Source: Candidatus Enterousia sp.
GTDB taxonomy: Bacteria > Pseudomonadota > Alphaproteobacteria > Rs-D84
DNA: 64,000 nucleotides
Reading direction: 5' to 3'
NCBI GenBank assembly: GCA_045613785.1
Contig: JAZLBQ010000024.1
Location: 49,572 to 113,571 of the forward strand
Shown in pieces: positions 1 through 64,000 of the stretch; the first letter of the stretch is position 1; the number at the start of each line of letters is the position of its first letter. Position numbers and translations under genes: made by a program. Below the pieces are notes generated by a model that was not told the DNA's origin, searched no databases, and was given only the letters and a program-made list of their open reading frames with translations.

Positions 1-2
1 AT

Positions 3-1676
3 GTGCTGGGGGCTGGAGACGATTTATTAAAAAAAATTTTAATCCGGCGTGGAATCGAAACAGATAGTGATATTCAGAAATTTTTAAATCCTTGTATCAA
101 GGGATATATGCCTGACCCGTCCGTATTAAAGGATATGGATTTGGCTGCAAAAATTATTGCAGAATCTGTTTTAAATAATGAAAAAATTGCTATTTATGGG
201 GACTATGATGTTGATGGTATTACGTCAACTGCTGTGTTCGTAAAGTATTTGCGAGCGTTGGGGGTTGATGTTATGTGGCACTTGCCAACCCGTGAGGGTG
301 AAGGTTATGGGCTAAATAATACCGCTGTTGAGGAAATTGCACAAACAGGTGCAAAGTTGCTGATTACTGTTGATTGTGGTATCAGTGGTGTCGAAGAAGT
401 TTTGTGTGCAAAACAATTAGGACTTAAAGTGGTGGTGACAGACCATCATTCGCCTGATTCTGTTTTGCCAGATGCTGATGCAGTCGTAAATCCAAAACGT
501 AGTGATGATGAGTCGGGGTTGTCTTATCTGGCAGGCGTTGGTGTCGCTTTCTTGACTGTTGTTGCGGTCAATAGAGAACTGAATGCCAAAGGGGGCGGAA
601 TCGATAAATCAGAACTGATAAATTATACAGACTTGGTGGCGTTGGGGACAATTTGCGATACGATGCCTTTGATTGAACTGAATAGGGCTTTCGTTGCAAC
701 AGGATTGAAGATTCTGGGTAAAAAACAAAACTTGGGATTGACCAAGTTGATGGAAAAAGCAAATATTCAACATTCATCTGTATATGCAGCAGGGTTTGCG
801 TTGGGACCTCGTTTGAATGCGGCAGGACGTTTGGATTCTGCAGCACCAGCGTTGGATTTGTTGCTGACAGATAATGCATTGATTGCTGATGAATTAGCAG
901 AAAAATTGCATGATATGAACAAAGAACGAATCGGTATCCAAAATGCAATTATGTTGACGGCAACAGAAATGGCTGAAAAATGCTGTGCAGCCGGAAAGTG
1001 CAGTTTATTTGTTTGTGGCGATAAATGGCACGGTGGTGTTATGGGGATTATCGCAGGGCGATTAAAGGATAAGTATAATCTGCCTTCGTGTGTTGCAACC
1101 AGGGTAGATGGTGTTGTAAATGGATCAGGACGTTCAATACCAGGGGTCGATTTAGGTAAAATTATTCATGATGCTTTGGCCAAAGGTATTGTTAGCGAAG
1201 GTGGTGGTCATGCCGCTGCTGCAGGATTTTCGTTGCCTGCGGAAAATGAAGAAGAATTTTGCAAATTTTTAGAGGCTGCAGTTGTTGAACAATTAAATGG
1301 TCAAGTGCCAGCACCACAGGTCTTGGTTGATGCAGAACTGGATGCAGGGGCGGCAAATATGCGACTGTTTAATTTGTTGTCTGCGATGGAACCGTTCGGT
1401 CAGGGTAATCCAGAACCGGTATTGGTCTTGCGTGGGGCGTCTTTGATGCGGGCCAGCACAATGGGTAATGGTAATCATTTGCGTGGTATGGTTAAAACAA
1501 GTGCCGGAACAAAATTGGCTTTTGTTGGGTTCAATTTAGTTGGAACACCAGTCGGGGATTTTTTGCTGGACGATGAAAATACAAACACTAAAATAATGAT
1601 GTTGGGTAGATTAAAATCCAATGAATACAAGGGTAGTGTAAGTGCACAATTCTTTCTGGAAGATATAGCAGTGTAA
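3..1676 (+). CDS. recJ: Single-stranded-DNA-specific exonuclease RecJ (5' end may lie outside the window)
   Basis: YGDYDVDG, TVDCG, TDHH, LGTICD, PRLNAAGR, GSGRS, GGHAAAAG and EPFGQGNPEP motifs. Confidence 0.97.
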   Translation: MLGAGDDLLKKILIRRGIETDSDIQKFLNPCIKGYMPDPSVLKDMDLAAKIIAESVLNNEKIAIYGDYDVDGITSTAVFVKYLRALGVDVMWHLPTREGEGYGLNNTAVEEIAQTGAKLLITVDCGISGVEEVLCAKQLGLKVVVTDHHSPDSVLPDADAVVNPKRSDDESGLSYLAGVGVAFLTVVAVNRELNAKGGGIDKSELINYTDLVALGTICDTMPLIELNRAFVATGLKILGKKQNLGLTKLMEKANIQHSSVYAAGFALGPRLNAAGRLDSAAPALDLLLTDNALIADELAEKLHDMNKERIGIQNAIMLTATEMAEKCCAAGKCSLFVCGDKWHGGVMGIIAGRLKDKYNLPSCVATRVDGVVNGSGRSIPGVDLGKIIHDALAKGIVSEGGGHAAAAGFSLPAENEEEFCKFLEAAVVEQLNGQVPAPQVLVDAELDAGAANMRLFNLLSAMEPFGQGNPEPVLVLRGASLMRASTMGNGNHLRGMVKTSAGTKLAFVGFNLVGTPVGDFLLDDENTNTKIMMLGRLKSNEYKGSVSAQFFLEDIAV

Positions 1677-1688
1677 AAACAGAAGATT

Positions 1689-2642
1689 ATGATGGAACAA
1701 AAGATACAAGATTTTTTTGAACGTGTAAGAAATGCAAAAACAATCGCAATTATGGGACATAAAAATCCTGATGGCGATTCGCTGTGCAGTGTGTTGGCGT
1801 TGGCAAATCTGATTGAAAAAAATTTCGGAATTCGATCTGTGTGTTTGTATGATGGTAATATTCCAGATGCACTGGATAATGTGCCGTTGCGTTCGTGGAT
1901 AAAATATTATGAACGTGTTGATATGTCTCAACCTTTTGATATGGCAATCGTTATGGACTATGGCAACCCTGTTCATGTCGGTGGAGGACAACCGATTCTT
2001 GATAAGGCAAAGTTTGTCGTTGAAATAGATCATCATAAAAATGATAACTATATAGGTCAGTTGTGCATAAATGATGAAAATGCTGCTGCAACCGCAGTGA
2101 TTGTCTATAATATGATGCGGTTTGAGGGCTTGCACTTGGATTCTTTTACGGCAGATTTGTTGATGCTGGGAATTCTGACTGATACTGGGAATTTTAAATT
2201 TTGTCGAAACGGTGATGCGTTGCGAATCGCTGCAGATTTGGTTGATAGTGGTGTAAATATTCGTGCGTTGATTGAACTGATGGCAAATAAACCTCGTAAG
2301 TCTGTTCAGTTAGAAGCAAGAACAACCGCAAATGCAGAATTTTTTTATCGTGGACGTTTGGCGTTGGCAACGGTTTGCAAAAAGGATTATAAATATCTGG
2401 ACGGACGTGGCGAAATGATTTTGAGTTTGTTAGGACAAATCCAAGGTGTGGATTATGTTGTCTTGTTAAAGGAACAAAAGCCTGAACAGATTGGTATATC
2501 GATTCGCAGTCGAAATAAACCAATTGATCAAATTGCTGCGGCGTTAGGTGGTGGTGGGCATGAGCGTGCGGCTGGGGCTGTTGTGCGGGATTCAATGGAA
2601 AATGTTCGTCAACGGGTCTTGGATTTATTTAAGGAGGCGTAA
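1689..2642 (+). CDS. DHH/DHHA1 phosphoesterase (NrnA/Pde2-like)
   Basis: GHKNPDGDS, IDHH, DTGNF, SIRS and GGGGHERAAG motifs. Confidence 0.9.
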   Translation: MMEQKIQDFFERVRNAKTIAIMGHKNPDGDSLCSVLALANLIEKNFGIRSVCLYDGNIPDALDNVPLRSWIKYYERVDMSQPFDMAIVMDYGNPVHVGGGQPILDKAKFVVEIDHHKNDNYIGQLCINDENAAATAVIVYNMMRFEGLHLDSFTADLLMLGILTDTGNFKFCRNGDALRIAADLVDSGVNIRALIELMANKPRKSVQLEARTTANAEFFYRGRLALATVCKKDYKYLDGRGEMILSLLGQIQGVDYVVLLKEQKPEQIGISIRSRNKPIDQIAAALGGGGHERAAGAVVRDSMENVRQRVLDLFKEA

Positions 2643-2643
2643 G

Positions 2644-3258
2644 GTGAGAAAAATTTTATTCGCATTATTGGCAATCTTCGTTGTATCAGGAGCAGGGGCT
2701 GGCGTTGATTCAAAATTAGTAAGCAAGGCGGAAAATTATCTAAATGCTGTGACCGGGTTGGAGGGTAAGTTTGTTCAGACCGCCAATGGTAATCAACAGG
2801 CTGGTGATTTTGCGATGCTGAGACCAGGGCGTGTGCGGTTGGATTATGATAATATGCCTGTTCAGTTGATTGCAGATGGACAAGATTTGTATTTCTTTGA
2901 TAAGTCATTAGACCAAATTACAACTGTGCCAATTACAAGCACACCAGCAGGTATTTTAATTAGAAAAAATATCAATCTGACAAATGCTGATATAAATGTT
3001 GTTGAAACAACTGACTGGAAAAATTCTTTTGCGTTAAAAATGAATCTGAAAGGTCAAGAAGGCTTGGGGCATATGGTTGTGGTTTTTGATAAAAGTCCTG
3101 TGAAATTGAATTCGTGGACCGTTGTTGACGCAACAGGTGCAACAACTGATGTGGTGTTTAAAAATCTGAAGGAAAAATCAAGTTTTGGTAAAAACTTTTT
3201 CCAGATTCAAAGACATAAAACAGTCAGCACCAGCGGTGGTGATGATTACTATGATTAA
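2644..3258 (+). CDS. lolA: Outer-membrane lipoprotein carrier LolA
   Basis: GTG start at 2644 after AAGGAGG; signal peptide; F-x-Q...G-x-F...RPGRVR-x-DY...IADG motifs. Confidence 0.85.
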   Translation: MRKILFALLAIFVVSGAGAGVDSKLVSKAENYLNAVTGLEGKFVQTANGNQQAGDFAMLRPGRVRLDYDNMPVQLIADGQDLYFFDKSLDQITTVPITSTPAGILIRKNINLTNADINVVETTDWKNSFALKMNLKGQEGLGHMVVVFDKSPVKLNSWTVVDATGATTDVVFKNLKEKSSFGKNFFQIQRHKTVSTSGGDDYYD

Positions 3259-3266
3259 ATAATGCG

Positions 3267-3557
3267 ATGTTTGGTATTAGTTGGGCTGAATTTTTTGTGA
3301 TTTTATTGGTGGCTGTGCTGGTTGTGCCGGCACGGTTATGGCCTGATGTTGCACGATTCTTGGCACGGTGTGTCAAATTTGTGCGTCAGTTAGTTTGGAA
3401 AATTACAGATGCGTCTGAAAATATTAAACAGCAAATTGAACTGGAAAAACCTATTGATGATTTGTTGAAAAATACTGCTGATGATGTAATTGACAGTTTT
3501 TCATCGGTGTTGCCAAAACCAAAAAAAACAGTAAAGAAAAAGGCAAAGCAAAAATGA
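3267..3557 (+). CDS. tatB: Twin-arginine translocase TatB
   Basis: MFGISWAE N-terminus, single TM, amphipathic helix; overlaps the start of tatC. Confidence 0.85.
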   Translation: MFGISWAEFFVILLVAVLVVPARLWPDVARFLARCVKFVRQLVWKITDASENIKQQIELEKPIDDLLKNTADDVIDSFSSVLPKPKKTVKKKAKQK

Positions 3558-4258
3558 AAAAAATGACTTTGTTGCAGCATTTTTCCGAACTGCGTCGCAG
3601 AATTTTGTGGTGTGCCTTGATTTTTGTTTTGGCGTTTGGAATAGGGTTGTGGATAGCACCAGTTATTCAAAGTTTTTTAACACAACCATTATTAAATGTT
3701 TGGCCTGATGGTGCGTTGTTGTATGTTGGACTGTCTGACGGATTGATGATTCAATTTTCATTAGCGGCAATGTTTGCGTTGGTTGTTATTTTGCCTGTGG
3801 CGTTGTGGCATCTGTGGGCTTTTGTCGCACCGGGATTAAAGGAAAATGAAAGAAGGTTTATTTGGCCTGTGTTGCTGATGTCGCCAATTTTATTTTGTGC
3901 AGGGGCGGCATTTGCCTTTTATTTCTTGTTCCCGATTGTATTTAAGTTCTTTGTAGAATTAAATCAAACAGCGGCTGTGCCAAGTGTTTTGTTGCCGGCT
4001 GCACGGGATTATTTAACCTTTGCAATCGGGCTGTTAAAGGTTTTTGGTGTGGCATTTCAATTACCGTTGGTGATGGTTTTATTAAACAGAATTGGGATTT
4101 TACAACGCTCGCAGGTTCTGAAAATGCGACGCTATGCAATTATTTTTATTGTTGTTCTGGCTGCAATTTTAACACCACCTGATATTGTTTCCCAAGTTGT
4201 GCTGGCAGTGCCAATGTGGTTGCTGTTCGAGGTTAGTATTTTGTTTATGCGAAAGTAG
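3554..4258 (+). CDS. tatC: Twin-arginine translocase TatC
   Basis: HFSELRRR, WAFVAPGL, FQLP and LTPPD motifs; multiple TMs. Confidence 0.96.
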   Translation: MKKMTLLQHFSELRRRILWCALIFVLAFGIGLWIAPVIQSFLTQPLLNVWPDGALLYVGLSDGLMIQFSLAAMFALVVILPVALWHLWAFVAPGLKENERRFIWPVLLMSPILFCAGAAFAFYFLFPIVFKFFVELNQTAAVPSVLLPAARDYLTFAIGLLKVFGVAFQLPLVMVLLNRIGILQRSQVLKMRRYAIIFIVVLAAILTPPDIVSQVVLAVPMWLLFEVSILFMRK

Positions 4259-4281
4259 GCTTTTTGTGCTATAATTATAGC

Positions 4282-5745
4282 GTGAAAAAAATCAGTTTGA
4301 TTTTAGGTGGTATTCTTTGCACGCTGACAGCGTGTGATTTGAAACCAAAAATTATGTCTTTGCCTGATTCCGTCGGTGAATTTATTTCAGACAGATATCC
4401 TGCTTTGTTGGCCGACCCAAATGTTTATCCAGAGATTTATAATTCTGCGGTGACAGACTATGGTGTGTATGCTTCGCCAGAATTATATGGAACTGATACA
4501 TCAAATGACTATGTTGTTTATGCGTCTGTTGATGATTATATTGTGCCACCACAGGATAATTTGATTATTACAACAAATGAGGTCGAGTCTTCTGTTGATG
4601 CCAAAACTAAGGATTTAAACGAATCTACAGATGCAGAAGATAATGATGATGTTGAAACAGATGAGCAGGTAATTCAGACGCAACCATCGACTGATTTCTT
4701 GTTAGTGCCAATGTATGGTGGTCCACAGACAGAAGTAAAGACAACTGAAGTTATTGTTCAGCCGGGAGATACGTTGTATAAACTGGCACAACAACACAGA
4801 ACCTCGGTTGAGGACTTGGCTGCATTGAATAAATTACAGGTGCCATACGTATTAAAGGTTGGTCAGAAATTGCAGGTCGCAGGGCAGGTCAAGGTCGCAG
4901 AATCTGACAAAGATGTCTTGAAAATAGCAAAGCCTGTTTCAGGTGTGCAAACGGCAACTCGTGTTGAGTTAGTTGATGTCGTCGTAAAACCTGGGGATAC
5001 ATTATATTCGCTGTCTAGAAAGTATTCTGTGCCGGTAAATGACTTGGCGGTGATGAATAATTTAAGCGTGCCGTTTAGTTTAAGCGTCGGACAAAAAATT
5101 CGTGTTCCAAATCTGGCACAGGCACCTGTGGCAAAGATAGAGGTTTCAGAAAAAGTTGCCGCTTCGTCAAAGGCAGAACAGATAAAAACAACACAAAAGA
5201 TTTCTGAAAAATCCCAGAATTCTAGCGTAAAGGTCGTGAAGGTTGAAAAGACAGAACCGGTAAAAACAGTAGAAGCGGTCAAAGAAACCAAGGTTGTAAA
5301 AACAACGACAGAGCAAAAGATTTCTTCGGACCCTACAAAGAAGTTGCCAAAGATTACAGCACGCTCGTCATCAAAGTTTTCGTGGCCAGTGCGTGGAAAA
5401 ATTTTGTCTGGATATGGTGCTAAATCAAACGGCTTGTTTAATGACGGGATAAATATTAGTGCAAAATTGGGAACAGCAGTAAAAGCGGCGGAAAATGGCG
5501 TGGTAGCATATGCCGGAAATGAAGTAAAAGGTATGGGAAATTTAATTATTATTCAGCACGATGCAGGTTGGATGACGGTCTATGCACATATGGATACAAT
5601 GACTGTGCGTCGTGGAGCTAAGGTTAGTGTTGGTCAGAAAATTGGTGCTATTGGAAAAACAGGCAAGGTAGATAGTCCGCAGTTGCATTTTGAAATTCGT
5701 AAAGGAACGAAGGCTTATAATCCAACAGAATACTTGAAAAAATAA
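4282..5745 (+). CDS. Lipoprotein with two LysM domains and an M23 peptidase-like domain (NlpD/DipM-like)
   Basis: Lipobox LTAC; two V-x-PGDTLY LysM repeats; FSWPVRG, NDGINI, YAH and LHFEIR; GTG at 4282 chosen as start. Confidence 0.9.
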   Translation: MKKISLILGGILCTLTACDLKPKIMSLPDSVGEFISDRYPALLADPNVYPEIYNSAVTDYGVYASPELYGTDTSNDYVVYASVDDYIVPPQDNLIITTNEVESSVDAKTKDLNESTDAEDNDDVETDEQVIQTQPSTDFLLVPMYGGPQTEVKTTEVIVQPGDTLYKLAQQHRTSVEDLAALNKLQVPYVLKVGQKLQVAGQVKVAESDKDVLKIAKPVSGVQTATRVELVDVVVKPGDTLYSLSRKYSVPVNDLAVMNNLSVPFSLSVGQKIRVPNLAQAPVAKIEVSEKVAASSKAEQIKTTQKISEKSQNSSVKVVKVEKTEPVKTVEAVKETKVVKTTTEQKISSDPTKKLPKITARSSSKFSWPVRGKILSGYGAKSNGLFNDGINISAKLGTAVKAAENGVVAYAGNEVKGMGNLIIIQHDAGWMTVYAHMDTMTVRRGAKVSVGQKIGAIGKTGKVDSPQLHFEIRKGTKAYNPTEYLKK

Positions 5746-5749
5746 AAAT

Positions 5750-5775
5750 GCCGCATTTGTTGCGGCTTTCTTTTT
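5750..5775 (+). terminator. Rho-independent terminator
   Basis: GCCGCA-tttgt-TGCGGC followed by a T tract, just after the stop codon. Confidence 0.75.
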
Positions 5776-5844
5776 GTGAATAGTGTCAAATCAGTTTTTT
5801 TAATCCGTTTTGTTAGAATTTATTATAACAAAGGGAGCGAGAAA

Positions 5845-7056
5845 ATGAAAAAACTGGTTTTTATCTTGTCTGTGATTTTAGTTGTGTTGGTGGTTGTTTG
5901 GTTGGTTTCAAGATTACACAGCGGAACAACTAATTCTATTGATGAGTATCAGGCATCAACATTGGACGAAGATGTGAAAATTGTTGATATTCTTGATTTA
6001 GAAGAGATGGCCGCACAGGTTATCCCAGAAGGTGGATTTGGATATATTCAGGGCGGTGCAGAAACAGAAAGCACAATGCGTAGAAATGAAACAGCGTTTG
6101 ATATGGTGGATATTTATCCTCGTGTTTTAACGGGCGTAAATGATCCCAGCACACGGACATCTATTTTAGGAATTGATATTGCGTTGCCTGTAATTGTTGC
6201 ACCAGCGGCGGCACATGGGTTGGCACATGTTTCCGCAGAGGCAGGAACAGCACGTGGGGCGGCAGTTGCAGGAACAATAATGAGTGTTAGTAATTATGCA
6301 AGTTCTACGCTGGCGGAAATTGCCAAAGCAGGTAAGGGTGCACCGCAGTGGTTTCAATTATATTTGAGTAAAGATGATGATTTTAATCGTAAAATAATAA
6401 AACAGGCGGAAGATTTGGGATATAGTGCAATTATTCTGACAGTTGATGCACCTGTTGGAGGATACCGAATTGCAGATGTTCGAAATGACTTTAAATTTCC
6501 ATTGGAATTGCCAAATGTTGCAAAAACTTCAATCAAGACAAAGGGACGTGGGGTAAGTAAAGTCTTTGCGGCTGCACAAAATGAACTGACCCCATACGAT
6601 GTTATGAGGGTAAAATCAATGACTAGATTGCCCGTAATTGTCAAAGGCATTCAACATCCTGATGATGCAGAAATTGCAATCATTAGTGGTGCAGATGCAA
6701 TATGGGTTTCAAATCATGGTGGACGGCAACTTGATGGAGCACCAGGGGCATTCGAAGTTTTGCCGGAAATTGCAAGGAAAGTAAATAAGCGGGTGCCTAT
6801 TATATTTGATAGTGGTGTTCGGCGTGGTCAAGATGTTTTCAAAGCAATTGCAAGCGGTGCAGATGTTGTTGCAATTGGACGACCTGTGATTTATGGTTTG
6901 GCGTTGGGTGGTTGGCGTGGTGTTGTGGCTGTCTTTGATTGGTTGAAAAAAGACTTGAAACGGGTAATGTGGTTGGCTGGAACACAGACTGTAAAAGAAA
7001 TAAAAAGTGTAGAGCTGCGACCAAAGTGCATGATGGTCAAGTGTGATGAATTGTGA
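5845..7056 (+). CDS. FMN-dependent alpha-hydroxy-acid oxidase (L-lactate oxidase-like) with N-terminal hydrophobic anchor
   Basis: WFQLY, LTVD, VKGI, VSNHGGRQLD, DSGVRRG and GRP motifs; ATG at 5845 after an AAGGGAG RBS. Confidence 0.9.
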   Translation: MKKLVFILSVILVVLVVVWLVSRLHSGTTNSIDEYQASTLDEDVKIVDILDLEEMAAQVIPEGGFGYIQGGAETESTMRRNETAFDMVDIYPRVLTGVNDPSTRTSILGIDIALPVIVAPAAAHGLAHVSAEAGTARGAAVAGTIMSVSNYASSTLAEIAKAGKGAPQWFQLYLSKDDDFNRKIIKQAEDLGYSAIILTVDAPVGGYRIADVRNDFKFPLELPNVAKTSIKTKGRGVSKVFAAAQNELTPYDVMRVKSMTRLPVIVKGIQHPDDAEIAIISGADAIWVSNHGGRQLDGAPGAFEVLPEIARKVNKRVPIIFDSGVRRGQDVFKAIASGADVVAIGRPVIYGLALGGWRGVVAVFDWLKKDLKRVMWLAGTQTVKEIKSVELRPKCMMVKCDEL

Positions 7057-7060
7057 TACT

Positions 7061-7086
7061 AAAACCGCCGTATAGGCGGTTTTTTA
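7061..7086. terminator. Bidirectional terminator between convergent genes
   Basis: AAAACCGCC-gtata-GGCGGTTTT. Confidence 0.8.
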
Positions 7087-8052
7087 TTATCGCGTATGTG
7101 GTTGTTTTAGCAAGGCGATTCCATCATGAAATTTTTCGCCGTTTAATAATGCTGTTTTTATGCGTTGACGTAGGTATGTGTCAGAAGGGTATTTGGATAT
7201 GTCGGATGATGATGTGTTAAATAAAAATTTTGATAGACTGGATTCGGGCAGGTGTTGCAGTGTTTCAAAACGCTCGCGAAATAAACGGATGTTTGATTCT
7301 GTGGGCAGATAAGGTTCTAGATTTTTATCCATCAGCCAACTGTCAATAAACATGTCGGGGTGTTTGGGGGCTTCTGGGAAATATGTAGGGATCTTTTTGT
7401 GGGCATTTGCCAGTGATTTTGAAACCGAATCGTTTGATAATTTCTGACCACGTGGTACATGAATGTTTATGCAATATTCGTGTTTAGGGGTAATGTTTGG
7501 AATCTGGTAATCGTATTTTATCAATTCATATTGCAGACGTCCAAATTCGATAATGTGTGCATTGATAAAAAAACTGCCCCAGATTAGTTGTGATATTTCA
7601 GAACCTTGTATTTTATATACGTCCAGACCGCGTGTGCATGTTTCATTTATTCTGTATCTGTGTTTGTTTTCTTGATAGTCATCAAATTTTCTGGATTCCA
7701 TGTTATCTTGGTGTGTTTTATAGCCTGACAGCAGTATTAATGCGGGTAGGGGGTCAATCGTTTTTCGTTTTAAATCATGTGTCCAGTTGTATTTGTTTGG
7801 TGCAAATAAATAATTGCTTAGAATGTATGCGCCGGCTTGTAAGTTGGAATTAGAATTAAATTGTGCTGTATATTCACGGAATAATTTTTGAAATTCTGTG
7901 TGCTCATTTAGATTGTAAAATTGCAAGGCTGAATCAAAATCAATCGAATTTAACCAATTTCTGATTTTGTCTGGCGATGCGTCAATATTGGATATGTCGT
8001 GTGGGATGGTTGTGAAACCAATTTTTTCTAATATTGCTGAATTGTTTACCAT
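7087..8052 (-). CDS. GNAT-like acyltransferase domain protein (NAT_N/GNAT_C type)
   Basis: FGRLQYE, NIHVPRG and DSWLMD...YLP..SNI motifs recalled for this family; ATG at 8052 chosen as start. Confidence 0.6.
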   Translation of the reverse strand: MVNNSAILEKIGFTTIPHDISNIDASPDKIRNWLNSIDFDSALQFYNLNEHTEFQKLFREYTAQFNSNSNLQAGAYILSNYLFAPNKYNWTHDLKRKTIDPLPALILLSGYKTHQDNMESRKFDDYQENKHRYRINETCTRGLDVYKIQGSEISQLIWGSFFINAHIIEFGRLQYELIKYDYQIPNITPKHEYCINIHVPRGQKLSNDSVSKSLANAHKKIPTYFPEAPKHPDMFIDSWLMDKNLEPYLPTESNIRLFRERFETLQHLPESSLSKFLFNTSSSDISKYPSDTYLRQRIKTALLNGEKFHDGIALLKQPHTR

Positions 8053-8132
8053 ATGCTTTTTCCTTTTCCCATTGTGTAAAAGTATGTATTCTATAAGCAT
8101 TTTATGGGAAATGTAAATAAGATTATAAAGGC

Positions 8133-8160
8133 TTGCATTTTCTGGAAAAAAGGATATAAT
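8133..8160 (+). promoter_or_regulatory. Sigma70 promoter of tRNA-Lys
   Basis: TTGCAT-16 bp-TATAAT. Confidence 0.65.
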
Positions 8161-8188
8161 TATCGCGCTGATTGAAAAATATAGTTCT

Positions 8189-8264
8189 GGATGCGTAGCT
8201 CAGTTGGTAGAGCAACTGACTCTTAATCAGTGGGTCCAGGGTTCGAGTCCCTGCGCGTCCACCA
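8189..8264 (+). tRNA. tRNA-Lys (anticodon CTT)
   Basis: 76 nt; GGATGCG/CGCGTCC acceptor stem, D loop AGTTGGTAGA, anticodon loop CT-CTT-AA, GTTCGAG T loop, encoded CCA. Confidence 0.97.
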
Positions 8265-8270
8265 GAAATT

Positions 8271-8296
8271 ACCGGTCGTAGTGCGACCGGTTTTTT
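8271..8296 (+). terminator. tRNA-Lys terminator
   Basis: ACCGGTCG...CGACCGGT followed by a T tract. Confidence 0.8.
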
Positions 8297-8420
8297 ATTT
8301 CCTAAAAAAACGAATCGATAGCAGGGATTCATACCTATGCAAAAGTGTTTTTCGCATTGGTAAAATAGAGGTGTTGACATGAAACTTTAATATAAAACAA
8401 AAATACAAAAAGGAGAGAAA

Positions 8421-9032
8421 ATGAAAAAGTTAGCTATTTCAACACTGGCGGTGCTACTTGCGTGCCCAGCGTTCGCAATGAATCACCCTGACCAGGGTAG
8501 CAGTTGGCAAATGTGGGGTATGGATCCTTATATTGCTATGCGTGGGGGTATGAGCTATACAAACTTAAATTATAAATATGAAGGCAACAAGGAATCGATG
8601 ACTGATTATATTTTCCAAGGACGTGCCGCATTAGGTTTGGAAGTTTGTGATACTGTGCGTTCAGAAATTGAATGGACATACTTTGGTAAAACATCAGACC
8701 AGGAAAAATTCGGTGCAGCAGGTGGCATTGATGTAGAAGCAAAAATGCAGACCTTGTTGTGGAACAACTATATGGAATTTGGACCTTATAAAATGGTTCG
8801 ACCATTTGTTGGTGTAGGTGCAGGTATCGCAATGACAGATGTTAAACGTCATGGTGATTTGGTGCCGCGTAAAAGCGAAAGCAAAACACGCTTTTCTGCA
8901 ATGGGAACAATGGGTGTGACATTTGATATGGAACGCTTTGCTGTTGATTTGGCAGCACGCTATACTTATGTTGATATCCAGTCAGGATTGCATAACTTTG
9001 GTGGTGATGTTGGTATCAGATTTATGTTCTGA
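8421..9032 (+). CDS. Small outer-membrane beta-barrel (OmpA-membrane/opacity-like)
   Basis: Signal peptide, VRSEIEW, PFVGVGAG, alternating beta pattern, terminal GIRFMF. Confidence 0.8.
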   Translation: MKKLAISTLAVLLACPAFAMNHPDQGSSWQMWGMDPYIAMRGGMSYTNLNYKYEGNKESMTDYIFQGRAALGLEVCDTVRSEIEWTYFGKTSDQEKFGAAGGIDVEAKMQTLLWNNYMEFGPYKMVRPFVGVGAGIAMTDVKRHGDLVPRKSESKTRFSAMGTMGVTFDMERFAVDLAARYTYVDIQSGLHNFGGDVGIRFMF

Positions 9033-9130
9033 TGTAAATCACAAGAACGCCCCGTTTGGGGCGTTTCTTTGTGCCTTGTTTTATAAAAAAATAACCCCAC
9101 AGTTTTGTGGGGCTTTTTGTCGTGATTATT

Positions 9131-9487
9131 TTAGGTTAGTTGTGCCAGGGCAAGTTTATTTAAAAAGCCAGATTCGATATCGCCAAGTAAGGATTTCTCG
9201 CCTTCGTTATTTTCGCCATCGGTCTGCAATTCTTCAAGGTGGGAAATGATTGTTTCACAAGCCTTGACCAGGTTTTGATTTACATATTTTGGATTCAAGA
9301 TGTCTGGTTTGAAAACTTTTTTATTATCGTTCGCCATAAAATATGTTTCTGCAATTGAATCGACCCAGGTGTCTATGTCTTCTTGGAGTCTGTCAAACAG
9401 CAAGTGTGCTGAATACTCGTCAGTTGACCAATGATTTAGTTTGCACGCATATTTAAACGCAATTAAATGTTGCATTAATTCATACAT
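9131..9487 (-). CDS. Short ferritin-like/Dps-like four-helix protein
   Basis: HW-x6-H-x3-D...D-x-IAE resembles the Dps ferroxidase signature; ATG at 9487 after an AAGGA RBS; 118 aa. Confidence 0.6.
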   Translation of the reverse strand: MYELMQHLIAFKYACKLNHWSTDEYSAHLLFDRLQEDIDTWVDSIAETYFMANDNKKVFKPDILNPKYVNQNLVKACETIISHLEELQTDGENNEGEKSLLGDIESGFLNKLALAQLT

Positions 9488-9687
9488 TTTTGTTCCTTTT
9501 GGTTTGTAGCTGTAAAGCATTTTATAAAGTATCAAAATTGCTTTTTTATGTATATAGGATTGGTTTCTGAAAATACCGCTATACGCAAGGCTTCTGGGAA
9601 AAATTAGGTATTCAAACCTGGGGTAATCAATAAAAAAATATAGTAAACTATGTTGCGTCCACACAAAGGAACAAAAAGGAGAAAATT

Positions 9688-10245
9688 ATGAAAAACTTTA
9701 CAAAAAAAATCTTTATGTTTGCGTCAATGTTAGGGGCAGCAGTTTTGTTGTCTGGTTGTATGATGGAATGTCCAAATAAAAAAATGGCTCATCATAAAAA
9801 GGTTCAACGTGCACATCCAGTAGAAATAGTTGAGGAAACTGAAGCAATCGTCGTTTATCAGACATACGAAAATGCAGATATAAATAGCGTTTATGCAAAA
9901 ATGTATACTCATAGTAGCCATGGCGGCGAATCTAAAATGGGACATATCAAGTTCAAAGATACTGATAATGGGCTGAAAATGATGGTTGATTTGAAAGATA
10001 TGCGACCAGGTGTTCAATATTATGTTAAACTGTATCAATGTGCATCGTGCCACAATGATGCAAAGTGTTGCAATGAAGCAAAACGCTTTGATATGAATTT
10101 GCCAATGTTACAGACTGGAAAAAGTGGTCGGTTGAATCAGACTTATATGATTCAGGGTATGAGTGCCGCACAATTAAATGGTGCAAATATCTATCTGGAA
10201 CGTGATGGTGGATATAAAGCAGGTTGGGGTAAGTTGGAAAAATAA
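9688..10245 (+). CDS. Lipoprotein with a degenerate Cu/Zn superoxide-dismutase-like C-terminal domain
   Basis: Lipobox LSGC; G-x-I-x-F-x-D-T-x-x-GL...L..M-x-PG and LP-x-L...G pattern like SodC, but without the metal-binding His residues. Confidence 0.5.
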   Translation: MKNFTKKIFMFASMLGAAVLLSGCMMECPNKKMAHHKKVQRAHPVEIVEETEAIVVYQTYENADINSVYAKMYTHSSHGGESKMGHIKFKDTDNGLKMMVDLKDMRPGVQYYVKLYQCASCHNDAKCCNEAKRFDMNLPMLQTGKSGRLNQTYMIQGMSAAQLNGANIYLERDGGYKAGWGKLEK

Positions 10246-10361
10246 TCTTTTGAACTTATTTATAACTGCTGTTGATAAATCGCCCCAGAAAGTTGGGGCG
10301 TTTTTCTTTTAGTTCTTTAAGAATATATTCAGGTGTGTTAGTATGTCGCCAGAGAAAAAGA

Positions 10362-11903
10362 ATGAGATTATTTTGCTTTTTTTGGGCGGTATGTTTTATG
10401 ACTGTTGATGCCTCTTTTGGGGCAACAGTTGTGTCTGACGTTTATGGCGGACCAATAAGTTGTCGGACTGATTTTATTATTATGGAAAATGTTTCTTTTG
10501 GGCCGGATTCAGTGATGATTCAAGGGTCTGTGCAGATTGAAAATCGTGGTATGTTTCACAGCGATATTGTTGTGTGTGATGGGTGTAATTTATATGTGAG
10601 AAATAGTGGCGATTTTACTGCAAAAGTCCAGTTGGGAAACAATGCACAGGTAATCGCAGTTGTTGCAGAGCAGGCGGATATTTCAAACCTGAATATCGAT
10701 TCGGAATATAGTGTTTTGGTACGTGGTGCAGATGGTATTAGTTTGGGCGATGTTGTTGAAAATTTTTCTGAGGCAAATCGAATTATATTAAATGACAGTT
10801 TTGTAGATATTACAGGGCTAAATTTAGAATCTGATATTAGTATAGAATTAGACGGAAATGTTAGTTTTTATCTGGATGATTTAACAGAGTTTTATGCTGC
10901 TGGTATTCTTGAAAATCTTTCTGGTTGTGGAACAGTTACTTTCCTTGATAATTCAACAGATTCAATGTTTGTTGATGTCGGTATTGTTAAGGATGGTGTA
11001 ATAGAGGTGCATCGTGAACGTGAGAAAAATTATGTTCGTGTGCTGGGAAATGATAAACGTGCGATGCTGCTAAATCGATTGAGGACAAGTAAAGCAAATG
11101 ATAATTTGTTTGCTGCCTTGGATACGGCACAGGATAGGGCAGGTCTGGAAAATATAATGCGGCATTCTGTGCATTTTAATTCAGATGTGTTGGTTTCTGC
11201 TGGTCGAATGTTAAATATGGGGTTGATGATAAATAATTCAATGACGAATAAACTTGATATTCGTCCTTTTGGTTTGTTCGCAGATGATTTTATTGCTTAT
11301 GGGCTGGATGTTGGAGCTGTTTATAATTTTGATAGCAGGTTAAAGATAGACGGACGTATTCGCACTGGTGAATTAAAATATAGGTCTGAAATTGATGCGT
11401 TTAATGCTTGGTTCAATGGTATTAGGATTGCGGCAGAATATCAGTTCCCAAAAGATGATTTTATCAATATAAGTTTTCAGGGAATAAAAATTAAAACCGA
11501 TATAAACGAAGTCTTGTATGATAATAAATTTATTTCGAATCCAGATGTGTTGTCAGGTGTTGCGACATTTGATTATGGGTGGAATTTAAATTTAAGCGAT
11601 TCGATTTTTGTTAGACCGCAGGTTGGTATCACAGCGTATTTAGACAAGGTTGCAGATGAAATAGAATTTAATTGGTCTGGTCGTGCAGGGGCTGAGTTTG
11701 GATATAGTTTTGAATCACTGGGGTTGCGGTATGACTATGGTATTTTGACCGAAGTTGGAACAGAAAATCAATATAGTGTTTTAGGTCGTATGTCTGTATG
11801 GTCTGAATTTGATATGGCAGGTGGCCAAATAAGCATAGGTGCATTACAGACAGGGAATGTAAAGGCCTGGCAATTATCAGTTGGGGTAAATATCGGATTT
11901 TGA
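10362..11903 (+). CDS. Autotransporter-like outer-membrane protein
   Basis: Signal peptide, beta-rich N-terminal half, C-terminal amphipathic beta strands ending GVNIGF. Confidence 0.55.
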   Translation: MRLFCFFWAVCFMTVDASFGATVVSDVYGGPISCRTDFIIMENVSFGPDSVMIQGSVQIENRGMFHSDIVVCDGCNLYVRNSGDFTAKVQLGNNAQVIAVVAEQADISNLNIDSEYSVLVRGADGISLGDVVENFSEANRIILNDSFVDITGLNLESDISIELDGNVSFYLDDLTEFYAAGILENLSGCGTVTFLDNSTDSMFVDVGIVKDGVIEVHREREKNYVRVLGNDKRAMLLNRLRTSKANDNLFAALDTAQDRAGLENIMRHSVHFNSDVLVSAGRMLNMGLMINNSMTNKLDIRPFGLFADDFIAYGLDVGAVYNFDSRLKIDGRIRTGELKYRSEIDAFNAWFNGIRIAAEYQFPKDDFINISFQGIKIKTDINEVLYDNKFISNPDVLSGVATFDYGWNLNLSDSIFVRPQVGITAYLDKVADEIEFNWSGRAGAEFGYSFESLGLRYDYGILTEVGTENQYSVLGRMSVWSEFDMAGGQISIGALQTGNVKAWQLSVGVNIGF

Positions 11904-11904
11904 T

Positions 11905-13203
11905 TTAATCCGAAAATTTACCACGTAATGATGCTTTGTTTGCTGATGTAATTGTAATGTTGGCAAGTTCTGGGGCGTTATCGACAGATGGAACAATGCA
12001 CTGTTGCATAAAAGGTGTGCGATATACCAAATGTTTGCCTGTCTTGTCGGGGCCTTCGAGTAAGCATTGCAGGGTTTTATCAATGCAACTTTCGTTAAAT
12101 TCACGTTGAACTTCGTTTAGATATGTGTCCAGACGTGCCAAGCGTGCGGCCTTGGTTGATTCTGGGATTTGATCTGGCATTAGTGCCGCTGCTGTGTGCG
12201 GACGTGGTGAATATTTGAACGAATATGAATTGATATATTTTATTTGCTGGGCAATCTTCATTGTTTGTTCAAAGTCTTCATCAGTTTCACCAGGAAAACC
12301 AACAATAAAATCAGACGAGATTTGAATGTCAGGACGTGCCAATTTTAATTTGTTTATAATGTCGCAGTATAATTCCAGACTGTATGGACGGTTCATTCGT
12401 GATAGAACGTTTTGTGAGCCACTTTGGATTGGCATGTTCAAAAATGGTAATAGTTTTGGTTCGATTTTGAACATTTCAATCAGGTCATCAGTCATTTCTG
12501 TTGGATAACTAGAAGTGAAACGTATACGTTGGATTTCTGGCATTTTTGCTGTTTCACGAATCAAATCAGACAGGCGATATGTCGTGCCGTTTTTATCGGT
12601 GTATTTATAGCCATTTACGTTCTGACCCAGGAAACAAATTTCAATTGCACCTGTTTTAGATGCGTGTAATGTTTCGGTAATAACCGATTCGAATGATCGA
12701 GATATTTCACGGCCACGTGTGTATGGAACAATGCAATATGTGCAACAGTGATTACAACCTTCTTGGATTGGAATATAGGCAACACGTGGACTGCGTTCCA
12801 TCTGGGGCAGAGAATCAAATTTTTCCAAACCGCCCAAATCAATGTTTAACAGACGTGCGTCTGGATTTTCCAGAATTTGTGGCAGTTTATGATAACTTTG
12901 TGGGCCTAGGACAAAGTTCAAATCAGGAATGCGACGAAATGCATCGCTGCCTGATTCACGGGCAACACAACCAACAATTCCAAACAGGGCGGTCGGCTTT
13001 TTTGCACGACGTATGCGACCCAGGGCTGAAAAAACTTTGTCCGTGGCCTTGGCACGAACGGCACAGGTATTTAGGATAATTATATCTGCATCGGGAATGT
13101 TGTCCGTCTGGGTCAGACCATGATGCGTCAGCATTGCTGCAATACGCCACCCATCATAAACATTCATTTGACAGCCAAAAGTTTGGATAAAGAATTTTTT
13201 CAT
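11905..13203 (-). CDS. miaB: tRNA-2-methylthio-N6-dimethylallyladenosine synthase MiaB
   Basis: TFGCQMNVYD, NTCAVR, GCVA, radical-SAM CNHCCTYC-IVPYTRG, IVGFPGET and YSPRP motifs. Confidence 0.96.
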   Translation of the reverse strand: MKKFFIQTFGCQMNVYDGWRIAAMLTHHGLTQTDNIPDADIIILNTCAVRAKATDKVFSALGRIRRAKKPTALFGIVGCVARESGSDAFRRIPDLNFVLGPQSYHKLPQILENPDARLLNIDLGGLEKFDSLPQMERSPRVAYIPIQEGCNHCCTYCIVPYTRGREISRSFESVITETLHASKTGAIEICFLGQNVNGYKYTDKNGTTYRLSDLIRETAKMPEIQRIRFTSSYPTEMTDDLIEMFKIEPKLLPFLNMPIQSGSQNVLSRMNRPYSLELYCDIINKLKLARPDIQISSDFIVGFPGETDEDFEQTMKIAQQIKYINSYSFKYSPRPHTAAALMPDQIPESTKAARLARLDTYLNEVQREFNESCIDKTLQCLLEGPDKTGKHLVYRTPFMQQCIVPSVDNAPELANITITSANKASLRGKFSD

Positions 13204-13210
13204 TTGTTTC

Positions 13211-13384
13211 TTATTTGTTCTTGGTTCGTGTGTTGATAATTTTTTTGTTTATCTGTTTTTGTTTTGTGTTAAAAGCCCGCAAGGCATATTGCCGTTGGTA
13301 TTTTTCAGACTTTGCAAGAATTTTACTTTGCGATTCGTGCATGCTCATTTGTTGCAGCATCGCCATAATTTCTTTTTGGGTCAT
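13211..13384 (-). CDS. Small basic hypothetical protein (57 aa)
   Basis: ATG at 13384, 4 nt after the upstream stop; fills the gap before miaB in the same orientation. Confidence 0.5.
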   Translation of the reverse strand: MTQKEIMAMLQQMSMHESQSKILAKSEKYQRQYALRAFNTKQKQINKKIINTRTKNK

Positions 13385-13388
13385 TGGC

Positions 13389-13637
13389 TTATCTGTGTTT
13401 TGTTCTGGTTGCGTCCTGTATGCGTTTTTTTGCCGCAGACATTTTAGTTTGCCATGAACGACCTGGCTGTTTAATAACAGGAGCCTGTTGTGGGGCAGGT
13501 TGTGGTGCAGCTGCAATAGATGTTTTTTTGTTTGGTGTGTGAATAGAAGTTGTTTCGACAATGTCAGGAATTTCTACTAGTCCGTATTGAACGCCTGTGA
13601 TGCAGTTGTTTTCAATGATTTTGATAACTTTGGTCAT
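13389..13637 (-). CDS. Small hypothetical protein (82 aa) with a Pro/Gln linker
   Basis: AAAGGA RBS upstream; directly follows gatB in the same orientation. Confidence 0.6.
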   Translation of the reverse strand: MTKVIKIIENNCITGVQYGLVEIPDIVETTSIHTPNKKTSIAAAPQPAPQQAPVIKQPGRSWQTKMSAAKKRIQDATRTKHR

Positions 13638-13655
13638 AATTTTTCCTTTTTGTTT

Positions 13656-15176
13656 TTATGCTAATTTTGCGCGTAAGATTTCGTTTACAACGGCTGGGTT
13701 TGCAGTGCCACCTGTTTTCTTCATAACATTTCCAACAAAGAAACCCAAGAGGCCAACCTTGCCTGATTTGTATTGTTCTACCTGAGATGGATTGGCAGCG
13801 ATGACTTCGTCAACGATTGCTTCGATTGCACCAGTGTCTGTCATTTGTTTCATGCCGTATTTGTCAGCAATTTCACGTGGTGTTCCCGATTCGCCGTCCA
13901 GCATTTTGATGAAGATTTCTTTGGCCTGTTTGCCGTTGATTGTGTTTTCGCTAATCATATCGACCAGTTCTGATAAGTCAGATGGGGTGATTATACGCAT
14001 TTCATCGACAATACCTGATTTCTGATTTTTTACATCCCAATTTTCAGGGTGTGCAAACAGTTCACTTATCATCCAGTTGGCGATTGATTTTGCGTTCTGT
14101 TTTTTGCCGTTTACAGCGGCGTCATACCAGTGTGAAATGTCAACTGTTTCGGTAAGTCTTGCCGCATCATATTCGGACAGCCCGAAATCCGCTGTATAGC
14201 GTGCACGGGTCGCTGATGGTAGTTCTGGCATTGTTGAACGTATGCGTTCGATTTGTTCGTCGGTGATTTCCACAGGCAACAGGTCTGGGTCTGGGAAATA
14301 ACGATAATCCAGTGCGTCTTCCTTGCTTCGCATTACAGATGTTGTGCCGTCGTCCTGGTGAAAACGCATTGTGTCTTGGGAAACAGTGCCGCCGTTTTCA
14401 TAAGCCTCTATCTGGCGGCGTGCTTCATATTCAATCGCTGTTTTTATAAACTTAAATGAAACCATATTTTTTGTTTCGGTGCGGGTGCGGAATTCGGTTG
14501 ATCCAACAGGGCGAACAGATACATTTACGTCCGCACGCATAGAGCCTTCTTCCATGTTTGCCTTGGATACGCCCAGGGCACGTGCAATTTCACGAATTTC
14601 ACGAAGATAGCGTTCTGCTTCGTCTGGGGAAGAAATGTAAGAATTGTTTTCTGGATTTTTTGTGTCCAAATATGTGACGATTTCTAGCAAGGCAACCCCT
14701 GTGCGGTTATAGTCAGCAAAGGATTTTGTTGGATGAACGTCGTGTTTCAATTTTCCAGCGTCTTGTTCCAAGTGAGCACGTTCAATGAAAATCTTTTTAG
14801 GATTGCCATCGTCGCCCATAATTTCAACCCAGCCACGGCCAACAACAGGTGGTTCGTCCGCTGGTTGTGAAATCTGATAGCCTTGGGGCAGGTCGGGGTA
14901 GAAGTATTGCTTGCGTGCAAAACGACTGTGATGTGAAATTTCAGCATTTAGCCCCAATCCCATTTTTATAGCCTGGTCAACGCAATATTTGTTCAGAACT
15001 GGCAACATACCAGGCATTGCAACATCAACCATTGAAACCTGGGTGTTTGGGGAAACTGTGGGGTTGTAATCCGCAGATGCACCACTGAATAATTTCGATT
15101 CGGACAGCACTTCGATGTGTGTTTCCAGACCAATTACTAATTCCCAATCGCCTGTTTTGCCTTTTATTGTAAACAT
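13656..15176 (-). CDS. gatB: Asp/Glu-tRNA amidotransferase subunit B
   Basis: IGLETH, PGMLPVLN, YFYPDLP, EEGSMRADVNVS and DYRYFPDPDL motifs; C-terminal YqeY domain. Confidence 0.98.
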   Translation of the reverse strand: MFTIKGKTGDWELVIGLETHIEVLSESKLFSGASADYNPTVSPNTQVSMVDVAMPGMLPVLNKYCVDQAIKMGLGLNAEISHHSRFARKQYFYPDLPQGYQISQPADEPPVVGRGWVEIMGDDGNPKKIFIERAHLEQDAGKLKHDVHPTKSFADYNRTGVALLEIVTYLDTKNPENNSYISSPDEAERYLREIREIARALGVSKANMEEGSMRADVNVSVRPVGSTEFRTRTETKNMVSFKFIKTAIEYEARRQIEAYENGGTVSQDTMRFHQDDGTTSVMRSKEDALDYRYFPDPDLLPVEITDEQIERIRSTMPELPSATRARYTADFGLSEYDAARLTETVDISHWYDAAVNGKKQNAKSIANWMISELFAHPENWDVKNQKSGIVDEMRIITPSDLSELVDMISENTINGKQAKEIFIKMLDGESGTPREIADKYGMKQMTDTGAIEAIVDEVIAANPSQVEQYKSGKVGLLGFFVGNVMKKTGGTANPAVVNEILRAKLA

Positions 15177-15232
15177 TTTATCTTTTTCCCTTGCTTTTTT
15201 ATTTTTAGTATCTTATTATTTGTCCCGCAGTT

Positions 15233-15308
15233 GGCTAGGTAGCTCAGTTGGTAGAGCAAGGGACTGAAAATCCCTGTGTCGGCGGTTCGATTCCGTCCCT
15301 AGCCACCA
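15233..15308 (+). tRNA. tRNA-Phe (anticodon GAA)
   Basis: 76 nt; GGCTAGG/CCTAGCC stem, CT-GAA-AA loop, GTTCGAT, encoded CCA; TTGCTT-17-TATTAT promoter upstream. Confidence 0.97.
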
Positions 15309-15376
15309 CTTCTTTTATAGCGACCTTTGTGGTCGTTTTTTTATTGCCAAAAGAAGTGGACGGTAATTTCATTTCT

Positions 15377-16843
15377 TTATTTCCCCATAATTGTTGTTGG
15401 GCGGTTGTCAATGTCTGCTGCTGTTTCTATGTGTTTTGCCAACTGTAAAACACGTTTGTCGTCAAAACGACGGCCAACAACCTGGACGCCCAAAGGCAGA
15501 CCGTTTGTTGCCAGACCACATGGAACACTGCATGCAGGAACGCCAGCCAGATTCATTGCAACTGTAAATAAATCCAATGCATAGTATTCCAATGGTGACA
15601 GGTCAGAACTTAGTGGCATTGCTGTGCCAGCACTGGATGGGCATATGATTAAATCGCACTGTTCAAATGCTGAATTAAAGCTGTCTGCGATTTTGCGACG
15701 AACACGTGCCGCCTGCATAAAGTAAACATCATAGGATTCACTGGATAAAACAGCTGTGCCAATAATCATACGACGTTGAACTTCGTCGCCAAAGCCCGCT
15801 GCACGTGATTTCTTGAATGTGTCATAGATGTCAGAACCTTCAACACGCAGACCATAACGCATTCCGTCATAACGTGCCAGGTTTGATGATGCTTCGGCTG
15901 GGGCAATGATGTAGTATGCCGCCAATGCGTCCAAAATGTTTGGAATCGATATTTCAACAATTTCTGCACCAAGTGATTTTAAATCTGCGATTCGTTTTTC
16001 AAACAGGGTCTTCATATCGTCAGAAATTTTAACGTCATTAAATTCACGGATGATGCCAATGCGTAATTTCTTGCCATCGCCCAAGATTGGTTCTAGTGGT
16101 GTTTTGCAATCAAAACCATTTGTTGCACTGGTTGAATCTTTGACATCGTGGCTGGCCATTGCAGATAATAATAATGCTGCATCATCAACAGTGCGTGTGA
16201 TTGGACCTGGGGTGTCCAGGCTGGACGCAAATGCAACGCAACCCCAACGTGAACATAGACCGTATGTTGGCTTCATTCCAACCATACCTGTGATTGCAGC
16301 AGGGAAACGAATTGAACCACCTGTGTCTGTGCCTGTTGCTGCAATTGCAAGACCACCAGCCACAGCAGATGTAGATCCACCAGATGAACCACCAGCGGTC
16401 AATTGCTTGTCCAGTTGCCATGGGTTGATTGGTGCACCAAAGTATGAGGTTTGGCTGAATGTGCCCATTGCAAATTCGTCAAGGTTTGCCTTGCCCAGCA
16501 GGACTGTGCCAGCATCAATCAAGTTTTGTGATACTGTCGATTCATATTCTGGAACAAATTTTTCCAGCATACGTGATGCCGCCGTTGTGCGAATGCCACG
16601 TGTTGCAAATAAATCCTTCATTGCGATTGGTGCACCGTCCAGGAATTTTGCCTCGCCAGCACTGCGTCTGGCATCAGATGCTGCTGCATCGGCCATCGCA
16701 CGTTCAGGTGTTGTTGTAATGTAACAATTCAAATCTGAACCATATTTTTCAATTCGATCCAGATAGCACCGTGTCAATTCAACAGCGGAAATTTCACCGT
16801 TGTTTAGTTTCTTTAAAGCTTCGGTCAATGTTAGGTTTATCAT
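15377..16843 (-). CDS. gatA: Asp/Glu-tRNA amidotransferase subunit A
   Basis: Amidase signature GGSSGGS, TDTGGSIRFPA, KPTYG, EASSNLARYDG. Confidence 0.98.
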   Translation of the reverse strand: MINLTLTEALKKLNNGEISAVELTRCYLDRIEKYGSDLNCYITTTPERAMADAAASDARRSAGEAKFLDGAPIAMKDLFATRGIRTTAASRMLEKFVPEYESTVSQNLIDAGTVLLGKANLDEFAMGTFSQTSYFGAPINPWQLDKQLTAGGSSGGSTSAVAGGLAIAATGTDTGGSIRFPAAITGMVGMKPTYGLCSRWGCVAFASSLDTPGPITRTVDDAALLLSAMASHDVKDSTSATNGFDCKTPLEPILGDGKKLRIGIIREFNDVKISDDMKTLFEKRIADLKSLGAEIVEISIPNILDALAAYYIIAPAEASSNLARYDGMRYGLRVEGSDIYDTFKKSRAAGFGDEVQRRMIIGTAVLSSESYDVYFMQAARVRRKIADSFNSAFEQCDLIICPSSAGTAMPLSSDLSPLEYYALDLFTVAMNLAGVPACSVPCGLATNGLPLGVQVVGRRFDDKRVLQLAKHIETAADIDNRPTTIMGK

Positions 16844-16879
16844 CTTTTCTTCGTCCCTGATTTTGTGAAATTTTAGTTC

Positions 16880-17311
16880 TTATTTCTGTTTGTCTTTTGC
16901 ATAATGTTGTGGATATAAAATCGCACCCAGTGTGTTGCGTATAAATTCATCACAGCATTGGCCGTTCTTTAAATTGCGGGCACAGCGTTTTATTTTATCT
17001 GCCTCGCTTAGGGTGCAATTTTTCTTGCCACATTGTGGGTATTGATCAAAATAAAACATTCCATCAATGGACAGTGAACGACGACGTTCGTTGCCACCAA
17101 AGACATTGCCAAATCCTGTGTGTTCGCTGTATTCCAAATTTAGTGTCTTTATACAGGCGTTGGGGGCAACGTTTCGTGTAGATAATTTTTCCATCAAAGC
17201 GTCAAGTTCAATGCGTGTGATACAACCCAATGACGCAATGTGATTTGGGAAGTGTTCATACTGTTCATATTGAACAAAATTTACAGGAATGTTTTTTTCT
17301 GTGTTTGACAT
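16880..17311 (-). CDS. Hypothetical Cys-containing protein inserted between gatC and gatA
   Basis: Start abuts the gatC stop; 143 aa; no recognised motif. Confidence 0.7.
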   Translation of the reverse strand: MSNTEKNIPVNFVQYEQYEHFPNHIASLGCITRIELDALMEKLSTRNVAPNACIKTLNLEYSEHTGFGNVFGGNERRRSLSIDGMFYFDQYPQCGKKNCTLSEADKIKRCARNLKNGQCCDEFIRNTLGAILYPQHYAKDKQK

Positions 17312-17608
17312 TTATTCGCCATCCATAACCTTGGGAACTGCAAAATAACCACGTGATGTACCAGCGTTATCAGGCGTGTTGGCCAAGACCAAATCACGAA
17401 TGTTGCCGTCGGTAACAATGTCTTCACGTTGAGGTAATTTATGTTCTGCTGGATTTAACATCGGTTGAACGCCAGTTGTGTCAATCTGTTGTAATTTGTC
17501 CAGCCATTCGACAACAGAATCAATGTTCATTTGTTCCAGTTTTTCGTCCGAGATTTCAATCTTTATCAAATCGGCGAATTTTTGTAATTGTTGCTTGCTA
17601 AATGCCAT
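17312..17608 (-). CDS. gatC: Asp/Glu-tRNA amidotransferase subunit C
   Basis: L-x-x-IDT-x-GV-x-P, RED and YFAVPKV motifs; ATG at 17608. Confidence 0.92.
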   Translation of the reverse strand: MAFSKQQLQKFADLIKIEISDEKLEQMNIDSVVEWLDKLQQIDTTGVQPMLNPAEHKLPQREDIVTDGNIRDLVLANTPDNAGTSRGYFAVPKVMDGE

Positions 17609-17646
17609 TTTCAATCCTATATTTACAAAGTAAAAGGAATTATACA

Positions 17647-18093
17647 ATGATTTTGCCAGATTTCAAGGCTTTTCCGCCGTCAGGACGCATTTTGGGAATT
17701 GATTGGGGATTGCGACGAATAGGGGTTGCAGTCAGCAGTTTGGATAGGGAATTTGTCTTTGTTCGTGATGTGATTGCTGTGCCAAAAGGGGCAGATGCAG
17801 CACGATTGGTAGGCGCGGTTGTTCATCAAGAAAATGTCAATGCAGTTGTTGTAGGTTTGCCTGTTCGGTCTGATGGGACAGAGTCTGAAACAACACAGTT
17901 GGTAAGAGAGTTTGTGGCAGAATTAGAAAAAGTTATTTCACAACCAATTATTTTTATTGAAGAGAATTTAACTTCCCAGGCAGCACAGGAAGAAATGGGA
18001 CGGGTTAGGGTTAGCGATATAAAGAAAAAATTAGATTCAGAATCTGCACGTGTGATTTTAGAAAATGCAATTGCAATGATAAATCGGGCTTAG
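17647..18093 (+). CDS. ruvX: YqgF/RuvX pre-16S rRNA nuclease
   Basis: ILGIDWGLRRIGVAVS, VVGLP, EENLTS, LDSESA motifs. Confidence 0.9.
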   Translation: MILPDFKAFPPSGRILGIDWGLRRIGVAVSSLDREFVFVRDVIAVPKGADAARLVGAVVHQENVNAVVVGLPVRSDGTESETTQLVREFVAELEKVISQPIIFIEENLTSQAAQEEMGRVRVSDIKKKLDSESARVILENAIAMINRA

Positions 18094-18136
18094 ATAAAAA
18101 GCCCGGTTTTTATGTGTATAGCGTGTTTTTATTTTG

Positions 18137-19183
18137 TTATTGTTCTTCGTTTTTGTCTGGGATATTGCCGTCAGCAGATAACAGGACTGCAATCCAACGA
18201 GTTGAGTCAAATTGGGCACAGATGATATATACAGCAACCAGAATTGGAACGCTGAAAAACATGCCAGGAATTCCCCAAATCAGACCCCAAACAACCAGGT
18301 TTATCAAAATTGCCAATGTTGACAGGTTTAATGTCTTGCCTGTCAGTTTTGGTTCTATGATATTGCCGAATAATATTTGCATTGTAATAAGTCCAATAGC
18401 TGTCAAAACAGGTTGCTGTAATGATGGTGCAGAAACTAATGAATATAATATTGGCAACGAGCAAGCAACAATCGCACCAATTGTTGGAATATAACTGGTA
18501 ATAAAAACGATGAACGCCCAAACGCCTGCAAATTCAACACCAATCATTTGAAGCCATATAAATGATGCAACGCCAGTGATCGCAGATATGGCGGTTTTTA
18601 CAAATAAATACTTCTTCATGTTTGTGTCGATACTGTCCAGAATATATCGCATTTTTTTATACTGACGACGACCCGGGAACATTGCTGAAAATTTTTTGTT
18701 AAATGTGCTTTGTTCTACAAACATAAATATCATATAAACAATGACCATGCCCATAGATGCTGCAATACTTGCAATCGAAGAACCGATGTTTGTTGCTATC
18801 TTGGTAATGTTTGGAATCAGATTTGCATCAAACTTTATGCCAAGTGATTGAGATAGGTAGGTGCCAAGTGTTGTTAGGCGTTCTTGGATTGCGGGCAGGG
18901 CGTTGAACAGTTCGCTGAACATAGGACGAATCTGGGTGGCAAACAGATAACCAACAATAAATATTGTAATAAATGTTGCAATGTATGAAACCCAATCAAA
19001 GAAACTCGAATATATTTTTGTGCGTTTGTTTGTTGGTGTGCGATATGGCAGAGCCCGACGATAATACTCGGATGTTGCGTTGGTCAGATACCACAAAAAA
19101 CCAGCGATTAGTAATGGAATCAGTATAGAACGAGCGACCCATAATAAAAAAATAAGTGCTGTAAAAATTATAATTCCGTGCAT
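18137..19183 (-). CDS. AI-2E family transporter
   Basis: Multi-TM; YIPTIG, GNIIEPKLTG and WG-x-x-WG-x-x-GM...P motifs. Confidence 0.9.
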   Translation of the reverse strand: MHGIIIFTALIFLLWVARSILIPLLIAGFLWYLTNATSEYYRRALPYRTPTNKRTKIYSSFFDWVSYIATFITIFIVGYLFATQIRPMFSELFNALPAIQERLTTLGTYLSQSLGIKFDANLIPNITKIATNIGSSIASIAASMGMVIVYMIFMFVEQSTFNKKFSAMFPGRRQYKKMRYILDSIDTNMKKYLFVKTAISAITGVASFIWLQMIGVEFAGVWAFIVFITSYIPTIGAIVACSLPILYSLVSAPSLQQPVLTAIGLITMQILFGNIIEPKLTGKTLNLSTLAILINLVVWGLIWGIPGMFFSVPILVAVYIICAQFDSTRWIAVLLSADGNIPDKNEEQ

Positions 19184-19230
19184 GATAAAATCCTTTGTTT
19201 GCTTTGAAACTGTGCGTATAGACGTTTTTT

Positions 19231-20151
19231 TTATTGTGTGTTTGTTGGTTCAGATTGTTCGTATGTGTCTGAAATTGTTATCTGAACATTTTGTGAAGTT
19301 GCGGGGATAAGTGTTATGTATAAAATTGTGCTTATCAATATCGTCAGATTAAATATCATTGTTGCAGTTGAATATTTTTTATCAATGCTTTTTATGAACT
19401 TTTTTTGCCCACTTTGAATAACCCAAAGACCAAATATCAGTGCAAGGGAAAAGGTTAGAAGTGTTGTGCCAAAACCAAAGAAAAAACCGGAAATCAATGT
19501 GATGAATATGTAAGATGTGATTGTATGTGTTGGATGTGCAATAATCCAATCGTGGATTTTTTTATAGGTCGGTGTTGTTGGTATGATAGAAGAAGTGTTC
19601 TGTGTTGGTGTGTTCAGGATATAACCAGGTGTCCACAGGGCGGAAAAACCAAAAGGAACACAAAGTATTATTTTCCAGGTCGGGATATTAAATGCACGAA
19701 TTTTGCGGAATTTAGCATATGCATTTGCAATGAGCAGTCCAATTATAAATAAATAGAACATCAGGCCTGCAATCAAGGCTAGTAGAAAGCCTGATGAGAT
19801 TTGTGTTTCAAGCATCAGTAGATTGAATAAAATTTGCTGAGCATATTTAATTACGAAGAAAGAAGAAAGTAAAAATGCAGAAGTCAAAATCAGGGTTTGA
19901 GAATTATGTATTGTGATAAAAGATGATTGATCCAGATTTGTTTTTGGTAGTGTTCGAACTTGAACAAAAGCCCCAAATATCAAGGAAAGCGTTGTTATTG
20001 TTAGCACGGATGTGCGACTTATTTGTGTGGGGTTAAACATTAGGCTGAAAATGAAAGCGACCACAATCATTGTGCCAAACGAAATCAGTGCGAATTTTAA
20101 AGGCGACCAAAATGTCCAGGTTGATAAACGTTGTGTGGTGTTTGATTTCAT
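19231..20151 (-). CDS. Hypothetical integral membrane protein
   Basis: About 7-8 hydrophobic segments; GGAAGGA RBS. Confidence 0.7.
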   Translation of the reverse strand: MKSNTTQRLSTWTFWSPLKFALISFGTMIVVAFIFSLMFNPTQISRTSVLTITTLSLIFGAFVQVRTLPKTNLDQSSFITIHNSQTLILTSAFLLSSFFVIKYAQQILFNLLMLETQISSGFLLALIAGLMFYLFIIGLLIANAYAKFRKIRAFNIPTWKIILCVPFGFSALWTPGYILNTPTQNTSSIIPTTPTYKKIHDWIIAHPTHTITSYIFITLISGFFFGFGTTLLTFSLALIFGLWVIQSGQKKFIKSIDKKYSTATMIFNLTILISTILYITLIPATSQNVQITISDTYEQSEPTNTQ

Positions 20152-20173
20152 TTTTTCCTTCCTTTTTTGTTCT

Positions 20174-20851
20174 TTATTCTATCACAATTTTTCCATTGGA
20201 TAAAGTTGTCGTGTTTGTTGGTGCGACTAGTTCTGTGAACTTTGATTGGTGCGATATAAATAAAAATGTTGTGTTTGACATTGTGTGAATTGTGTCCGCA
20301 ATCAGTTGTTGGGTTTTTGTGTCTGCACCAGAGTCTGGTTCGTCAAGGATTGCTAACTTTGGTTGGGTTAAAAGCAGTTGTAATAACATCAAACGTTTGC
20401 GTTCACCGCCAGAAAATCCAACGTTTATACTGCGGTTTAACCATTGTTTTGGAATGTCTAGGGCACTTCGTGCGTTTTCTAAATTTTGCAGAAATTCGCC
20501 CATAGATAAATCGTGGCCTGTGCGGAAATGCGTGTGTGCAACAAGTGAGTGTTTCAGAAAACTGATAACTGTCAGACCTGGGATTTCTGGAACGTTTTGA
20601 GAACCGATAAATAATCCTAGTAATGCACGTGTTGTAATGTTTTCGTGTGTTATATCGTGGCCGTCAAATATGATTTTGCCAGATGAGATTGTGTATTCTG
20701 GGTTGCCAGCAATTGTTTGTGCCAGGGTCGATTTGCCAGAACCGTTATGACCGCAAAGCAGGTGGCGTTCGCCAGGTGCTATGTTTAGGTTTATGTCCGA
20801 TAGTAATTTTGTGTCGCCTAGGTTGACGTTTAGATTTTCGATTTTTAGCAT
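20174..20851 (-). CDS. sufC: Fe-S assembly ATPase SufC
   Basis: GHNGSGKST, FSGGERKR, ILDEPDSG motifs; adjacent to sufB. Confidence 0.93.
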   Translation of the reverse strand: MLKIENLNVNLGDTKLLSDINLNIAPGERHLLCGHNGSGKSTLAQTIAGNPEYTISSGKIIFDGHDITHENITTRALLGLFIGSQNVPEIPGLTVISFLKHSLVAHTHFRTGHDLSMGEFLQNLENARSALDIPKQWLNRSINVGFSGGERKRLMLLQLLLTQPKLAILDEPDSGADTKTQQLIADTIHTMSNTTFLFISHQSKFTELVAPTNTTTLSNGKIVIE

Positions 20852-20855
20852 TCGT

Positions 20856-22184
20856 TTAGTCCTTTGATAATGCCATTTGAATTAGTTGTTTAGACTCAAC
20901 CAAAAATTCCATCGGCAGACGTGATAGAATTGGGGTCGCAGCAGCACCAATGATTAGTGCAATTGCTGTATCTGTTTCAAGCCCAGCAGCATTTAGGTAT
21001 ACCAGTGTTGCAGCGTCGATTGTGCCTGTTGTTGCCTCGTGTGATTGGGTGTTGTTGTTGCCGTTGTGAATTATTCGGGGCAGGGTGTTTGCAGTTGCGG
21101 TGCTGGTTAGCAGGCGACTGTCGCATTTTGATGCGTTAGTGCAGTTGTTGCCGGAAAATGATACCAGACTGCGAAACGTTTGTGATGATATGTCTGTGGC
21201 AACGCCATATGAAACAATATTTGATGTTGAATTATCACCAATGTGAATCATTTTTGTGCCAGTATCTGCCATTTGGGCACCGTGTGTGATTGACAGTGAA
21301 TAAAAGTCGCTGTACGCATTGTTTCCAAGTAAAATCGTAGATGGATATTTCCAGGTTAGGGCACTGCCGACTTCTATTTGTGTCCAAAGTAATTTTGCAT
21401 TGTCGTGGCATTTTCCACGCTTGGTTACAAAGTTTAATATGCCACCAGTATTTTTTGTGCCGTCAAAATCGCCTGCAAACCAATTTTGGACGGTCGAGTA
21501 TTTTACAGTAGCGTTATCCAAAGCAACTATTTCTACAACCCCACTGTGTAATTGGTGGTTGGGGCGACGTGGGGCACTGCAACCTTCCATATAACTAAGT
21601 TCAGAGCCTTGGTCTGCGATGATAAGTGTGCGTTCAAATTGACCGATTTTTGCAGTTTCAATTCTGAAATAACTGGCTAGGTCAATTGGACATTTTGTGT
21701 TTGGTGGAATATAGACAAATGTTCCATCAGAAAATACAGCAGCGTTTAATGCGGCGAAAAAGTTGTCGGATGCAGGAACAACGCTGCCTAGATATTTTTT
21801 TACCAGGTCTGGATGTTGTTGGACAGCGTCAGAAAAAGGTAGGAATATTATGCCTAGTTTTTCAAGTTCTGCGGTGTATGAAGTGTGAACAGAACGGCTG
21901 TCGATTACGGTGTCTGTTGCCATGCCTAGAAGGGCTTGCTTTTCGCTTTCTGGTAGCCCCATTTTATCATAGACAGATGCTAAATCAGAATTGTCAATAG
22001 GGGCAGGTTCGTTGTAATAATTTAATTCGTCATAGTTTATGGGCTGATAGTCTATGTCGCCCCAATGTGGTTCAGATAATTTCTTCCAGGTGTGAAATGC
22101 ATCAATACGCCATTGTAGTAACCACGCAGGCTCGTTTCGGGTGGCAGATATTTGGCGAATAAGATTTTCACATAGTTTTGTCAT
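20856..22184 (-). CDS. sufB: Fe-S assembly scaffold SufB
   Basis: GQFERTLI, YMEGCSAP, YSTVQNW, TWKYP, DTGTKMIH, CDS and HEAT motifs. Confidence 0.96.
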   Translation of the reverse strand: MTKLCENLIRQISATRNEPAWLLQWRIDAFHTWKKLSEPHWGDIDYQPINYDELNYYNEPAPIDNSDLASVYDKMGLPESEKQALLGMATDTVIDSRSVHTSYTAELEKLGIIFLPFSDAVQQHPDLVKKYLGSVVPASDNFFAALNAAVFSDGTFVYIPPNTKCPIDLASYFRIETAKIGQFERTLIIADQGSELSYMEGCSAPRRPNHQLHSGVVEIVALDNATVKYSTVQNWFAGDFDGTKNTGGILNFVTKRGKCHDNAKLLWTQIEVGSALTWKYPSTILLGNNAYSDFYSLSITHGAQMADTGTKMIHIGDNSTSNIVSYGVATDISSQTFRSLVSFSGNNCTNASKCDSRLLTSTATANTLPRIIHNGNNNTQSHEATTGTIDAATLVYLNAAGLETDTAIALIIGAAATPILSRLPMEFLVESKQLIQMALSKD

Positions 22185-22193
22185 TTCTTTGGT

Positions 22194-22736
22194 TTAACTG
22201 CTTTGGGCGGCAAGTTGCTTTGCCTGGGCAAAAAATGTCATCGATTGCCCCAGCAATCCGTCCGTAAATGTATTTGACAGTAAACCATCTGGTTCGGTCG
22301 TTGTCAAATGGTGCAAGAAATTATCTGCACGACGGATATAGTTGTCGATGTTGCGGGCAACTTCAGAGTCTAGTTTGATTGCACGGCGTAATTTTTCAAG
22401 GGCAAATGGATTTTTTGCATACTCGTCCATTATTCCCCCTAGTGCACGCCATAGTGGGTGTTCAGGGGTGTTGCGTGGCATAATGTCAATTGATGCCATT
22501 ATCGGTATCAGGTTTTGTAGTAAGTCTTGGTATATCATTTCGGCGTTTTCAGCAACCGCATTGGTCGCAGATTTGGTCTTTAACACTGATTGGATTTTTA
22601 CAATCAGGGCGTATTGATGGTCTTGGGTTTTGGTAATGTTGCCAATTTGGGCGTTGATGCGATAGATGTAGAAAAGGATTGTGCCTGAAATCAACGTGAT
22701 TAAAAATAAGCCCCCAAATATAATGGCGTTTTCCAT
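22194..22736 (-). CDS. Hypothetical single-pass membrane protein
   Basis: N-terminal TM followed by a helical domain; AGGGGG RBS. Confidence 0.65.
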   Translation of the reverse strand: MENAIIFGGLFLITLISGTILFYIYRINAQIGNITKTQDHQYALIVKIQSVLKTKSATNAVAENAEMIYQDLLQNLIPIMASIDIMPRNTPEHPLWRALGGIMDEYAKNPFALEKLRRAIKLDSEVARNIDNYIRRADNFLHHLTTTEPDGLLSNTFTDGLLGQSMTFFAQAKQLAAQSS

Positions 22737-22855
22737 AAATTTACCCCCTGGTGTGTTTGTGTGTCTTGATTGTGCCTAGTATAACATAAATTTTGCGATT
22801 CGTGCGGATTTATATAATCAGAAATTTTTTGATTGTTTTATGTGTGTTTTAGGTC

Positions 22856-22884
22856 TTGCACAGATTCGGTCAAATTGTTATAAT
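22856..22884 (+). promoter_or_regulatory. Sigma70 promoter with GATTCG in the spacer (TcpQ/secretin operon)
   Basis: TTGCAC-agattcggtcaaattgt(17)-TATAAT. Confidence 0.65.
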
Positions 22885-22925
22885 ATTTATTAAATAAGGA
22901 TATATATTAGGAAAGGAAGACGGTT

Positions 22926-23873
22926 ATGTTCCGCAAAATTTTGATTGTAGCAATGTTTGCAACGGCGGCTGGATATTGTTTTGCTGCAAATTCTTTGCCG
23001 CAGGTTGTTACGTCTCATGTGTTCTATGAACAAGACAGAATTGTCGATGAACAGGTTGATACAACACAGGTCGATGTCGAAGAAAATGTTCAGGTCGCAC
23101 GTGAAGTGCCTGCATGGCCATTGGCAGGGTCTGATGCAGACGTAGAAGTGGCTTGCGAAGGGGCGTTGTGTTCTAAGACTAAACAGCAGGATAATATTCG
23201 TATCGTGTCCAAAGTCGGGGCTGATTTAGTTGTCGAAAATAATTTTAACCTGGGGGCACGTGGTGAATTTGCTGGCTGGTCAGGTGGGGCAAATATGCTG
23301 CATGGAAACCAAATTCCTGTTGGATTCGCAGATGAATGTGATGGCTCTTCGGAAATGCCGTTGTTGCATCGTGAGGTTCTGGAAGATGATGGCGGTAATG
23401 TTTTGGCTGTTTCACGTAGTAGTCGTAAAACATGTGGAAAATATGCAGATGGATATGAAGCCTTTGCAGTCCGTAATGGTATGAAGGTAGAAGGTGTAAC
23501 TGCAGATGGTATGCGTATTTCTAATACAACGGGTGATGGCACAGTCGTTATCGAAGAAGAAACAGAAATTGCAGTTGATACATCGGCAGATGCAGAAGCA
23601 CCAGCTGTCTTGACAGATCAAGTTCGTTCATGGGTTGTGGCAAATGGTCAGACCTTGCGTGAAGTTTTGCAGTCTTGGTGTGATAAGGAAGGCTGGGATT
23701 TGGTTTGGACAACTTCTCGTGAATACCCAATAGAGGCAAGTGCAGTGTTTAAAGGGCGTTTTGTCGATGTTGCGTCTGCGTTGGTTCGTAACTTTGGACG
23801 TGCGACACCTGTCCCATATGCAAAATTCTATAAAGGTAATAGAGTGTTGGTCATTTCAACAACAGAAGAATAA
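22926..23873 (+). CDS. Exported protein with C-terminal TcpQ domain (type IVb pilus)
   Basis: Signal peptide; W-x-V...GQTLREVLQSW...GWDLVW...YPIEASAVF-x-G-x-F...GNRVLVI; directly upstream of a secretin. Confidence 0.75.
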   Translation: MFRKILIVAMFATAAGYCFAANSLPQVVTSHVFYEQDRIVDEQVDTTQVDVEENVQVAREVPAWPLAGSDADVEVACEGALCSKTKQQDNIRIVSKVGADLVVENNFNLGARGEFAGWSGGANMLHGNQIPVGFADECDGSSEMPLLHREVLEDDGGNVLAVSRSSRKTCGKYADGYEAFAVRNGMKVEGVTADGMRISNTTGDGTVVIEEETEIAVDTSADAEAPAVLTDQVRSWVVANGQTLREVLQSWCDKEGWDLVWTTSREYPIEASAVFKGRFVDVASALVRNFGRATPVPYAKFYKGNRVLVISTTEE

Positions 23874-23908
23874 TTTTCTGGAACAAGATGTCGTAGGAGA
23901 AAATAATT

Positions 23909-25537
23909 ATGAAAATTCCATTTAAACTTTTAATTTTGGGCAGTTTGATTTTTGCAACAATGACAGGCTGTGCCAGAAAAGAGTCTGCCAAGGTCGCGGC
24001 ATCTGTTGATCAGGATTTTATAAATGCTTATGATGCATTCGAAATGGCTAAAAACCCAAGAGCCAAAGTCGCAACAGGTGATACAGTTTCTATGTCAGAG
24101 GGTGTTTGGTTGGGCAGTAAATCGATGGTTTTGGAACATCGTAATAATTTGCCTTCTAAATTTGAAACTGATACAGGTGTAACAATTTTATTAGATGAAC
24201 CTGTTTCTTTGCAGGTTTTGGCAAATGATATTTATTCGATAACAGGTATCCCCGTTAAAATCGATGGTCAGGTTTCAGCAGAAAAATTAAAAAAACAGGT
24301 AAATATCGCTTATACCGGAAAATTGTCAGGATTGTTGAGCCAGGTCGCAACTGATTTGGATTTGCTGTGGTATTATGATAAAAATTCTATTGTGTTCTAT
24401 GAAACAGAAACGAAAACATTTACTTTGTATGCATTAGGAACAGAAGTTGCATATCAGACATCTGTTTCGACAGATAATTCTAATGAAGTGTCTTTGGAAT
24501 CTACGTTGAAAGAGTGGGATGAAGTTGAAAGTGCGATTTCTTCAATTATTGGTAAGGCTTCAAATGCAGACTTTACTGTTTCTCGTAGTTTGGGAACAAT
24601 CACAGTGACGGCATCACCGTCCATTTTGGCACGTGTTGGCGAATATATTGAACGTCAAAATAAACGTTTAAGCCAGTTGATTACAATTGATGTAAAGGTT
24701 TTGCAGGTTACAATTTCAAATGATTCTGCATTTGGTTTGAACTTGGCGGCAGCAATAAATTCTGCTTCTGGGTTGAATATTGTTGCAAATCCAAAAAATA
24801 ATTTGGCATCAACTGAGGCTAGTTCGATGAATATTGCGGTTCTGTCAAATACAGTTTCTGCATTGACTGGTGCGACACATCAGGAAGGCTCTTCAACCGT
24901 TGAAGGGGCATATACTAACGACCAGATTATGAATGGTTCTTTGTCAGGGGCGGCTGGTAGTAATGCTTTGATTCAGGCGTTGGCAAAGCAAGGTAAGGTT
25001 TCTTTGGTCACAAATGTTGGCGTTACAACACGTTCAAATCGTGTTGCACCAGTCAGCAATACCAGAACAACTGGTTATATCAAACGTTTCGAATCTAGAA
25101 ACTTTACAACAGTCGAATCTAGCACTGTTGACCAAGATGATTTGGAAACAGGATTTACAATGCAGCTGTTGCCAAATGTATTAGAAAATGGTCGAATCTT
25201 GTTGTTGTTCCGTATGTCTGTTCGTGAATTGTTGCGTATGTCAACCCAGACAATTGGTGAAGTAACTTTGCAGTTGCCAGAGGTTGAAGAACGTAGCTTT
25301 ATGCAGGAAGTAATTATGGAATCTGGCCAAATGCTGGTTGTTTCAGGATTTGAAAAACAGACTAATGAAGATACTCGTTATGGCTTAGGTGATCCTGACT
25401 TTATGGCGTTGTCTGGTTCTCGTGAAACATCGGCAACTCGTGAGGTCTTGGTGGTTATCTTGACTCCACAGGTTTTGGTTAGCCCAATGGATGTAGAACG
25501 TGGGATACAACAGCACTGGGGTGCACCACTGAACTAA
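23909..25537 (+). CDS. Lipoprotein secretin of the PilN/BfpB/TcpC (type IVb pilus) type
   Basis: Lipobox MTGC; secretin motifs IDVKVLQV, ALAKQGKVSLV, LETGFTMQLLP, SGQMLVVSGF, LVVILTP. Confidence 0.85.
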   Translation: MKIPFKLLILGSLIFATMTGCARKESAKVAASVDQDFINAYDAFEMAKNPRAKVATGDTVSMSEGVWLGSKSMVLEHRNNLPSKFETDTGVTILLDEPVSLQVLANDIYSITGIPVKIDGQVSAEKLKKQVNIAYTGKLSGLLSQVATDLDLLWYYDKNSIVFYETETKTFTLYALGTEVAYQTSVSTDNSNEVSLESTLKEWDEVESAISSIIGKASNADFTVSRSLGTITVTASPSILARVGEYIERQNKRLSQLITIDVKVLQVTISNDSAFGLNLAAAINSASGLNIVANPKNNLASTEASSMNIAVLSNTVSALTGATHQEGSSTVEGAYTNDQIMNGSLSGAAGSNALIQALAKQGKVSLVTNVGVTTRSNRVAPVSNTRTTGYIKRFESRNFTTVESSTVDQDDLETGFTMQLLPNVLENGRILLLFRMSVRELLRMSTQTIGEVTLQLPEVEERSFMQEVIMESGQMLVVSGFEKQTNEDTRYGLGDPDFMALSGSRETSATREVLVVILTPQVLVSPMDVERGIQQHWGAPLN

Positions 25538-25744
25538 ATTAAATATAATAATTCATCTATGCGTAAATCCGCTGGCTCATGTATGTTCAATGCACTACGC
25601 CAGCGGATTTTCACATATCTAAATAATTCTATTTAATTTCACTTATTTGTTGATAATTCATCTGTGAATGGTGTCGTTTCCTTGTGTCGCTTCTGGGCAC
25701 TGCGGGGACGACACTGTCCGCATCTAAATCATTTTATTTAATTT
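25536..25744 (+). repeat. Tandem palindromic element, units A then B
   Basis: Unit A stem AAATCCGCTGGC(25565-76)/GCCAGCGGATTT(25599-610); unit B (about 25652-25744) long wobble stem; both begin ATAATTCATCT and end ATCTAAA..ATT(C/T)TATTTAATTT; homologous to 51214-51415. Confidence 0.9.
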
Positions 25745-25882
25745 TTTTGTGTTGAAAACTCGTGTCTTTATAAATTGTCATGTTTTATATAAAGTTTAGC
25801 ACATTAGTATGTTTTGTTTGTTGTGTGCTAAGTTGTTGTTTATATGTGTTTTTTTATGCTGATAAGAAAGCTGATTTTTTTG

Positions 25883-25912
25883 TTGCGACAGATTCGGTTT
25901 TTTTCTTATAAT
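25883..25912 (+). promoter_or_regulatory. Sigma70 promoter with GATTCG in the spacer
   Basis: TTGCGA-cagattcggtttttttct(18)-TATAAT. Confidence 0.55.
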
Positions 25913-25977
25913 GGTGTCGTAGGATTGAATGAAGTGCTGGTGGTTATTTTGGTGGCATTTTCATTAAACGGGAATTT

Positions 25978-26379
25978 ATGATGTTAAAACGGATTGTTGC
26001 AATTTGTATATTTTGCCTGGGGGGATTTTATTTCCCAGGTGTTTCTTATGCAAATTTAACTTCCAAGGGTTATGTAGATGCAATTGTAGCAGCTGTTGCA
26101 AGCAGTAAAGTCGATAAGACTGAATTTAATAGTCATGCAAGTAATAATTCTAACCCACATGCAGTTACAGCAGCACAAGTTGGTTTGGGTAATGTGAAAA
26201 ATGTTGACCAGACTAATGCTGGTAATTTATCTTCTGGAACAGTTGCGTATGGTCGTTTGCCGGTTGGTAATACCGCTAATACTGTGGCGGCTGGTGATGA
26301 TGTGCGTTTTGGAACAATTCCGACTGTTGCACCAACAGGCACACCGCCAGAAGGACAGGTTTATGTCTGGTTTAATTAG
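25978..26379 (+). CDS. Exported small protein made of phage tail-fibre-like motifs
   Basis: Signal peptide; NLTSKGYVD, NPHAVTAAQVGLGNVKN, NTVAAGDDVRF. Confidence 0.65.
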   Translation: MMLKRIVAICIFCLGGFYFPGVSYANLTSKGYVDAIVAAVASSKVDKTEFNSHASNNSNPHAVTAAQVGLGNVKNVDQTNAGNLSSGTVAYGRLPVGNTANTVAAGDDVRFGTIPTVAPTGTPPEGQVYVWFN

Positions 26380-26388
26380 GGTTGTGTA

Positions 26389-27381
26389 ATGCCTGCAATA
26401 AATATTGCTGATATTCAAATTGTTTTGCAGACGGTTCAGACAACACAACCGGCACTTAAGTTCATGGATTCTTCTGGAAATCTTTACTATGCAGAAGCTC
26501 ATTTGGGGGCCTGTGCTGACAGTTTAGTCGTTGGTGATGGTGATGCATCGTGGACAATCGGAAAATCAACATTGGTTTATGAGGCAACAAAATTTGACTC
26601 GTGTGAAAAGGTAAGTTTAAGTCCGGGGTGTTATTCGGTTGTGCTTATGGGTGGTAAAGGTGGTGCTGGTGGTAATAATGGAGATGAAGGCTCTGTAACT
26701 ACAGAAGAGTATTTGAGTTTTAATTTATATCAGACAACTGATGTTTATCTTTTACGTGGCAGTGATGGTAAGGCAGGTGGCGTGAATTCGTCGGGTGGTT
26801 TGTATTCTGGCGGCGGTGGCGGTGCATCTGGTGTGCCAAGTTTTTTTGCCGTTGATGGTAAATATATTATTTCCCAGGGTGGAACAGGTGGAACTGGTGC
26901 TGTCGCAACAAAGTCTGATGGTACGGCACAGGATTGTGCAGCAGGTGGTGGCGGCGGTATAAGTGGGGCTCAATCAGGCATGGGGTCTGTTGGTGCGGAT
27001 GCTTGGGATGCTAAAGGCTTTGTTTGTGGTGCAGGTGGCGGTGGTTCGCTGGGTGGAAAAGGTGGTAATAAGTCGTCGGGTTTCTTGTATAATGGCTCAG
27101 CAGGATTGGATGCAACGGACACGTCGGGTGGTGATGGTGGAAGTTCGTCAATTGGCGGATTGTTAGGAACTAGTTCGTCGAGTGGCGGGGCAGGTGGTGC
27201 AAATGTTGCATATTCGTGTGGCGGTCAGACTTTTTATTCTTATGGTGGCGGCGGTGGCGGTGGTGCATCAATGGGTGGTTTGTTTGGAATTGGTGTAAAT
27301 GCAAACGGCGGTGTTGGTGGCAGTGGTGGGATTGGTTCAAGTTCAACCAGTTATGTCAAAATTTATCGCTTAGGTTTATAA
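26389..27381 (+). CDS. Glycine-rich protein (polyglycine-II sandwich / phage adhesin-like)
   Basis: Repeated GGKGGAGG, SGGGGGASG, AAGGGGG, YGGGGGGG blocks separated by variable loops, ending SYVKIYRL. Confidence 0.65.
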   Translation: MPAINIADIQIVLQTVQTTQPALKFMDSSGNLYYAEAHLGACADSLVVGDGDASWTIGKSTLVYEATKFDSCEKVSLSPGCYSVVLMGGKGGAGGNNGDEGSVTTEEYLSFNLYQTTDVYLLRGSDGKAGGVNSSGGLYSGGGGGASGVPSFFAVDGKYIISQGGTGGTGAVATKSDGTAQDCAAGGGGGISGAQSGMGSVGADAWDAKGFVCGAGGGGSLGGKGGNKSSGFLYNGSAGLDATDTSGGDGGSSSIGGLLGTSSSSGGAGGANVAYSCGGQTFYSYGGGGGGGASMGGLFGIGVNANGGVGGSGGIGSSSTSYVKIYRLGL

Positions 27382-27412
27382 GTTTTTTTTATTTCGTTAT
27401 TTGTTGAATAAA

Positions 27413-27437
27413 AAAAATCCCCAAACAGGGGATTTTT
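27413..27437. terminator. Bidirectional terminator
   Basis: AAAAATCCCC-aaaca-GGGGATTTTT between convergent genes. Confidence 0.8.
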
Positions 27438-27457
27438 AATTTTTTCTGAAATGGCAA

Positions 27458-27718
27458 TTATGCCATTTTAGCAACTTTTTTAGCCAAGCGAGAAATCTTG
27501 CGAGCTGCACGCTTCTTTGGCATGATTTTGCCAGCAGATTTCATAATCTTGCTTTCTGCATTGCGAGCCGCTGTTGTTGCAGCAGCCTTGTCCCCAGATT
27601 CAATGGCGACCAATGCTTTCTTCGTCGCTGTTTTAACAGCACTGCGACGTGATGTGTTGATTGCATTTTTCTTGGCAGTTACCAAAATTCTTTTTTCAGA
27701 TGACTTGTGATTTGCCAC
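27458..27718 (-). CDS. rpsT: 30S ribosomal protein S20
   Basis: MANHKSSEKR...N..RRS..KT..KK...AARKISRL. Confidence 0.96.
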   Translation of the reverse strand: MANHKSSEKRILVTAKKNAINTSRRSAVKTATKKALVAIESGDKAAATTAARNAESKIMKSAGKIMPKKRAARKISRLAKKVAKMA

Positions 27719-27791
27719 GTTATTTTCCTTTTATTTTTGTTTTGATTTTGCTATTTTATAAAAAACAAACATAAAATCAAGGAAAAATAAC

Positions 27792-28379
27792 ATGGTGAAC
27801 TTTATTGGAATAATTATTTCTTATTTGTTTGGCAGTGTGCCAATGGGTTTAATCCTGACAAAAATCGCAGGCAAGGGCGATTTGCGTAAGGTCGGCAGTG
27901 GTAATATCGGGGCAACAAATGTTATGCGGGTCGGTGGTTTGCGTATGGCAGGGTTGGTCTGGATTCTGGATATGGCCAAGGCAATCGCTGCTGTTTTCTT
28001 GGGAAAATATATCGCAGGTGAGGCATTCGGTGCGTGGTGTGGATTTGCCGCAATCGTTGGGCATTGCTATCCAATTTGGCTGAAGTTTAAGGGAGGTAAG
28101 GGGATTTCTTCGCTGTTTGGCGTGTTGTTGGCTGTCAGTCCTATTTCTTTTCTGACATGTGGGGCGTTGTGGTTGATTGTGGCGTTGAGTAGTGGGATTT
28201 CTTCGCTTGGGGCGTTGTTTGTTTTTTGCTATATCCCTGTGTTGGGGTTCTTAATCAGTCCGATGGTGGGTTGGGCTTTCCTGGCAATTGGTTTGTTGTG
28301 CATGTGGCGGCATCGGGAAAATATCAAGCGTTTGTTGGTCGGTAAAGAATCTAAAATTGAGTGGAAGTGGAAAAAATAA
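27792..28379 (+). CDS. plsY: Glycerol-3-phosphate acyltransferase PlsY
   Basis: GSGNIGATNVMR, D-x-x-K, GHCYPIW-x-x-FKGGKG and HRENI motifs. Confidence 0.96.
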   Translation: MVNFIGIIISYLFGSVPMGLILTKIAGKGDLRKVGSGNIGATNVMRVGGLRMAGLVWILDMAKAIAAVFLGKYIAGEAFGAWCGFAAIVGHCYPIWLKFKGGKGISSLFGVLLAVSPISFLTCGALWLIVALSSGISSLGALFVFCYIPVLGFLISPMVGWAFLAIGLLCMWRHRENIKRLLVGKESKIEWKWKK

Positions 28380-28482
28380 TCGGTAAAAGGGGTGTTTCGC
28401 CCCTTTTGTTTTTTATTTATTCTTTATTTTTTATGCTTTTTGTGGTATAATATGTTGTAAGATATCAAGAGGGAAGTGAGCG

Positions 28483-29367
28483 ATGAGCAGATTTTTTTCA
28501 GTGTTTCTTTTAATCTTGGGAATTGGGCCTGCAGTGGCGTCTGTGCCAACATTGACACCAGCGACGGGGCGTGGAAGGGCATCTATGTCAAATCAGATGA
28601 TGGCTGCACCTCGTGCGGTTGCATCAAAGGCTCAGATTTCAGCGGGGGCGGCATTGACACCAGAGTCTGTGACGGTAAATAAGCCAAGTGTCAAGGTGGA
28701 AGACGTTGATGCAAGTCTGGCCGTAAAACCAGAAGAGATGAAACCTGTAGAAAAAGATATGCGTGAAAAAGAAAAACGTGCTTGCTTGCAGAATAATATT
28801 GGTGTTGGAAATACTTTTGTTTGGGCATCTCGTTATAGCAACTTGGGCAGTTATTCAACAATGATTGAAGATGTCGAAGAACCAGATAACAATACTTGTT
28901 TTGTAAAAGTCGAATTAAAATCAAATGATTCAAGAATTAGTGTGGCGGACGTTTTGCCAAAATACTATGAAATGGGCAGAATTATAACCTGTGGTGAATG
29001 GGCAAATAAGGATACACTGAAAAAACGTATTTTAGATGCTAAAAAATCTGCACGAACATGGGCAACAGTTGGTGGGGCAGTCGGTGGTGCAGCTGTTGGT
29101 GTTGGTGCAATGGAATTGTTTGGAAACAGATTGATTGGTGGTAGTGTAGAAGGACAGAAACATTTGGAACGTAATGATCAGGTCGGCTTGTTGCGTTCAC
29201 AGTTGGCTGTTCTACAAAAAGATAATGAAACAGAATATGGACGTTTTATTGGTAATTTAAAGTCATTGAAGGAAGACTGTAATGATAAGGTTTGGGATAC
29301 AGAGGCGACAAAAAAACCAGATGCCTGTAAAAAGTGGGAACCGTATTTCGTGATTCTGTCAGAATAA
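28483..29367 (+). CDS. Exported hypothetical protein with a glycine-zipper segment
   Basis: Signal peptide; VGGAVGGAAVGVGA; several Cys. Confidence 0.7.
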   Translation: MSRFFSVFLLILGIGPAVASVPTLTPATGRGRASMSNQMMAAPRAVASKAQISAGAALTPESVTVNKPSVKVEDVDASLAVKPEEMKPVEKDMREKEKRACLQNNIGVGNTFVWASRYSNLGSYSTMIEDVEEPDNNTCFVKVELKSNDSRISVADVLPKYYEMGRIITCGEWANKDTLKKRILDAKKSARTWATVGGAVGGAAVGVGAMELFGNRLIGGSVEGQKHLERNDQVGLLRSQLAVLQKDNETEYGRFIGNLKSLKEDCNDKVWDTEATKKPDACKKWEPYFVILSE

Positions 29368-29463
29368 TAAAAGAAATCCGCATAAGCGGATTTTTTTTAT
29401 GAACGCTTTTGCCATAATTAAATGCACTTGAATTAAATTTCAAAATTATCGTATAGTCCGACT

Positions 29464-30486
29464 ATGTCAGATATATATAATAAGTTGTTGATTTTGAGAA
29501 CGCCGGGTATTGGACCAGTAAAGTATAGGGCATTGGTTGAACGTTTCGGTTCTGTGGCGACAGCTGCACAATCTTTGAATTCAGATTTAGCGTTTTGTGA
29601 TTCGGTTCTGCATGAGATGGAGGCCGCTAAGAAACAACATATATATTATATAGATGATGAAGATGAACGTTATCCTGTGGCGTTGAAGGAAATAAAAAAC
29701 CATCCGCCTGTTATTTCAGTGCGTGGAAATTTAGATGTCTTGAAGAAACAGGCTGTCGCTATTGTTGGAACAAGGCACGCAACAGCCGCAGGTATGGAAT
29801 TAGTCGCCGATATTGCACAACGATTCGCAGAAAATAATGTGGCGGTTATATCTGGTATGGCAATCGGAACAGATACGGCTGCACATCGTGGGGCATTGCG
29901 TGCGAGTGGGGATTCTCAAACGATTGCGGTTTTGGCTGGCGGGGTAGATTATATTTGGCCACTGGAAAACGAACGTTTGTATCACCAGATATTAGAGCGG
30001 GGTGCTGTTGTTAGCGAAATGCCGGTTGGTTATGTCCCTGTTGCAACTAATTTTGTTCAGCGAAACCGAATCGTCGCAGGATTCGCAAATCGCTTGATTC
30101 TGGGTGAGGCAGATTTGAAATCAGGTTCAATGACAACAGCACGATTCGCAATCGATTTTGGACGTGATGTGTGGGCAATTCCATCGCACCCCGCAGATTC
30201 CCGGGCGTTGGGGCCTAATACACTGATTCGGAGTGGTGATGCAAAACTGTGTATGGGGGTAGATGATTTTTTTGCAACTGATGAAAAAAAATCAAATGTG
30301 AAAAAAATATCAAAAAAATCTGATGCGGAATTTAATCTAATTGACGCAATAGGAACTGTTCCTGTGTCTGAATCTGTATTGACAGGTGTTGCCAAAAAAA
30401 CGATTTCGGAAATTAAAAGCGAATTGGTTGTCTTGGAATTGCAGGGTTTAGTGCGAAAAGTTGACGGTGGCTATGTTCGAAACTGA
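29464..30486 (+). CDS. dprA: DNA-processing protein DprA
   Basis: AIVGTR, SGMA-x-G-x-D-x-x-AH, F..RNRIVAG, SGSMTTA motifs; C-terminal winged helix. Confidence 0.95.
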   Translation: MSDIYNKLLILRTPGIGPVKYRALVERFGSVATAAQSLNSDLAFCDSVLHEMEAAKKQHIYYIDDEDERYPVALKEIKNHPPVISVRGNLDVLKKQAVAIVGTRHATAAGMELVADIAQRFAENNVAVISGMAIGTDTAAHRGALRASGDSQTIAVLAGGVDYIWPLENERLYHQILERGAVVSEMPVGYVPVATNFVQRNRIVAGFANRLILGEADLKSGSMTTARFAIDFGRDVWAIPSHPADSRALGPNTLIRSGDAKLCMGVDDFFATDEKKSNVKKISKKSDAEFNLIDAIGTVPVSESVLTGVAKKTISEIKSELVVLELQGLVRKVDGGYVRN

Positions 30487-30891
30487 TTCTTTTTATGTAT
30501 ATACGCTGTATATACAAGCGGCGGAAAATGGGTAAAAAAACGAATCGTTGTCAAAAAATAAAAGTGAAAAAATTGGTTAAAGTTTGGTTGTAAACTGGAA
30601 AATATCATTTAACTTATTTGACGTATCCAAAACGAAAAACAAACAAAAAAATGGGGCGGGGTTTTGAGAGAGATTTCAAAATAACGTTCTGAGAAAATGG
30701 ATGGATTTTTATTTAGGTGCAATGACCAAAAATAAAATGAAGTTCGAAAATTTTAACGGCGAGAGAGTTAAAAGTAGGACAATAAAAATATCAGAATTCT
30801 GAACGGGAAGGCAGAAAATGATGTTTTGTGCAGGTGACTTTTACAACCTGGTTCGGAAGGCTCTCTTTTAGGGAAGGAAAGGAGAAACAGA

Positions 30892-32169
30892 ATGCAGACA
30901 GCAGCAAAAATTCAGATGACAAACCTGGAAACAATCAAAGGGGCCATTGCTGCAAAAGTCGATTCTGCTACATTTACTTCTTGGATTGCACCTTTGTCTT
31001 TTGATGTTGTAGATGGTGTTTTGGTATTAGGTGCACAAAATCAGTTTTCTGCAGATTTTATCAACAGTGTTCATGCAGGTGTTTTGTCAGATGTTGCTGC
31101 ATCTTTTGGTTTGGGCGTAAAAGTTGTTGTTCGTAATGCCAAAGTTGCTGCAGCACCAGTTGCAAATGACAACAAGGCACAGGCATTCGCACCAGTCGCA
31201 ACACCAGTTGCTACAAACGTTGCTTTTGATGCTTTTGTTACATCAGATGAAAATATGTTCGTTGTTTCTGCATGCAAGAAAGTTGCAGCAGGTGTGGTTG
31301 CGTTTTCTCCTTTGTTTATCTATGGTGCAGCAGGTTGTGGTAAATCTTTGTTGGCAGAATGCATTTGTGGTGCTGCAAATTCAAAAGTTGTAAAGATGAG
31401 TGGTGCACAGTTCGTTTCTGAATTTACACGTAGCCTGAAAGAACACAATGTTTTCGCTTTTAAAGATTTCTGCCGTAATTGTGAAACTTTTATCTTGGAC
31501 GATGTTCAGGCATTAAGTGGTAAAAAAGCATCAACAGAAGAATTCTTGCAGTTGGTTGTTGATTTACGCAATGCTGGCAAAAATATTGTTATCACTGCAA
31601 ATGCAGCACCAAGCAATTTGACAGGTTTTGATCGTCATGCCCAGGGGTTGTTGGCATCAGGTTTGGTTGCAGATGTCGTTGCACCAAATACATATGTAAA
31701 GTCAGTTATGTTGAAACGTGCAGGTGTAAAATCAGATGTTGCAGATGTTTTGGTAAAACGTATTGCAAATGATGGACATCAAATCGCAGGTGTTGCAACA
31801 AAAATCAAAGCATATGTTGAATTGATGGGTGCAAATGTTGATATGGAAATTGCACAGCGTTTGTTGGCAGATACGTTGCAGACTGCAAAAACACCAACAG
31901 CAATGGTCAAAGATATGTGTGAAAAATTGGCTGTTTCATATGATGCAGTTTGTGGCAGTGGTCGCAGTCGTTCATTGGTTTTGGCTCGTCAGATTATGAT
32001 GGTTGTATTAAAAGAAGCGACACAGTTGTCTTTGTCAGAAATTGGTAATTTTGTTGGTGGTCGTGATCATGCAACGGTTTTGTATGCAATCAAACAAATT
32101 GAAAAGCAAAAGGCAAATGATTTGGTTTTGGCCGCCCAGATTCAACAGTTTGTAAATGAATGCAAATAA
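30892..32169 (+). CDS. dnaA: Chromosomal replication initiator DnaA (divergent AAA+ domain)
   Basis: Domain I F..WI.PL, PLFIYG..G.GKS, ILDDVQ, domain IV RQI-M...SLSEIG...GGRDHATV. Confidence 0.85.
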   Translation: MQTAAKIQMTNLETIKGAIAAKVDSATFTSWIAPLSFDVVDGVLVLGAQNQFSADFINSVHAGVLSDVAASFGLGVKVVVRNAKVAAAPVANDNKAQAFAPVATPVATNVAFDAFVTSDENMFVVSACKKVAAGVVAFSPLFIYGAAGCGKSLLAECICGAANSKVVKMSGAQFVSEFTRSLKEHNVFAFKDFCRNCETFILDDVQALSGKKASTEEFLQLVVDLRNAGKNIVITANAAPSNLTGFDRHAQGLLASGLVADVVAPNTYVKSVMLKRAGVKSDVADVLVKRIANDGHQIAGVATKIKAYVELMGANVDMEIAQRLLADTLQTAKTPTAMVKDMCEKLAVSYDAVCGSGRSRSLVLARQIMMVVLKEATQLSLSEIGNFVGGRDHATVLYAIKQIEKQKANDLVLAAQIQQFVNECK

Positions 32170-32264
32170 AAACCGCCCGTTTGGGCGTTTTTATATTTGG
32201 ATTGATGGAGTAATTATGGTAAAATAAAAGCAATAATGATATCTAGATTCAAAGGGGAAAGGAT

Positions 32265-33806
32265 ATGAAAAAAATTCTGATGCTGTCAGTTTTTTGTGGA
32301 ATCTTTATGCTTGCAGGTGGGGCAAGTTTTGCAAGTCCGACATTTGGGTATGGGATGCCACCAGTAACTTCTTCGGCGGGAAGCTCTTTGCAAAAGTGTA
32401 TATTAGCAGCCTGTCCAAAGGAAGATTCGTATATTGGTGAAAACAAAGAATACATTCGTTCGACCCCAGATAGCGACCAATGTTATTCTTGTGATAGTGA
32501 TAATGGGGCGTTTGGAAATGGGCAAGAGTGTGGTTATGGGCATATTATTGGGCAACGTGATGTGCATGATGGTGAAATTATTCATTTGTTTCAGTGTGTA
32601 GATGCTACTGGGGCTTGGGATGAGTGGCGCTCATTTAATCCAACGATGATTTGTAAAAATTCGCCTTTGAAACAAGAGGCGCCAAATAATGGACGTGTTA
32701 GGTATTTATTAGAAGGAACAAAAGCAACCCATACCGTAGAGACAGGTGGGGATAATAATATTACATTGGCAGGGAATGATACCTGTGTTTATTATGCGTG
32801 TAATGATGGGTATATTCCAAATACAGATAAAACAGATTGTATAGAGGACAATCGGCAAAATGTTTGTGAAACGTCTGGTGGCGTTTGGTCGAATAATACT
32901 TGTTCTTGTGATGCAGGAAAAAATTTGAAATTAAAAGCAGACAGAACCGCTTGTGAATGTATCAATAATGATTATGAATTTAAGTCTGCAAGCGAGGGAT
33001 GCGTCGAAACAGAAGCGTCAAAGCAAAAGAAAAAAGCAACAGAAGACGAATCTAGACGGCAGCGACAGGAACAACAAAATCAACAAAAAGCAAAAAGATG
33101 TCGTGATTCTGGTGGGGAGTGGAAAGGTAGTTTGTGCAAATGTGATAATGCTAAAAATTTACGTGAAGATGGTGGTGTTTGTGTTTGCTTAGATGATAAT
33201 TACAAACGCAATGGAAACAAATGTGATTTGACAGATGAAGCCACTGCACGACGTGAATGTGAGGCTGCGTCTGGAACAGGAGCATATTGGGAAACAGGTC
33301 AATGTAAATGCGATAATCCACGTAATATTTATCGGGGTAAGAAATGTGTTTTGAATCCTGCAATCGTATCTTGTGAAAATATTCCAGGGGCGGTTTGGAA
33401 TGTGGCGGAAGCGGATTGTCGTTGTGTAGATGAAGGCAAGGTATTAAATGATGCGGGAACCGCTTGTGTTGAATCGGCTGATGCACGTGCGAAGCGTGAA
33501 AAATTGGAAGCGGAGGCTGAAGTGTCGGCGATTCAAAAACGTATAACCAGTGCGGCAGATGTGTTGGATTCGATTCGTTCTGGATTCAAGGTCAGTGTCT
33601 GGAAAGACGAAAAAGGTAATTTTAATACTTCACGTTTGGTATCAGATTCTGTGGCAGGGGTTGTTTTGGGAACTGCTGGGGGGTTGATAACCAGTAATAT
33701 TGTAAAAAAGAACCAAATCGAAGATGGTTTCGAAGATATTCAATGCACTGTTGGAGGTCAGGTGATTTCTAACTGGGGCGATGAGTTCCGCGTCGGTATC
33801 CAATAA
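32265..33806 (+). CDS. Exported Cys-rich repeat protein with C-terminal glycine-zipper domain
   Basis: Signal peptide; four C-x(4-7)-G-x-x-W-x(4-6)-C-x-C repeats; SVAGVVLGTAGGLI. Confidence 0.75.
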   Translation: MKKILMLSVFCGIFMLAGGASFASPTFGYGMPPVTSSAGSSLQKCILAACPKEDSYIGENKEYIRSTPDSDQCYSCDSDNGAFGNGQECGYGHIIGQRDVHDGEIIHLFQCVDATGAWDEWRSFNPTMICKNSPLKQEAPNNGRVRYLLEGTKATHTVETGGDNNITLAGNDTCVYYACNDGYIPNTDKTDCIEDNRQNVCETSGGVWSNNTCSCDAGKNLKLKADRTACECINNDYEFKSASEGCVETEASKQKKKATEDESRRQRQEQQNQQKAKRCRDSGGEWKGSLCKCDNAKNLREDGGVCVCLDDNYKRNGNKCDLTDEATARRECEAASGTGAYWETGQCKCDNPRNIYRGKKCVLNPAIVSCENIPGAVWNVAEADCRCVDEGKVLNDAGTACVESADARAKREKLEAEAEVSAIQKRITSAADVLDSIRSGFKVSVWKDEKGNFNTSRLVSDSVAGVVLGTAGGLITSNIVKKNQIEDGFEDIQCTVGGQVISNWGDEFRVGIQ

Positions 33807-33916
33807 AATGATGAGGAAAACCAAATAAAAAAATCCCAGTCCGGGGTTTTTTTATTTGAAATTTTTTGACTGTGCTTTTGCCGGCTTTTTATGGGTAGGG
33901 AAATTTATACAATTAC

Positions 33917-33945
33917 TTGATTTTTTGAGGTTTTTGTTTTATCCT
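33917..33945 (+). promoter_or_regulatory. Sigma70 promoter of the ileS leader
   Basis: TTGATT-17-TATCCT ending 8 nt before the leader ATG. Confidence 0.6.
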
Positions 33946-33953
33946 GGTGCGTG

Positions 33954-33986
33954 ATGATTCAGACAACAATAATTATTATTAAATAA
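33954..33986 (+). CDS. Ile-rich leader peptide MIQTTIIIIK
   Basis: ATG ATT CAG ACA ACA ATA ATT ATT ATT AAA TAA; in-frame GTG at 33951. Confidence 0.75.
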   Translation: MIQTTIIIIK

Positions 33987-33987
33987 C

Positions 33988-34035
33988 TGGCGACTGCGCT
34001 TTGGCGGTGGCTGGGGCGCATGGGCGCCCGTTTTT
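33988..34035 (+). promoter_or_regulatory. Attenuator with alternative antiterminator/terminator hairpins
   Basis: Terminator GGGCGC-atgg-GCGCCC-gTTTTT (34014-34035); competing pairing TGCGCTTT(33995-34002)/GGGGCGCA(34013-20). Confidence 0.7.
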
Positions 34036-34048
34036 AATTTAAAAACAG

Positions 34049-37000
34049 GTGATGAATATGGCTTATACAAAAACTGATGCACGTCCAGATTTTACAGCCT
34101 TGGAACAAGGTGTCTTGAAAAAGTGGGCAGATGAAAATACTTTCCATAAGTCGTTGGAACAGACTAAACAGGGACATCCGTTTAGTTTCTATGATGGGCC
34201 GCCTTTTGCAAATGGTTTGCCACACTGGGGACATTTGGGTGTGTCAGTGGTCAAGGATATGGTCGCACGTTTCCAGACAATGAACGGACGTTTCGTTCGT
34301 CGTGAATTGGGCTGGGATTGCCATGGATTGCCTGCGGAAAACTCGGTTGAAAAAAAACAGGGGCGAGCCGCCAAGGATATTGTTGCAAATGACGGAATTG
34401 CAGCATTCTGTGATATGTGCAGAACAGATGTTATGACATATACTAATGAATGGAATCATTTTATTCAGCGTATGGGACGTTGGGTCGATATAGGTGATCA
34501 ATATGGTTATAAAACCATGAATAAGAACTATATGGAATCTATGTTGTGGACGTTAAAGTCGCTGTATGAAAAGGGCTTGTTATACAAAGATTACAGTGTG
34601 AATCCATATGATTGGGTAAATGGGACGGTGATTTCTAATTCAGAGGCGTCCAGTGATTATCGTGAAATTGTTGATGATGCTGTAACTGTTTGGTTCAAAC
34701 TGGAAAATGGTGATCGTGCAATTGCATGGACAACTACACCATGGACGTTGCCTGCAAATTCTGCGTTGGCGGTAAATCCAAATATGGAATATCTGCGTAT
34801 GCAGGATAGTGATGGGGCGGTCTATGTCGTCGCAGCAAGTCGATTAAAGGCATATGAAAAACAGTTCGCAAATGCAACGCAGATTGGTTCTGTCAAAGGG
34901 GCTGACTTGGTTGGATTGCACTATGAGCCGTTGTTCCCATATTATGCAGGGCAATCTGATTTGTTGTTCCAGGTAATCCCAGCAGATTATGTTTCTGATT
35001 CTGATGGAACAGGTATTGTTCATATCGCACCAGCATATGGGGCAGAAGACTTTTGGGCAGCAAAAAATGTCGATCCAAAATTCCCTGTGCTGTTAAATGT
35101 CGGAACATATGGGAACTTTGATGAAACAGTTGTCGATTTCGCAGGGGAAAATATCTTTGCCGCAACACCAAAAATTATGGATTGGTTAAAGGCAAATGGT
35201 CGCTTGGTCAAAAAAGAACAATATAAACACTCGTATCCATTTGGAGATAGATCCAAAGAAAAATTGATTCAGCGTGCAACCGATTCGTGGTATATCGATG
35301 TGCCAAAAATCAAAGATAAATTATTGGCAAATAATGCAATGGTAAATTGGACTAGTGCAGGGGAACGTTTCCGTTCGTGGATTGAAAATGCACGTCCTTG
35401 GTCAATATCCAGAAACCGTTTCTGGGGTATGCCTTTGCCAATATGGGAAAAAGATGGCGAATATAAAATCTTTGGTTCTATTGCAGAATTAGAAGAATTC
35501 TTTGGTGTGACTGTTGATGATTTGCATCGCCCAACGTTGGATAAACTGACCAAAGACGGATGGGTGCGTATCCCAGATGTTTTGGATTGCTGGGTGGAAT
35601 CAGGGTCTATGCCGTGGGCTTCGTTGCACTATCCATTTGAAAATGTTGACCGTTTTAACGCAACGTTCCCAGCAGACTATATTATCGAAGGACAAGACCA
35701 AACACGTGGTTGGTTCTATGCGTTGATGGTTCTGGCAACGGCTTTGTTTGATAAGCCTGCGTTTAGAGTTGTGTCCGCAAATGGTATGGTGGTCGATGAA
35801 AATAAAAAGAAGTTCTCGAAATCTTTGCGGAACTTTGTTGATCCAAGCGAACAGATTGAACAGTATGGTGCAGATGCAGTGCGTTTGTATATCTTGGGGT
35901 CTAACTTTATGAAGGCTGAACCTGTGCCTGTCGATAAAGATGGTAAAGTTTTCGTTGAATCAACAAAAACTATTCAAACACCGTTGTGGAATGCATATCA
36001 CTTCTTTACATTGTATGCCAATGCAGGAAATATCACAGCACGTGAAATGGTAAATCCAGAAAATGCACTGGATAAATATATCTTGGCAGAATTAAATGTG
36101 CTGATTGCAACAGTGAAAAAGTCTTTGGACGAATATAAACCAGATGCTGCAATCAAGGAATTTGTGCGTTTCTTGGATATATTAAATAACTGGTATATCA
36201 GACGTGGTCGTGCAAGATTTTGGGACGAAGAACAAGATGCGTTCGATACGCTGTGGACAGTGCTGACCGGCGTATGCAGGGTTTTGGCACCTTTCGCACC
36301 GTTCGTTTCTGAATATATCTTTACAAATTTGACAGGTGATGAATCTGTGCATTTGACTAAGTTCCCTGTGCCAGGTGATGTCGATAACAAAATCGTTGAT
36401 GATATGCGTCGTGTGCAGGCAATTGTGTCTGTCGGAAAGCAATTGCGTGAACAATATGGTCTGCGTAATCGTTTGCCATTGAATATGTTGACTGTGGCAG
36501 GGGTAAATCTGGAAAAGTATGCAGATATTATCAAGGACGAATTAAATGTGAAATCGATAAAGTTTGATGCCAATATCGAAACGGTTGCTGATAGCTTTGT
36601 CTATTTGATTACACCAAAAATTGGTGGTAGATTGGGTGGTGCTTTGAAAGAAATTATCCCAGCAGTAAAACGTGGTGATTATGAAATCGATGGCGATAAG
36701 TTGGTTGCCGCAGGGCATGTGCTGAACGCAGATGAATTTGAAATGCGTTTGACAGTGCGTCCTGGAATTACGGGGGCAGCATTGTCAGATAATACTGCTG
36801 TTGTTGTGCTGGATACCGAAATCAGTGCCGAGTTGGTCGCCGAAGGATTGGCCAATGACGCATTGCGTTTTATCCAGGATACTCGCAAGGCAGCAGGGCT
36901 GGATGTGTCAGATAGAATTATTTTGACATATACGGCAGAACCAGCATTGGCAAATGCAATTGAACAGCACAAGCGTCGCATTATGCGTGATGCGCTGGTT

Positions 37001-37081
37001 GTTGAAATGAATACCGGCGATGGTGAATATAACACCGATATCGAAGGATACAACCTGAGTATTTCTGTTAACAAGGCATAA
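34049..37081 (+). CDS. ileS: Isoleucine--tRNA ligase, type 2 (eukaryote/archaea-like)
   Basis: DGPPFANGLPHWGH, GWDCHGLP, WTTTPWTLP, ISRNRFWG, EGQDQTRGWF, KFSKS; long type-2 C-terminus (Q..RK..GL.V.DRI) without a zinc finger. Confidence 0.96.
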   Translation: MMNMAYTKTDARPDFTALEQGVLKKWADENTFHKSLEQTKQGHPFSFYDGPPFANGLPHWGHLGVSVVKDMVARFQTMNGRFVRRELGWDCHGLPAENSVEKKQGRAAKDIVANDGIAAFCDMCRTDVMTYTNEWNHFIQRMGRWVDIGDQYGYKTMNKNYMESMLWTLKSLYEKGLLYKDYSVNPYDWVNGTVISNSEASSDYREIVDDAVTVWFKLENGDRAIAWTTTPWTLPANSALAVNPNMEYLRMQDSDGAVYVVAASRLKAYEKQFANATQIGSVKGADLVGLHYEPLFPYYAGQSDLLFQVIPADYVSDSDGTGIVHIAPAYGAEDFWAAKNVDPKFPVLLNVGTYGNFDETVVDFAGENIFAATPKIMDWLKANGRLVKKEQYKHSYPFGDRSKEKLIQRATDSWYIDVPKIKDKLLANNAMVNWTSAGERFRSWIENARPWSISRNRFWGMPLPIWEKDGEYKIFGSIAELEEFFGVTVDDLHRPTLDKLTKDGWVRIPDVLDCWVESGSMPWASLHYPFENVDRFNATFPADYIIEGQDQTRGWFYALMVLATALFDKPAFRVVSANGMVVDENKKKFSKSLRNFVDPSEQIEQYGADAVRLYILGSNFMKAEPVPVDKDGKVFVESTKTIQTPLWNAYHFFTLYANAGNITAREMVNPENALDKYILAELNVLIATVKKSLDEYKPDAAIKEFVRFLDILNNWYIRRGRARFWDEEQDAFDTLWTVLTGVCRVLAPFAPFVSEYIFTNLTGDESVHLTKFPVPGDVDNKIVDDMRRVQAIVSVGKQLREQYGLRNRLPLNMLTVAGVNLEKYADIIKDELNVKSIKFDANIETVADSFVYLITPKIGGRLGGALKEIIPAVKRGDYEIDGDKLVAAGHVLNADEFEMRLTVRPGITGAALSDNTAVVVLDTEISAELVAEGLANDALRFIQDTRKAAGLDVSDRIILTYTAEPALANAIEQHKRRIMRDALVVEMNTGDGEYNTDIEGYNLSISVNKA

Positions 37082-37092
37082 AGGAGTAAGTT

Positions 37093-37299
37093 ATGGCAGA
37101 AAAATATTGTTTAAACCCGTTACAAAAATGTAAATACCGTGCAGCAAGAACAGGAGATTGTGTAACATCAGAACATTGTGGGTATAAAGCCTGTTTTAAG
37201 TTTGGGATATCAAAAGAAACTGAGCTGTTGTTGCGCAACATGTGTGCAATTCAAATACAAAATGCACAAATTTTGGAACTGTTGCAGAAACAGAAATAG
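37093..37299 (+). CDS. Small Cys-rich hypothetical protein
   Basis: AAGGAG RBS; six Cys; C-terminal QNAQILELLQKQK. Confidence 0.65.
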   Translation: MAEKYCLNPLQKCKYRAARTGDCVTSEHCGYKACFKFGISKETELLLRNMCAIQIQNAQILELLQKQK

Positions 37300-37324
37300 G
37301 TAACAATGAAATAAGAGATAAGTT

Positions 37325-37582
37325 GTGGCAAAATATTATTGTAAAAAATATTTTTACCCAGAAAAATACGATAGATACAAATGTGAACAAAATGAAATGC
37401 GAGTATGTCCGCGCGAATGTTGTTCTTCTAGTTGGTGTTCACACAAATTGTATTTGGATAATGAACAGTTCGCAGTACTGGACAGTTTTCGTGTTGTAAA
37501 GGCACAAAATCTGGAAATCTTGAAACAAAATAAACAGATTATTGAAGAACTGGCATTGCAACAATTACAGAAATTAAAATAA
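37325..37582 (+). CDS. Small Cys-rich hypothetical protein
   Basis: GTG start; six Cys; QNKQIIEEL tail; stop overlaps the nth ATG (TAATG). Confidence 0.6.
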   Translation: MAKYYCKKYFYPEKYDRYKCEQNEMRVCPRECCSSSWCSHKLYLDNEQFAVLDSFRVVKAQNLEILKQNKQIIEELALQQLQKLK

Positions 37583-38226
37583 TGAAACCGGCACAATATT
37601 TTGATGCAGTTATTCCGATCGTTGATATGACGATTCGGTCGGAACTGTATCATACAAATGAATTTAATTTTGCCGTGGCGGTTATTCTGTCTGCACAGGC
37701 AACCGATAAAAAGGTAAATGAGGTGACGCCTGAATTGTTTCGTGTGGCACCAACGCCTAAAAAGATGTTGGAGTTGGGGCTGGACGGTTTAAAAGAGCAT
37801 ATCAGGGTCATTTCATTCTTTAATAACAAAGCAAAGAATATTATTGCGTTGGCAGAACGGTTGGTTGCTGAAAATGTTGAAGATGTGTTCCCTGAAAAAT
37901 ATCACAATCGAGATAATTTGATGCAGTTGCCGGGCATTGGGCAAAAGACCGCAAATGTTGTTTGTAATGTTTTGTGGGGGGCACCTAACATTGGTGTGGA
38001 TACGCATGTTTTTCGCAATGCACATCGTTATGGGTGGGTTAGTGATGCAGATAATACACCAGAAAAAGTTGAACGTAGGTTGTTGGAATTTATCCCTAAA
38101 AAATATCACTCAATTGTAAACCATGTGATGGTTTTGCATGGGCGTTATGTATGCAAGGCTTTGCGGCCAGATTGTAAGAATTGTCCTGTTGCAAATATTT
38201 GTCCGTATAATAAAAAAGATAAATAA
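37582..38226 (+). CDS. nth: Endonuclease III
   Basis: LSAQATD, HhH LPGIGQKTA, VDTHV, C-x6-C-x2-C-x5-C motifs. Confidence 0.96.
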   Translation: MKPAQYFDAVIPIVDMTIRSELYHTNEFNFAVAVILSAQATDKKVNEVTPELFRVAPTPKKMLELGLDGLKEHIRVISFFNNKAKNIIALAERLVAENVEDVFPEKYHNRDNLMQLPGIGQKTANVVCNVLWGAPNIGVDTHVFRNAHRYGWVSDADNTPEKVERRLLEFIPKKYHSIVNHVMVLHGRYVCKALRPDCKNCPVANICPYNKKDK

Positions 38227-38251
38227 AAAGGTCGGAATTTTCCGACCTTTT
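38226..38251. terminator. Bidirectional terminator
   Basis: AAAAGGTCGGAA-tt-TTCCGACCTTTT. Confidence 0.8.
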
Positions 38252-38254
38252 CGT

Positions 38255-38788
38255 TTATTTTTGGTTTTGGCTTTTTGCAAATTCTGCCCATAATTTTTCA
38301 CGCAGGGCAATTTGGTATTTTAAATCACGGCGTGATTTATGATTTAAGTGTGATTCGTAATCTTGTTCGTATTCATCGAATATGTGTATCATTCCTGGGT
38401 ATATTTGAATAACAGGTTTGCCAGTGCTTTTGTCTAGATATTCAATGATTGTTGTTGCGATTTTTTCGCCGGTTATTTTTTTTATTAGTTCTTGCTGGGC
38501 AGCCATGTCAGTGGCACATGGGTTTGGAAAATCTTTGGCGGAAACCCAACCTGATTGTGTGTCCTGGCGGATGCCATTTAATTCAATAATTGCCAATGGG
38601 GTGTTCTTGCATAACGCAAACATTTCATAGGCAGTAAATGGATTAAACATAATTTTGTATGTGTTCTTTTTCTTTTTGCTGATGTGGTTTGCAGGAATAG
38701 TTTTTGCAACAGGGGCAACTTCGGCAGGAATAGCCTCGATAGGTTGTTGGTTAGTTTTTTTTGATTTAAAATATTCAAATATATTCAT
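38255..38788 (-). CDS. Hypothetical cytoplasmic protein
   Basis: AAGGA RBS; 177 aa; ends KSQNQK. Confidence 0.65.
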   Translation of the reverse strand: MNIFEYFKSKKTNQQPIEAIPAEVAPVAKTIPANHISKKKKNTYKIMFNPFTAYEMFALCKNTPLAIIELNGIRQDTQSGWVSAKDFPNPCATDMAAQQELIKKITGEKIATTIIEYLDKSTGKPVIQIYPGMIHIFDEYEQDYESHLNHKSRRDLKYQIALREKLWAEFAKSQNQK

Positions 38789-38910
38789 ATTTTATCCTTA
38801 TTTATCTTTTATGTTATATTTTTATTATAGGACGTATCTTTTGTTTGTCAAACTTTTGAGTAAAGAAAAGCACCTGAAATAGGTGCTGTTGTATTTTTAT
38901 AAAAGTCTTT

Positions 38911-40890
38911 TTATACGAACAAATCTTTGACGAATTGGGCGTGTTCAGTGATGAATTTAAAACGAAATTCAGGTTTTTTACCCATCAGTTCAGAAACAAT
39001 TGTTCGTGTTTTTTCTGTGTCTTCGGCACCTTCTTCGGTGCGTGGGGGCAGGTCAACACGTATTAAACGTCGTGTCTTGGGCGACATTGTTGTTTCTTTT
39101 AGTTGGTTGGGCATCATTTCACCAAGCCCTTTGAATCGAGATATTTCAACACGTTTGTTTTTATATTTTGTTGTTTTTAGTGTTTCTAGTTCTTCGTCAG
39201 AATCAACGTAAATCGATTCGGTGCCAGATGTCAATTTATACAATGGTGGACAGGATAAATACAGATGACCGCCATAAATCAACTGAGGCATGTGTTGATA
39301 GAAAAATGCCATCAGCAGTGATGCAATATGACTGCCGTCAACGTCAGCATCGGTCATGATGATGATTTTTTCATAACGTAATTTATCATCATTCCAATTG
39401 TTGGCAGTGCCAGCACCAATAATATCGACCAAGTCATTTAATTCTTTGTTCGCACCAAAGCGTTCATCAGAATTTGATATTACATTTAGCACCTTGCCAC
39501 GCAGGGGCATAATTGCCTGGGTTGCACGATCACGTGCCTGTTTTGCAGTTCCACCAGCCGATTCACCTTCGACGATAAACAGTTCTGTGCCAGCAATACC
39601 GTGCTTGGAACAGTCTGCCAATTTTGCAGGCATACGAATACGTTTGGTCGGGGTTTTGCGTGCGACATCTTTGACTTGTTTTGTCTTTATACGGGCATTC
39701 GCCAGGTTTATGACAAAATCAAGCAGTGCATTTGCTGTCTTTGGGTCGGACGCCAAAAACATTTCCCATGGATCACGCAGGGCGTTTTCTGTGAAACGAG
39801 CAACCTCTGGATTAGATAATTTTTCCTTGGTTTGACCCAAGAACTGTGGCGTTTTATAAAAGACAGAAACAATCGCAGCAACCGAATCGAATACGTCATC
39901 ACCAATAATTGTTGCAGCGGATTTATTGTTTACTTTTTCGCCGTATGCCTTTATCCCTTTGGTAATCGCAGATTTAAATCCTGTTTCGTGCGTTCCACCG
40001 TCAATCGTTGCAATCGTATTACAATAGGACGAGAAAAATCCGTCGTCAGATGCCGCACCATTTTCATCGGTTAAAAATGTCAATGCCCATTCTACACGGC
40101 CACTGTCGTCAGGAAAGTCAACGCTGCCACTGAATATGCGTGGTAAAATGCGTGGCTTGGAATCTGTCTTTTCGGCCAGGAAATCAGCAACGCCATTTGG
40201 ATAATAAAATGTGGTGTTGGCAGGGATATTCATATCCTCTGTTAGTAATTCCGGATTGCAGCGCCAATCGATTTTTACACCACGTGATAAAAACGCCTTG
40301 GCACGAGCCATACGATAAATCTTTATCGGTTTGAACACAGCAGATGTGCCAAAGATTTCGTCGTCAATTGTAAAGCGTATTTTTGTCCCGTGAGATTTTG
40401 TCGCTTCGCCACGGGTCATAGGAGATGTGGTCTGACCACGTGAAAATGTCTGGTGCCAGTTATATCCATCACGGGCAATGTCAACAATCATTTCTGATGA
40501 CAAAGCGTTCACAACCGCAGATCCAACCCCGTGCAGACCACCACTGGTTTTATATACGTTGTTATTAAATTTACCGCCAGAATGCAATGTGGTCAAAATT
40601 ACTTCTAGGGCAGATTTGCCAGGATATTTTGGATGCTCGTCCACGGGAATACCACGGCCGTCGTCCGCAATCTCAATAGTCTTGGAATCAATTAAATGCA
40701 CAGTTATTTTCTTGGCAAAGCCAGCAACCGCTTCGTCAATCGAATTGTCCATTATTTCAATCGGCAGGTGATGCCATGCTTTTTCATCTGTGCCACCAAT
40801 ATACATTCCAGGACGTAGACGAACGGGCTCAAGCCCTTCGAGAACCTGGATGTCGGATGCGTCGTATGTTTGTGTCTTTTTCTCTGTCAT
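38911..40890 (-). CDS. parE: DNA topoisomerase IV subunit B
   Basis: LEGLEPVRLRPGMYIG, DNSIDE, VEGESAGG, PLRGK, MTDADVDGSHI, RFKGLGEM motifs; 659 aa without the proteobacterial GyrB insertion. Confidence 0.9.
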   Translation of the reverse strand: MTEKKTQTYDASDIQVLEGLEPVRLRPGMYIGGTDEKAWHHLPIEIMDNSIDEAVAGFAKKITVHLIDSKTIEIADDGRGIPVDEHPKYPGKSALEVILTTLHSGGKFNNNVYKTSGGLHGVGSAVVNALSSEMIVDIARDGYNWHQTFSRGQTTSPMTRGEATKSHGTKIRFTIDDEIFGTSAVFKPIKIYRMARAKAFLSRGVKIDWRCNPELLTEDMNIPANTTFYYPNGVADFLAEKTDSKPRILPRIFSGSVDFPDDSGRVEWALTFLTDENGAASDDGFFSSYCNTIATIDGGTHETGFKSAITKGIKAYGEKVNNKSAATIIGDDVFDSVAAIVSVFYKTPQFLGQTKEKLSNPEVARFTENALRDPWEMFLASDPKTANALLDFVINLANARIKTKQVKDVARKTPTKRIRMPAKLADCSKHGIAGTELFIVEGESAGGTAKQARDRATQAIMPLRGKVLNVISNSDERFGANKELNDLVDIIGAGTANNWNDDKLRYEKIIIMTDADVDGSHIASLLMAFFYQHMPQLIYGGHLYLSCPPLYKLTSGTESIYVDSDEELETLKTTKYKNKRVEISRFKGLGEMMPNQLKETTMSPKTRRLIRVDLPPRTEEGAEDTEKTRTIVSELMGKKPEFRFKFITEHAQFVKDLFV

Positions 40891-40963
40891 AATGCTATTA
40901 TTATTAGAACATTTTTAAAATTTGTGCAAGCCTAAAGAATTTAAGCCTAAATTGCATTTTGGG

Positions 40964-40991
40964 GTTGAATTTCTTTCTGTCGGTCTTATAT
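40964..40991 (+). promoter_or_regulatory. Putative RpoH (sigma32) promoter of dnaJ
   Basis: GTTGAA-15 nt-CTTATAT resembles the alphaproteobacterial heat-shock consensus. Confidence 0.5.
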
Positions 40992-41030
40992 ATTTGGTAT
41001 CGTAATTTAATAAATATATGGAATCCAGAT

Positions 41031-42161
41031 ATGAATAAAAATCCTTATGAAGTGCTGGGGGTGGCACGTGATGCGTCAGATGCAGATATTAAAAAGGCGT
41101 ATCATAAATTGGTGATGAAGTATCATCCTGATAGAAATCCAGATAACAAAGACGCAGAAGAAAAATTTAAAGAAGTCAATAATGCCTTTGATATCTTGAA
41201 AGACCCACAGAAACGTGCGGCATATGACCGGTTTGGGGATGCTGCGTTTGCAAATGGTAATGGGGCAGGTGCTGGATTCGGCGGTGGCAATCCGTTTGGT
41301 AATGGTGGTTTCCACTTTAATATGGGTGGTGGTGCCGGTATGGAAGACATCCTGCGTGAAGCAATGAGAGGTTTTGGTTTTGGCGACTTTGGCGGTGGGC
41401 CACAACGTGGTGCACCACAGCGTGGTGGTCGTGATTTGCTGGACGAGGTTGTTATCGATTTAAAAGATGCTTATTTTGGAAAAACACATACTGTAAATTT
41501 TTCAAGCAATGTTCAGTGTGAAAAATGCCATGGAAACGGAACTGCAGATGGAAAGCAGGCTCCGCTGTGTTCAAGGTGTGGGGGCAGTGGCTTTATTCAA
41601 ACTCGTCAGGGGTTCTTTGCAATGGAGGCACCATGTCCAGAATGTAATGGGTTAGGACGCAAGATTTCAAAAAAGTGCAGTCAGTGTGATGGCAGTGGAA
41701 CAGAACACAAACAACGAACATTGGAAGTAAAAATACCTGCGGGTATTGAAGATGGTGCACGGTTGCGTTTGGCAGGACAAGGTGAAGCAGGTGCCAATGG
41801 TGGACCAGCAGGGGATTTTTATTTAGATGTCAGAATTCGTCCAGACAAGCGGTTTGAACGCCGTGGAAATGATTTGATTATGCGTGTTGATGTGCCGTTT
41901 ACAACGTTGGCCTTGGGTGGTGAAATTGAAGTCCAAACAATTGATGATAAAAAGTTGTCGGTCAAGGTGCCCGGTGGAACGCAGGTTGGTGAAAAGCTGC
42001 GTGTTCGTGGGCATGGTATGCCATCTGTTCGCAGGGCAGGTAGTTTTGGAGATTTGTATATAGAAGTGGCGATTAAAATCCCAACAAAACTGTCTGATAA
42101 ACAAAAGAAATTATTAAATGAATTTGCAGAAACCAAGACAGAGAAAAAAGGTTGGTTTTAG
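41031..42161 (+). CDS. dnaJ: Chaperone DnaJ
   Basis: HPD J domain, G/F region, four CxxCxGxG repeats. Confidence 0.97.
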
Positions 42162-42235
42162 GTAAGTAAATAATTTGATTGTGAAAAAATAAAAACCGGC
42201 AATTGTGCCGGTTTTTATGCGTATAGCACGTTTTT

Positions 42236-42835
42236 TTATTTTATTTTTTTCATGTGGCCGATAAATGTTTGTGTGTATTGTGTTGCAGACCAAACAGATG
42301 CAACCAATGACAGCCACAAGCCCCAGATTCCAATGTATGGTAAAATGGTGATTGCCCACATTATAAAGCTGCTGTCGCTGCTTGGAGTTATCATTGTGCC
42401 GATAACAAATATCAACAGAAATGCAGCAATCGAAATCATTTGAAGTGTGGTTTTAATTTTGCCCATTGAGAAACGTGCTTTTGGAACAGGCATTTCAATT
42501 TTCTGAGTGCCTAAAAATTCACGAAGGCCAGAGATGTAAAGTTCACGTGCAATCATTATAATTACAGGAACAACAACAAACCATACTGGCATCATAACTG
42601 TCAACATAATCAATGTGTTTACGACTAACAGTTTGTCGCCAATGTGATCCATGACGCCGCCTATTTTAGAGCAGACGTTATATTTGCGTGCCAAGTAGCC
42701 ATCAAACCAATCTGATAATGCAGCCAGCATAAACAAAATAAAAGTTGTCCAATACATTTGGAACATCAAGGTTGGTATTATTGCAAATGATGCAGCAATA
42801 CGAAATGCAGATAAAAAGTTTACAAAAAATTTCAT
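42236..42835 (-). CDS. pgsA: CDP-diacylglycerol--glycerol-3-phosphate phosphatidyltransferase
   Basis: DWFDGYLAR...G..MD..GDK, ARE..ISGLR and GKIKT motifs. Confidence 0.93.
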   Translation of the reverse strand: MKFFVNFLSAFRIAASFAIIPTLMFQMYWTTFILFMLAALSDWFDGYLARKYNVCSKIGGVMDHIGDKLLVVNTLIMLTVMMPVWFVVVPVIIMIARELYISGLREFLGTQKIEMPVPKARFSMGKIKTTLQMISIAAFLLIFVIGTMITPSSDSSFIMWAITILPYIGIWGLWLSLVASVWSATQYTQTFIGHMKKIK

Positions 42836-42875
42836 ATACGTCTCCTTTATTTATAATTATATATGAATGGTCTTA

Positions 42876-44303
42876 TTATATCATTTCCGAGTGGAAATGG
42901 GCATATATTTTTTTTGCAGCACTTATTCCTAAGCCTGGGACATGTTGCAAGGCGTTTAGGTCTGCGTCCATTATTGCACGGACAGACCCAAAGTGTTGCA
43001 ATAATGCACGTTTGCGAGTTGGCCCAACCCCGTCAATTTCGTCCAGAACAGATGCGGTTAGTTGCTTGGCACGGACATTGCGATGGTATGTAATTACAAA
43101 ACGGTGGGCTTCGTCACGGACAGTGCGTAGCATTAAAAATAATGGTGAGTCTTTGGGCAGGGTGTCAAGAATGCTGCCGTCTGGTAGAATAAAATGTTCG
43201 TCGCCATTTCGAACCTGACCCTTGGTGACGCCCAGGACTGGAATGCCACCAGAGTTGCGATTCGCAATGTTCCATTGTGCGATTCCACCGTCAACGATAA
43301 TTAAATCAAGTTTTGGACCACGTTCAACGGCACGTTTGATAAATTCTGACATCATTGCAATGTCGTTTCCTGCACGTGATTTGTCTTGCAATTTAAAGTG
43401 GCGATATCCTGCTTTTTCAAAGCCCGTGTGTCCAAAAGTTATCATTGCACCAACGGATTGTTTGCCGAACAGGTGCGAGTTATCAAATACCCCAACAAGA
43501 TTTAATTTTAGGTTTAATAGGTTTTCAAGTTCTGAAACATTTTTGTCCCAGTCAAGATTTGATGTATGCGTTGGTTTCTGGCGTATGCCACGATTTGATG
43601 TGTGTGTAAGTGCGGCAATTTTATCACGGACAATTGCAGCAGATTCATAATCCATATTTTCAGAAAATGTTTTCATTTGTTCTGTTAAATCTGCAATTAT
43701 TGGTGTGCTGTCGCCGGTTAAAATTTTTCGTGCTATACGCACGTTTTCTGCGTATTTTTGTTTGTCAGGAAAACAACATGGTGCACTGCAACGACCAATT
43801 TGGTGCAACAGACATGGACGTGTGCGGTTTCGCATTTGGATGTCTGTGCAGGTGCGAATCTGACAAACACGTTGTATCGTTTTTATCGTTTCGTTTAATG
43901 CGGAAACGGACGGGTATGGTCCGTAGACATCACGACGTTGTGAAATTTTGCCACGAAATTTTAACAGACGTGGAAAGTCCCCAGATGTCAATGCCAACAT
44001 TGGATACATTTTTCCGTCCGTTAGCATAATGTTATATTTGGGCTTTTGTGTTTTTATTAGTTCTTGTTCACGAAGTAGGGCGTCCGATTCTGTCTGGACG
44101 GTTTCCCAATCAACACGGCAAACCAATGAACGTATAACTTGTTTGTGTAATTCAAGTCTTGATATGTCCTGGTATTGACGAAGCCGATTGTTTAGGTTCT
44201 TGGCCTTGCCGACATACAGCAGGTTATCTTCGCAATCGAACATCAAATACACGCCTGGGGCGTGTGGTGCGTTTGCGATTAAATCTGAAAATTGAATATT
44301 CAT
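42876..44303 (-). CDS. uvrC: Excinuclease ABC subunit C (compact)
   Basis: PGVYLM..YVGKAKNL GIY-YIG domain, UVR E.AA..RD, FDNSH, IVDGG, RDEAHRF, HhH motifs. Confidence 0.95.
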   Translation of the reverse strand: MNIQFSDLIANAPHAPGVYLMFDCEDNLLYVGKAKNLNNRLRQYQDISRLELHKQVIRSLVCRVDWETVQTESDALLREQELIKTQKPKYNIMLTDGKMYPMLALTSGDFPRLLKFRGKISQRRDVYGPYPSVSALNETIKTIQRVCQIRTCTDIQMRNRTRPCLLHQIGRCSAPCCFPDKQKYAENVRIARKILTGDSTPIIADLTEQMKTFSENMDYESAAIVRDKIAALTHTSNRGIRQKPTHTSNLDWDKNVSELENLLNLKLNLVGVFDNSHLFGKQSVGAMITFGHTGFEKAGYRHFKLQDKSRAGNDIAMMSEFIKRAVERGPKLDLIIVDGGIAQWNIANRNSGGIPVLGVTKGQVRNGDEHFILPDGSILDTLPKDSPLFLMLRTVRDEAHRFVITYHRNVRAKQLTASVLDEIDGVGPTRKRALLQHFGSVRAIMDADLNALQHVPGLGISAAKKIYAHFHSEMI

Positions 44304-44354
44304 AATCTTTATGATAAAATAATATTTATAGAATAGCAAATAAGAGGTTTTTCA

Positions 44355-44819
44355 ATGAATCAAGAATCTGGACGTTCGATGATTGAGATGTTGGGTGTGT
44401 TGGCAATTATGGGAATCATTACCGTAGGAGCTATCGGTATGATTTCAACTGCAATGCGAACACAGAAGTTGACCGAAGTAAATGATGAAGTTATCCAAAT
44501 GGTAACTATGGTTCGCAATATTCACGGCGAATATGATGATTTTTCGAATATGAACGGTCAGACAATTTTTGGTGCAATTGGTATGAGTAATAAAAATCCA
44601 TACGGTGGTTCTTATGAGTTGTCAGTCAATCAATCTAATCCTCGGCAATTTGTTGTCACGATAAATGGATTGGGACAGGCCGAGTGCGAATCACTGGTTG
44701 CCAAGGCCTGGTCCGATTCGATTGGGTATCAGAGCTCTGGTGGTAAAGAAGGCGGTGCAACAGGAAGTTGTAAGGGGCAAAATGGAACAAATTATGTTCA
44801 GATTGTGTATGGTGAATAA
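44355..44819 (+). CDS. Type IV pilin (PilS-like C-terminus)
   Basis: QESG|RSMIEMLGVLAIMGII prepilin motif with E+5; NPYGG; two C-terminal Cys. Confidence 0.8.
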   Translation: MNQESGRSMIEMLGVLAIMGIITVGAIGMISTAMRTQKLTEVNDEVIQMVTMVRNIHGEYDDFSNMNGQTIFGAIGMSNKNPYGGSYELSVNQSNPRQFVVTINGLGQAECESLVAKAWSDSIGYQSSGGKEGGATGSCKGQNGTNYVQIVYGE

Positions 44820-45793
44820 TGGCTGATTTTATTGAAGTTTCCAAGGTAGAAGATGGAACACGGCTGTTGCGGTGGTTCTTGCGGCATTTCCCAGCAATGC
44901 CACAGCGTGAGTTTTATGAACTTTGTCGTGGTGGACAGATTAGGGTAAATTCAAAACGTGTTCGTGGAACAGAAATTTTGAAAACTGGTGATGCAGTGCG
45001 AATTCCTCCTACTGTCGCTGGATATGCACAGGAAAAACCCAAAAAAACAGAAAGTGGTATTGTGTTCTCGTTGGGGGATTTGGAATCGTTGCGTAAATGT
45101 ATTATTCACAATGATGAAGATATTGTTGTGTTTAACAAGCCTGCTGGATTGGCTGTGCAGGGCGGAACAGGAATACGAAAGTCAATCGATAAAATGGCGG
45201 CGGCTTTGTTCCCATACGACAAGATTGCTTTGGTTCATCGTTTGGACAAGGAAACAAGTGGTTTGTTGGTTGTGGCAAAAAATCAACGGGCTGCACAGAA
45301 CTTGTCAAATCAGTTTCAGAATAAAACAGCACACAAGGAATATTTGGCCTTGTTAAAAGGTGATGTCAATCCAAAGAAGGGGTTGATTGATAACTATGTG
45401 TTGAAGGGGCAGGTCTTTGATAATCCTGCACGTTTGAATAATGGTACGGGGCCACGACCACAACGGGCAATAACAGAGTATTCTGTGTTGTCGTGTGCGG
45501 CAGGGTGTGTTTCGTGGGTGCGTTTCTCGCCAAAAACAGGCCGAACCCATCAATTAAGATTACATAGTGCATACTCGCTGGGGGCACCAATCGTTGGTGA
45601 TGCGTTGTATGGTGGACGACAGAACCTGGACGACGGTGCGTTAGGACTGATGCTGGAAACAAATAACTTGTTTTTATTTGCGTATAAGCTAACATTTCAG
45701 CACCCGTCGACTGGGCGTATGATGACGCTGCGGGCAGAAGTGCCAGGATTTATGCAGCCTGTGATGCGGTTTTTAGAATTTCAATTGCCATGA
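44819..45793 (+). CDS. RluA-family pseudouridine synthase (RluC-like)
   Basis: N-terminal S4 domain, NKPAGL, HRLDKETSG, GRTHQLR, IVGD..YG motifs. Confidence 0.93.
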   Translation: MADFIEVSKVEDGTRLLRWFLRHFPAMPQREFYELCRGGQIRVNSKRVRGTEILKTGDAVRIPPTVAGYAQEKPKKTESGIVFSLGDLESLRKCIIHNDEDIVVFNKPAGLAVQGGTGIRKSIDKMAAALFPYDKIALVHRLDKETSGLLVVAKNQRAAQNLSNQFQNKTAHKEYLALLKGDVNPKKGLIDNYVLKGQVFDNPARLNNGTGPRPQRAITEYSVLSCAAGCVSWVRFSPKTGRTHQLRLHSAYSLGAPIVGDALYGGRQNLDDGALGLMLETNNLFLFAYKLTFQHPSTGRMMTLRAEVPGFMQPVMRFLEFQLP

Positions 45794-47865
45794 AAAAAAT
45801 AAGAAAAAGTATCTTTTTTTCAATTATGCGAATTTTGGGCCTGTGTCTTGTCGGTATGGTCGTGGCTATTGTTGTTGCACTGCGGCAGGTCAATCTGGAA
45901 ACTTTGCGTGGAAATTTGTTGACTTTGTTGCGTGATGCAACAGATATGCCAATCGAAATCGATGGTGCTGTGTCGTGGAAGTTGTCGCTGCGGCCACATG
46001 TGGAATTAAACAAAGTTAGAATCGCAAACCAAAGTTGGGCAAAAAATAAAGATGCTTTTAGTGCAGAAAAAATTGATGTCCGCTTAAATCTAATCTCGTT
46101 GTTTCGTAATCGGCCAACTGTTCAAAATGTCAAGGTTTATGACGCAAGGTTAAATATTGAAAAAAATTCAGATGGACAATACTCTATACAGCGGATTTCA
46201 AGGGCTGTGACAGAACAAGAACAAACTGGAAAATCAGTTGAACCTGAAAAGTATCCTTTTAAAGATGCAGGGCTTGGTGGGTTCGAAATCAAGAATTTAA
46301 AGGCGGATATTTTTGGGCAGAAATATTCGTTGTCAGGTTTCCATATTCGTTTGATGCCGATGGCAAAAGGCAGAGAATATTCTGGCTGGATTAAGGTTGA
46401 TACAGATGTTTCGCCTTTTATTATCAATTTTAGTGAGTATAATGCTCAACGTAAGGTTTATCCTGTAAGAATTGCAATGTCAACAGGGGGGCAGGCGTTG
46501 ATTGCAAACGTCGCATTAGAAGGAAAAAGTAAAGCACCAATTGATTTTGTTATAAAGGGAGATTTGCCAAAACCTGAAAATGTTGGACGTTTTTTTGGTG
46601 TCGATTTGTCTTGGTTGCCATCTGTGAATTTGGACTTGGCTGGTGGGTTTGATTGGAAAAAAATAACTTTGCGTCGTTCTAAGATTTTTGTCAATGGAAC
46701 AAAATTTGTTTTGTCGGGGGACTATGATTGGTCAAAAAAAGGAACTGTTTTTAATTTAAATATCTCGTCGGCACATCTAAAATTGGCGGATTTAATCCCG
46801 GGGTTGTATGGGGCAGAACATGAAAAGCCGAATCGCAAATTAAATGTATTTAAGAATATTCCTTTGTTTGGTGAATATATGTTGAACAGAGATGTGAATT
46901 TGAAGGTAAATATAGATAATTTTATTGTTTACAAGGATTTGAATCTGGGAAAATTAGCTTTGACGGCAAATGTGAAAGATAATCATTTGCGTATGGATAT
47001 AGGAACTAAAATTGCTGATGGAAATGTTGATGTTGGAATCGAGGCTGATGTTGATGGCTCTGGACATTTGTGGGGACATGCGGCAGCAAAAGGTAAGGAT
47101 ATTTTTGTTGGGGAACTTTTAAAGGAAATTCACCAGTCTGAATTTATTTCAGAATTGCCAGTAAATCTTGAATTCTATGTTCAGGCAAATGGAAAAAATC
47201 TGTCAGAGGTTATGCAGACAATAACTGGTCCTGTTCAGGTTTATTCTGTTGCACCAGGATATGCTCATTCTTCTTTGGTTTCTTATATTTATGGAACGGA
47301 TTTTCTAACTACTTTGCGACATGGTATTCAGGATTTGTTTAGTTCAGAAAAAAAATATAATCAGATGAAAATATCCTGTGTCGCAGTAAATGTGAAGTTG
47401 CGTGATGGATTGGTTGAGACACAAAATGGTGTCGCAATTGAAACTAATGCCATAAATTTGCGTTTGGCAGGTAGTTTGGATCTGGGTAAGGAAGATATGC
47501 ATTTGTCTTTGACCACAGTGCCTGTTCGGGGCTTGAAGTTATCTTTGACAGGAAATGTCGTAAATTCTATCGAATTGACAGGTAATTTGGCAGAACCAGA
47601 TATTCAAATAAGTGGTGCTGCTGTTGCCGGTAAGGTTGCATCTGCAACAGGAATTGGTTTGTTGCTGGCACCGTTTACTGGTGGTATTGGTTTGGTCGCA
47701 GGAACAGGCGTTGGTTTGATTGCAGGGGATTTGTTGGAAAACTGGTTGGCAGATAGTGAACCATGTGAAACAGCAATGAAGCGTGGTGCACCGCTGTATC
47801 GTGATGACCCAGAATGGATGGGCAGACCTGTGTCCGAACTACTTAGTGTGGTCTTGAAAAATTAA
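45790..47865 (+). CDS. AsmA-family protein
   Basis: N-terminal TM; I-x-G-x-x-x-W-x-L-x-L-x-P...L..V.I.N; beta-rich; C-terminal GSLDL...I.G.L..P. Confidence 0.8.
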   Translation: MKKIRKSIFFSIMRILGLCLVGMVVAIVVALRQVNLETLRGNLLTLLRDATDMPIEIDGAVSWKLSLRPHVELNKVRIANQSWAKNKDAFSAEKIDVRLNLISLFRNRPTVQNVKVYDARLNIEKNSDGQYSIQRISRAVTEQEQTGKSVEPEKYPFKDAGLGGFEIKNLKADIFGQKYSLSGFHIRLMPMAKGREYSGWIKVDTDVSPFIINFSEYNAQRKVYPVRIAMSTGGQALIANVALEGKSKAPIDFVIKGDLPKPENVGRFFGVDLSWLPSVNLDLAGGFDWKKITLRRSKIFVNGTKFVLSGDYDWSKKGTVFNLNISSAHLKLADLIPGLYGAEHEKPNRKLNVFKNIPLFGEYMLNRDVNLKVNIDNFIVYKDLNLGKLALTANVKDNHLRMDIGTKIADGNVDVGIEADVDGSGHLWGHAAAKGKDIFVGELLKEIHQSEFISELPVNLEFYVQANGKNLSEVMQTITGPVQVYSVAPGYAHSSLVSYIYGTDFLTTLRHGIQDLFSSEKKYNQMKISCVAVNVKLRDGLVETQNGVAIETNAINLRLAGSLDLGKEDMHLSLTTVPVRGLKLSLTGNVVNSIELTGNLAEPDIQISGAAVAGKVASATGIGLLLAPFTGGIGLVAGTGVGLIAGDLLENWLADSEPCETAMKRGAPLYRDDPEWMGRPVSELLSVVLKN

Positions 47866-47888
47866 ACAAAATAGAAAAGGGGAAGAAA

Positions 47889-48650
47889 ATGTTTAGTTGG
47901 ATTGATTTAATTCAGGTTGTAATTATTGGTGTGGCGATTTATTTCTTTTATCGCAGTTTTATCGAAAACACACAGTCAGAAAAATTGGTGCGGGGACTGC
48001 TGGGGTTGGCAGGACTTTGGGTGATTAGTTTCATTTTATCTTCTGTTCATCTGAATCTGTTGGCAACATTCTTGCATTGGACGGCTTTGTTCTTGTCGTT
48101 GAGTTTGATTGTCGTGTTTCAGCCAGAATTGCGTAAGTTTATGGCCTTGATGGGTAATGTTCAAGGTTGGAGAAGAGTCTTTAAACGTGGCGGGGTGCAA
48201 AAACGTGATACTGCATCGCTTGATGATTTGGTTACAGCTGTTGAATATATGTCAAGTAAGCATACAGGGGCTTTGATTGTGTTTCCTAGCACTTTGGACG
48301 AAAGTGCAATCGATAGAAAAGGTGTCAGAATTGATGCGAAAATTAGTAGCGAATTATTATTGACGATTTTCTTTAATAAAACGCCTTTGCATGATGGGGC
48401 GGTCATTATTGAAAATAATCGTATTGCATATGCAGGTGCGATTTTGCCTTTGTCGCAGAATAATTTGAACTGGAAATATGGAACACGTCATCGGGCTGCA
48501 CTGGGGGTGAGTGAGGTCTCCAGAGCTGTGGTTTTGGTCGTGTCCGAGGAAAGTGGCGATATTTCAATTGCTGAAAAAGGTAAAATTACCAAATATGATG
48601 ATGTAAAAAAGTTGAGAGCTAGGTTGGAAAAGGTTTTGAGCCGAGAATAA
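47889..48650 (+). CDS. cdaA: Membrane diadenylate cyclase CdaA/DacA
   Basis: Three TMs, FQPELR, GALIV, PLHDGAV, GTRHRAA, VVSEESG motifs. Confidence 0.92.
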   Translation: MFSWIDLIQVVIIGVAIYFFYRSFIENTQSEKLVRGLLGLAGLWVISFILSSVHLNLLATFLHWTALFLSLSLIVVFQPELRKFMALMGNVQGWRRVFKRGGVQKRDTASLDDLVTAVEYMSSKHTGALIVFPSTLDESAIDRKGVRIDAKISSELLLTIFFNKTPLHDGAVIIENNRIAYAGAILPLSQNNLNWKYGTRHRAALGVSEVSRAVVLVVSEESGDISIAEKGKITKYDDVKKLRARLEKVLSRE

Positions 48651-48699
48651 AACTAAGCACCCATAACAGTGGGTGCTTTTTTTTTGTGTGCTTTTGGTC

Positions 48700-48729
48700 T
48701 TGCACCGAATCGGGAAATTTTGGTATGGT
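48700..48729 (+). promoter_or_regulatory. Putative dnaN promoter with GAATCG in the spacer
   Basis: TTGCAC-cgaatcgggaaattttgg(18)-TATGGT. Confidence 0.5.
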
Positions 48730-48773
48730 AAAAGCAAAAGAGTATAATATATAAAGGAAACAGGAGTGTTATC

Positions 48774-49892
48774 ATGGAATTTTCAGTGTTTCGTCAGGTT
48801 TTAATACGTGCGCTGGGGCATATGCAATCGATTGTAGAAAAGCGTGCTACATTGCCGATTTTGATGAATGTTAAAATAGAAGCAGCAGATGATTTGATTC
48901 TGTCGGCAACTAATGTTGATTTGGAATTAGTTGAACATGTTGCAGCAGATATTACATTGGGCGGTAAAATCACAGTGCCTGTGCAAATGCTGTATGATAT
49001 TGTTCGTAAATTGCCAGATGATGCAGAAATTTCTTTTAAACAGTCTGGGGATCAGTTGGTTGTTTCAAGTGGTCGTGCAGTATTTCGTTTGCCAACTTTG
49101 CCAGCAGAAAATTTCCCAGCAATGGCAGGCAGTAATTTGACAACTAAGTTCCAGATGACAACTGGGGATTTGGCTCATTTAATCAATCAAACAAAATTTG
49201 CTATCCCAACAGATGATGTTCGTTATCATTTAGGGGGTATCTATTTCCATATTGCAGACGAAGGCGATGTAAAGAAACTGACTGCTGTTGCAACAGACGC
49301 ACAGCGTATGGCGTTGTGTGCAATGCCAGCACCAGCAGGCAGTGCAGAAATGCCAGCAGTTATTTTGCCACGTCGTGTGATTGGTGAATTGTCAAAGTTG
49401 TTGGAAGATGCAAATGTTGATGATGTTATGGTTGAATTGTCTGATACAAAGGCTCGCTTTACAGTTGGGGCTGCAACATTGACCAGCAAATTGGTTGATG
49501 CACAGTATCCAAACTATCGTGTCGTTATCCCAAAAGGTAATGACAAGATTGCTGTCTTGGACAGAAAACAATTCATCAATGCTGTTGACTTGGTTTCAGT
49601 TGCTAGCGTGGATAAGACAAAGTCAGTGCAGTTGACATTTAGTATGAATAAGTTGGTTATCAATGCGTCTAGCCCAGATGCAGGAACTGCAACCCAGGAA
49701 CTGGATATCGAATATAATGGCGATAGTTCATTTACAGTTGTGTTTAATGTAAAGTTCTTGTTAGACGTTGCTGGTCAGGTCGAAGGCGAAAAATTCCAGA
49801 TGGAAATGCAAGACCCATTGGCACCAACTAAAATCAATTCGGTTGATAAAGATACAGATGCGTTATATGTTTTGATGCCGATGAGAATGTAA
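48774..49892 (+). CDS. dnaN: DNA polymerase III beta clamp
   Basis: PILMNV, ATNVD, VATD..R, YPNY..VIP, VLMPMR motifs. Confidence 0.97.
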   Translation: MEFSVFRQVLIRALGHMQSIVEKRATLPILMNVKIEAADDLILSATNVDLELVEHVAADITLGGKITVPVQMLYDIVRKLPDDAEISFKQSGDQLVVSSGRAVFRLPTLPAENFPAMAGSNLTTKFQMTTGDLAHLINQTKFAIPTDDVRYHLGGIYFHIADEGDVKKLTAVATDAQRMALCAMPAPAGSAEMPAVILPRRVIGELSKLLEDANVDDVMVELSDTKARFTVGAATLTSKLVDAQYPNYRVVIPKGNDKIAVLDRKQFINAVDLVSVASVDKTKSVQLTFSMNKLVINASSPDAGTATQELDIEYNGDSSFTVVFNVKFLLDVAGQVEGEKFQMEMQDPLAPTKINSVDKDTDALYVLMPMRM

Positions 49893-49904
49893 AAAAAATA
49901 CAAG

Positions 49905-49929
49905 AAAACCGCCGTATGGCGGTTTTTTT
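49905..49929 (+). terminator. Rho-independent terminator
   Basis: AAAACCGCC-gtat-GGCGGTTTTTT. Confidence 0.8.
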
Positions 49930-50036
49930 ATCTTGCTGATGTAATTGTTTTGCAGTGATGCTGGTTTGTTCTAAAATAATTGCAAACGGATTTTTTTATG
50001 TTATTATTTTGTCAACATAAATAAGAGGGTATAAAT

Positions 50037-50579
50037 ATGACACTTGAAAATCTGGCCGCAGGAAAGTTGCCTCCAAAGAAAATGAACGCAATTATTGAAA
50101 TTCCTGAAAATGGTCATGTAAAGTATGAAATTGATAAAGAAACGGGCTTGTTAAAGGTGGATCGTATTTTGCATGCACCAATGGCATATCCTGCAAACTA
50201 TGGTTATTTCCCAGGAACATTAGGTGATGATGGCGACCCTTTGGATTGTGTGGTTGTGTGTAATGCTCCGTTGCGTCCAGGTGTTTTGATTGAAGTGCGT
50301 CCAATTGGTGCTTTGTTGATGGAAGATCAGGCAGGTGGAGACGAAAAAATTATCTGTGTTCCACGTGATAAAATTGATCCTTATTATGAAAAGATTGAAT
50401 TTGTTGAACAATTGCCTGAAATTTTGCGTTCTAAAATTGAATATTTCTTTCAGCACTACAAGGATTTGCAGTCTAATGCTTGGTCAAAAATTCTGGGCTG
50501 GGCTGATCGTGAAGCTGCTGATAAATTGATTATGGAAAGTATTGATCGTTATTGGAAGCACAAGCGTGAAATGCAATAA
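50037..50579 (+). CDS. ppa: Inorganic pyrophosphatase (family I)
   Basis: KYEIDK, YPANYG, DGDPLD, FF.HYK motifs. Confidence 0.97.
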   Translation: MTLENLAAGKLPPKKMNAIIEIPENGHVKYEIDKETGLLKVDRILHAPMAYPANYGYFPGTLGDDGDPLDCVVVCNAPLRPGVLIEVRPIGALLMEDQAGGDEKIICVPRDKIDPYYEKIEFVEQLPEILRSKIEYFFQHYKDLQSNAWSKILGWADREAADKLIMESIDRYWKHKREMQ

Positions 50580-50643
50580 AGCACTTGCGTTTCGATGGCG
50601 GATTTTTATAATCAAAAAGTCTTAGATTAAAAGAGGTATTAAA

Positions 50644-51213
50644 ATGGCATCTTATATTGCAAACGATATGCGTGTGGGTTGGGTTATTTCGCATAATGGT
50701 AAACGTTATTCTGTTACATCTATTACCAAAGTAAAACCAGGTAAAGGTGGGGCGTTCGTTCAGGCAGATTTGCGTGATATTGATTCTGGTAACAAAGGTG
50801 GTGATCGCTGGCGTGCAGAAGATAAAGTTGAAAAGTTGATGGTCGAAGATTTTGATTGTCAGTATTTGTATGCAGATGGCACAGATGCGTTCTTTATGAA
50901 TTTGTCTGATTATGAACAGTTTACAATGGCCGTTGATTCATTGGGCGAAGCAATGAAGTTCTTGGCACCTGAAATGGTTGTTAAAGCGAACTTTGTCGAA
51001 GGACAGCCTGTATCAATTTCTTTGCCAAAGACTGTTATCGCAACTGTCGAAGAAACAGAACCTGCATTAAAAGGTCAGACAGTTTCTAGCAGTGGTGGAA
51101 AACCAGCTATTTTGGATAATGGTGTTCGTGTTCAGGTTCCGTTGTTTATCGAACAAGGTGAAAAAATTGTCGTAAATACGGAGACTTTGGAATACGTAGA
51201 ACGTGCAAAATAA
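50644..51213 (+). CDS. efp: Elongation factor P
   Basis: KPGKGGAF, KPA.L..G..V.VP.FI motifs. Confidence 0.96.
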   Translation: MASYIANDMRVGWVISHNGKRYSVTSITKVKPGKGGAFVQADLRDIDSGNKGGDRWRAEDKVEKLMVEDFDCQYLYADGTDAFFMNLSDYEQFTMAVDSLGEAMKFLAPEMVVKANFVEGQPVSISLPKTVIATVEETEPALKGQTVSSSGGKPAILDNGVRVQVPLFIEQGEKIVVNTETLEYVERAK

Positions 51214-51415
51214 AAAATTAAATAGAATAATTCATCTGCGGACTGTGCCGTTCCCTTATGTCGCTTCTGGACACTGCGGGGACGGCACAGTCCGCATCTA
51301 AACTATTCTATTTAATTTTATCTAGTTGCTGATAATTCATCTATGCGTAAATCCGTTGGCTCATGTCCGTTCAATACACTACGCCAACGGATTTTCACAT
51401 ATTTAAATCATTCTA
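51214..51415 (+). repeat. Tandem palindromic element, units B then A
   Basis: B' perfect 15-bp stem TGCGGACTGTGCCGT(51237-51)/ACGGCACAGTCCGCA(51282-96) inside a 16-bp terminal inverted repeat; A' stem AAATCCGTTGGC/GCCAACGGATTT. Confidence 0.9.
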
Positions 51416-51417
51416 GA

Positions 51418-52362
51418 TTAGATTTTGTTTTCGCTGCCCATAATATTTTTTATTTCGTCTATGCAAATGTTTGTCATTGTGGCACGGGCAGATGACAAGA
51501 AATCACGTGGATTAAAATTTGTCGGATTTTCGTGTAGTGATTTGCGGGTTGCAGCAACAAATGCCAGACGTAGGTCGCTGTCCACGTTTATTTTGCAAAT
51601 GTTCATTTCTGTGGCGTGGCGAAGTTGTGCAGTGTCAATGCCATAGGCCCCGGAAATTTTACCACCAAATTCGTTTATTGTTGTAATCAATTTCTGTGGA
51701 ATGTTTGATGCACCGTGCAAAACAAGTGGAAAGTTTGGCAGGCGTTTTGCAATTTCTGCCAAGATGTCAAAGCGTAATTCTTGGTCGGGTGTTTTACGCT
51801 TGTATGCCCCATGGCTGGTGCCGATGGCGATGGCCAGAGAATCTGTGCCGGTGGATTGGGCAAATTTTTCAACGTCGTTTGGATTGGTATAACTGGAATC
51901 AGTGCCAAATGTGTTTTCGTCTTCGATGCCAGCCAGGGTGCCAAGTTCTGATTCAACAGACACATTGTGTTTATGTGCAATATCAACTACTTGTTTTGTT
52001 GTTTCAATGTTTTCTTCGAATGGTAATTTGCTGGCGTCAATCATAACAGATGAAAAGCCTAGTTCAATTGCTTGGGTGCATGTTTCGACAGATGTGCCGT
52101 GATCCAAGTGTAGGGCAATCTTTTCATTGGGGTGTATTTTTGCACCAGAAATCAGCCCCAGCAGCATGTCTGCCCCCATGTATTTTAATGCGGATTCAGA
52201 TACTGCCAGAATTGCCGGGCTGTGTGTTTGGCGAGCAGCGTCAAGTATGGCACTTAGTGTTTCCAGATTATAAAAGTTAAATGCTGGCACAGCATATTTT
52301 CTGGCCAAGGCATCTGCAAAAATGTCGTTTGTGTTTACAAGTCCAAGTTCTGAGTATCTCAT
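51418..52362 (-). CDS. fba: Fructose-1,6-bisphosphate aldolase class II
   Basis: LHLDHG, SVMIDAS, VESELG, GTSHG, LVLHGAS, KINVDS motifs. Confidence 0.95.
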   Translation of the reverse strand: MRYSELGLVNTNDIFADALARKYAVPAFNFYNLETLSAILDAARQTHSPAILAVSESALKYMGADMLLGLISGAKIHPNEKIALHLDHGTSVETCTQAIELGFSSVMIDASKLPFEENIETTKQVVDIAHKHNVSVESELGTLAGIEDENTFGTDSSYTNPNDVEKFAQSTGTDSLAIAIGTSHGAYKRKTPDQELRFDILAEIAKRLPNFPLVLHGASNIPQKLITTINEFGGKISGAYGIDTAQLRHATEMNICKINVDSDLRLAFVAATRKSLHENPTNFNPRDFLSSARATMTNICIDEIKNIMGSENKI

Positions 52363-52520
52363 TTTTATGTTTCCTTTTGTTGTCAATTATAGCACAAATA
52401 TTCGTAGTTTCGTTCTTTTTTTAACGGGTTTTTATTGACAATGGGGTCATTTGTGCCACAATTATTGCGAATCGGGGGCCGGACAGAGAACAGGCACTTT
52501 TTTGGACAAAAGGTTCGGAT

Positions 52521-52859
52521 ATGAAAAAAACTTTGTTTGCGTTGTTTGGTTTGTTGGTTTTGACGGGTTGTGCGACATACTATGATTATTACAAGGGTGG
52601 CGTCAGATATACCCAGGATGGTGATGATTGTGTGTTCTATGCTGCGGAACGTGGTCGCTATTATTCTGATGAAATTCGTTCGTTGAATACAGATAAAAAG
52701 ATTGTTTATCGCAATACAAAATGCAGTGATTTGTATCTGCGTGATAATTTTGGTCAGGCACAACGCACAGAACGCAGTGTTTTGACACCTGTGGTAAAAA
52801 AAGAATGCACAGGTTGTGCGAAAAAATGCGGCAAGAAAAAATACGTGTTCGTGAAATAA
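52521..52859 (+). CDS. Small Cys-containing lipoprotein
   Basis: Lipobox LTGC. Confidence 0.75.
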   Translation: MKKTLFALFGLLVLTGCATYYDYYKGGVRYTQDGDDCVFYAAERGRYYSDEIRSLNTDKKIVYRNTKCSDLYLRDNFGQAQRTERSVLTPVVKKECTGCAKKCGKKKYVFVK

Positions 52860-52956
52860 TGTAAAGTCCGCCATTTGGTGGACTTTTTGTTTTATATTGT
52901 TTGAAATGCTGGGGATTTTGTGATAAAATATAACGAAAAGGAAAAGGAGTTTTTAA

Positions 52957-53319
52957 ATGAAAAAACTGATGAAAAAATTAAATTTTGCTGTAATTGGTTT
53001 AATGGCATCTTTTGCACCAGCGATGGCGGCATCCGGGATGGATGGTGCGTTGTGTAAATTAGCCGAAGAATTTGGTAGTATTTTTAGTCTTTTGCGGACC
53101 TTGGCATTTATTGGTGCAGGTATAATTATTGCTGGTTGGGCCTGGGGATATATTCAAGGTGGTAAGGCAGTTGACGTTGTCAAGGAAGTAAAAGAAAAAG
53201 GTGTGGCAATGTTGCTTGGTTTTATATTGCTGTTTGGTATTGGTGTGGTTTTGGAAATATTTATGTCAATGGCCGGTGATGGTGGTTCGCTGGGTTGTGT
53301 AGCCAATATGTTCAATTAA
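52957..53319 (+). CDS. TrbC/VirB2-like pilin-type membrane protein
   Basis: Long signal peptide ending AMA|A, two hydrophobic helices with a short charged loop, Cys pair. Confidence 0.5.
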   Translation: MKKLMKKLNFAVIGLMASFAPAMAASGMDGALCKLAEEFGSIFSLLRTLAFIGAGIIIAGWAWGYIQGGKAVDVVKEVKEKGVAMLLGFILLFGIGVVLEIFMSMAGDGGSLGCVANMFN

Positions 53320-53381
53320 AAAAACAAAAGTAAAATTTAATCCCCCAAATGGGGGATTTTTTTTTATGTGTGAAAAAATTT

Positions 53382-54326
53382 TTAGCGGATGTGTGTGTTT
53401 GCGTATTTTAGGATAAAATCACGTTCTGTTCGTGTTAGCAGTGATTGAACCTGGGTGATTGGAGTTTGGTAAATATCGTCCAGAGGAATAATGTTTTGTT
53501 CTGTTTTTAATTTTATTCGTTGCTTTGTCAATTCGTCATAAAAAATTTCACATAGTGCATCAAGGTTTTTTGTGTTTGATTGGTCAAAGCGTTTAATTGC
53601 TTTTTTAATTGCGAAGCTTTTGGCGTTTAAAGTTGCAGCACCTAGATAGTTTGATAGTGGGTCGTGTTGTTTGTTGGGGATTCTGTTTATATTTTTTAAA
53701 CTGCGGATACTGTGACCTTCAAACATTGCGTTGCAGGTCAGGGTGTTTATTAGGTTGTATTCGCCACCGTAACGTAGTGATATCGCAGAGATTGCTTTTT
53801 CGTTCTTGGCAAGTTCGTTTCGCAGGTAAAGGCGGGCGAATTGATAAGAGTGGCCTTTTAATTCGTCGAATGACAAATTAGGTGATATTGCTGGTGCGAT
53901 GAAATATGTGCGTGCAAATATTAAATATGGATTTTGGCGACATAGACACCAGGCGGCATAGCGTGAAACTTTTAAGTCCTTGGCGTTTTTAAAGGTGTGG
54001 CCGTTTAATGTGTATGGGTGGTGTATTGTTGTGATGTGCTGGTTATAAAAATCGATGTTTGTTGGGGCGAGTTGTGGAAAACTTTGTTTTGTTTTCTGGC
54101 CAACAGGCATAACTAGTTTTTGCCAAATGTGGCTGTGAAAGTCGGGTTCTGTTGGGAAGTATGCTGTGCCAAATAAGTTATGTAAATCAGAATAATACCA
54201 GTAATCTGTATTTGTTGTGTTGGCGTCGCACAGTTCGGGGAATAGGTCTAGTTGTAGGGTTGTGCGTGGTGGTTGTTGGGTTTTGTTCAAGGTTTCGAAA
54301 ATAACAGATTTTTTTGGCAGGGTCAT
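53382..54326 (-). CDS. DinD-like DNA-damage-inducible protein (divergent)
   Basis: D.K.SRYAAW....QN, FARTYF, R..LR.EL...EK, A.F.G and PL..YL...T..AK.FA resemble DinD motifs. Confidence 0.55.
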   Translation of the reverse strand: MTLPKKSVIFETLNKTQQPPRTTLQLDLFPELCDANTTNTDYWYYSDLHNLFGTAYFPTEPDFHSHIWQKLVMPVGQKTKQSFPQLAPTNIDFYNQHITTIHHPYTLNGHTFKNAKDLKVSRYAAWCLCRQNPYLIFARTYFIAPAISPNLSFDELKGHSYQFARLYLRNELAKNEKAISAISLRYGGEYNLINTLTCNAMFEGHSIRSLKNINRIPNKQHDPLSNYLGAATLNAKSFAIKKAIKRFDQSNTKNLDALCEIFYDELTKQRIKLKTEQNIIPLDDIYQTPITQVQSLLTRTERDFILKYANTHIR

Positions 54327-54356
54327 TTTTGATTCCTTTGGTTTGGTGGGGTGGGG

Positions 54357-54551
54357 TTATTTATTGTCTTCGATATTTGCTAGCGAAAACAGCACTGATG
54401 ATATCAGTGATTGGTATGGCACGTGTTGAGCATCGGCTAGTTCTTTTATCTTGTCTAAAATCGGACGAGGTATTCGCATGTTGATAACACAGTCGGATTT
54501 GTTAAACGCCTTGTAGGCGGCGTATTCTTTTAGCAAAGATTCAATGTTCAT
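54357..54551 (-). CDS. CopG/ribbon-helix-helix antitoxin-like protein
   Basis: INMRI....L..IK..A....VPYQSLI..VL; start uncertain (54551 or 54581). Confidence 0.7.
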   Translation of the reverse strand: MNIESLLKEYAAYKAFNKSDCVINMRIPRPILDKIKELADAQHVPYQSLISSVLFSLANIEDNK

Positions 54552-54844
54552 TATGAACAGTTGTTGCATTACGTTCGGCATATTGACAACCCTCTATACA
54601 AACCACAATACTGCGGTCATTACAATACACTATACTATTGTAAATACAATTGTCAATACAAATATATTGACGGTCGTAAAGACTGTTGTGATGGCGGTGG
54701 TGTGGGCGGTTGTGTTGCTGGGTGTATTGGGTGCTTTTGTTGTTAAAATTGTGATTTGTTATGTCTTTTTATGGTTATTTAAGTTTGATTTTTATCTGTT
54801 TAGCATATAAAATTAGTCGTATATTTATATGGAAGGGATTTATT

Positions 54845-56164
54845 ATGTTAAAAAAGTTCTTGGTTGGTTTGTTAATGGGGCTTTGTCTGGCAATGCCAGG
54901 TCGGGCTGAATTAAAAGTTGATATTGTAGCGGGTGCGGCACAGCCGATTTCTATCGCAGTTCAAAAGTTTGAAACCGTGGGAGAAGTGCGTGCTAAAGAT
55001 GTTGTGATGATGCGACAGGTTGTCGAAGATGATTTAAAAAGAACAGGTTTGTTCCGTATCGTAAATCATGATGCTTTCCCAGAATTCGTTGATATGCATG
55101 AAATGCCTAATTTTAAGTCTTGGGCTGCAATTAAAACACAGGTGTTGGTTCAGGCACGTTTGTCCGCTGCCTCAAACGATATGTATAAATTAGAATTCTT
55201 TGTTTGGGATGTAAATGGACGTGAACAGATAGAGGCACAATCGTTAGTTGCATCTCGTAAATCAGCACGACGCTTGGCACATATTATGGCAGACGCAATT
55301 TATGAACGTTTGACCGGTGAAATTGGTTATTTTGATACACAAATTGTCTTTATCGCAGAAACTGGACCTGTTCATAATCGCACTAAACAACTTGCAATTA
55401 TGGATCAGGACGGTCATGGGATGCGTTATTTGTCCGATAAAAAGACTTTTGTTATGTCGCCACATTTCTCTCCAAATATGCAGTCTATTGTATTCTTGTC
55501 TTATTATAATGACGACCCAATGGTATGGAGTCTGGATTTAGAAACAGGTGAACAAAGACGATTGGGAATGTTTGGGGGGATGAACTTTGCACCACGCTTT
55601 TCGCCAGATGGAACACGGGTGGCGTTGTCTTTGGTAAAAAATGGTATTACACATATCTATGAATATAATACAGAAAATAAAGAATTACGTCAGTTGACGT
55701 TTGGAAATTCTTTGAATACCAGCCCGTCTTATTCGCCAGATGGCAAAAAAATGGCCTTTAATTCAGATCGCTCGGGACGTCAGCAGATTCATCTTCTGGA
55801 CCTGGAAACAGGGGCGGTGGAACGTTTAACATATGGGGCAGGGCGTTATGCAACACCGGCTTGGTCGCCAGATGGGCAGTTTATCGCTTTTACAAAAATG
55901 GCAGATGATACTTTTTATGTCGGAATTATGGATCCACGGGGCAGAAATGAAAAGATTTTGGCAGGCGGTTGGTTTATGGAAGCACCGTCTTGGGCACCGG
56001 GTTCTCGTAGAATTGTGTATTATGAAACAGAAAAACACGAAGATGGCGTAGAACGTATTAGTCATATTCGCAGTGTCGATATTACTGGACAGAATATTTA
56101 TGATATTGAATTGCCAGATGGTGTAAATGGCGTGGAACCAACTTGGTCGCCAAGATTGCCATAA
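54845..56164 (+). CDS. tolB: Tol-Pal system protein TolB
   Basis: AH..AD.IYE.LTG..GYF.T.I, L.IMDQDG, repeated P.(F/W)SPDG propeller blades. Confidence 0.95.
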   Translation: MLKKFLVGLLMGLCLAMPGRAELKVDIVAGAAQPISIAVQKFETVGEVRAKDVVMMRQVVEDDLKRTGLFRIVNHDAFPEFVDMHEMPNFKSWAAIKTQVLVQARLSAASNDMYKLEFFVWDVNGREQIEAQSLVASRKSARRLAHIMADAIYERLTGEIGYFDTQIVFIAETGPVHNRTKQLAIMDQDGHGMRYLSDKKTFVMSPHFSPNMQSIVFLSYYNDDPMVWSLDLETGEQRRLGMFGGMNFAPRFSPDGTRVALSLVKNGITHIYEYNTENKELRQLTFGNSLNTSPSYSPDGKKMAFNSDRSGRQQIHLLDLETGAVERLTYGAGRYATPAWSPDGQFIAFTKMADDTFYVGIMDPRGRNEKILAGGWFMEAPSWAPGSRRIVYYETEKHEDGVERISHIRSVDITGQNIYDIELPDGVNGVEPTWSPRLP

Positions 56165-56171
56165 AAAAATT

Positions 56172-56195
56172 AAAAACCGCCGTTGGCGGTTTTTT
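56172..56195 (+). terminator. Rho-independent terminator
   Basis: AAAAACCGCC-gtt-GGCGGTTTTTT. Confidence 0.8.
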
Positions 56196-56213
56196 GTAAA
56201 GGATGTTTGTGTA

Positions 56214-56624
56214 ATGTTTAGATTTTTGTGTCTTTTCTGTGCGTTATTTTGGGGCGGGGCTGCGGTTGCTGTGCCGGCCGTGGTAGATTATATATTCGAT
56301 GGTGATACCTTTTCCGCAGGGGTAAAGCTGGAAGATGATGTTCAGATTACTGTGCGTGTGCGTTTGATAAATATCGATACCCCAGAAATGAACGGCAAGT
56401 GCAATGCAGAAAAGGTTATGGCACAATCGGCTAAGGATTTGTTGGCGATTTTGTTGCCTCGTGGGACGGTCGTTGATCTGCAAAATATCAAAGATGACAA
56501 GTATTTGGGGCGTATAAATGCCAATGTTATTTTGTCTGATGGGCGTGATGTTGGTGATGTTATGATTGATTCTGGACTTGCACGTCCGTATAAAGGGGAA
56601 CGTAGAAAAAGTTGGTGTAAATAA
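56214..56624 (+). CDS. Exported thermonuclease (SNase family)
   Basis: Signal peptide; DGDT, VRL..IDTPE, DKYLGR, GLA..Y motifs. Confidence 0.9.
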   Translation: MFRFLCLFCALFWGGAAVAVPAVVDYIFDGDTFSAGVKLEDDVQITVRVRLINIDTPEMNGKCNAEKVMAQSAKDLLAILLPRGTVVDLQNIKDDKYLGRINANVILSDGRDVGDVMIDSGLARPYKGERRKSWCK

Positions 56625-56657
56625 AAAAATCCTGCCGTGTATGGCAGGTTTTTATTG

Positions 56658-57365
56658 CTATGCACTGTGGCGGTTTATTGCTTCGCTGATTTCGTCCAGT
56701 GATGCGTTTGATGGCAGCAGAGGTTCAAACCATACGTTTGCGGTGCCTGGGTGCATTCTGCCGTGTTTTGGCCAATAAAGACCAGCGTCTGTGCCAACTG
56801 GTAAAATTGGTAATTTTAGCGTATGAGCCAACAGTAATAAGCCACGTTTTAATGGAATTCGTTCGCCTGGTTTTGCACGTGTGCCTTCGGGGAATATTAC
56901 CAGGGTGTGGCCGTTTAAGACACGGTTTTCAACAGCAGCGGCTAATTTTTTCATGTTTGTTTTGCCACGGGCACGATTTACGCCCAGCATTCCGCATCGC
57001 CAAAATGCCCAGCCATAAATAGGAATCCACAGCAGTTCACGTTTCATTATGAAAAATGAGTTCGGAACAACACGGGATATTATTGCTATTTCTAAGATAG
57101 ACATGTGTTTTGCTGCAATTATTGCCTTGCCGTCAAGGCGTTTGTTGCCGTCTGGCATTGTAGGTATGCCGTTTTCTTCGGTCTTGGGATAGTGAACCTG
57201 GTATTTAATGCCACCAATTAGGCGTGCTAAAACCAAGACCCCAGCAGCGTCTGCAAATACCAGTTTGTGTGACATTTTTCTTGATATCAGGCCAATCAAT
57301 AACAATGGTGACCATAATAAAAAGTATATTGGTAGCGTGATTTTAAATAATATTGTTCTGAACAT
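56658..57365 (-). CDS. plsC: 1-acyl-sn-glycerol-3-phosphate acyltransferase
   Basis: KHMSILE (H-x4-E variant), KRELL.IP..GW, IFPEGTR motifs. Confidence 0.9.
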   Translation of the reverse strand: MFRTILFKITLPIYFLLWSPLLLIGLISRKMSHKLVFADAAGVLVLARLIGGIKYQVHYPKTEENGIPTMPDGNKRLDGKAIIAAKHMSILEIAIISRVVPNSFFIMKRELLWIPIYGWAFWRCGMLGVNRARGKTNMKKLAAAVENRVLNGHTLVIFPEGTRAKPGERIPLKRGLLLLAHTLKLPILPVGTDAGLYWPKHGRMHPGTANVWFEPLLPSNASLDEISEAINRHSA

Positions 57366-57388
57366 TGTTGATTTCCCTTTTTTTTTGT

Positions 57389-57901
57389 TTAACTTTCTTT
57401 GATTCCTAGCATGGTGACCAGGTATTTTATATATTCTGTTGCCCATCTTTCAAGTCTTTTTCCAGGGGGCATACCGTAAAGGGTTGCAGGGCAGGCGATG
57501 ACCTGGGTGTCAGGTAGTTCGCTGCGGATAAGATAACGAGCCCGGTTCATGTGGTCTTCGGTTGTGATTACAACCAGTCGTTCAAGGCTACGCATAGTGG
57601 CAATTTCTTTGATTGCCAGTGCGTTTTGATAGGTTGATTTGGATTTAGATTCAATAATTGCAGGACGTGGAACATCAATTTTTCCTTGTGCGCCTGCACC
57701 TATGATGTAAAGGTCTGCCTCTGGAAATTCACGCATTTTTCGCATCGCAAATGGTATGCGGCGTTCGTCGCCAGTTAGAACAAATATACTGTCGTTAGGC
57801 AAAATTGTGTCGCAGTGAACAGGTGCGGTCGCCTTGAAAATCATACCGCCCAGAATAAAGCAGCTGAATATGATGAATGATGGGGTTAGTAGGCGACGCA
57901 T
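57389..57901 (-). CDS. YdcF/DUF218 family protein
   Basis: I.VLTG...RI, S.STYQNA, IT...HM.RA, EY.KY motifs; conserved position after ftsX. Confidence 0.85.
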   Translation of the reverse strand: MRRLLTPSFIIFSCFILGGMIFKATAPVHCDTILPNDSIFVLTGDERRIPFAMRKMREFPEADLYIIGAGAQGKIDVPRPAIIESKSKSTYQNALAIKEIATMRSLERLVVITTEDHMNRARYLIRSELPDTQVIACPATLYGMPPGKRLERWATEYIKYLVTMLGIKES

Positions 57902-57903
57902 TT

Positions 57904-58740
57904 TTAACTGTTTTGTAGTATTTTGATTGTTGTGCGACGGGTTATAATTATTGAAACTAGGGTGATGCATATCGGTAATAGTGCCAGGCATAGCCAGCCT
58001 GTCCCAGATAATCCTAACATTGCCATAAGTCCAACACGTGCTGAATGTGCCGCAGATATTATCAGTAATAAAATAGGGACCGCAGCAATAAAACCAATGC
58101 CAGATGCGTTTAAGCAAATTTTTGTTACTATGATTTGCATTTGGCGTGCAATAAAGCCGTCAGAAGCACCGATTTGATTCAGGATTTCTAGTTCGCGACG
58201 GTGCAACATTGCGGTATTGCGGGCGATATACGATATGCATATCCCGATTGATGCCAGTGTTAGTGCCAATACCAATGCAGACATTAAAATCATTTGCCAA
58301 CCAGCACCAGTTGATGGTTTTAATGCGGTAGCGTGGGTTAAAAAGCGTGCGTTTTTGGATAGTTGTTCGCCGACATTTTTTAAATCTTCTGGTGTTTTGA
58401 ATTGAATTTCCCACATTTGTGGCAGGTAATTTTTTAGCACGTTGCTACCTGATATCCATGGGGACATCAATTCTTGCATTTCGTCAGATGTGATTTCGGT
58501 TAGTGATTTTATTTTGTTTTGGTTGTCAGACAGGATTTTTTTTGTTTCTTTTGCCTGGGTGGTGTCGGTGGTTTGAACTGTTGCAAATAGTTCCCACTGG
58601 GAATTCCAACGCATAACACCAGTGCCGATAGATAAGGCAACGCCCAGTGCTAATACTGATAAAAAGGTCAGTAATGACATTATTGCGGTCATAAACATGG
58701 ATTGTTCACGGACAAGCGAAAATACAACAGGCTTTTTCAT
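57904..58740 (-). CDS. ftsX: Cell division permease FtsX
   Basis: Four TMs; L..PW, LP...E, HR.E.EIL..IGA.D.FIA motifs; follows ftsE. Confidence 0.85.
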   Translation of the reverse strand: MKKPVVFSLVREQSMFMTAIMSLLTFLSVLALGVALSIGTGVMRWNSQWELFATVQTTDTTQAKETKKILSDNQNKIKSLTEITSDEMQELMSPWISGSNVLKNYLPQMWEIQFKTPEDLKNVGEQLSKNARFLTHATALKPSTGAGWQMILMSALVLALTLASIGICISYIARNTAMLHRRELEILNQIGASDGFIARQMQIIVTKICLNASGIGFIAAVPILLLIISAAHSARVGLMAMLGLSGTGWLCLALLPICITLVSIIITRRTTIKILQNS

Positions 58741-58743
58741 TGT

Positions 58744-59532
58744 TTAATTATTCCCAATATCGTCAAATTGTTTTGATAATTCTGCAAAATATGTTTGCGG
58801 TTTTGGCCCTTTCCAGATTTTTTTTGCTTCTGGGGCAGGTGTTGTAGATTTTTGTTGGCCAATGAAACTGACACGGTGGTTTTCGACCTGAATTACTGGA
58901 AACTTATATGTTTCCATCAATTTTTTATTGTGAGTCGCTAAAATAATTGTTGTGCCGAACATCTTGTTCATTTGAATAAACAATTCCATCAGGCGTGATG
59001 CGTTTTCGTCGTCAAGGTTGCCTGTCGGTTCGTCGGCTAGCAAAATTGATGGCTGAATAATAATTGCACGGGCAACAGATACACGCTGTTGTTGGCCACC
59101 TGATAAAGACATGGGGTTTGCGTCGGCGTATTTGCCCAAACCAACCCAGTCTAGAACCTTGGCAACAAGTTTTTTTATTTTTGTTTCTGGGACGCCACGG
59201 ACACGCAGGGGCAGGGCAACGTTGTCAAATACTGATAAATGCGACAACAGTGAATATGATTGAAAAACAATTGCCATTTTTTGGCGTAATTTTGTTATAT
59301 CATCACGACTAAGGTCGTTTGTTATATGACCAAATAGTTTTATTTGACCACGTGCCGGTTTGTGTAATTGGTATATAAGCCTTAGTAAAGTGGTCTTGCC
59401 GGCACCAGATGCACCAGATAAAAAGTAAAATGAACCATTGCTGATGTTAAATGAAACATCAGTCAATATGTCTGGTGTGCCGTCATATTTTGCCGCAACA
59501 TTTGCGAACGAGATTGCTGTCTTTTCTTCCAT
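58744..59532 (-). CDS. ftsE: Cell division ATP-binding protein FtsE
   Basis: GASGAGKTT, LSGGQQQR, LLADEPTGNLD, ATH motifs. Confidence 0.92.
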   Translation of the reverse strand: MEEKTAISFANVAAKYDGTPDILTDVSFNISNGSFYFLSGASGAGKTTLLRLIYQLHKPARGQIKLFGHITNDLSRDDITKLRQKMAIVFQSYSLLSHLSVFDNVALPLRVRGVPETKIKKLVAKVLDWVGLGKYADANPMSLSGGQQQRVSVARAIIIQPSILLADEPTGNLDDENASRLMELFIQMNKMFGTTIILATHNKKLMETYKFPVIQVENHRVSFIGQQKSTTPAPEAKKIWKGPKPQTYFAELSKQFDDIGNN

Positions 59533-59617
59533 GTTTTGGAATATAATAAAAAAACTGAATATCGTCAAATAAAAATACCCCGTTTGGGGCATTTTTATTT
59601 TTTAGATTGTTTTGTTG

Positions 59618-60016
59618 TTATTTTTGAACAACTGTTGTTGCATTACGGTTTTTTGCCCAAACTTCTTCGCCTGTGCCAGGATAAATTGGTTTTTCTTTGC
59701 CGTATGAAATTGTTTTGATGCGTTCTGGTTCAACGCCGTCGTGGATAATGACGTGGGCAGCATTGCCAGCACGTAGAGCACCTAGTGCCAGGTTGTATTC
59801 TGTAGAACCACGTTCGTCACAACGACCCTGGATTGTGATGTTTGTTTCGGGGTTTTGTTTCATATATAATGCCTGGCCTTGTAAATTCTTTTTAGCGTCT
59901 GATGAAATTTCGGCAGAATCAAAAGCAAAAAATACCTGTTGACCTTCTAGTTCTTTTGGGGCGTGTGTGCATGCGGCAATAGATGTGGCAAGCAAGCATA
60001 AAATAATTTTTTTCAT
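59618..60016 (-). CDS. pal: Peptidoglycan-associated lipoprotein Pal
   Basis: Lipobox IAAC; F.FD, G.CDERGS.EYNLALG..RA, SYGKEKP, NR motifs. Confidence 0.93.
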   Translation of the reverse strand: MKKIILCLLATSIAACTHAPKELEGQQVFFAFDSAEISSDAKKNLQGQALYMKQNPETNITIQGRCDERGSTEYNLALGALRAGNAAHVIIHDGVEPERIKTISYGKEKPIYPGTGEEVWAKNRNATTVVQK

Positions 60017-60160
60017 TTCCTTCCTTTTTGTGTAAATAAACTCTGTTTTTTTATGTATTATATTTAACAGAATTTATAAAAAGATGTCAATATCTGATTT
60101 TTGTGTTTTTAATTTGATTTAATTTGTGTTATAATTAGGAAAAATTGGAGGGTTATTATC

Positions 60161-60865
60161 ATGAAAAAAATAGTATCTTTGGCGGTCTTGGTAGCATTGA
60201 CAGCAACAGCAGCAAATGCAGCACCAAGCCATATTGCACGTAATGTAAAAGGTGGTTATGACGTTACATACGATTATAAAGACAAAGCAAAAACAGGTTG
60301 GTATGTGGGTGCACGTGCCAGTTTGAGCTTGATGAACTGGGAAAATGAATATAGTTCAAATGATCCGTTGGCTGACAATGCCTATAATAATGACGAATAT
60401 TCATTTGAATCTGTTTATGGTGGAAATTTCTTTGTTGGACACACTTTTGAATACTTTTGGCGTGCTGAATTAGAAGCGGGTTTTATTGGTCAGTTTGAAG
60501 ACAAGGATGATGGCTTTGGATTTAAAATGGCTGTGCCTTATTTGGTGGCAAATGGTTATTATGATTTTGCGAATGGTTTATATGTTGGTGCCGGTTTGGG
60601 TGTCGCAATGCCAAAGACAGAGTTAGATGGTGCTGCTTTTGTTTCAGGTGGTCGTAGTGAACGCACCGTTTCACCAATGGGTGCATTGATGGTTGGTTGG
60701 GCCAAGAGTTTGGATTATAATTTGACATTAGATTTGCGTTATCGCTTGGCGGCGTTTGGTGGAACAGAACATGAACGCACGTTAGATAATGGGTATGATT
60801 TCAAAAATGAAATTGGGTTGATTTTGGATAATTCGATATCGGTTGGTGTCCGTTACGAATTCTAG
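60161..60865 (+). CDS. Small outer-membrane beta-barrel
   Basis: Signal peptide; WRAELE, NGYYDF, YVGAGLG, LDLRYR, terminal GVRYEF. Confidence 0.85.
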   Translation: MKKIVSLAVLVALTATAANAAPSHIARNVKGGYDVTYDYKDKAKTGWYVGARASLSLMNWENEYSSNDPLADNAYNNDEYSFESVYGGNFFVGHTFEYFWRAELEAGFIGQFEDKDDGFGFKMAVPYLVANGYYDFANGLYVGAGLGVAMPKTELDGAAFVSGGRSERTVSPMGALMVGWAKSLDYNLTLDLRYRLAAFGGTEHERTLDNGYDFKNEIGLILDNSISVGVRYEF

Positions 60866-60892
60866 AATTATAGGAAATATCGGAAAAAGGTG

Positions 60893-60922
60893 TTGACCCC
60901 GATTCGCAATTTGTGATAAACT
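60893..60922 (+). promoter_or_regulatory. Sigma70 promoter with GATTCG in the spacer
   Basis: TTGACC-ccgattcgcaatttgtga(18)-TAAACT. Confidence 0.6.
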
Positions 60923-60943
60923 AAAAACCAGTAGAGAGAACAT

Positions 60944-63466
60944 ATGAAAAACGAACTGAAAATATCAACACTGTCTATTGTTTGTGTGCTGTGTGCGGCA
61001 GTTGCTGCACCTGCGTTTGGTGCATCGTCTGTGCGTTCCTTGGGTGGAGCGGGGACGTATTCAAGTGCGTCAAGTGCGGCGGCCGCAAAGTCAACATCGA
61101 CAGGTAGTAGTGCACAAAATTCTGTGCGTGGTGGGTCAATGCGTGTAGGTGATAACGCATCAACGTCAACAAGTCGTGTCGGAACAGCACGTGCTGCAAC
61201 AGCACCACGTTTGTCGATTGGTAAATATTTGGGCGGGTCAACTGCTGTTAGTGGTGGTTCATCGTTGCGTCCAGAACAGTCGGGAAATGGTGGTTCGGGT
61301 AATACGACGTCTGGAAACTTGCAAGAACGTATCAAGGTTCTGGAACAGTTTATGGGTTATTCTTCTGGTGGGGATAATATTCCAGAACAGTTGAAGGATA
61401 TTCGATTGGATGTTGAAGCGTTAGAAGCAGATTTGGCTGCTTTGACGGGTGCAGTTACCAGTGTTGTTTACGAAGATGGTGAGTTGACTGTTACTCAGGA
61501 CGGTAAAGATACTGTTTTTGATTTAACAAAAGATTTTGCGGATAAGTCAGAAGTTGAAGCTTTGCAGGCTGCGATTGATTCAATCGTAATTCCAAGCTTA
61601 GAAGGTTATGCAAAATTGACTGATTTGGAAGGTTTCTTGACTTCTGCGGAATTGTCTGAATTGGAAGATGTGGTTTCTGCTTTGGAATTGGCAGATGAAT
61701 CAATGAATGCTGCAATTAAATCTTTGCAGGGTGGTATGGTTTCCAAGGATGATTTAGATTCAAAAGTTAATGAATTGAAGTCTGTTGATGAGGGCTTGCA
61801 AGCTGCGATTGATGAATTGAAAAAATCGACGCCTTCGACTGATGGTTTGGTTGACAAGAGTTATGTTGATGGCTTGGTTGCTGGTTTGGAGCAGGCGGAT
61901 TCAGCATTGCAGAATGCGATTGATGCAATTGCTCAACCAGATGTTGATAAAGCGTATGTTGATGCAGCTATCGATGGTTTGAACAGTGCTATTTCTGGTT
62001 TGGAATTGGCAGATTTGGCGATGGAACAAACAGTTGCAGGTCTGGAAGCTTTGATTGCTAATGCGGCAACTAAAGAAGAAATTAAAGATTTTGTGACATC
62101 AGACACTGTTGATTCAAAAATTGAAGCTGCGATTGCTGGTTTGGCAGGACAAGATGAAATAAAAGATTTTGTGACATCTGGTAAATTGCAAGAAGAAATT
62201 GCGAAGTTGGCAACAAAAGATTCAGTTGCAGATTTTGTGACTTCGTCTGAGGTTTCAGATGCGATTGAAGAAGCGACAAAGGATTTGTTGACAGCAGATG
62301 ATGTTGTGGACTTTGTAAAATCTGGTGATATGACAACAGCGATTGCAAATGCGACATCAAATTTGGCAACAAAAGCTGAATTGCAAGCTACAAAGTCAGA
62401 ATTGCAGGCTGCAATTGATAATATCAATGCCGGCCAGGTTGAGTTGACTAGTTATTACACCAGGGCTGAAGCTGACGCAAAGTTTGCTACTAAGTCAGAA
62501 TTACCGGTTGTGCCAACAGATTTGTCTGCATTTAATAATGATGCAGGTTATATTACTGACGCATCACTGGTTGATATTCAGAATGCAATTGATGCAAATG
62601 TGGTTAGTATTGGTGAAAATGCCGCAGATATTGTTTCTTTGGATGCGGCTGTCCAGGCAGCAGCTGGTGAAGCGGCAGACGCAAAATTGGCGGCAAGTTC
62701 AGCACAAAATATGGCTGACTTGAATGCAGCAGATATAAAAGAACTGCAAGAAGCTGGTTATATCACAGATTCTGCGTTGACACCATATGCAAAGTCTGCA
62801 GATTTGGCAGCGGTTGCAACGTCTGGTTCATATAATGATTTGTTGGATCAACCAACATTGATTACCCAGGCTGATTTGAATTCTTTGCGTTCTGCACTGG
62901 AAGCACAAATTGAAGGTAAAGCAGAAGCAGGTGATTTTGCTACATCTGGTGCATTGAAGGAAGTTTCTGATGCGTTGGCTGATTTGACAGATGATGTTTA
63001 TACCAAGGCACAAATCGATCAAAAGATTGCTGATGCTATTTCAGGTGGAAACATTGATTTGTCTGGATATGCTACATCGACTGCTTTGAACGAAGTAAAA
63101 GCCTCGTTGGAAGCAAAAGATAAAGAAATTTCTGATGGTTTGGCTGTTTTGACAGATTCTTTGACAGATTATGTAAAGAAGTCTGAATTGGCAACTGTTG
63201 CAACATCTGGTTCGTATAATGATTTGAAAGATAAACCAAGTTTGGAACAGTATGTGACAAATACAGCAGTTTCTGAATCTATTACAAATGCTTTGAATAC
63301 ATTTGAAATTCCAGATGGTTCAATCACACCAGAAAAAATACAAGATGGTGCTGTAACAGCAGAAAAGATAAATACTGGTTCAGGTAATGAAGGTGAAATG
63401 GTTATGCTGATGTCAAATGGTGACGGAACGTCAACATGGGTATCGGTTACGGTTGATGCAGAATAA
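60944..63466 (+). CDS. Large exported acidic coiled-coil protein with phage tail-fibre-like motifs
   Basis: Signal peptide; two L-A-x-VATSGSYNDL, DLSAFNNDAGYIT, YYTRAEADAKF, DLSGYAT, IPDGSITPEKIQDGAVTAEKI; repeated DFVTS. Confidence 0.75.
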   Translation: MKNELKISTLSIVCVLCAAVAAPAFGASSVRSLGGAGTYSSASSAAAAKSTSTGSSAQNSVRGGSMRVGDNASTSTSRVGTARAATAPRLSIGKYLGGSTAVSGGSSLRPEQSGNGGSGNTTSGNLQERIKVLEQFMGYSSGGDNIPEQLKDIRLDVEALEADLAALTGAVTSVVYEDGELTVTQDGKDTVFDLTKDFADKSEVEALQAAIDSIVIPSLEGYAKLTDLEGFLTSAELSELEDVVSALELADESMNAAIKSLQGGMVSKDDLDSKVNELKSVDEGLQAAIDELKKSTPSTDGLVDKSYVDGLVAGLEQADSALQNAIDAIAQPDVDKAYVDAAIDGLNSAISGLELADLAMEQTVAGLEALIANAATKEEIKDFVTSDTVDSKIEAAIAGLAGQDEIKDFVTSGKLQEEIAKLATKDSVADFVTSSEVSDAIEEATKDLLTADDVVDFVKSGDMTTAIANATSNLATKAELQATKSELQAAIDNINAGQVELTSYYTRAEADAKFATKSELPVVPTDLSAFNNDAGYITDASLVDIQNAIDANVVSIGENAADIVSLDAAVQAAAGEAADAKLAASSAQNMADLNAADIKELQEAGYITDSALTPYAKSADLAAVATSGSYNDLLDQPTLITQADLNSLRSALEAQIEGKAEAGDFATSGALKEVSDALADLTDDVYTKAQIDQKIADAISGGNIDLSGYATSTALNEVKASLEAKDKEISDGLAVLTDSLTDYVKKSELATVATSGSYNDLKDKPSLEQYVTNTAVSESITNALNTFEIPDGSITPEKIQDGAVTAEKINTGSGNEGEMVMLMSNGDGTSTWVSVTVDAE

Positions 63467-63505
63467 CGATTGCAACAAACTGTGTGAAAGAAAAGGGAAG
63501 AGAAT

Positions 63506-64000
63506 ATGAAAGTAAGAAATATTGCATTTTCAGGTTTCGCAGCTGCTATTTTGGCGGGGGTTTGTGGCAATGCTTTTGCAGCGTCTGTAAATTTGGCCAG
63601 TAAAGGGTATGTCGATGAGGCATTACAATCTAAAGCAGATTTAATCGACTTGAAAGAATTGGAAACAACTGTTGGGAAGAAAGCAACACAAGAATCTTTG
63701 AATCTGGTTGCGACCCAGGTGAACGTAAATACAACTGATATCGCTGATTTGAAATCGGGCAAGCAAAATACGTTGACAGCAGGAACAAATATCACAATCG
63801 ATGGAAATGTTATTTCTGCGGTTGGTGGTGTTTCGGCTGAAGAATTATCAAACTTGCAGACGACATTGGAAGCAGCGATTGCAGAAAAGCAGGCAAAAGG
63901 CGACTATGCAGCAGCTAGCGAATTGGAAGCCTTGCAGGCAACAGTAGAAACATTGCAATCTGGCAGTGCAGACAAGACAGTTGTTGAAACATTGCAGACA
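63506..64000 (+). CDS. Exported fibre-like protein, truncated by the window end (not in the ORF track)
   Basis: Hand translation: MKVRNIAFSGFAAAILAGVCGNAFA-ASVNLASKGYVD...KQNTLTAGTNITIDGNVISA...KQAKGDYA; open to 64000. Confidence 0.8.
   Translation, partial: MKVRNIAFSGFAAAILAGVCGNAFAASVNLASKGYVDEALQSKADLIDLKELETTVGKKATQESLNLVATQVNVNTTDIADLKSGKQNTLTAGTNITIDGNVISAVGGVSAEELSNLQTTLEAAIAEKQAKGDYAAASELEALQATVETLQSGSADKTVVETLQT

What the first reader, a model, noticed from the sequence alone, without database searches (positions are those of the whole stretch)
25536..51415. Two-unit palindromic element present twice in swapped order, with compensatory base changes
Seen: 25536-25744 is A then B and 51214-51415 is B then A, each starting at the stop codon of a + strand gene (secretin, efp). 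A and B have unrelated stems but share the same frame: ATAATTCATCT...stem...loop (T-Y-R-TGT-x-x-x-TTC-x(3-4)-CACT-R-C-G)...stem...AT(C/T)TAAA..ATT(C/T)TA. Covariation: a C:G pair in stem A becomes T:A in A' (CCGCTGGC/GCCAGCGG versus CCGTTGGC/GCCAACGG), and GTGTCG/CGACAC in B becomes GTGCCG/CGGCAC in B'. Most other changes give G:U pairs on the + strand only. The first unit at each locus is enclosed by an AAATTAAATA.AATA / ATTCTATTTAATTT inverted repeat. The loop resembles the CTCACGTA...TACGCTGCG core I recall for Rickettsia palindromic elements. Inference: a modular REP/BIME- or MITE-like family or 3'-UTR structured RNA with exchangeable stems and a conserved protein-recognised loop.
Basis: partly seen in the sequence, partly recalled or inferred. 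Interest (0 to 1): 0.72.

Follow-up and report, generated by a model that had tools for sequence, protein, structure and literature searches.

The report
Hairpin repeat capping leading-strand genes
The two loci are tandem copies of a 105-base hairpin-forming DNA repeat of small-genome gut bacteria (Candidatus Enterousia) that sits on the stop codon of genes, takes the place of an ordinary terminator, and keeps its loop and flanks constant while its stem is swapped or rewritten.

Summary
Window 25536-25745 is unit A then unit B. Window 51215-51424 is B then A. Each array starts at the stop codon of a + strand gene (PilN-type secretin, efp).

They belong to a family of about 105-bp units. Each unit has an AT-rich inverted-repeat frame, an 18-bp hypervariable stem, a conserved 22-nt loop, and ATCT on both sides of the stem. 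The family was found in 119 of 151 genomes of the genus and in a few sister genera. It was not found in 150 other sampled genomes of the class.

On 116 distinct units, 96.8% of pair cells are paired, against 79.8% in shuffles. Of 125 units, 121 abut the stop of a co-oriented gene. All loci tested lie on the G-rich (leading) strand.

Element-free relatives carry a canonical terminator at the same sites. The closest relative has [A][A*] after efp where this genome has [B][A'], so whole units are replaced.

No RAYT or other transposase was found, only XerC and XerD.

Best reading: a REP/BIME-like, RAYT-less palindromic repeat that serves as a terminator or 3'-end hairpin. The copying enzyme and the loop's partner are unknown.

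This scan noted the same family twice before, once elsewhere in this genome and once in another genome.

The parts
25536..25640 (+). Unit A, first position. Outer and middle frame 25536-25558, ending in ATCT. 5' arm 25559-25576, loop 25577-25598, 3' arm 25599-25616, right frame 25617-25639. It starts inside the secretin stop codon (25535-25537).
   Evidence: R1 score 114.1 bits on +, 65.9 on -.
25641..25745 (+). Unit B, second position. Its left side is a linker (CACTTATTTGTTGA) in place of the outer repeat, followed by TAATTCATCT. Arms 25664-25681 and 25704-25721, loop 25682-25703, right frame 25722-25744.
   Evidence: 85.0 bits.
51215..51319 (+). Unit B', first position, with a complete outer inverted repeat. 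Arms 51238-51255 and 51278-51295 (17 Watson-Crick pairs and 1 G.T), loop 51256-51277. It starts 1 nt after the efp stop (51211-51213).
   Evidence: -56.9 kcal/mol, z -14.0; 112.3 bits.
51320..51424 (+). Unit A', second position. Linker TATCTAGTTGCTGA. Arms 51343-51360 and 51383-51400, loop 51361-51382. The right frame is degenerate and overlaps the stop codon (51418-51420, - strand) of the convergent class II aldolase gene.
   Evidence: 91.0 bits.
23909..25537 (+). Upstream gene of locus 1: PilN-family type IVb pilus secretin, 542 aa.
   Evidence: TIGR02520, E 2.3e-70, below the curated cut-off.
50644..51213 (+). Upstream gene of locus 2: elongation factor P, 189 aa.
   Evidence: NF001810, 217.5 bits, above the cut-off.
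51418..52386 (-). Convergent gene whose stop lies inside unit A': class II fructose-bisphosphate aldolase.

Best explanation
The two loci are short tandem arrays of a palindromic repeat family that appears specific to the order Rs-D84. By record titles the organism is Candidatus Enterousia, a gut alphaproteobacterium with a genome of about 0.9 Mb.

Shown:
- A unit is one long imperfect hairpin. It has an AT-rich outer stem, a middle stem, a conserved ATCT/ATCT internal loop, an 18-bp stem whose sequence is free but paired, and a conserved 22-nt loop that holds a 4-bp helix.
- Units sit with their 5' end on the stop codon of a co-oriented gene.
- They were found only on the G-rich strand.
- They sit at sites that are conserved between species.
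- Relatives without the element have a canonical intrinsic terminator at those sites.

Inferred:
1. The element acts on the sense transcript as the terminator or 3'-end hairpin of that gene. The strong stem is placed about 23 nt past the stop.
2. Arm complementarity is kept at the DNA level, by arm-to-arm templated correction or conversion, rather than by RNA-level selection that tolerates G:U.
3. Copies spread and replace each other by recombination, conversion or slippage through the conserved frame. This explains A-B at one site and B-A at the other.
4. The conserved loop, the ATCT flanks and the leading-strand restriction reflect recognition of the folded sense strand by a factor not yet identified. 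The sense strand is also the lagging-strand template.
For: - Anatomy and stability.
- Family size and range: 13 units at 8 loci in this genome, plus one weak match. 119 of 151 genus genomes match. In the order sample, 87 of 107 genomes of the genus match, 4 other genera of the family match, 1 of 4 genomes of a second family match, and 0 of 25 genomes of the four other families match. None of 150 other genomes in the class sample match.
- Covariation on 116 distinct units: 96.8% of cells paired versus 79.8% in shuffles (0 of 500 shuffles reach it). 26 of 38 pairs have changes on both sides. Slid controls give 35-41%.
- Placement: 121 of 125 units have a same-strand open frame ending within -9 to +12 nt of the 5' end. 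In 43 of those the stop lies inside the element. Only 15 of 135 have a convergent frame ending at the 3' end.
- Strand: 15 of 15 loci in a 370-kb contig of G123 lie on the leading strand, against 152 leading and 72 lagging ORFs in the part of that contig (0-240 kb) with clear skew (Fisher p 0.003). All 8 loci in this genome do too. 17 of 17 loci of 3 kb from other genomes show positive GC skew in the element's sense.
- Conserved sites: FtsK, TrxB, YebC, efp and secretin ends carry units in both G000 and G123, with different stems.
- Terminator replacement, read by eye: 6 of 6 element-free efp ends and 1 of 2 element-free secretin ends have a GC hairpin plus a T run right after the stop. No canonical terminator is called at either window locus.
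- Terminator-like polarity: in the lower half of the stem, 5'A:3'T pairs number 470 against 118 for 5'T:3'A. In 50 of 116 units at least 6 of the 10 nt after the 8-bp upper stem are T.
- DNA-level pairing: 1074 of 1170 pairs are Watson-Crick, with 34 + strand wobbles against 32 - strand wobbles.
- Unit replacement: G204 has [A][A*] after efp where G000 has [B][A'], with flanks 96% identical. The secretin end is [A][B] in both. A DNA contig of run X1 carries 109 other letters at 51215-51226.
Against: - No transcript ends were seen. The one RNA run is kept as contigs, which break at the repeat.
- The loop is 22 nt, against 3-8 nt in canonical terminators. 10 nt separate the stem from the U-rich tail in most units. 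The simple terminator scan does not call the elements.
- A function purely in mRNA 3' ends does not explain why genes on the lagging strand have none.
- No mechanism for copying is shown.
- MAGs often lack plasmids and mobile DNA, so a mobilising gene could have been missed.
- The leading-strand assignment rests on GC skew by convention. No origin was mapped.
- Loci in related genomes are not independent, so the p-values are overstated.
- Terminators at the empty sites were judged by eye.
Confidence: 0.5

Rival explanations
1. A non-autonomous single-strand DNA transposon, like a REPIN or IS200/IS605-derived element. An enzyme not captured in these assemblies, or of an unknown kind, recognises the folded sense strand on the lagging-strand template and inserts it. 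Any terminator-like role is secondary or merely tolerated.
For: - Leading-strand restriction. From my knowledge of IS608/ISDra2 work (recalled, not read here), this is the signature of transposition that targets the lagging-strand template.
- Near-identical copies at non-orthologous sites within one genome.
- A conserved asymmetric loop and ATCT on both sides of the stem.
- Unit replacement between close relatives.
Against: - No Y1_Tnp, RVT_1, IS110, rve or DDE_Tnp_1 in this 96% complete genome.
- Y1_Tnp occurs in 3 of 201 genus genomes, while 119 of 151 carry the element. Those three are ordinary IS200-like genes with unrelated hairpins.
- There is no fixed target word 5' of the element and no target duplication visible.
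- Occupied sites are conserved across species.
Confidence: 0.2
2. A structured 3'-UTR RNA module whose conserved loop binds a specific protein or RNA. It would regulate the upstream gene through stability, processing (for example by RNase III) or ribosome stalling at the stop codon, as reported for stop-proximal REPs in E. coli.
For: - Strict sense orientation and contact with the stop codon.
- A conserved loop with a covarying 4-bp inner helix.
- G.U-rich partial units in arrays that pair only as + strand RNA.
- Precedent: REPs within 15 nt of a stop stall ribosomes (passages of PMC12306157 citing its reference 17).
Against: - No excess of + strand wobble pairs in the variable stem (34 versus 32).
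- The whole unit folds better as the - strand in 119 of 120 units.
- Absence from lagging-strand genes is unexplained.
- No Rfam family matches.
- No expression evidence.
Confidence: 0.17
3. A recombination site for a tyrosine recombinase acting on folded single strands. This could be an attC-like site, or an element that exploits the host's XerC/XerD.
For: - Structure is conserved while sequence varies, and a mismatch or bulge recurs at stem position 13.
- The element lies directly behind ORFs in the sense orientation.
- XerC- and XerD-like genes are the only recombinases found.
Against: - No integron integrase was found, and there are no cassette arrays. The flanking genes are core genes in conserved order.
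- The dif candidate at G000:C3:83484 does not resemble the frames.
- There is no GTTRRRY-type core.
Confidence: 0.04

Closest known systems
REP / BIME elements and REPINs with RAYT transposases (Enterobacteria, Pseudomonas)
   Same: - Extragenic palindromic repeats at gene 3' ends.
- Arrays of two alternating unit types joined by conserved linkers.
- Vertically persistent.
- Concerted evolution by conversion has long been proposed for REPs (a review title seen in the reference list of PMC12306157).
- Stop-proximal copies can act on translation.
   Different: - Units are 105 bp rather than 20-40 bp.
- Tandem units are direct, not inverted.
- The loop and flanks are conserved and the stem is free, which is the reverse of REPs.
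- No cognate RAYT.
- Strict contact with the stop codon and restriction to the leading strand. In E. coli, REPs are reported on both strands (passage of PMC12306157).
Bacterial MITEs with full-length dyad symmetry (Correia/NEMIS, ERIC; recalled, plus the abstract of PMC2229807 in the listing)
   Same: - About 100-150 bp.
- Terminal inverted repeats; the whole element folds as a hairpin in transcripts.
- Can provide terminator or processing sites.
   Different: - No target-site duplication seen.
- No parent IS or transposase found.
- One fixed orientation relative to gene and replication.
- Hypervariable, paired core.
Integron attC sites (for example the Vibrio VCR family; recalled)
   Same: - A folded single strand with conserved structure and variable sequence.
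- Directly downstream of ORFs in one orientation.
- Bulged positions.
   Different: - No integron integrase, attI or cassette array.
- Sites are dispersed behind core genes.
- The conserved loop has no counterpart in attC.
Rho-independent (bidirectional) terminators
   Same: - They occupy the same place at the orthologous sites of element-free relatives.
- Many units have an A-tract, a GC stem and a T-tract in that order.
   Different: - A 22-nt structured loop.
- Conserved flanking frame.
- Repeated sequence family.
- Not called by a standard scan.
Rickettsia palindromic elements
   Same: Palindromic repeats of about 100-150 bp in a reduced alphaproteobacterial genome.
   Different: From my own knowledge, RPEs are known for in-frame insertion inside protein genes. 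Here 121 of 125 units lie behind the stop. No sequence comparison was possible, because I held no RPE sequence.

Membership tests
REP/REPIN-RAYT | A cognate RAYT (Y1 transposase, PF01797) in the genome | tested here: not met
   0 matches in G000. The control rings in 6 of 14 genomes. 3 of 201 genus genomes have a match, and those are IS200-like genes with unrelated hairpins.
REP/REPIN-RAYT | A short REP palindrome with a conserved 5' tetranucleotide; a REPIN is two REPs in inverted orientation | tested here: not met
   One 105-bp hairpin per unit. Tandem units are in direct orientation. GTAG occurs only inside the loop of some variants.
REP/BIME | Extragenic, at 3' ends of genes, in mosaic arrays with conserved linkers | tested here: met
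   (alternating arrays in G015 and G087).
MITE | Terminal inverted repeats | tested here: met
   AAATTAAATA / TATTTAATTT and covarying variants.
MITE | Target-site duplication, and an autonomous IS with the same ends | tested here: not met
   No duplication at the flanks. No rve, DDE_Tnp_1, IS110, Y1 or RT gene in G000. Other transposase families were not searched.
Integron attC | An integron integrase with a cassette array | tested here: not met
   The only tyrosine recombinases are one XerD-like and one XerC-like gene. The flanking genes are core genes.
Intrinsic terminator | A GC-rich hairpin followed directly by a U tract; termination of transcripts | tested here: inconclusive
   50 of 116 units have at least 6 T in the 10 nt after the upper stem. 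The simple scan makes no call. No 3'-end data.
Rickettsia palindromic elements | In-frame insertion within protein-coding genes | tested here: not met
   121 of 125 units begin at or after the stop codon.
Any Rfam family | A match to a curated covariance model | tested here: not met
   Only 2 tRNAs reach gathering score in the window. The best E-value over locus 1 is 0.72, from spurious miRNA hairpin models.

The most novel reading that the evidence does not exclude
These are 'mobile terminators': a RAYT-less hairpin cassette locked to one replication strand. An unknown enzyme, or a host enzyme such as Xer or a replication protein, recognises the conserved loop and the ATCT flanks on the folded lagging-strand template. 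It then copies or swaps the stem-loop between the stop codons of leading-strand genes. This would be a new class of single-strand mobile DNA that has taken over transcription termination in a reduced genome.
Probability: 0.15. Interest if true: 0.8.

Novelty: new variant of a known kind. Interest (0 to 1): 0.6.

Why it matters
REP-type repeats are among the commonest unexplained features of bacterial genomes. This family turns their usual logic round: the loop and flanks are fixed and the stem is free. It obeys unusually strict rules (on the stop codon, sense orientation, leading strand only), has no RAYT, and replaces ordinary terminators in genomes of only about 0.9 Mb, where spare DNA is scarce.

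That makes it a clean natural system for three questions:
- How are palindromes kept perfect?
- How do repeats spread without a transposase?
- Can selfish hairpins become the host's terminators?

There is a practical point as well. The repeats break assemblies of these abundant livestock-gut bacteria, and contigs end in them.

Tried and rejected
- **Rfam.** Nothing at gathering score or at E up to 10.
- **RNA evidence.** One metatranscriptome run (X18) holds part of the stretch, but only as low-depth contigs that break at the repeat. Nothing can be said about transcript ends or strand.
- **Joints.** The 'goes back 105' joints and the loose ends are mostly cross-mapping between copies of the repeat.
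- **RAYT / IS200.** Absent or unrelated.
- **RT, IS110, rve, DDE_Tnp_1.** Absent in G000. I did not search TnpB, Y2/IS91, Rep or relaxase families.
- **Xer idea.** A good dif candidate exists on contig C3 and does not resemble the frames. A 9-of-11 likeness of the outer repeat to an XerD arm was recalled from memory only, and I dropped it.
- **Strand asymmetry as proof of RNA.** The variable stem shows none. The better folding of the - strand comes from conserved frame mismatches (C.A, T.C on +) and is shared by descent.
- **Folding a whole array on either strand.** Gave no extra insight.
- **Two efp loci (G167, G116; L167, L168).** They were printed in the wrong orientation and not read.
- **Loop motif outside elements.** I found only further degenerate units.
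- **Literature.** 'Enterousia' gives 16 papers and 'Rs-D84' gives 12. By title and abstract listing none is about repeats. PMC12306168 has 0 occurrences of repeat, palindrom, mobile or transpos. A search on palindromic element, stop codon and leading strand gave nothing alike in the 12 papers listed out of 119. Supplements were not opened.


Full report
**1. The observation**

The sequence is as described. Window 25536-25745 holds two head-to-tail units of about 105 bp, A then B. Window 51215-51424 holds B' then A'.

Each unit reads as follows:
- a left frame ending in TAATTCATCT;
- an 18-nt arm;
- a 22-nt loop, TCATGTATGTTCAATGCACTAC in A and TTGTGTCGCTTCTGGGCACTGC in B;
- the complementary 18-nt arm;
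- a right frame, ATCTAAAYCATTCTATTTAATTT.

The first unit of each array also has the outer inverted repeat AAATTAAATA / TATTTAATTT. The second unit has a linker (CACTTATTTGTTGA or TATCTAGTTGCTGA) in its place.

The arrays begin at the stop codons of a PilN-type secretin gene (ORF 23909-25537) and of efp (50644-51213). The second array ends on the stop of the convergent aldolase gene at 51418.

All four units fold far better than shuffles, with z from -4.3 to -14.0.

**2. It is a large family**

The genome is 1.04 Mb in 26 contigs, 96% complete. It holds 13 units at 8 loci, plus one weak match.

I built a covariance model from 13 units of 8 genomes (A1, R1).
- It matches 119 of 151 genomes of the genus.
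- In a sample of the order it matches 87 of 107 genomes of the genus, four other genera of the same family, 1 of 4 genomes of a second family, and 0 of 25 in the four other families.
- In a sample of the class it matches none of 150 other genomes.

Public record titles of exact-pattern matches name 'Candidatus Enterousia sp.' or 'Alphaproteobacteria bacterium' MAGs from ruminant, yak, deer and other animal guts. A paper on these bacteria places them in the order Rs-D84 with genomes mostly under 1 Mb. It says nothing on repeats; I read passages only.

**3. What is conserved and what is free**

I aligned 116 distinct units with MAFFT, not fitted to the model (A3). The stated structure has 38 pairs.
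- 96.8% of cells are paired, against 79.8% in shuffles (0 of 500 shuffles reach the observed value).
- 26 of the 38 pairs have changes on both sides, in 817 cells.
- With the partner columns slid, 35-41% are paired.

In the 19-pair central helix, 18 pairs show changes on both sides. The AT-rich outer stem covaries too:
- AAATTAAATA / TATTTAATTT
- AAATAAATTA / TAATTTATTT
- AAATAAAATA / TATTTTATTT
- AAATCAATTA / TAATTGATTT

So does the middle stem (AATAATTC / AAATCATT, AATGGCAT / ATACCATT, AACATCAC / GTAATGTT). The 4-bp helix inside the loop covaries as well (TGTA/TACA against TGTC/GACA).

Three things do not vary: most of the loop, the ATCT on each side of the variable stem, and a CCG/CGG core at stem positions 6-8 from the loop. 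The two ATCT face each other as C.T and T.C mismatches on the sense strand.

**4. DNA palindrome or RNA stem?**

In 65 unique stems with arms of equal length, 1074 of 1170 pairs are Watson-Crick. There are 34 G.T/T.G pairs, which are wobbles on the sense strand. There are 32 A.C/C.A pairs, which would be wobbles on the other strand. The remaining 30 are other mismatches. For that count, 16 of 120 unique units failed my parsing pattern and were dropped, and 22 of the 87 unique stems were dropped because their arms differ in length.

Whole units fold better as the - strand in 119 of 120 cases. This comes from the conserved frame mismatches and is one shared feature, not 119 events.

Near-perfect, strand-symmetric pairing fits a DNA-level process that copies one arm from the other. 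Templated correction of quasipalindromes and arm-to-arm conversion are such processes; I know them from the literature and did not read it here. It fits less well with slow compensatory evolution of an RNA.

One strand asymmetry does exist. In the lower half of the stem, 5'A:3'T pairs outnumber 5'T:3'A pairs 470 to 118. In 50 of 116 units the 8-bp GC-rich upper stem is followed by at least 6 T in 10 nt. This is the layout of an intrinsic terminator read in the sense direction.

**5. Placement rules**

Of 125 full units with at least 180 nt of upstream sequence, 121 have a same-strand open frame ending within -9 to +12 nt of the unit's first base. In 43 of these the stop codon lies inside the unit. 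Only 15 of 135 have a convergent frame ending at the 3' end. These counts include orthologous sites in related species.

- In a 370-kb contig of G123, all 15 loci lie on the strand with G excess. The part of that contig with clear skew (0-240 kb) has 152 ORFs on that strand and 72 on the other (Fisher p 0.003).
- All 8 loci of this genome lie on the G-rich strand (C24 skew +0.2; C26 0-60 kb -0.13 to -0.27). The weak match on contig C1 does too.
- 17 of 17 loci of 3 kb from other genomes have positive skew in the element's sense.

Taking G excess as the leading strand is a convention. No origin was mapped.

The genes concerned are ordinary core genes: ftsK, trxB, yebC, efp, dnaN, cdaA, rpsM, fabF, addB, secB, a gspF-like gene, an acyl-CoA ligase and the secretin.

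**6. Sites are old, contents are young**

The ends of ftsK, trxB, yebC, efp and the secretin gene carry units in both G000 and G123, but with different stems and even different middle frames. The efp and secretin ends carry units in many further species, again with different stems.

Within one genome the same stem recurs at unrelated sites. A occurs four times and B six times here. One stem type occurs at six or more sites in G087 and another at four in G120.

The closest relative found is G204, 96% identical over the efp 3' end and 94% over the secretin 3' end. Its secretin end has [A][B], as here. Its efp end has [A][A*], where this genome has [B][A'].

So the 'swapped order' results from replacement of the first unit at one site in one lineage. 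It need not be an exchange of stems within a fixed pair.

A DNA contig of run X1 has 109 other letters between 51215 and 51226, which suggests a further unit in some strains. I could not see those letters.

Arrays elsewhere alternate two unit types (G015, 4-5 units). In G087, full units are followed by partial units with a conserved G/T-rich left part. Slippage or unequal exchange between the direct repeats ATAATTCATCT of neighbouring units would give exactly such register shifts. That is inference.

**7. What the element replaces**

At element-free efp ends (G113, G127, G093, G086, G021, G051), all six that I read show a GC-rich hairpin followed by a T run within about 70 nt of the stop. At the secretin end G086 does and G051 does not. 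These were judged by eye. Two further loci, from G167 and G116, were not read.

At the two window loci a simple scan finds no canonical terminator between the stop and the next gene. After efp, the two units fill the whole space between two convergent stop codons.

In G204 the degenerate second unit has lost its right frame, and its 3' arm runs straight into T runs.

**8. What could move or copy it**

This genome has no match to Y1_Tnp, RVT_1, DEDD_Tnp_IS110, rve or DDE_Tnp_1. The controls ring in 3 to 9 of 14 named genomes. It has two tyrosine recombinases, one XerD-like and one XerC-like, and a canonical dif candidate unlike the element.

Y1_Tnp occurs in 3 of 201 genus genomes, as IS200-like genes with their own unrelated hairpins.

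REP/RAYT membership therefore fails, and no parent IS is in sight. MAGs can miss plasmids and phages, so this is not proof of absence.

**9. Reading**

What is shown:
- a family of hairpin repeats that appears specific to this order;
- strong structural covariation;
- a fixed loop and ATCT flanks;
- fixed sense orientation on stop codons of genes on the G-rich strand;
- conserved sites;
- replaced units;
- canonical terminators at the empty sites.

What I infer:
- The element serves as the terminator or 3' hairpin of its gene.
- Pairing is maintained at the DNA level.
- Spread and replacement go through the conserved frame.
- An unidentified factor reads the loop on the folded sense strand, which is both the mRNA strand and the lagging-strand template.

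A pure mRNA function leaves the strand rule unexplained. A pure transposon model leaves the missing enzyme and the conserved sites unexplained. I therefore hold the combined reading at about 0.5.

**10. Known or new**

No Rfam family matches. I found nothing in print on repeats of Enterousia or Rs-D84 (listings and passages only, no supplements).

The nearest kinds are REP/BIME and REPIN elements, whole-length palindromic MITEs, attC sites and intrinsic terminators. It fails a defining feature of the first three, and the terminator test is open.

This scan noted the same family twice before, once elsewhere in this genome and once in another genome, with the same main conclusions. I re-derived the placement, strand and terminator points independently here. 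New in this report are:
- the unit replacement in G204;
- the lack of strand bias in stem mismatches;
- the A/T polarity of the lower stem;
- the conserved ATCT/ATCT internal loop;
- the array forms.

Noticed in passing
G000 contig C3:83484-83511 (outside the window): A canonical dif-like site, AAGGCGCATAA TGTATA TTATGTATAGT. It goes with one XerD-like gene (C24, about 9.9-10.4 kb) and one XerC-like gene (C12, about 44.4-44.9 kb).
   Followed up: partly
L171-L177 (G087), e.g. L171:601-990: Arrays of one full unit followed by 2-4 partial units. Their left half is a conserved G/T-rich block (TACGCAYCTGATGKGCTGTGTGYGGG...) that pairs with the right arm only through G.T pairs or not at all. Two right-arm types alternate.
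   Followed up: partly
L227 (G021), just after the efp stop, reverse strand of the locus: An element-free efp end reads TAATTAAATATAAAAAA and then a canonical terminator. The first 12 bases look like the element's outer left repeat. This could be a remnant, a precursor or chance.
   Followed up: no
L233 (G051), about 120 nt after the secretin stop: A run of about 15 CA dinucleotides lies in the intergenic region downstream of the secretin gene. It is a possible slippage tract.
   Followed up: no
L211, L212, L213 (G154, G044, G243): IS200-like Y1 transposase genes flanked by their own GC-rich hairpins (AATACCCCGGG...CCCGAGGG). They were seen in only 3 of 201 genus genomes.
   Followed up: partly
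whole contigs: G000 C24, C3, C10; G123 C2: GC skew is very strong for a bacterium (0.16-0.29 in 10-kb windows). Elements cluster in some skewed regions (C24; C26 0-36 kb; G123:C2 14-221 kb) and are missing from others with equal skew (C3, C10).
   Followed up: no
G123:C2:66350-70013 (L193): Three consecutive co-directional genes (cdaA, dnaN, efp) are each followed by their own unit.
   Followed up: no
window 25883-25912 (+): A promoter-like site (TTGCGA, 18 nt spacer, TATAAT; 10 of 12 matches) lies between the array and the next ORF at 25978. The left frame of every first unit also contains a perfect TATAAT hexamer.
   Followed up: no
G123:C2:216690-216860 (- strand): A degenerate unit with different middle frames and a partial duplicate. 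It still carries the TCATGTAGCG loop start and the AAATTAATTT outer repeat.
   Followed up: partly
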